Positions 1 to 32,659 of a DNA stretch of 32,659 nucleotides are shown here, in pieces. The first letter of the stretch is position 1; every line of letters begins with the position of its first letter. The notes under the pieces were generated by a model. The model ran no database searches, had not been told where the DNA came from, and saw only the letters and a list, made by a program, of their open reading frames with translations. The translations under genes and the position numbers were made by a program. Source of the DNA: Macrostomum lignano (Eukaryota); contig NIVC01004873.1 of assembly GCA_002269645.1 (NCBI GenBank), forward strand, positions 1 to 32,659. The letters are read 5' to 3'.

Positions 1-1206
1 TCTCGTTTGAGTGTAGGTTCTGGTTTAGGCAGGGGTTAGGAGTCTTCTCCGTGGTCCTGTTCGGTTCCTTTTTTTCTTCTTCAGCTGAAATCCGCTTGCC
101 AGTGCGTAATTAAAACATTATTACTAATCGTTTGTCTCGTTATCATTTTCCGCTATTATCAGTTCGAAATTATCTGCGCCGCAAATTGCTTTGAGAATCT
201 TGTAACTTGGAGTTATCAAATTAAACCGTCAATAAGATTTAGCTATTCTCATTAGGATTATCACTCTCTAAATCTATTCGGTTCGTGTTCCCTCGTGTTC
301 TTTCTTTTCTTGTACTGTACCTGTGACTATTGGAGAAAGACTGGTAGGACTCGCCGACCGGCGATAGGCAATTAGGGCCAATAGCTTTAAAATCTCCGAA
401 CGCTCCAAGTAGGTTTGTCTAATTGCCTTTTATCACACTCGTGAGAGAGTTGCAGTCCCGCGTAGTCAACAGTCCAAAGATCCAGTGGACGAGTTCGGCT
501 TCAATTGTTGGACTCGACGCACACAGGGGGGCGTACAGATTCGTCGCTGATTTAAAGGGTCCTCCGTTTGTCGGTTTGCTGCGCAGTATCTCCAGGGGTT
601 GGATGGAGCAATGCACTTCCAAACTATCCAATTGGCATGATGAAGGACTGCTTTGGTGAATTTCTCAACATCCTGGCCGGCAACATCCAAGCTGCACTCA
701 ATGTGCCAGCATACATTATCTACGAGCCATTTTATTTGCAGAGCCATTTTATTTGCACACCCGTGCAGATAGTGCTGACACCTGGCATCGCGGCCAGATC
801 ATCAGGCCGCGGATGACCTCGTTTGGCTCGGATGGCCCCGCCTCTGCTGCGGCAGCAAAGCTCATCACAGCAGGGACTCGCAGAGGTCAGCGCAGCGCGC
901 AACGCCGCACTGAGCGGCGGCGCGAGCGCAACCGGCGAGGGCGACTCCGTGGCGCGGCCAGGCGCCTGTTGTCCGCAGTCCCTGCTACCTCAACTATGGA
1001 TCCGCCGGGTGGCGCCGGGGACCACGAGGCCAACCTCCATCTGGCCCCTATTCCTAAGGGATTGGATAGGATCTGCGGACCGATTCCAATACCCTTAGAG
1101 GATTATCAATTGATGATTTTGGTACCCTAGAGTAACCGATAGGGGCACACGACTCCGATTCCGTTATTTAAAGAAGAAGACGCCCTTTCTTGAGAACCTC
1201 GAATCT

Positions 1207-2140
1207 GTGTTTAAAAAGAAATTTGTCAAACAGCAGCACAACAGTAACAGCTCTGAAAACTTCTTTATTTCACGCAACATATTGGCAGCTGCAGGTAAAA
1301 GTAAACGCAATTGTTATCTAAAGTACGTTACTACTAAAAATATCAATAAAACCAACTGCAAGACAGCAGAAACCGGTACATTAGCTTGGCTGGTACATAT
1401 TTGGAAGTTTTAAAATTCAATAAAAGTTATCACAGTTATTATCAGGACTCATAAAGCCTCCAATATTAGATGAGACAGATGAGTAGCAATGCATGCAATT
1501 GAGCACTGTCAAGCATCAGATTTGCAACAACTCACATGTTAAAGTCAAACACTTGAGAATGCTTTGAGTCAAACTGTCTGAATAGAACAGATACAAATCA
1601 TATTTTATTGGAGCACGGCTTAACAAATAAACTCTAACAGCAACTTTGAGTAGCCTCAAGCGGCAGAAGCTCTGATGAGACAAAAATCTGGTGCCAGCAT
1701 TCATGTTTAGAATGTCACCTGATTATTCGCTTATTCTTCACTTATTCACGAAGGTAGCCAGAATAACCTGGTAGCTTAGAAGTTAAACCCACAGATGAAC
1801 CTCCTAATCAATCATAATCACAGATTAACTCTACAAGCAGATTGGTGTCACCTCAGTTTGTGAGAGGAAAACCAAATCAACGCGTCAATGTAAAGTCTGC
1901 TAACAGAATTCACGAAAATTGGTGCTCCGAGTTTGTAACTGAAATTCTGAAATTTGGCAAAGCATGAAATTTCGTAAAGCAGATCCATTTAAAAATCAAA
2001 GACGAGCTCATTTTCTATTCTGTGCTCACAGGCTGCGGTAAAACAGCTCCAATTAATTGGTCCAACATGCAGATTATAAAAATAAAAATTTGTAATACAG
2101 CAAAAACATGGCGATAACAGGTAAATTCACAATCATCCGC
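1207..2140. repeat. Approximately 0.95-kb non-coding 3' spacer module, also at about 4368-5370, 18054-18980 and 20937-22005
   Basis: All four copies begin GTGTTTAAAA.GAAATTTGTC and share CCAACTGCAAGACAGCAGAAACCGGTACATTAGCTTGGCTGGT. Defines a basic gene+spacer unit of about 3.2 kb. Confidence 0.85.
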
Positions 2141-2142
2141 CG

Positions 2143-3678
2143 TCAATCAGCAGAACCAGTTGAAACTCGGTAAAATCTGATGGAGAGGCTTTCTTCCTGG
2201 CACACGGCAAGCAGCTCGGAGTGGCCTTCAACGATGGCCAAGCCATAAGGACGGTTTATTTTGTCTTCGCTACTGTCAGCCTCGCCCTCGACTCCGACAG
2301 TCTGCAGCACAGTGCCGTCACTACGCATCACACGAACCACATGATTAAAACACTCGCTGACGAACACCAGACCCGAGCGATGAGCAGCGACTCCTGCAGG
2401 ACTCTGAAGCTTATCAAAACGACTTCGCTTAGTCGGGTAGGTAGAGATCAGCTGACCGCTGTCAATGCACACTTTGTAGAGCTTACCAGCTTCCCAATCG
2501 GTAATCAGCACCGCATGGTCGATGATCGACATGGATTCGTGAAATATTTGTTCATAAGGCACGCCACCGACAGGAACGCAGGTCTGCAGCTGGCCGCTGT
2601 CTTTGTCGATGCACAGCAGCTGCATTTCCGAGCCGCTTTTGTCCAGAGCAATTATCTTGTCAGAGCTGCAGGTCAGCCCAATAAAAATCACAGGCCGTCC
2701 GAGGCTGCTCGAGTTGATCTCAAGCGACACCTGACCGCTCAGGTCCGACACCTTCACACAGTTTATCTGCGAGACGTACAGAGCTTGGCGCTTGCTGTCA
2801 CAGCAGAGTCCTGTGATTAGCGTGGACCAGTCGAGGTCGGCTTGAACTTTCAGCCTCACGGATCCGTCAATCGAACACGCGAGAAGGTAATCCAGATCGG
2901 ATCCCAAAGTAAAAGCTACGAACAGACACGTCTCGGGAAGCATCTGTGCACCATCGACCGCAGACTCCGCCTTCACCACTTTGCTGCCTGAAGCATCAGG
3001 GGAGAAGCCCTTCGTGTTGCTGCAGCATGAAACCCAAACAGGCGAACCATCGAGTCCCCGAATTTCGCTGTGGAACTCACAAATGCTCTGCTTCTCCTCG
3101 CTCAGCGGACCAACACTCTCGCACAGCTTCATCACATCGCTCAGCTGCCTGTCAATCAGCAGCTGCAAGTCTCTCACGCCTCCGCTCACGTCGCCAATGT
3201 CTCTGCCGACTTGCTCAAAGCTGTCTCTCTTTTCATCCAAGTCGCCGCACTCCGCACTCACTGCAGCTGAGAGTGAGAGCATTGTCTTCAGGTCAGCATT
3301 GGCCTCAGCTTCAGTAAGGCCAATCTCATACTCCTGCAGCACTGACAGCTCATTCAGCTTCTGCAGGCTGCTCTCATGTCTCACAGTCAATCGGTTGAGC
3401 ACAGATTCCTTGTAGGTGAGCAGCGACTCCACAGCCGACTCGAACAGCTGCTCGACGCTCTGCAGCTCGGCTGCCAGCGCTCGCTGATGAACTCGAAGGC
3501 CGTCTTGCAGACTCTTCAGCGGCTGCAGCTGCTCGAGCGCCTTCTGTGCGAGGTAGCGCACCGCGGCAGCGTCCTGAGCCACGTGTCTCTCGCACAGGGG
3601 CTCTGGGAGGCGAACGCCGGTACCGGTCGGGGCAGCGCTGCAGCCTCTGATGAAGCAGCTCGAGCTCGAGTCGGACAT
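2143..3678 (-). CDS. Paralog A1: intact 511-aa C3H-module/coiled-coil/NHL-like beta-propeller protein (RING-less TRIM-NHL-like)
   Basis: Open frame. The ATG at 3678 (MSDSSSS) is chosen over the ORF-track start 3717 because paralogs A2 and A3 start at the same Met. N-terminal CFIRGC-x15-CERH, heptad-rich helical segment, C-terminal NHL-like blades ([22 protein letters not shown]; RPYGLAIV; VLITDW..KLYKV). No introns. Confidence 0.85.
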
Positions 3679-5371
3679 TGTGCTTGAAGTCTTGAAGAAG
3701 GTGCTGAAAATGTGCAAAATCGTTTCAGTATCGAATCTGCCTGGCTAAAATACTTCATAATTGTTTCGATTGAAGTTTATCAGCTGCGGAAACACATCAG
3801 CATAGCGCAGGACCAGCTCAGTGACTTTGCAATACAAGAAGGGGATGTCAGCGCAGTCGAAATCCCAGAGCGGATTCTGTGCCGAATCCCATCGGATTGG
3901 CCCCAAGGGTGTCAGAAAATCCTCCTTTTCAGCTCCAGAAGGATGACTAAAGAAAATGAGGAACTTGTGCAACTTAAGCCGTACGAAATCGTAAGTATCT
4001 GAGTTTGAGTTCTTTGTGTTTACCTCATAAAATATGACACACTCAGCCCAGCTGCACGTCGCAAACAATGTCCTGTGTTCTCCAGACAGAGGTGTCCCAA
4101 CATGAACAGACAAGAACTCGGATATTTCTTGTCTTTGTGTCGAAATCTGAATGCTACAGGGCAATATTTTATACTTTCAGAGCTTATTTACTGACAAGAA
4201 GAGGGTGCAGAGAGCAGCTAGAAGAGCTCACATGGCGGGCAGAGAAGTTCTGCTCAGCCTTATGGCGGGTGGAGTCTCACTTTAGGCAGGGCAGCTGATA
4301 AAGTTTTGAGGGGTTTCAGGTCTACTCAACTGGCACTTGTTGATCATCTGATGCTGACTGCATGATCGTGTTTAAAATGAAATTTGTCAAACAGCATCAC
4401 AACAGTAACAGCTCTGCAAACTGATGTATTTGAGGCAACATTGGCTGCTGCTGGTAAAAGTACACGCAGTTGTTAGCTAAAGTACATCACTAGTCACAAA
4501 AAATCAATAAACCCAACTGCAAGACAGCAGAAACCGGTACATTAGCTTGGCTGGTAAAGATTTGGAAGTTTTAAAATTCAATAAAAGTTATCACAGATGT
4601 CATCAGGACTCATAAAAACCTTCAAGATTCGTTAGCTCGTAGTACAGATGAGTAGCAATGCATGCAATTGAGCACTGATCAGGCATCAGATTAGCAACAA
4701 CTCGCATGGTGCAGATAAACACTTGAGAATGCTTTGAGTCAAACTGTCTGTGCTGAATAACAAAGTCGTCAAACAAAGCCTTACGAAGCTGGCAGCCTTG
4801 ATTCTTCATCAGAGCAGCGCCTGAACTGCGCTGAGTTCGTCGACAAATCAGAAGATGTTTGAGTTTGGCCTAACAAATAAAATCCAATGGCCGAAATCTA
4901 TAGCCAGCATTCATGTCGAAATGCCACCTGATTTACTCGCTAATTCAACACTCATTCACCCAGGTAGCCAGAAGAACTTAGCTGCCACCAAGTTAAACTC
5001 ACAAATGAAACTCCCATTCATATTCTAGCAAAATCTAAACATTTTGGTGTCAGCTGAGTTTGTGCGAACAAAACCAATTAATAAATTAGTCAACGCCTCA
5101 ATGCAAAATCTGCAACCAAACTTGACAGAAATTTGCTACGGTACGTTGCAGTGGCAAGGATGGCACGAGATCGTGACTGAAATTGTCAAATTTTGTAAAG
5201 CAGATTCATTTAAAATCAAAGACGAGCTCCTTTTTTCCGTGCTTACGGACTACGGTAAAAAAGATTTAATTAATTGGTCCAGCACGCAGAATTTAAAAAT
5301 AAAATTTGTGATACAGCAAAAACATTCCAATTCACAGCTGAATGGAACTGCTGATTCACAATCATCCGCTG

Positions 5372-6906
5372 TCAATAGGCAGACCCAGTTGACACTCTGT
5401 AAAATCTGATGGACTTTCCATTCGGTTGGCAGACGGCAAGCAGCTCTGAGTCGCCTTGAACGATTGCCAAGCCACATGGATTGTCCATTCTATCTTCGCC
5501 ACTGCCGGCCTCACCCTCGACTCCAACAGTCTGCAGCACAGTGCCGTTACTTTGCATCACACGAACCACATCCCTTAACAACTCGCTGACAAACACCAGA
5601 CCCGAGCGATGAGCCGCGACTCCTGTAGGACTCAGAAGCTTATCAAGACGACTTCGCTTGGTCGGGTAGGTCGAGATCAGCTGACCGCTGGCGATGCACA
5701 CTTTGTAGAGCTTGTCAGCTGTCCAATCGGTGATCAGCACCGCATGGTCATAAAAAGACATGGATTCTGAGCGATCTGAAAACACAGGCACGTCACTGAT
5801 AGAAATGCAGGACTGCAGCTGGCCGCTGTCTTTGTCGATGCACAGCAGCTGCATTTCCGAGCCGCTTTTGTCCAGAGCAATTATCTTGTCAGAGCTGCAG
5901 GTCAGTCCCATAAATCTGACAGGCCGTCCGATGCTGCTCGACTCCATCTCAAGCGATACCTGACCGCTCAGGTCCGACGCCTTCACCCAGTTTTTTTGCG
6001 AGATGTACAGAGCTTGGCGCTTGCTGTCACAGCAAAGTCCTGTGATTGGCTTGGACCAGTCGAGGTCGGCTTGAACTTTCAGCCTCACGGATCCGTCAAT
6101 CGAACACGCGAGAAGGTAATCCAAATCATCAAACGATACGACCAGACACAGCTCGGGAAGCATCTGTGCCGCATCGACTGCAGGCTCCGCCTTCACCACT
6201 TTGCTGCCTGAAGCATCAGCGGAGAAGCCCTTCGTGTTGCTGGAGCATGAAATTAATTTAGGTTTACCATTGAGTTCTTGGATCTCGCTGTGAAACTCAC
6301 AAATGTTCAGCTCGCTCAGCAGACCAGCTGACTCGCACAGCTTCATTGCATCCTCAAAATGCCTGTCGATGCTCAGCTGCAAGTCTCTCAGAGCTCCGCA
6401 AACGTCGCCCAGCTTCACTTGTCCTTGTTCGTCTTCGCTAGACACCGCGTCCTCGAGATCGCAGCACTCCAGCTCCATGCGCGAGGACAGCTCAAGGCGC
6501 CTCGAAGGTCGCTGGCGCTTTCCGCCGCTGCTATCGAGCTGTCGAACTCCTGCAGCACTGCAAAGTCGCTCAGCTTCTGCCTTGCTGCGTCAGTTCTGGC
6601 AGTGAGTCGACTCGTCACAGCTTCCTTGTGCTTCATCAGCGACTCAATGGCGGCATTGAGCAGATCCTCAGCCACCTGTAGCTCTGCTTCCAACACCTGC
6701 ACGTCCATTCTTAGACGGTCGCGGACGAGCCTCAGAGGCTGCAGCCTCGCCTCAACTCTGTCATGAATTTCACGCACTCTGTCGGAGTCTCGGTCCAGGT
6801 GTCTCTGGCACAGAGGCTGCGGTGTCTGAGCTCCGATGCCAGAAGCTGCTTCGTTGCAGGTGGCCAGGGAGCAGCCCTGACTGCCTGCTTGAGTGGCTTC
6901 GGTCAT
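5372..6906 (-). pseudogene. Paralog B1: same architecture with B-type N-terminus (MTEATQAG); one 1-nt deletion near 6495 splits the frame (pseudogene or consensus error)
   Basis: ORFs 6415..6990 and 5372..6478 join. Between TCCATGCG and CCTCGAAG B1 has 18 nt where B2 has 19. Restoring one base gives 1536 nt (511 aa). CSLATC-x15-CQRH is present. Confidence 0.8.
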
Positions 6907-8520
6907 TGCTCTTCTGAGCTGAAGCGGAGAGGTTGGGAGAAGCTGAGAGGCATTGTGAATTATATGCTCAGGAAATTGCAGAAGCTGCACTTTTACAAGC
7001 GTAGTCAGGTGGAGGGGCTCAGAAACTCATCTGGCCTAAAATAATGGGCTGAAGAGCTCGTTGGAAATACCGATCTCTTTCAATCATGACATACTCGTAT
7101 TTTTTTTTTGTTCCCTACTAAAACTGAACATTCTGTCTCTCTCTCCTGCTGCTGCAGACGTAACTTGATACTATGAGAATGAGAATTTTAGAGAAAATCC
7201 CATGATTAAACTTTAAATGATGACAGAAAAGTTGCAGTCGTCCTCCTTGCACACTAGTGAGTCTTCAGCAAAGTTAATTAATAAATATTGGGTTTGCTGC
7301 TCGCTAAAGTTTGGTCTGGTGTAGTTATTTAACCACTTAGCATTGATCCAGAACAGAGTAGGATAATCAATACGAATTTATACTGAGAGTCAGTACAGAG
7401 TTTAATATAAAACTCTGTACTGAGGTATTAGCTGACCTGCATACAAGAACAATAGTAAGCATTAAAAAGGTACATAACTAAAAACATTTTAATCAAGCAA
7501 TAAAAGTCAAAAGTGCAGTATAATTTGAACTTCTAACTTTTATATAGAATTTGGTGCATATACCTTTTAGATCTATTGGATTTTTCACTGATGACTTTGT
7601 TTTCATTTTAAAAACAAGCCACTTTCAATGCTTCAAAAACCAGAAAATTTTCCATAAGTGTATTTAACTAATTCCTAATTCATTTATGCTTACAGATAAA
7701 TCGGAAATAAATACTGACCCATCTGTTTGTTCTGAGACACACTAAAACTTTAATACAATAAATTTTGTTTTTGTGTAAGGGTATTGTAAATTTTTACATT
7801 TGAATTGTAAGTTGAAGCAAGTTTACAGATTTATTGCAATTATTTGCATTTTGAAAATAAGTTAATTAAAAGCAAAGCTTGGATTGTGTCTGAGTCTGAG
7901 TTTTCTCTCTATTTGTTCCAAATTATAAATCGATTCATAACGCAGTCAAAGGTAAGGTAAGGTATATAAAACTTAATATTATTGTTCGGAATAAGTAATA
8001 GTATGCATGTCAGCATCGACACGTCGTATTGGCTATTTGTTTTAGTTAGCAACGCGCATACTGCTTCCTTTAATATTCGCTCGTACATAACCGTCTTTTC
8101 GAGTAAATATATAAATAAAACCACGACTAAGGTTTCAAGTTAAGCGCGTGCGCAACATACACTAATGAAAACAGTGAATAAGTAAAACAAAAAATGATTA
8201 TATATCGTTAATGTCTGTTAGTTCTTCAAGAGAGGTACAAGTGTAGCAATATATTATTTTACTACCAGCAAATATAATTGAACGATACTCTTTAAAATAC
8301 CTTTACAGTGCACCAACACTAACAAGGCAGAAGGCCTGGCTGCATGTGTGTGTTAAGAAATCGAACAAACATTTGAATTTGAATGCTCATTTGTATGTGA
8401 AACTGGAGGATGTGCATGTACAATTGAATTTCGTCTAATATGGTCGTTGTCCAGCTAGATGTACATGTACACGTAAACCAATTCCTGCCAGTGAAATATA
8501 TTTATTTGTTTGTACATGTA

Positions 8521-9120
8521 CCCGTGGCAGTGAGCAGGGCCGTGTGGCCGGGACGGAGGGGTGAGCTTCTGCCGGGGCCGCCAAAAGCGAACCGCCCAGC
8601 CCGGCAGCATGTCCCCGCGTCTACGTCAGCAGCACGAACCTCAATTTCTGCAACGAGAGTAATACAACCTACGTTCGACAACGGGCGGTGGGCCCAAGTC
8701 ATCGACATCCATGCACAATCGCATCACCTGCTGGACTGCTATTCACAGTCACAGGCGAGTGTGGGACGAGGACTCGCTCTCGGACCATCGTTTTATCCTC
8801 TTTTGCATCGGGCTGACCAAGCAAAAGCCGAAGGTCACCTGGAGCCGGAACTTCAGGAATACCCAAGCGATCAACGAGTTTAAAAGTCAAGTCAGAGGGC
8901 CAAGACGGCCGACCATGTGGCGCCAATAGTGCGGAGGGCTAATTGATGTCACTCAACCTGTAGCCCGAGTGGTAAACAGCACTCACGAGTGACCGTTTTT
9001 AAACTCTGTTGAGGAAGAAACCTGATATCGCTATTTCATTAAGAACTCTGCAGAGACGGCCTACAGACCTCATGGTCGAATCCTCGACCTAGAACGGCCC
9101 ATCTACCATGTGAGGGTTTC
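8521..9120 (+). mobile_element. Degenerate non-LTR retrotransposon fragment (APE endonuclease C-terminal half; LOA/R1-like wording of motifs)
   Basis: Across frameshifts, 8634-8880 reads TNLNFCNESNT-PTFDNGRWAQVIDI...LLFTVTG-RVWDEDSLSDHRFILF...RNFRNT, matching the APE motifs N-x-x-PTF, IDIT/L and SDH. No RT domain is visible. Outer limits are approximate. Confidence 0.75.
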
Positions 9121-9199
9121 CCGACAGATATTCAGACAGATATTCAAAACGATCATCTACTACTTTTAACAAAATGGACCAAACGAACCATATTTTTGG

Positions 9200-9870
9200 C
9201 AGATGTTTACGCATGTGTTTGCAATCAAATGAGCCCAAATTTGTTTTATAAAATAAAAAACTTTACGAAGTGCATTGTTTCAAAGATTGCTTGGCAACAC
9301 CCTGATTCAGCATCTCTTCAACGTTTTCTGAAAATGATTCAATTTTTACATCCCATAAATGTGCCCCGTATCCCAAAAAGACAATGGACTAACTCTTACG
9401 CATGTTTCAGCTGTAAAATGCCGCATCACGCGTCTAATAAAATACTTTACTTCTTGAATTATTTTCTTTTAAAGTGTGCTTGGAGATTTGCTTTTTTGAA
9501 GGCAAGTCAAGAAACAGCGCATATTTGCTGATGTCAGAACTCCATTTCGCTCTCAAATTAAATGAATTTATAGTTCCATTCTTACGCACATCCCAGCTTT
9601 AGAATGACACCATTGAAGCTGAAAAAGAAACAGTATTTCCTGAGATATTCGACTCTAAAGTGTGCTTTGCTTTTGAGTCAATAACGCTTGACGTTGTGTG
9701 TCGAAATATACGCCAAGAAATTGTGACACTATTTTTTGCTTACGAAACATAAAACTTAACTCGCTCTTTTACGCACGTCCCAGCTTTAAAATGACACCTC
9801 AGGCGTCGCCAAAGACGCCTCCGTTCGTGAGATATTCGACTCGAAACATTGCTCGGCGTGCAGGTTAGCT
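9200..9870. repeat. Degenerate tandem repeat of about 187 bp, about 3.5-4 units
   Basis: TTACGCA anchors at about 9207, 9396, 9582 and 9769; AAAG.TGCTT at about 9283, 9470 and 9657; GAGATATTCGACTC at about 9642 and 9830. Confidence 0.6.
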
Positions 9871-9874
9871 AACT

Positions 9875-10696
9875 CGCTGCCACCAGCCCGTACGTCCCGG
9901 CTCACCACCCCGGGACTCTCGAAATCGGGCTTCCGACTAGAAGGGGCTTTGCACTTACCTGCCAACTAGTGTCTTTTTGCTGTCAATCTCGAAGTCATAG
10001 CCGATGATAAGGGACACTGCTGGGACTAGATCGCATTGGCCATGCAGGTACAGAGGGGACTTGTGCAGGGGATTCTTGCAGTGGCGAGACTATGGGGTAG
10101 CTACATGTACTATTACATTGCTAAATACGAAGATATGTACTTTTGGCCTTCAACGCGCCAACTAGCCTCTCCTAGCGCTGATGATAGGCTAACTCGAACA
10201 TCGGAGACCGCATGATTCATTTACCCGAGCCGCTTGGCTACCCTAGAGTGCACAAAGTACATCTCTGGCGCCGATTCTGCACTACTGGCTGTTTTGCTCA
10301 CTGATTTGTTAGATTGATCGACTGAGAACTGCCTTGCCATTGGTTCACTGTGACCGGCGCCTACTAGCTTAGCTACTCATTTGAGCCATCGGCGAACAAA
10401 GAAATAAAACCGATAAAAATAACTGTTAGGGACTCGTCCTTGATGATGATGGGGGAGGTCGCAATCCGGGGATCAAGAAACGACGGTCGCGCTCCGGGAT
10501 GTCTCAATCTAGGCTAAGGTCCCAGGAGGAGTCGAGAGGAGCGCGGAGTTTGGTCCAAGCGGGCCAAAAACACCGGTTTAAATAGCCGCCAACTGGACCG
10601 CAGTTTGTTATAATGGAACACGTCAATTCTGATTCGCTAATCGCTAATCCCAAAGTACTTTTAGGGGTAAAACGCATAGCTGTCAAAGCTGTCACA
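9875..10696 (-). mobile_element. Possible truncated LTR retrotransposon end: LTR-like segment followed by a tRNA-Leu primer-binding site
   Basis: Minus strand starts TGTGACAG at 10696, has a TATA-like CTATTTAAA near 10580, and ends with TGGTGGCAGCG (9885-9875), complementary to the 3' end of eukaryotic tRNA-Leu(AAG/UAG) (...CGCUGCCACCA). No second LTR, TSD or gag-pol seen. Confidence 0.4.
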
Positions 10697-13600
10697 CGCT
10701 TGAGTGAACACGAACAATAGGCTCTGACCTCATAAATCTTGATGGCCTGTCAAAATGATGAGAAAAAAGCTACCGCCCGCATCCTCTCAGACCATCTGGC
10801 GGCCGCCTCAACACTGAGTGAGGCGCAGGTGGCTGTCAGACCAGCTTCGAAAGCGATGATTTATGACCCAAAAAGCTGCGCCTATGTTATTATGACTACT
10901 AGTATGACCAAACATTATATCTAGTATAGATTCTATGACAATTCGCAGAAAAATGATAAAAATGCCCATTGCCCACTGTTAGTAGGCTAGTAAGTTTAGA
11001 GCCCGTGTGCTAGCGCGGGGTTTGGAAAAAGCGCGGCCTCATCAAAAGCTTGCTGACATCTGAGAGGTTTTCTATTGTACTGCCTTCTATCAATACTCCT
11101 GTTCATATACTCAGTTGTACGCTCGCATATTGCTTTATCTACTGTTTTTTACTCGCATGTGCAAAGTTTTTTTAGTTTATCATTATAGTGCCAGCTGCTC
11201 CATGCAAAAGTTAAATACTACTCTCCACCAAGGGGGCGATGCACAAATGATAGCATCAAATGCAATTTGCGAATAATAATTTAGGGTATACTCGTAGCCT
11301 GAAAACCTGGATCTCTCAATGAAAAAACTGAAGAATAGTACCCACGCTTGTATAAGCCAAGAACAGCAAAGTTTTGAGCAATAAAACTGACTCTGATCTC
11401 TCCGAAACAAACACCGAATGTTAAATAATGACGTCAGCAGACTTTAAAGCTGTTAGCAGGCAGTCGCCTTTGTAAAACTCGTTTGAGACACTTTCTATCT
11501 ACTGAGAGAACTCGGCGAACTTTTGCCTGTCTGGATGAAGCTGAAGCTGAAAAATGATGACGGAGATTAAAGGCACAAAAACTTGCACAGTTCGTAACTG
11601 AATTTCATAAATATATTATGATTACACTGTAGCGCTGGCTATCAAAAGATGAAGAAGACTGATTAAGTTGAGCGAAAAGTTAAATCTCGGCTGGGGGGCG
11701 ATTGCGTCTATTTAATAAAAATAAAGTACAGTTAGTTTGGGGCTGCAACCGTAAGTTCGAGTTTGGGCCATAGACAACCTAGCTTGTGGGCAGTCAAAGA
11801 AAGTACTTTTTATGAGCTGCATGAGCTGTATATTCTGTGGAATGCAGTCATATTTGCGAAGGACGGCTGCACCTAAAACTTGCTGCGTAATTTGCAGTTT
11901 GTTCTGTGTAGCCTATAAGAGTTTACGTTCCCACGCGCCTGTTTGGCAGTGTTTTAAATAAAAAGGAGAGACAGTGGAGGCGCTCGCTTCACTTTTCTCT
12001 CGCCCGCATCTGCGGGCCTAAAGGCATGGCCATTGCCTCGGCTGGGCTGTAGGCCGCAGCAGCTGGGCCCAGGAAAACCGTGCTTCGAGTTCACTTCTTT
12101 GTTATCCGACGTGAGCAGAAGGTGCAGGATGGACGCAAAATCGTACCTGTTACAATGGTTCCCTGACCGCGTGAGTCTGCTAGATGAAGTTCCTGTCGCA
12201 AAGGATAACGGAGGGTCGAATAGAAGCCGGTTGAGGACAGCACAACATCAGCAAATCGAGATCCGGCGACCAGAGGACATCTTGCGTCGTTGGCGTGCTT
12301 GACGGCATTAAGTCGCAACCGGTGGTTCAGTTCAACTGCCACCACGGTGCAGCCGCCGCCCAAACTGACGCGTGTTCAACAGCCGTTCGGATGGATCGAC
12401 AAGAAGAGTCAGCCCCGACGTCACTGTCTCGGCGACCGGCATGCAGATCAATTTTCCTGCCCTGAGGAGACCGAATGAACGCAGACCGAATGAGACCGAA
12501 TGAACGCAGGGACCGTGGGAAAAAAGTCGCTACAACACCAATAGATTAGAAAATCTTGCTTACAACTCGATTGTCTAAAAAAAGAAGGTAGAATTCTCGC
12601 AATCGAAGACAGACGGAGGGCTTAACTTTAAAGGCCGATGTGATGGATCCTGGCAGTTATTTTTATAACATAAACTGAGAGTGGGTCTTTATAGAAAAAT
12701 TCTTAAAAGAAAGCTCCATTTCTCAGGTTCGCTTTTATCTTTGAGAAAGTTAAAACTCGGACAGCCTGCTGCTTTTCTGATTAATTATTTGATTTGCAGC
12801 CAGACATAAGTTGGTTGTACGTCAATCCAAGATAGTAATAAACACAAGTAAATTGTATCTTTTACGGATGTTTCTCTTATCTATTGACTTTTCATAGAGC
12901 AGCACCAATAGTTTGGCGCCCTGGTGATGAACCCCGATGCAATTGTCTCCGACCAGGAGAAACCGGGCCTGGCGCGAAGCACACCTCCCTCAGAAACGTC
13001 TTGAATTCAGCTCGCGCGGTACCTCAATTAAGGACACTGGACGAGCTGAGTTCTTCCTTACCGCCGGCGAGGAGGACCGGCGAGACCGACAGATCCTCCT
13101 GACAAGTTTTTGGTCACCAGAGACTGGCGGAATGGGGATTCTCCTCCGCCGCCACGCTGCATCCGCCAGTTGATGCGACCCCTGCAAGCTATAAGTTAAG
13201 TAATTTAAGAGGCTCCCTGCGTCACTCTTTGTCCTTGCAAGACCCCTGCCACTTCCGTCAGGTGGAGGCCCCCTGCGCACTCACCGTTATAGTGAGGCCA
13301 GGTAAGGTACACCGTTTGAGGAAAGTCAGGAAAATGAAAGGAGGCTCACCATAGTGAGGCTATAATAGTAGTTATAGTGAGGCTCACCACGTCACTCTGC
13401 GTTTTTTTGTGGCTCCCTGCCATACTATCCGTCGTGGTGAGGCTCCCTGCTTCACTTTCCGTTGTGCTGCGACTCTTAAAATCCTTATTATTTGTTAAGG
13501 TCTTAAAAGTATGTGCTCGTTTCTTCTGACCTACTTCAATATCCGTTTAAGTTTGACCTCGCATTCAATTTGTTTGTGTGCCACTTCATAGTCAGTCATT

Positions 13601-13834
13601 ATGCAATTCTGACTAATCGCCTCTCTTTTATAAGCATATTCCGCGGTGCTTTATATTGCTTGTATTTTAACATCAGTGTCCATTCGGAATGATAGATTCC
13701 TGCATGGAAAATCAGCCGACAATGCCATTTCGCTCAAATTCTGTCTAAATAAACTTAAAAACATCACATGATTTATGAACATCACAAAATCTGAAGCCTT
13801 TGAATACAAGAAGCAAAGTTTAGGAACTTAAGTA

Positions 13835-15055
13835 CACCATTTTACCTCCTATTTTGAACAAAGTCTTGTTCATAAGAAACAAGCAGAACTTCAATTCAAA
13901 CACTTTAAGAAATATCAGCGCTTGCGGAACTTCAATTCAAACAAAGTCCCTTTCTATTGAAACAGAAGAACTTCAATTCAGACTGTCTGTGGCCAAAATT
14001 GTCCCCGAGTGACGCGCATGTGCAGATTTGAAATTCAAAATAAACAAAGTCAAATTCACATTCGACAGAGATTTTTGCACATACATTTAGATACGAGAGT
14101 ACATTTTAGTACATTAATATAATTTTTTTTCCTGTACAGAATAACTGTACAATCGTTGCGCAACAAGAAACGATATGAACGCTGAAGATCAGATTGAAAA
14201 AGACGATGAATTGCTGAAAGATGGAATCGATTAATTTGAAGCAGATTCGATGAAGATATCATGGAACAGCAGCCTCGGAAGTACGCAATTGTAAGCAACA
14301 GTGACAGAGACTGTATCATCAGGGCTGCTGATCGTGAGGGTGACTTTGTGGAACTGGCGCGCCAACTTGAGTCAAGAGGTCAACAGCGTACACGATTGTG
14401 AGGTCAGGGAGAGCGGAAAAGCAGCCTACGAGATTCCGGACACCATTCAGGTCAAGCGGCTTCCACCCTACCACCATTTTGACTCCTGTGTGGAGAACTT
14501 AATCTCTGTTGGAAGGCCGCTATGAAGAGAGCAGACCAGCAAAATTTTATCGCTCCGACAGCTGAGTAGCACGGCAATCAGTCGATGGCGGCCTATCGGC
14601 GAGACATTCTGTCATGCTGGACAGAACAATTGGCTGCATCTCTGTGGACAAGAGCACTGAGGGGTTCAACCATGTGTTTACATACGTCCCTCGCTGCCTT
14701 GGTGTTGGTGGACAGGCAATTGATGGTTAGATGTCTCAAGTTGGCCAACTGACACTGTCTTGTTCCTGTTTTTAATTTTACTCTTTATGTTCGTCGATAT
14801 GCTGTGTTTTATCCCTTTGTCGAAATAAAATGTGACTTTGTTTCTTTTGAATTTCAAATCTGCGCATGCACGTCGAGTCATTCGGGGACAATTTTGGCCA
14901 CAGACAGTCTGAATTGAAGTTCTTCTGTTTCAATAGAAAGGGACTTTGTTTGAATTGAAGTTCCGCAAGCGCTGATATTTCTTAAAGTGTTTGAATTGAA
15001 GTTCTGCTTGTTTCTTTTGAACAAGACTTTGTTCGAAATAGGAGGTAAAATAGTG
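13835..15055 (+). mobile_element. Internally deleted IS630-Tc1-mariner DNA transposon with long TIRs (about 220-230 bp) and TA target duplication
   Basis: TA|CACCATTTTACCTCCTATTT ... AAATAGGAGGTAAAATAGTG|TA. Each TIR carries three GAACTTCAATTCA sub-repeats. From 14261 a frameshifted HTH reads MEQQPRKYAIVSNSDRDCIIRAADREGDFVELARQL(G)VKRSTAYTIVR, joined near 14430 to C-terminal IQVKRLPPY..PF(L)TPVEN..WKAAMKR and ISVDKSTEGFNHVFTYVPRCL. Confidence 0.85.
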
Positions 15056-15749
15056 TAGTAAGATTAACTAGCTCCGTCATCAAGCAGATTTTTTAGCATT
15101 AAACAGCATGGACCAGTCTCTTGTTTTGTGATAACTCTGTCAATTGAAAATCCAACCTCATAGTCCAAGCTTCCAAAAACCTACACTTCCCTACCTCTTA
15201 TGCTCTTCCAGAGAAACTCCCTGAAAAGATTTCTGCTGATGAAAAGTCGTCCAGTTCGTGCACCAGACGCCCGATTGAACACTCAGCAGAATCGCATCTA
15301 CAACTACAGGCTGCTTCATTCTCCATCATCAGTGACGGTGCCAGCATCCGCGGTCCCCTACAGTACAGTGGCCAGCAAAGTCGCGTTAACAGTGGAACAA
15401 GAAGAACTTTAAAAGCGGATACCATTAACGAACAGAAACAAAGTGCTTGCCACTAGATCAGTGAAGCGCAATATGTTATAGCTGTATTGTCATTTATCTA
15501 CGCTCGTAGTTAGCGCATAAACGCTTTGTTGAAAGCCTTTGACAACAAGTCAAAGAGCTCCTTTTCTATGCCGCACCCACGGGCCAGAGTAAAAACGTTC
15601 CACTTGGTTTACTCGTACTAAAATAGTATAGTCTGGAAAAACTATTCGATTTGTCAAGCACGCCGATTCTAAAAAATAGCAATTCGTGATAAGGCAAAAA
15701 AATGAAGATTCACAGCTAAATCAAACAGCTAATTCACAACCATCAGCTG

Positions 15750-17285
15750 TCACACAGCAGAACCAGTTGAAACTCGGTAAAGACTGATGGAATCTCTATT
15801 CGGTTGGCACACGGCAAGCAGCTCGGAGTGGCCTTCAACGATGGCCAAGCCACACGGATTGTGCATTCTGTCCCCGCAACTGCCAGCCTCACCCTCGACT
15901 CCGACAGTCTGCAGCACAGTGCCGTCACTACGCATCATTCGTACCACATGCCTATCAAACTCGCTGACGAACAACAGACCTAAGCGATGAGCTGCGACTC
16001 CTGCAGGACTCTGAAGCTCATCAAGACGACTTCGCTTGGTCGGGTAGGTCGAGATCAGCTGACCGCTGGCGATGCACACTTTGTAGAGCTTTTGAGCTTC
16101 ATAATCAGTGATCAGCACCGCATGGTCAATGACCGATGTGGATTCGTAGAAGTTATTAATAGAAGGCACGCAACCGACGAAAATGCAGGTCTGCAGCTGG
16201 CCGCTGTCTTTGTCGATGCACAGCAGCTGCATTTCCGAGCCGCTTTTGTCCAGAGCAATTATCTTGTCAGAGCTGCAGGTCAGCCCCATAAATCTGACAG
16301 ACCGTACGCCGAGGCTGCTCGAGTTGAACTCGAGTGAAACCTGACCGCTCAGGTCCGACACCTTGACCACGTTTTTCTGCGAGATGTACAGAGCTTGGCG
16401 CTTGCTGTCACAGCTGAGTCCTGTGATTAGCTTGGACCAGTCGAGGTCAACCCGAACTTTCAGCCTCACGGATCCGTCAATCGAACACGCGAGAAAATAA
16501 TGTAGTTTTGATAGTGGATAAAAAGCTACAAACAGACACGGCTCGGGAAGCATCTGTGCACCATCGACCGCAGACTCCGCCTTCACCACTTTGCTGCCTG
16601 AAGCATCAGGGGAGAAGCCCTTCGTGTTGCTGCAGCATGAAACCCAATCAGGCGAACCATCGAGTCCCTGGATCTCGCTGTGGAACTCACAAATGCTCTG
16701 CTTCTCGCTCAGCGGACCAACACTCTCGCACAGCTGCATCACATCGCTCAGCTGCCTGTCAATCAGCAGCTGCAAGTCTCTCACGCCTCCGCTCACGTCG
16801 CCAATGTCTCTGCCGACTTGCTCAAAGCTGTCTCTCTTTTCATCCAAGTCGCCGCACTCCGCACTCACTGCAGCTGAGAGTGAGAGCAATGTCTTCAGGT
16901 CAGCATTGGCCTCAGCTTCAGTAAGGCCAATCTCATACTCCTGCAGCACTGACAGCTCATTCAGCTTTTGCAGGCTGCTCTCATGTCTCACAGTCAATCG
17001 GTTGAGCACAGATTCCTTGTAGGTGAGCAGCGACTCCACAGCCGACTCGAACAGCTGCTCGACGCTCTGCAGCTCGGCTGCCAGCGCTCGCTGATGAACT
17101 CGAAGGCCGTCTTGCAGACTCTTCAGCGGCTGCAGCTGCTCGAGCGCCTTCTGTGCGAGGTGGCGCACCGCGGCAGCGTCCTGAGCCAGGTGTCTTTCGC
17201 ACAGGGGCTCTGGGAGGCGAACGCCGGTGCCGGTCGGGACAGCGCTGCAGCCTCTGATGAAGCAGCTCGGGCTCGAGTCAGACAT
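15750..17285 (-). CDS. Paralog A2: intact 511-aa C3H/coiled-coil/NHL-like protein with A-type N-terminus and B1-like C-terminal blades
   Basis: Open 1536-nt frame. N-terminal half nearly identical to A1. C-terminus ([17 protein letters not shown]) resembles B1. Confidence 0.88.
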
Positions 17286-18981
17286 TGTGCTTGAAGAATG
17301 GCGCTGAAAATTTGCAAAATCGTTTTGATACTTTGAATGCGCCTGGCTAAAATGCTTTTATAGTTGTTTCGAGCACGACCAGCTTAGTGACTTTTACAAC
17401 ACAGGAAGGGGATGTCAGCTTAGTCGAAATACCAGAGCAGATTCTGCTCTGAATCCCATCTGATTGTGTAGAGTATCATTAATTAAAAAATGCTACTATT
17501 AGTACAATAATGCAAACATGAGGAGCAAAACTTAATCTATGAGCTAAGTTACTATTTTTATCGAAAACTATGAAACATCTATTTATAACAAAAAGAGGAA
17601 TTGTGTACGATATACACGATATATACCGAAAGGATGGTTTAGGTTGCTATTTATATTTCGCAAAACTTGTCTATAAATACAAGCGAAAAATCCGAGCTGA
17701 AATCTCAGACTCGGAGCAGCCTCGACTTGAGCACACCCAGGAACTACGAGGCTACATGTACATCTCTGAGAGAAGTAGATGCCGTTCGGTAAGCCTTTGT
17801 TCAAGTTTTCGTTATTTGATTATTGAGAGCGATTTTATTGACGGCCGTTACTGTTCAGTTGAATTTACTGAATTTTTTTGAATTTGAGGCCTCCCTATTC
17901 CTAAGGGATTGGATAGGATCTGCGGACCGATTCCAATACCCTTAGAGGATTATCAATTGATGATTTTGGTACCCTAGAGTAACCGATAGGGGCACACGAC
18001 TCCGATTCCGTTATTTAAAGAAGAAGACGCCCTTTCTTGAGAACCTCGAATCTGTGTTTAAAAAGAAATTTGTCAAACAGCAGCACAACAGTAACAGCTC
18101 TGAAAGCTTCTTTATTTCACGCAACATATTGGCAGCTGCAGGTAAAAGTAAACGCAATTGTTATCTAAAGTACGTTACTACTAAACATATCAATAAAACC
18201 AACTGCAAGACAGCAGAAACCGGTACATTAGCTTGGCTGGTACATATTTGGAAGTTTCAAAATTCAATAAAAGCTATCACAGATATTATCAGGACTCATA
18301 AAGCCTCCAATATTAGATGAGACAGATGAGTAGAAATGCATGCAATTGAGCACTGTCAAGCATCAGATTTGCAACAACTCACATGGTAAAGTCAAACACT
18401 TGAGAATGCTTTGAGTCTGAATAGAACAGATACAAATCATATTTTATTGGAGCACGGCTTAACAAATAAACTCTAACAGCAACTTTGAGTAGCCTCAAGC
18501 GGCAGAAGCTCTGATGAGACAAAAATCTGGCGCCAGCATTCATGTTTAGAATGTCACCTGATTATTCGCTTATTCTTCACTTATTCACGAAGGTAGCCAG
18601 AATAACCTGGTAGTTTAGAAGTTAAACCCACAGATGAACCTCCTGATCAATCATAATCACAGATTAACTCTACAAGCAGATTGGTGTCACCTCAGTTTGT
18701 GAGAGGAAAACCAAATCAACGCGCCAATGTAAAGTCTGCTAACAGAATTCACGAAAATTGTGTGCTCCGAGTTTGTAACTGAAATTTTGAAATTTGGCAA
18801 AGCATAACAATTTCGTAAAGCAGATCCATTTAAAAATCAAAGACGAGCTCATTTTCTATTCTGTGCTCACAGCTGCGGTAAAAAGCTCCAATTAATTGGT
18901 CCAACATGCAGATTATAAAAATAAAAATTTGTAATTCAGCAAAAACATGGCGATAACAGGTAAATTCACAATCATCCGCCG

Positions 18982-20508
18982 TCAATCAGCAGAACCAGTT
19001 GAAACTCGGTAAAATCTGATGGAGAGGCTTTCTTCCTGGCACACGGCAAGCAGCTCGGAGTGCCCTTCAACGATGGCCAAGCCATACGGATGGTTTATTT
19101 TGTCTTCGCTACTGTCAGCCTCGCCCTCGACTCCGACAGTCTGCAGCACAGTGCCGTCACTACGCATCACACGAACCACATGATTAAAACACTCGCTGAC
19201 GAACACCAGACCCGAGCGATGAGCAGCGACTCCTGCAGGACTCTGAAGCTTATCAAAACGACTTCGCTTAGTCGGGTAGGTAGAGATCAGCTGACCGCTG
19301 TCAATGCACACTTTGTAGAGCTTACCAGCTTCCCAATCGGTAATCAGCACCGCATGGTCGATGATCGACATGGATTCGTCAAATATTTGTCCATAAGGCA
19401 CGCCACCGACAGAAACGCAGGTCTGCAGCTGGCCGTTGTCTTTGTCGATGCACAGCAGCTGCATTTCCGAGCCGCTTTTGTCCAGAGCAATTATCTTGTC
19501 AGAGCTGCAGGTCAGCCCCATAAATGTGACTGGCCGTCCGAGGCTGCTCGAGTTGATCTCGAGCGACGCCTGACCGCTCAGGTCCGACGCCTTCACCAGT
19601 TTTTTGCGAGATGTACAGAGCTTGGCGCTTGCTGTCACAGCTGAGTCCTGTGATTGGCGTGACCAGTCGAGATCGACATGAACTTTCAGCCTCACGGATC
19701 CGTCAATCGAACACGCGAGAAGGTAATCCAGATCGGATAGCAAATAAAAGCTACGAACAGACACGGCTCGGGAAGCATCTGTGCACCATCGACCGCAGAC
19801 TCCGCCTTCACCACTTTGCTGCCTGAAGCATCAGCGGAGAAGCCCTTCGTGTTGCTGCAGCATGAAACCCAAAGAGGCAACTATCGAGTCTGGATCTCGC
19901 TTGGAACTCACAAATGCTCTGCTTCTCCTCGCTCAGCGGACCAACACTCTCGCACAGCTTCATCACATCGCTCAGCTGCCTGTCAATCAGCAGCTGAAGT
20001 CTCTCACGCCTCCGCTCACGTCGCCAATGTCTCTGCCGACTTACTCAAAGCTGTCTCTCTTTTCATCCAAGTCGCCGCACTCCGCACTCACTGCAGCTGA
20101 GAGTGAGAGCAATGTCTTCAGGTCAGCATTGGCCTCAGCTTCAGTAAGGCCAATCTCATACTCCTGCAGCACTGACAGCTCATTCAGCTTCTGCAGGCTG
20201 CTCTCATGTCTCACAGTCAATCGGTTGAGCACAGATTCCTTGTAGGTGAGCAGCGACTCCACAGCCGACTCGAACAGCTGCTCGACGCTCTGCAGCTCGG
20301 CTGCTAGCGCTCGCTGATGAACTCGAAGGCCGTCTCGCAGACTCTTCAGCGGCTGCAGCTGCTCGAGCGCCTTCTGTGCGAGGTAGCGCACCGCGGCAGC
20401 GTCCTGAGCCACGTGTCTCTCGCACAGGGGCTCTGGGAGGCGAACGCCGGTACCGGTCGGGGCAGCGCTGCAGCCTCTGATGAAGCAGCTCGGGCTCGAG
20501 TCAGACAT
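18982..20508 (-). pseudogene. Paralog A3: close copy of A1 with several small deletions totalling 9 nt (pseudogene or consensus error)
   Basis: ORFs 20041..20508, 19692..19880 and 18982..19764 are pieces of one gene. Deletions at about 19996, 19900, 19875-19890, 19745, 19661 and 19596-19606. Span is 1527 nt versus 1536 nt in A1. Confidence 0.8.
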
Positions 20509-22007
20509 TGTGCTTGAAGAATGGCGTTGAAAATGTGCAAAAAGTTTTCAATATATCGAATGCGCCAGGCTAAAATGCTTCATTATTGTTTTGATAGAAA
20601 ATGGATCAGCTGCGGGAGACACTGCATCAGCATTGCGCAGGACCAGCTCAGGGACTTTTACAACACCGAAAAAAGATGTCAGCTTAGTCGAACTACCGGA
20701 GCGGATTCTGTGCCGAATCCCATCGGATTGGCCACGAGGGTGCAGAGTCATAGAAAATCCCAGGTCTCAGCCTCAGTAGGTTAATTGGGGAGAACATAAG
20801 AAATCTTAAGTATCTGAGAGCTTGAGTTTTTTTAATTTACCTCATCAAATGATGCCTTCAGCTTAGCTCAGTCTTGAGGGGTTTCGGATCTACTCAGCTG
20901 GCACTTGTTGCTCTGTCTGATGCTGATTGCATGATCGTGTTTAAAATGAAATTTGTCGAACAGATCACAACAATAACAGCTCTGCAAACTGATGTATTTG
21001 AGGCAACATTGGCTGCTGCTGGTAAAAGTACACGCAGTTGTTAGCTAAAGTACACCACTAGTCACAAAAAATCAATAAACCCAACTGCAAGACAGCAGAA
21101 ACCGGTACATTAGCTTGGCTGGTAAAGATTTGGAAGTTTTAAAATTCAATAAAAGTTATCACAGATGTCATCAGGACTCATAAAAACCTTCAAGATTCGT
21201 TTGCTCGTAGTACAGATGAGTAGCAATGCATGCAATTGAGCACTGATCAGGCATCAGATTAGCAACAACTCACATGGTGCAGTCAAACACATGAGAATGC
21301 TTTGAGTCAAACTGTCTGAGCTGAATTAAAAAGACGTCAAACAAAGCCTTACGAAGCTGGCAGCCTTGGTTCTTCATCAGAGCAGCGCCTGAACTGCGCT
21401 GAGTTCGTCGGCAAATCAGATGATGTTTGAGCTCGGCCTAACAAATAAAATCACACAGCCAAAATCTAGAGCCAGCATTCATGTCCGGAATGCACCTGAT
21501 TTATTCGCTAATTCAACACTCGTTCACCCAGGTAGCCAGAAGAACTTAGCTGCCACCAAGTTAAACTCACAAATGAAACTCCCATTCATATTCAAGCAAA
21601 ATCTAAATTTAATAATCAAATAATCAAATTTGATTATTTAATAATTAATAAATCTAAATCTAAATCAGCAACAGCGAACAACTTGTAACAGCGAAACCAT
21701 ATCAACGCCTAAATGCAAAATCTGCAACCAATTTCACCAAGTTTGGACTGAAATTCTCAAAATTGGTGAAACAGATCCATTTAAAAGTCAAAGACGAACT
21801 CATTTTCTCTGCTGAAGTCATGGTTAAGGTAAAAATCCGCTTTGTTATACAAAATTACTACTGTTACCAGGCACAAATTCTAAAACTATAATGGTCAAGC
21901 TTCAATTCATGTGTCAAAACACGCAGAGCATAAAAATAGTACATTTTGATAAAGCAAAAACATGCAGATGCAGAGCTGAATCGAAAGGTGATTTACAGTC
22001 ATTTGTG

Positions 22008-23554
22008 TCACACGGCAGAACCATTTGAAACTCGGTAAAATCTGATGGACAGTCCTTCCTGCTGGCACACGGCAAGCAGCTCTGAGTCGCCTTCGACGGT
22101 GCCCAAGACACACGGACAGTGCATTTTGTCTCGGCCTCTGCCAGCCTCGCCCTCGACTCCGACAGTCTGCAGCACAGTGCCGTCACTTTGCATCACACGA
22201 ACCACATGCCTATTATACTCGCTGACGAACACCAGACCTGAACGATGAGCCACAACTCCTGCAGGACTCAGAAGCTCATCAAGACGACTTCGGCTTGTCG
22301 GGTAGGTCGAGATCAGCTGACCGCTGACGATGCACACTTTGTAGATCTTTTTAGCTGCCCAGTCAGTGATCAGCACCGCATGGTCGATGACCGACATGAT
22401 TCCGAGCGATCTGGGGAACTGGGCACGCCACCGACAGAACGCAGGTCTGCAGCTGGCCGCTGTCTTTGTCGATGCACAGCAGCTGCATTTCCGAGCCGCT
22501 TTTGTCCAGAGCAATTATCTTGTCAGAGCTGCAGGTCAGCCCCATAATCTGACAGGCCGTCCGAGGCTGCTCGAGTTGATCTCGAGTGACACCTGACCGC
22601 TCAGGTCCGACACCTTGACCACGTTTTTCTGCGAGATGTACAGAGCTTGGCGCTTGCTGTCACAGCTGAGTCCTGTGATTGGCGTGACCAGTCGAGGTCG
22701 ACTTGAACTTTCAGCCTCACGGATCCGTCAATCGAACACGCGAGAAGGTAATCCAGATCGGATCGCAAATCAAAAGCTACGAACAGACACGGCTCGGGAA
22801 GCATCTGTGCACCATCGACCGCAGACTCCGCCTTCACCACTTTGCTGCCTGAAGCATCAGCGGAGAAGCCCTTCGTGTTGCTGCAGCATGAAACCCAAGC
22901 AGGCGCACCATCGAGTTCTTGGATCTCGCTGTGGAACTCACAAATGCTCTGCTTCTCCTCTCTCAGCGGACTAACACTCTCGAACAGCTTCATCACGTCC
23001 TCGAACTGCCTGTCGATGCTCAGCTGCAAGTCTCTCAGAGCTCCGCAAACGTCGCCCAGCTTCAGTCGTCCTTGTTCGTCTCCACCAGACACAGCGTTTT
23101 CGAGATCGCTGCACTCCAGCTCCATGCGAGAGCACTGCTCAAAGATGCCTCGAAGATTGTTGGCGCTTTCCGCCGCTGCCATCGAGCTGTCGAACTCCTG
23201 CAGCACTGCGAAGTCGCTCAGCTTCTGCCTTGCTGCGTCAGTTGTGGCAGTGAGTCGATTCGTAACAGCTTCCTTGTGCTTCATCAGCGACTCAATGGCG
23301 GCATTGAGCAGATCCTCAGTGACCTGTAGCTTCGCTTCTAGCGCCTGCGAGTCCATTCTTAGCAGGTCGCGAACGAGCCTCAGAGGCTGCAGCCTCGCTT
23401 CGACTCTGGCATGAATTTCGCGCACTCTGTCGGAGTCTCGGTCCAGGTGTCTCTGGCACAGAGGCTGCAGTGTCTGAGCTCCGGTGCCAGCAGCTGCTTC
23501 GCTGCAGGTGGCCAGGGAGCAGCGCCGACTGCCTGCTTGAGTGGCTTCGGTCAT
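22008..23554 (-). pseudogene. Paralog B2: B-type N-terminus with A-like linker and first blades; four 1-nt deletions (pseudogene or consensus error)
   Basis: ORFs 22601..23554, 22363..22545 and 22008..22514 join. Deletions near 22685, 22546, 22437 and 22400-22420. Restoring four bases gives 1551 nt, a multiple of three. Confidence 0.78.
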
Positions 23555-25486
23555 GGCTCATCTGAGCTGAAGAGGAGAGTTTGGAGATGCTGAGGCATTG
23601 TGGAGCGTGTGCTCAGGGAACTGCAGAAGCTGCACTTTTAGTCCGATGGAGGGGCTCAGGAACTCATTTAGGACAAATGCTGACGTATTTCAATAATGGA
23701 ACCATTTTGATTCAAAGTTTGTTGCAACTAAAAATGATTAATTCTACCCCTCTTTTCACTTATCGTCCATAATTCATTTAAATTTCTATGGTGTGCACTT
23801 ACACTTTTTGTGACACATCTGGCCGGCATTTATTGGAAAATGCTTGTTCTTGCTTGCCTGTTATAATGAATAACAGAATGAGAATTCAAGTTGAGAATTT
23901 GAGTCAAAACTTATGGATGAAACTTTCGAGATAGTTGCAGCAGTAGTCATGAAGATTAGCGAGGCTTAGCTAAGTTACCAGCTTGAAATATATTACAGAC
24001 AGTTTATAATACACAAACCAAATTGTATAAATTATTCAAAACAAAAAAGTTAAACAATAAAAATGTTGGAACATTTAGACTAAGTTACTACAGTGTGTCT
24101 GAAAATCGATATTGATAATATACTGATAATATTATAATTTTAACAATTATATTATTATTTTCATAATATTAACGTATAATCTATTATATTAATAATAGTA
24201 TAATTATCAGTAAAAAAATTATATCTAGCTACAATGACTGCAAGTAATAAAACAGCATTTGTAAATAAAATAAGAAACATTATTTAATATTTCAGTCTAA
24301 CGAATTTCTGCCTGTGCATTTTTTATTTTAAAAGATAAAGAAAATTAAATATTTGAAAACCTGACATTTAAAAAATATATTGTCTTCATTTATGCATACA
24401 GACAGGTAAATCTAAAATTATTAGTGACTTATTTAATCGACAGACTACAGATTACAGACTGTTTGTTTATCAATATTAATTAATATTGTAATGATAAGTC
24501 AATTAAAATCGCCAGCTTATGCGTTCTATTTTGACTAAGTTAGCTTTTTTGTTCAAAATTATATTACAAATCGATTCACAACGCAGTCAAAGGTTAACAT
24601 TAATTATTGCATACAAACAATGTCTTGGTTTGAAACTCAAAACAGATTAATAATAATAATATAAAATAATCATAAATAATCATATAAAATGATAATAATA
24701 AAAATTAATAATTTGCATGTAAACGACTAGTATATTGTATTAGTTACTAGTCCGCAGCAGCCATACTGAGTGCTATCTTAAATAGTATACTCGTCCGACT
24801 TCGGGTAAAGATTCGAAAAACTTAACCCGAATAAGGTATCATGTTAAATGCGTGCGCTCTAATGAAGCAGTGTATAAGTAAAACAAAAAGTTGAATTCCT
24901 ATAGATTTACACGTCAATTTTTCAAGATACAGTACAGGTATAGCAATATCTTTCACACGGTCAGAATTAGGAAACAGCTTTCCAAAATATGTTTTTTTTC
25001 TTTCGCACCAACGAGTCACAGGCTTTACCTGCATGTGTAAACAATCAATCAAACACTAAACTGGACATTTGTATGAGGAGCTGGTGGATGTACATGTACT
25101 CGTAACTTTGTTTAGACGTTTAATGGTCTTTGTCCGGCTATACGCAATCGAAGTCCATATATGCAACCAATGAAATTGTTTACTTGAACGATGTACATGT
25201 TGAGAATAAGGACCATGCAGATAGCAAAGACAGACAAACGGAGAGAATAAATGTGCAAGAATATTCATTTGATTGAGCTTGAAAGGGAAGATCAGGGAAG
25301 AAAGAGTTCCAATACCACTCGAGGAGCCAATCAGCTGTCAGCAGCCCTTATAATCCTCATCAGCCGACCAAGGCAAAACGGATCAAATATACGAAGCCCC
25401 GATCAGACGAAAAAAAGAGCGAAAATACTCTAACGCCCTCGTGCGAAAGGTTTTACTTTTCTCAGCTCAACCTCCACCGCTCAAGG

Positions 25487-26209
25487 ATGTCTCTCCACAG
25501 TCTGCCCTCAGCAACTCCAAACGCCACCGATCACCGCTCCTCATTCGTCTCCTGCTCCGTCAGCAGCCCCTACAAACTCTCCCATCGCCTGCTGCTCGCC
25601 TCCCTCGGCTCTCTGCTTGCCGGCTACGTAACCTTCGTCAACGCGGCCATCTTTGCCGTCTTCCTTCGCGACCGCAGCGTCCACCGCGTCCCCGGTCACG
25701 TGTTCATCGTCGGCCTGATGGTGAGCAGCGACATTCTTGTTGGCATGCTGGCTCTGCCGGGCTACCTGGTGAGAACCCTGTGCGGTGGCTGGCCGCTGCC
25801 GAAATGGTCCTGCGACCTGTGGATCACGGTGGACTACATCAGCACTAACGTTGGCATGCTGAGCGTGACCACTGTTGCTTTCGACAGATTTTTAGCTACT
25901 AACTTTGTGTTCCTGCACAAGCGATGGATGCACCGCGCCAATCAGCTCCGTCTGTGCGCCGCGGTGTGGCTCGTCACCTCCGCCAGGTGCATCGCCACCT
26001 TCCCCATGTGGGCCGTGCTGTCCGGCTTCCGGGCCAGGGAGGCTTTCGGTGCCTGCGGCCATCCGATTTACCAGGACACCGCGGCGGGCATTGCACACCG
26101 GACGGTGGCCTTGTACATCCCCATCGTGCTGCTGGTCTTTTTTTACGGCGCTGTGGTCTTCCGCATTCTCAAGTCCTCTCGCGCTTTTGGTGCCACTTCG
26201 ACCAACGCG
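25487..26209 (+). CDS. Class A (rhodopsin-like) GPCR, muscarinic/aminergic-like, exon 1 (TM1-TM5 and start of ICL3)
   Basis: N1.50 (TFVNAA), D2.50 (SSDILVG), CDLWITVDYISTN...FDRF, W4.50, ECL2 Cys, TM5 YIP..LL..FY. GTGAGT donor at 26210 after a complete codon (phase 0). Confidence 0.88.
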
Positions 26210-26224
26210 GTGAGTCTTGGATAT

Positions 26225-26684
<460 letters not shown>

Positions 26685-27194
26685 AAGTAAGTCCATTACT
26701 CGCAATCTGTGATATCATTCCAAAGCCTTTTGTTTAATCTCAATAGGGTGTTCTTGTCGTTCGTGCCGTCTCAATGAGCCGCCCAGTAATTGGATGAGGA
26801 TTTTAATTAATTATTTGTTTTTAAGAGACCGAAGGAATAATCAAAGTTTGATAATAATGAACGGGATTGTCTAGTGAACTCTGGAACAAAGGCCAAGAGT
26901 TAATAAAAGCTAAGAAATAAAATACTCATAAAAGCACGAGCTGTCTTGTCGAATATCTGTTCGGTAATATTCGGATTTCATCTCCCAAAAGATAAGAAAA
27001 TATTTCAAGATATTCGAGGATTAAAAAATAGATTTAACAACTGTTCTAGCTTTTCTTTATCATAGAGTTTAATCTACAGGTCTATCACGACAAACATATT
27101 AAATATGCGATATTTATTGATTATTATTCCAAGATTCATTGATAATAGAATTGTACCATAATTGTAGCATTACAGAAAGAAAAGCAGTCTGGTA

Positions 27195-28090
27195 ACCAAG
27201 AGACAGGGCCGCGCTCACAAAGAGACAGGGGCGACCACCAAGAGACAGGGGCGCCCAACCAAGAGACAGGGGCGCCCAACAAAGAGACAGGGGGCGCTCA
27301 CTAAGAGACGGGCGCCCACCAAGAGACAGGGGCGCTCACTAAGAGACGGGCGCCCACCAAGAGACAGGGGCGCTCACTAAGAGACGGGCGCCCACCAAGA
27401 GACAGGGGCGCTCACTAAGAGACGGGCGCCCACCAAGAGACAGGGGCGCCCAACAAAGAGACAGGGGGCGCTCACTAAGAGACGGGCGCCCACCAAGAGA
27501 CAGGGGCGCTCACTAAGAGACGGGCGCCCACCAAGAGACAGGGGCGCCCAACAAAAAGACAGGGGGCGCTCACTAAGAGACGGGCGCCCACCAAGAGACA
27601 GGGGGCGCCCAACCAAGAGACAGGGGCGACCACCAAGAGACAGGGGCCAAGGACTTCTAGACTAACAGGACGTAAAACTCAAAGATCGTGCAAGTTTTTG
27701 GAGGCCACGATTTCCTGGAAAAAATACACTGCGAAGATAGGAAAAAAAATAAAGTGAAAACAATATGAAAATGAAAACTTCACTACACAGCTATATGAAA
27801 ATATAATAGAGTAACATATTGTGCATGTTAAATTAAAAGAATGGTAGTCTTCACTGCCCCAGATCAAATACAATCACAGATTTTGTGACGAAAAACTGAT
27901 TTTTTCCTATCTTCGCAGTGTATTTTTTCCAGGAAATCGTGGCCTCCAAAAAATTGTACGATCTTTCAGTTTTACGTCCTGTTAGTCTAAAAGTCCTTGA
28001 CAGGGGCGCCCAACCAAGAGACAGGGGGCGCCGACTAAGAGACAGGGGCGCTCACTAAGAGACGGGCGCCCACCAATAGACAGGGGGCGC
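27195..28090. repeat. GC-rich minisatellite of 18-20-bp units (ACCAAGAGACAGGGGCGC(T/C)C alternating with ACTAAGAGACGGGCGCCC), interrupted by a MITE
   Basis: Tandem units at 27195-27647, resuming at 28000-28090. Confidence 0.92.
27648..27999. mobile_element. 352-bp non-autonomous hAT-type MITE with TIRs of about 100 bp and an 8-bp TSD
   Basis: CAAGGACTTCTAGACTAACAGGACG ... CGTCCTGTTAGTCTAAAAGTCCTTG. ACAGGGGC is duplicated at 27640-27647 and 28000-28007. An 8-bp TSD and YARNG termini are hAT hallmarks. Confidence 0.9.
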
Positions 28091-28374
28091 TTCTCTAAAC
28101 TCGCACGTTCTCGAAACAATTTATTTTATAACACAAAAACAAAACGTGGCTATCCTGTTTTATAACTGGTGCGAGCTGGTAGCAAATATCGAATTTCACA
28201 TTATGCATCACATTTTATAGTTTGCGTCTTTGTTATACCGGGTCAAACCTCAGTTCAGTAACTATTCTTACATGTAATAGTTAAATGACACATTAAAAAG
28301 AATCTTAACGGTAGAACTACCGAGAGGGAGGGAAAATTCCCCCCTGACAATTTTTTGCTGCGCCGGAACGGAGC

Positions 28375-28952
28375 AACGCTGACACACGAAATTCAAGAGC
28401 ACGGGTCAACTTTTTGTTGCGCACCTTCTCAAAAAGAATCAAGTCGCTAGCCCTCTAGACCGTCGAGATATTCGACGATTCTGCCAGAAGGTCGGATTTT
28501 TCCCATAAGCGCCTGTGTATTCAGTACACCCCTGTGCGCCAATTAGCACTGCGCCTCAGTGCAGCCTTGCCAAGCCTCCAAATTTCATCAGCACGTCGAC
28601 CGCATGTGTCTGCATCAGTTCTGACTTTGTTGGTCACTGGCCTTCACCCAGGCGGAGCTTCTGGACCTTCAGCAGGTGGCACCAGGTGACTATGGACACC
28701 CTGATGCGGATTTCTCTAGTTTCGTCGATCAAGTCTCGACAGTGGACAAGCCTCAACTGCTGGACATCCTCAGCTAGTCTCTCAAGCATTCCGTCATCAC
28801 TCCGACGCCGTCCGCTCCTTCAAAAGGTGGCGCAAGGTGATCATGAGGTCTATCTACGCAAGGAGGGCTGGCGACTTGATTCTTGTTTGAGAAGGTGTGC
28901 AACAAAAAGTTGGTTCGTGTTCTTGAATTTCGAGTGCCTGCGTTCTAGGAAG
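28375..28952. mobile_element. Degenerate inverted-repeat element (probable DNA transposon remnant)
   Basis: CACGAAATTCAAGAGCACG.GTCAACTTTTTGTTGCGCACCTTCTCAAA (about 28383-28435) is inverted at about 28887-28945. True termini and TSD not found. Confidence 0.6.
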
Positions 28953-29010
28953 CGAAGCGTCTTAAAAGTCTTTCAAATCAAGTCGTTCACCCACTAAAAC
29001 CTGATTGCAG

Positions 29011-29667
29011 GCTCGTCAGTCAAGAAGCCCCAATCACCGCTTGGCTGCTGCAGCCTCCTCGCTGCAGGAGAGCTGCGTGGACACCGCTTCGCAGTCGCTA
29101 ATAGCTACAGCTGGTGGCAGCGGAGTTAACAGCCGACTCTCCCGTCAGCATGCCGGCGTACATGGACGTCGAAGTTCAACCCTGGCCAACCGACTAGTGA
29201 AATCGTTCCGCATTGTCACCTGCGTACTGATCTCCTTCCTGCTCACCAATATGCCCTGGCAAGTGGTTGAGAACATGATCGTCACAGGGACAACCAACCT
29301 GACCAGCACAGATTGGCTCTACGTCCTGTTCTGGATACTCAGCTACATGAACGCGTTTCTGAATCCTCTGTTCTACTGTTTTATGAACAAAGGATACCGA
29401 CTGGCCATTGCGCGCTTTCTGAGGTGTCAGTCTGGCCAGCAGCAACTGCAGCATCAGCAGCTTCAGCATTTACTGCAGCAGCATCACCAGCTGAACCATC
29501 AGAGCAGCGGAGGAGGTACTGCAGCAGCTGCTGCACATGGATCTCAACCACAGAAGCCACACCGCCTGGCCTCAGATGGTTCAGCAGTGAAGACGCACCC
29601 GCGTCTTACAATAGAGTTGTTCATCTGGCTAGAGGTTCGGCTCCGTGATTACGAGTTGTCCGAGTGA
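29011..29667 (+). CDS. Same GPCR, exon 2 (ICL3 end, TM6, TM7, Q/H-rich tail); spliced product 459 aa
   Basis: TTGCAG acceptor ending at 29010, phase 0, matching the donor. TM6 FLLTNMPW, TM7 WILSYMNAFLNPLFY, helix 8 NKGYR. Additional small ICL3 exons or a different last exon cannot be excluded. Confidence 0.82.
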   Translation, partial: ARQSRSPNHRLAAAASSLQESCVDTASQSLIATAGGSGVNSRLSRQHAGVHGRRSSTLANRLVKSFRIVTCVLISFLLTNMPWQVVENMIVTGTTNLTSTDWLYVLFWILSYMNAFLNPLFYCFMNKGYRLAIARFLRCQSGQQQLQHQQLQHLLQQHHQLNHQSSGGGTAAAAAHGSQPQKPHRLASDGSAVKTHPRLTIELFIWLEVRLRDYELSE

Positions 29668-29792
29668 AGTGCACACGATCAATTTGACTTAATTTGAAAT
29701 AAAGAAACTCAAAGCAATTGTTAAACTTAATTTTTTGCACTATAGAAAAAAACCCATACCAGTTCACTACTGAAATCTACCAGTTAGTCTAT

Positions 29793-30468
29793 TAGTATAC
29801 CCACTCTACATCCGGGTCAATCTACCAGTATACCCACTCTATAACCGGGTCAATCTACCAGTATACCCACTCTATATCCGGGTCAATCTACCAGTATACC
29901 CACTCTATATCCGGGTCAATCTACCAGTATACCCACTCTACATCCGGGTCAATCTACCAGTATACCCACTCTATATCCGGGTCAATCTACCAGTATACCC
30001 ACTCTACATCCGGTCAATCTACCAGTATACCCACTCTACATCCGGGTCAATCTACCAGTATACCCACTCTATATCCAGGTCAATCTACCAGTATACCCAC
30101 TCTATAACCGGGTCAATCTATCAGTATACCCACTCTATAACCGGGTCAATCTACCAGTATACCCACTCTATAACCGGGTCAATCTACCAGTATACCCACT
30201 CTATATCCGGGTCAATCTATCAGTATACCCACTCTACATCCGGGTCAATCTACCTGGTACCAGTATACCCACTCTATAACCGGGTCAATCTACCAGTATA
30301 CCCACTCTATATCCGGGTCAATCTACCAGTATACCCACTCTATATCCGGGTCAATCTATCAGTATACCCACTCTACATCCGGGTCAATCTACCTGGTACC
30401 AGTATACCCACTCTATAACCGGGTCAATCTACCAGTATACCCACTCCACATCCGGGTCAATCTACCAT
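29793..30468. repeat. 33-bp minisatellite (CCGGGTCAATCTACCAGTATACCCACTCTA(T/C)A(T/A)), about 20 units
   Basis: Unit starts at 29812 and 29845 are 33 bp apart. Two units carry a 7-bp insertion. Confidence 0.95.
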
Positions 30469-30899
30469 TACCCTTGTACACCCGTGTCAATAAAAAATAA
30501 CTCACTCTGATACATCTGTGTTCTGACAGCTGCACCCACTAGTACCCATTCTCACAATTGTTCAAAATGGATAAAGAAAGAATTGACACTCTTAATAAAG
30601 CAAGCTTATCTGTTTATCAAAAAGCACAACTATGTATTGAATCAACTGACCTGATACGCCTGTAAGAGCATTGCCTGTTTATGTCTCAAACACCGACAGA
30701 ACAAATTTATTGTCACTTGTCAAAGACGTACAAATACCTTAAATGATCGATTTTTTTAGTATCCTAGATTTTTTACTTTTAGTTATCTAAATGCCAGATC
30801 GGTCATAGTAGCAGATGAAACATAAAGTACATGAGCAGTACTCAAAATCACACACCTGATCAAAGTTCTCCGCGAACCCCCACCCATCCTCCTATAACA

Positions 30900-31445
30900 G
30901 CCACCCCTCCTCCTCCTGTAACACTCACCCCTCCTCCTCCGCTAACACCCACCCCTTCTCCTCCGCTAACACCCACCCCACCTCCTCCTGTAACACTCAC
31001 CCCTTCTCCTCCGCTAACACCCACCCCTTCTCCTCCGCTAACACCCACCCTTCTCCTCCGCTAACACCCACCCCTTCTCCTCCGCTAACACCCACCCCTT
31101 CTCCTCCGCTAACACCACCCCTTCTCCTCCGCTAACACCCACCCCTTCTCCTCCGCTAACACCCACCCCTCCCGCTAACACCACCCCTTCCTCCGCTAAC
31201 ACCCACCCCTCCTCCTAACACCCAACCCTCCTCGCTAACACCCACCCCCTCCGCTAACACCCACCCCTCCTCCGCTAACACCCCCCCTCCTCCGCTAACA
31301 CCCACCCTCCTCCGCTAACACCCAACCCTCCTCCGCTAACACCCCCTCCTCCGCTAACACCCACCCTCCTCCGCTAACACCCACCCCTCCTCCGCTAACA
31401 CCCACCCCACCTCCGCTAACACCCAACACTTCTCCGCTAACACCA
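30900..31445. repeat. C-rich 21-24-bp minisatellite (CCTCCTCCGCTAACACCCACC)
   Basis: Tandem units, 24 bp on the left and about 21 bp and more irregular on the right. Confidence 0.92.
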
Positions 31446-32004
31446 ACACCTCTATCATAGTTAATTCAGATTGACAGGCGATAAATCCAGCAAAAAACTA
31501 TACATCAATCTAGTGCTGATATCCCTTACATAATAGGCTTTACCGCGAAACACGCAATAGTCTTTAACTAGCGATTTCAAAGTTGATTCGGGCAGCGGTT
31601 CCAGCTGGGCGGCGTCGAACCGCGCTCTGAGTTGGCCAGCGTCACCTGAGCATTGCCGGCCTTCAATGCGGCTAATAATTCTTGACGATGACGCGCGTGA
31701 GGAGGCTGGGATCCAATGGGATGAGCCGCTGCTCTGGGGACTGTAGGCGTACAGACGGCAGCCACTGCCGCCCTGAAAGATCACCAAACCGGCTGATTCA
31801 GCAGCCGAGTCGAACAGTCTGCGGCACGCTCATCGGATGCTGGAAGGGAGCGGCTGCTGCTGCGGCAGCGTCTCCGCTGCCACCGTCTGCGAGGCAGTCT
31901 CGGCGCGATAGAAACGGACTAGCTCTTCGAGACCTGCCACCATGCGGTCCTGGTTCGATTCAGGGAGGGAGGGGTGGAGTGACTTGTATTATGGTGATTC
32001 CCAC

Positions 32005-32659
32005 CCTGCCTCCAATGGTTTCTCACACCCTGCATCTCCAATGGTTTCCACACCTTGCATCTCCAATGTTTCTCACACCTTGCATCTCCAATGGTTTCTC
32101 ACACCTCTGCATCTCCAATGGTGTCTCACACCCTGCATCTCCAATGGTTTCTCACACGCCTGCATCTCCAATGTGTCTCACACCCTGCATCTCCAATGTG
32201 TCCACACCCTGCATCTCCAATGGTTTCTCACACCTTGCATCTCCAATGGTTTCTCACACCTTGCATCTCCAATGGTTTTCTCACACCCTGCATCTCCAAT
32301 GGTGTCTCACACCCTGCATCTTCCAATGGTTTCTCACACCCTGCATCTCCAATGGTGTCTCACACCCTGCATCTCCAATGTTTTCTCACACCCTGCATCT
32401 CGCATCTCCAATGGTTTCTCAACACCCTGCATCTCCAATGGTGTCTCACACCTGCTGCATCTCCAATGGTTTCTCACACCCTGCATCTCCAATGGTTTCT
32501 CACACCCTGCATCTCCAATGTTTCTCACACCCTGCATCTCCAATGGTTTCACACCCTGCATCTCCAATGGTTTCTCACACCCTGCAATCTCCAAATGTGT
32601 CTCACACCCTGCATCTCCAATGGTTTTCTCACACCCTGCATCTCCAATGGTTTCTCACA
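32005..32659. repeat. 26-bp minisatellite (CTCACACCCTGCATCTCCAATGGTTT) running off the window end
   Basis: Tandem units with scattered 1-nt indels. Confidence 0.95.

Follow-up and report, generated by a model that had tools for sequence, protein, structure and literature searches.

Why should neighbouring copies of one gene be almost identical along much of their length and yet diverge sharply in short patches in between? This question is raised by a 32,659-nucleotide stretch of the genome of the flatworm Macrostomum lignano (contig NIVC01004873.1, hereafter the window), in which five paralogs (A-E), all on the minus strand, encode proteins ending in a predicted beta-propeller. A preliminary description of the DNA placed the divergent patches on the ligand-binding face of the propeller and attributed them to diversifying selection, as in a recognition system. 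Our analysis favors, with moderate confidence, a rapidly evolving tandem family of RING-less TRIM-NHL type, in which the propeller framework is converted among copies, the top loops evolve nearly neutrally, and the top faces differ from copy to copy.

The array and the proteins it encodes

Each gene is a single ORF, and all features described here lie on the minus strand. Copies A (2143..3678) and C (15750..17285) are intact over 511 codons and share an N-terminal half (type I) with copy D (18982..20508), while copies B (5372..6906) and E (22008..23554) carry a very different one (type II). The two types are separated by a dS of ~1.4, and the N-terminal halves of A and C by a dS of 0.03. Five copies are present, as originally counted, but D is nearly the same as A, so the array effectively holds four distinct propellers, not five, with two N-terminal types. 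Copy D, which resembles A except for a middle segment like that of E, is probably a pseudogene: an in-frame TAA interrupts it at codon 156 and recurs on another contig, several gaps break the frame, and the upstream CAG acceptor is replaced by CAA. The single 1-nt gap of copy B, in a CCC run at alignment column 422, is missing from a near-identical copy on another contig, so B is probably intact in reality; it is gap-free over the part covered by its haplotig copy. Window copy E is interrupted by four 1-nt gaps, of which three fall in homopolymer runs; its counterpart (516 aa, BOX15_Mlig034286g1) on NIVC01004574.1 is intact. Most of the 1-nt gaps in these two copies, B and E, shorten homopolymers and are missing from near-identical contigs, so they are likely consensus errors. 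The gaps also qualify the earlier statement that a run of 27 protein letters is common to all five copies, which holds at the DNA level but not in the reading frame of window copy E, where 1-nt gaps intervene in identical DNA. The counterpart of copy C on NIVC01001356.1 is the gene model BOX15_Mlig005855g1, and both this model and that of the E counterpart are transcript-based and start exactly at the CAG acceptor. Exact-sequence look-ups with copies A and C returned no match, and the locus as it stands in the window represents a third version.

A, B, D, and E are each followed downstream by a non-coding element of ~375 bp (1207..1580, 4368-4750, 18054-18417, and 20937-21319, respectively; mean column identity 89% over the four copies), which is part of the duplicated unit. 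Pfam searches of the spacer at 7-15.7 kb and of the other ORFs in the window found no domain and no sign that the array lies within a transposon. Extreme local divergence adjoining identical DNA, in a region with many 1-nt consensus errors, might reflect collapsed paralogs that were mis-assembled, or local, targeted hypermutation. We consider such an origin of the patches very improbable, as near-identical patches occur on two other contigs from a different assembly record (99.3% and 98.2% identity), the patches contain all substitution types, no reverse transcriptase or other relevant ORF was found near the copies, and an Rfam search of the window gave no match.

From N to C terminus, the encoded proteins comprise a short zinc-type CCCH motif, one long helix, and an NHL-type propeller of six blades; an N-terminal signal sequence is not obvious. 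The CCCH motif (C-x4-C-x15-C-x2-H; 3583..3657 in copy A) begins only 7 residues after the protein start; it is kept across the wider family and is not recognised as a B-box by Pfam. Neither the copies nor wider family members gave a zf-B_box match, and no RING finger was matched by Pfam at E<=1 (copies A, C, and E) or at E<=0.1 (ten wider family members). UniProt labels some distant members as "RING-type" or "B box-type", assignments that Pfam did not confirm, and no NACHT or WD40 domain scored above the Pfam threshold. The helix of copy A (3115..3591) is predicted with low model confidence: segments 31-127, 131-145, and 152-189 are continuous in the AlphaFold model, and their low pLDDT would be expected of a protein modeled as a monomer. 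On the example of TRIM proteins, this helix of ~160 residues is presumed to form a dimerising coiled coil.

The C-terminal domain of copy A (2149..3084, codons 199-510) is modeled with a pLDDT of ~90. Pfam barely sees its NHL repeat (E=0.077, below threshold), so identification required a phmmer search of the PDB, a profile search, and a fold search. Thin, TRIM71, and TRIM2 were matched by phmmer at E values of 4e-8 to 2e-6, a family profile matched thousands of NHL-repeat proteins, and Foldseek gave target-normalised TM scores of 0.70-0.76 to the NHL domains of Thin, TRIM71, TRIM3, TRIM2, and Brat, 0.78 to the six-bladed Pizza6, and 0.52-0.58 to seven-bladed WD40 propellers. Since DSSP counts 26 strands, a propeller of seven blades was weighed as well; the fold search favors six, with the assignment of blade I uncertain. 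The NHL-type propeller proposed at the outset was thus borne out (phmmer E=4e-8; TM 0.70-0.76).

Further arrays lie on NIVC01000989.1 and NIVC01003604.1, and the family, so far found almost only in M. lignano, yielded some two dozen clusters of full-length sequences at 50% identity. A literature search returned no paper with these gene identifiers and none on Macrostomum together with NHL; a search on TRIM-NHL expansions in oysters gave nothing usable. This is a real and previously undescribed multigene family derived from TRIM-NHL proteins. Of six full-length ORFs extracted from the sister arrays, four are intact and two contain one in-frame stop, and other arrays include gene fragments.

These fragments, together with frame disruptions in three of the five window copies, the stop codon that D has in common with another contig, and a gene-wide omega of 0.5-0.7, would fit a family of surplus duplicates decaying in a neopolyploid, highly redundant genome, whose loop variation is early pseudogenisation and functionally meaningless. 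The M. lignano assembly does contain 180 Mb in duplicated blocks (PMC5730564). We nevertheless judge decay to be improbable. Copies A and C, and E in its haplotig copies, remain intact over 511-516 codons at a dS of ~0.2, B is free of gaps where its haplotig copy covers it, and most of the sister-array ORFs are intact. In addition, the strands have an omega of 0.34, and 30-55% of sites fall in an omega class of 0-0.2; most of the 1-nt gaps in B and E are likely consensus errors, and the annotated models are transcript-based.

Variable patches on the propeller

The loops joining strands b and c and strands d and a by definition form the top surface of an NHL propeller, and this top face is the binding face of TRIM-NHL proteins (PMC4015489). 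Loop classes were set a priori from the AlphaFold model; top and bottom were assigned from the strands that DSSP gives for AlphaFold models, together with the topology rule for propellers, rather than from coordinates, and the assignment of blade I and of residues 200-233 is not confident. In the window, 44 of 80 sites in b-c and d-a loops were variable as compared to 39 of 193 elsewhere (Fisher p=4e-8). Restricting the count to blades II-VI gave 33 of 63 against 33 of 155 (p=1.6e-5), and the same bias toward top loops was present in the second, sister array of paralogs (p=1.5e-4; blades II-VI only, p=1.6e-5). On the modeled fold, the variation is therefore concentrated on the predicted ligand-binding face, in agreement with the preliminary description, and the peptides that it quoted, its divergent patches, and both of its in-frame indels were all located on the minus strand as described.

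The patches can be followed from blade to blade. The d-a loop between blades III and IV (copy A, 2533..2562; 10 protein letters) contains an 18-nt core (A 2539-2556, B 5768-5785, C 16146-16163) at which paralogs differ in 7-17 of 18 nt. At the core of this first patch, A and C differ in 10 of 18 nt, despite a dS of only 0.03 between their N-terminal halves. A few short cores, and this one above all, have diverged far beyond neutral expectation; the 18-nt core looks as if it had been essentially replaced in a cassette-like manner. The b-c loop of blade IV reads WEAG in A (2485..2496), WTAD in B (5714-5725), YEAQ in C (16092-16103), and WAAK in E (22350-22361), and that of blade V reads CFNH (2341..2352), LLRD (5570-5581), FDRH (15948-15959), and YNRH (22206-22217) in the same four copies. 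Between blades V and VI, the d-a loop of copy A (2251..2292; 14 protein letters, low pLDDT) is variable in its second half, and the b-c loop of blade VI again separates A (EESL, 2185..2196), B (PNGK, 5414-5425), C (PNRD, 15792-15803), and E (QEGL, 22050-22061). A further variable loop, TLGSDLDY in copy A (2887..2910), bears an in-frame indel; its assignment to the b-c loop of blade I is less certain than those in blades II-VI.

An analogy with RNA binding by Brat and LIN-41 had also been drawn, and this is not indicated by the loops. The net charge of the top-face loops, counted from loop sequence and not a surface potential, is -7 in A, -9 in D, +2 in C, -2 in B, and 0 in E, and by the same count runs from -6 to +4 in the sister array. 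By this count, the charge of the top loops is not uniformly basic and does not point to RNA as the ligand. A conserved basic stretch, TKRSR, is present.

Mosaic ancestry and the tests for selection

The alternation of near-invariant stretches and divergent patches, noted at the outset, goes far beyond chance. In the 975 nt shared by the copies, 213 columns are variable, the longest invariant run is 93 nt (mean 23.5 and maximum 71 in 10,000 permutations), and the dispersion index is 2.27 as compared to 0.77 (p<1e-4). The clustering extends to third codon positions, with 34 consecutive invariant ones within the 93-nt run (p=5e-4), and synonymous variants cluster beside codons that vary in amino acid (p=6e-4). 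One framework block of copy A (2581..2676; blade segment of 35 protein letters) and its equivalents in B (5813-5908) and C (16191-16286) differ by only 0-1 nt among paralogs, synonymous sites included. Between the two subclades, dS is ~1.1 overall (1.12 outside the blocks) and 0.245 in framework blocks; a stretch of 63 nt shows no difference at all between loci. RNA secondary structure was rejected as the cause of the invariant blocks (z-scores -0.14 and +0.20).

The copies are mosaics. All informative sites in the N-terminal half group A with C and B with E, and past column 570 the three quartet patterns are about equally frequent (14/17/11 of 42 sites) and clustered. Because the homogenisation of framework blocks extends to synonymous sites and to copies at different loci, the alignments point to short-tract gene conversion within and between loci. 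The family would have evolved by duplication, gene loss, and frequent short-tract conversion, which would keep the framework alike even between arrays on different contigs, with two old coiled-coil types (dS ~1.4). Weak constraint on the loops, combined with conversion stalling at diverged patches, could account for the loop variation with no more needed. Import of patches from the sister subclade was considered and rejected, as patch-1 sequences are not common to both, and a search for a patch donor found none among annotated proteins.

Omega values for the window copies were 0.99 in top loops and 0.53 in bottom loops, as compared to the 0.34 of strands. The b-c loops gave 1.19 [0.48-3.16] and the d-a loops 0.86, both with confidence intervals spanning 1, and the b-c point estimate exceeded 1 in both arrays (1.19 and 1.44). 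Top-loop pN was 0.23 versus a mismatch of 0.15-0.24 in the 3' flanks. As a class, the top loops therefore change at a nearly neutral rate, comparable to that of synonymous sites and of the 3' flanks.

These values bear on the possibility of an adaptive recognition repertoire, in which top loops are under diversifying selection against targets that change fast, for example RNA or proteins of viruses or transposons, or mating and allorecognition cues, while conversion shuffles loop cassettes. Hypervariability of the binding face in two arrays would fit such a repertoire, as would patches common to copies in a reticulate pattern, patch cores diverged far above synonymous and flank rates, and an architecture analogous to fish finTRIM (PMC2657112) and fungal HNWD propellers (PMC1805685). 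In the comparison of models M1a and M2a, selection was also favored, very significantly on a single tree (LRT 75, omega2 ~17 at 6% of sites) and still significantly with a mixture of three topologies (LRT 33); the posterior sites 375-377, 398, and 498 lie in top loops. Once site-rate variation was added, however, the LRT fell to 3.1 (p=0.21), and the sister array gave an LRT of 0.06, with no omega above 1 and 62% of sites at omega=1. Class-wide omega is close to 1 with wide confidence intervals, synonymous changes co-cluster with nonsynonymous ones, and the literature search linked Macrostomum to no NHL genes. The diversifying selection claimed in the preliminary description was therefore not upheld once mosaic ancestry and site-rate variation were modeled, and we hold the adaptive repertoire to be possible but doubtful. 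At a few sites, positive selection for diversity may play a part. The LRTs of the single tree and of the topology mixture, the b-c point estimates of omega above 1, and the divergence of the patch-1 core between A and C would also fit real diversifying selection. Apart from its subject, the family provides a clear case in which a strong signal of positive selection from a standard test of the M1a/M2a type is lost when mosaic ancestry and synonymous-rate variation are modeled.

A stripped-down TRIM-NHL-type family beside its closest known systems

Among solved structures, TRIM-NHL proteins (Brat, LIN-41/TRIM71, TRIM2/3, Thin, Mei-P26, and NHL-2) are the best matches in both sequence and fold, and the Macrostomum copies resemble them in having a long helix, presumed to be a coiled coil, ahead of an NHL propeller with six blades. 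They differ from them in having the CCCH motif only, with no detectable RING or B-box, and a Pfam NHL score below threshold. Brat likewise lacks a RING, and as the Macrostomum proteins have none, E3 ligase function is not expected of them. Unlike RNA-binding TRIM-NHL proteins, their top-loop charge, counted from loop sequence, ranges from -9 to +4 and is not uniformly basic. Unlike TRIM-NHL proteins in general, they form dozens of paralogs in tandem arrays, with a top face that varies instead of being conserved.

The fish finTRIM and primate TRIM5-type families have hypervariable loops in their B30.2 domains (PMC2657112). The Macrostomum family shares with them a TRIM-type scaffold in tandem arrays and variation in the loops of the C-terminal recognition domain, but this domain is an NHL propeller in place of B30.2/SPRY, and positive selection, which is robust in finTRIM, is not shown here (LRT 3.1; sister array 0.06). 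The WD40 domains of the Podospora HNWD/NWD genes (het-d, het-e) offer a second parallel, with a beta-propeller framework that concerted evolution keeps uniform, both inside a locus and from one locus to another, and a few hypervariable positions on the interaction face; there, positive selection has been demonstrated at four sites per repeat (PMC1805685, PMC2873952). Podospora exchanges repeats inside one gene of NLR type, whereas exchange in Macrostomum would involve short tracts between whole paralogs, which have no NACHT/NLR architecture and ambiguous evidence of selection.

As the differences between copies are concentrated in top-face loops, the array would encode a single scaffold in a handful of versions, each with its own top face, and these versions most likely differ in ligand preference. 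A bolder proposal is that the family is a germline-encoded flatworm repertoire of variable NHL-propeller receptors, in which invariant blocks anchor the exchange of loop cassettes for combinatorial intracellular recognition, for example of viral or transposon RNA, and the two coiled-coil classes set subunit pairing. We regard this as a speculative and rather unlikely extension. An immune or anti-transposon role, and the mixing of specificities via the coiled coil that the preliminary description suggested, are likewise speculative. The converted-framework family with nearly neutral top loops is the reading that we prefer.

TRIM-NHL proteins are typically few, conserved regulators in a genome, each with a conserved binding face. 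In M. lignano, one lineage has multiplied a stripped-down TRIM-NHL protein into tandem arrays in which the binding face is variable and the framework is kept uniform, probably via gene conversion. Should the loop differences alter the choice of ligand, the family would become the first NHL-based counterpart to the recognition families of finTRIM/TRIM5 and fungal WD40 type, and it would provide a lead into innate recognition in flatworms, of which almost nothing is known, in a species with transgenesis. As a pattern, the variation is real and resembles that of a recognition-receptor family, and we offer the immune-like reading as a hypothesis.

Array layout and state of the copies

The window derives from the genome of the free-living flatworm Macrostomum lignano, and all close relatives found by protein search come from this species; the translation of copy C is essentially identical to BOX15_Mlig005855g1. 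Five paralogs, each laid out as a single open reading frame of ~511–516 codons, lie in tandem on the minus strand: A (2143–3678), B (5372–6906), C (15750–17285), D (18982–20508) and E (22008–23554). Self-comparison of the window revealed the A+B and D+E pairs to be a segmental duplication; identity is 94–95% across A/D and the DNA between genes and drops to 86% between B and E. Copy C is isolated behind an 8.8-kb spacer, in which no recognisable gene was found. The same locus is present on NIVC01001356.1 (99.3% identity) and NIVC01004574.1 (98.2%), and the main differences among the three versions (98–99% identical) are 1-nt indels, often in homopolymers.

A ~375-bp non-coding element recurs 0.6–1 kb downstream of A, B, D and E (1207–1580, 4368–4750, 18054–18417 and 20937–21319) and is absent downstream of C. 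With a mean column identity of 89% over its four copies, it exceeds parts of the coding sequence in conservation, and it may represent a 3' UTR end or regulatory element. Upstream of the C-D-E group, a 243-bp inverted repeat in the spacer (13833–14070 and 14815–15057, 92.6% identity) is a possible foldback or MITE-like element. Elsewhere, a rhodopsin-family GPCR gene of at least two exons lies on the plus strand (25487–26236 and 29005–29667; Pfam 7tm_1, E=1e-20 for TM1–5 and 3e-5 for TM6–7), its exons separated by 2.8 kb full of tandem repeats. Dense simple and minisatellite arrays occupy 26220–26685, 27195–27647, 29794–30467, 30868–31453 and 32002–32659, with units of (GATA)x116, 20/38/98 nt, 33 nt, 24/100 nt and 26 nt, and C-over-G skew is strong from 29 kb onward.

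Copies A and C are intact in the window and B, D and E are broken, with the positions of the frame-breaking 1-nt gaps varying between the three contig versions. An intact copy E (516 aa, BOX15_Mlig034286g1) occurs on NIVC01004574.1, and copy B is gap-free across the portion covered by NIVC01001356.1. Because most gaps in the window copies of B and E are homopolymer-run contractions, they are probably consensus errors, and pseudogenisation should not be inferred from reading-frame status in this assembly without read support. Copy D is probably a pseudogene: two of its three versions carry an in-frame TAA at codon 156, it has gaps outside homopolymers, and the acceptor preceding its start codon reads CAA instead of CAG.

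The deposited gene annotation was built from transcripts (PMC5730564), and the model of the C counterpart begins directly after a TTTTCAG acceptor, 18 nt 5' of the ATG. An acceptor at the start of this mRNA suggests spliced-leader trans-splicing. Since the annotation is transcript-based and this model starts exactly at the acceptor, we argue that at least the C and E counterparts are expressed and probably trans-spliced; the deposited contigs end before A and B. A polypyrimidine-CAG acceptor is conserved 10–30 nt upstream of the ATGs (3700–3710, 17305–17315 and 23565–23575 in the window). Neighbouring family genes on other contigs (family members P0016/P0018/P0020 and P0010/P0011) have a common transcription-unit prefix with differing g-numbers (e.g., Mlig012638g4, g5, g6 and g8), a hint that certain arrays may give rise to polycistronic precursor transcripts (PMC5730564). 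That the variation reflects mere decay of the copies seems improbable to us: copy D would fit such a history, and the apparent expression of the C and E counterparts would not.

A reduced TRIM-NHL architecture

A Pfam search returned a sub-threshold NHL match (E=0.077), no RING and no B-box, and a sequence search of solved structures matched the NHL domains of Thin, TRIM71, TRIM2 and TRIM3 (E=4e-8 to 4e-4). AlphaFold, run on the family alignment, predicts a helix at residues 31–189 with low confidence and a propeller at 200–510 with pLDDT ~90; a second model, from a sister-clade protein, has an identical strand layout. In Foldseek the model fell nearest to TRIM-NHL propellers, with target-normalised TM scores of 0.70–0.76 for these, 0.78 for six-bladed Pizza6 and 0.52–0.58 for seven-bladed WD40 proteins. 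A C-x4-C-x15-C-x2-H motif at the N terminus is conserved across the wider family. Profile searching against 1.8 billion representative proteins yielded roughly two dozen full-length clusters at the 50% identity level, and all 20 clusters checked were from M. lignano except for two sets of short environmental contigs. These environmental homologs (P0013 and P0023, on JGI contigs of ~2 kb, 35% identical to copy A) indicate that the family extends beyond the laboratory line. Further tandem arrays with gene fragments occur on NIVC01000989.1 and NIVC01003604.1. The paralogs thus belong to a large family, so far seen almost exclusively in M. lignano, that is TRIM-NHL-derived and reduced to a zinc motif, putative coiled coil and NHL propeller.

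TRIM-NHL proteins are the closest known system by descent, sharing the NHL propeller, but the RING and B-box expected of them were not detected in the window family. Closest by logic are finTRIM/TRIM5, whose B30.2 loops are hypervariable (PMC2657112), and the HNWD genes of Podospora, whose propeller evolves concertedly and has a hypervariable interaction face (PMC1805685, PMC2873952). No description of a comparable NHL-based family, or of these genes, was found in the literature searched.

Variable patches in a homogenised framework

The peptides and indels quoted in the preliminary description were all found in the window, and at the DNA level the contrast is sharper still: stretches of up to 93 nt, identical in all copies at synonymous sites as well, directly adjoin almost randomised patches. 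The alternation is beyond chance: the longest invariant run is 93 nt, whereas permutation gives a mean of 23.5, and the dispersion index is 2.27 against 0.77; third codon positions are clustered too (p=5e-4). In patch 1, the d-a loop between blades III and IV, an 18-nt core differs between copies at 17/18 (A–B), 15/18, 14/18, 13/18, 10/18 (A–C) and 7/18 (B–E) positions, and the adjoining 96 nt have 0–1 differences. Most core values reach or exceed the ~75% that saturation would give, and even the lowest (0.39) exceeds the synonymous and flank divergence of 0.15–0.24. In this it resembles a fixed-length cassette, old or replaced, and not a sequence built up by stepwise point substitution.

In NHL propellers the top surface is by definition formed by b-c and d-a loops and the bottom by a-b and c-d loops (PMC4015489). 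Sites were classed from the DSSP strands of the AlphaFold model and this topology rule, with the register of blades II–VI anchored by the NHL motif (PxGhhh, strand a; hhVxD/E, strand b; glycine turn, c-d); assignment is not secure for blade I and residues 200–233. Among A, B, C and E, 44/80 top-loop sites are variable, compared with 30/136 in strands and 9/57 in bottom loops (top loops versus the rest, Fisher p=4e-8; blades II–VI only, p=1.6e-5), although the long d-a loops are inherently under less constraint than the tight bottom-face glycine turns. Sites with three or more states number 19/80, 5/136 and 2/57, respectively. The sister subclade on other contigs, an independent replicate, is biased in the same direction (p=1.5e-4; blades II–VI, 1.6e-5). 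The earlier proposal that variation concentrates on the predicted ligand-binding face is therefore supported on the modelled structure.

Ancestry is mosaic. N-terminal halves fall into type I (A, C, D) and type II (B, E) with dS ~1.4 between types, and 205/205 informative sites there support AC|BE; from about codon 185 onward, dS is only 0.16–0.25 for every pair. Beyond column 570, the three possible quartet groupings are supported by 14, 17 and 11 sites, which are clustered (AB|CE at columns 902–985, AC|BE within patch 1, AE|BC in the last b-c loop). Copy D is A-like, with a middle segment matching its neighbour E. The distance to amino-acid-variable codons is smaller for codons with synonymous variation only than for invariant ones (1.85 vs 3.52 codons, p=6e-4). 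Between subclades dS is ~1.1 and falls to 0.245 within three framework blocks (codons 336–345, 355–365 and 398–418; copy A, 2644–2673, 2584–2616 and 2425–2487), which are near-identical in nucleotides to the sister-subclade arrays; B, C and genes on another contig have 63 identical nt in common. RNA folding of these blocks was not unusual. Such identity across arrays implies inter-locus gene conversion or nucleotide-level constraint, and short-tract conversion within and between arrays is the simplest reading. Conversion would keep the constrained framework uniform and halt at diverged patches.

Rates of evolution and proposed function

With site classes set a priori, the top face as a class evolves at a neutral rate (dN 0.276, dS 0.280, omega 0.99), compared with 0.34 for strands (0.067, 0.199) and 0.53 for bottom loops (0.047, 0.088). 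Top-loop pN (0.23) matches the between-copy 3'-flank mismatch (0.15–0.24). Diversifying selection on the patches, as initially proposed, finds some encouragement in the b-c loops, where point estimates exceed 1 (1.19 [0.48–3.16] in the window; 1.44 [0.53–5.8] in the sister array); d-a loops gave 0.86 and 0.73. Codon likelihood (MG94-type, M1a vs M2a, on the A/B/C/E quartet, in our own code rather than PAML/HyPhy and with few taxa) also favoured selection on a single tree (LRT 75, p 5e-17; omega2 ~17 at 6% of sites). The statistic fell to 33 (p 7e-8) under a mixture of the three quartet topologies and to 3.1 (p 0.21) once three site-rate classes, scaling synonymous and nonsynonymous rates alike, were added. 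The lnL was -2620.97 for rate-variable M1a (16 parameters), -2623.79 for M2a lacking rate variation (14) and -2619.40 for M2a including it (18), a spread of no more than 4.4 units, so the data do not discriminate a class with omega above 1 from the alternative fitted by rate-variable M1a. In the sister array, six paralogs gave no selection signal (LRT 0.06; 62% of sites at omega=1, 38% near 0). Qualitatively, the proposed site-model test would thus come out positive for reasons other than selection, and we regard true diversifying selection as rather unlikely, though less so than decay.

The account we lean towards, with moderate confidence, is a functional paralog family whose loop diversity stems from weak constraint and conversion-limited divergence. 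Counted from sequence, top-loop charge spans -9 to +4, whereas RNA-binding TRIM-NHL proteins have top faces that are uniformly basic (PMC4015489), so RNA binding is not indicated, although a TKRSR stretch is conserved. By analogy with established TRIM/NHL proteins, the helix would dimerise and the top face would bind ligand, and the paralogs may present differing binding faces on one scaffold.
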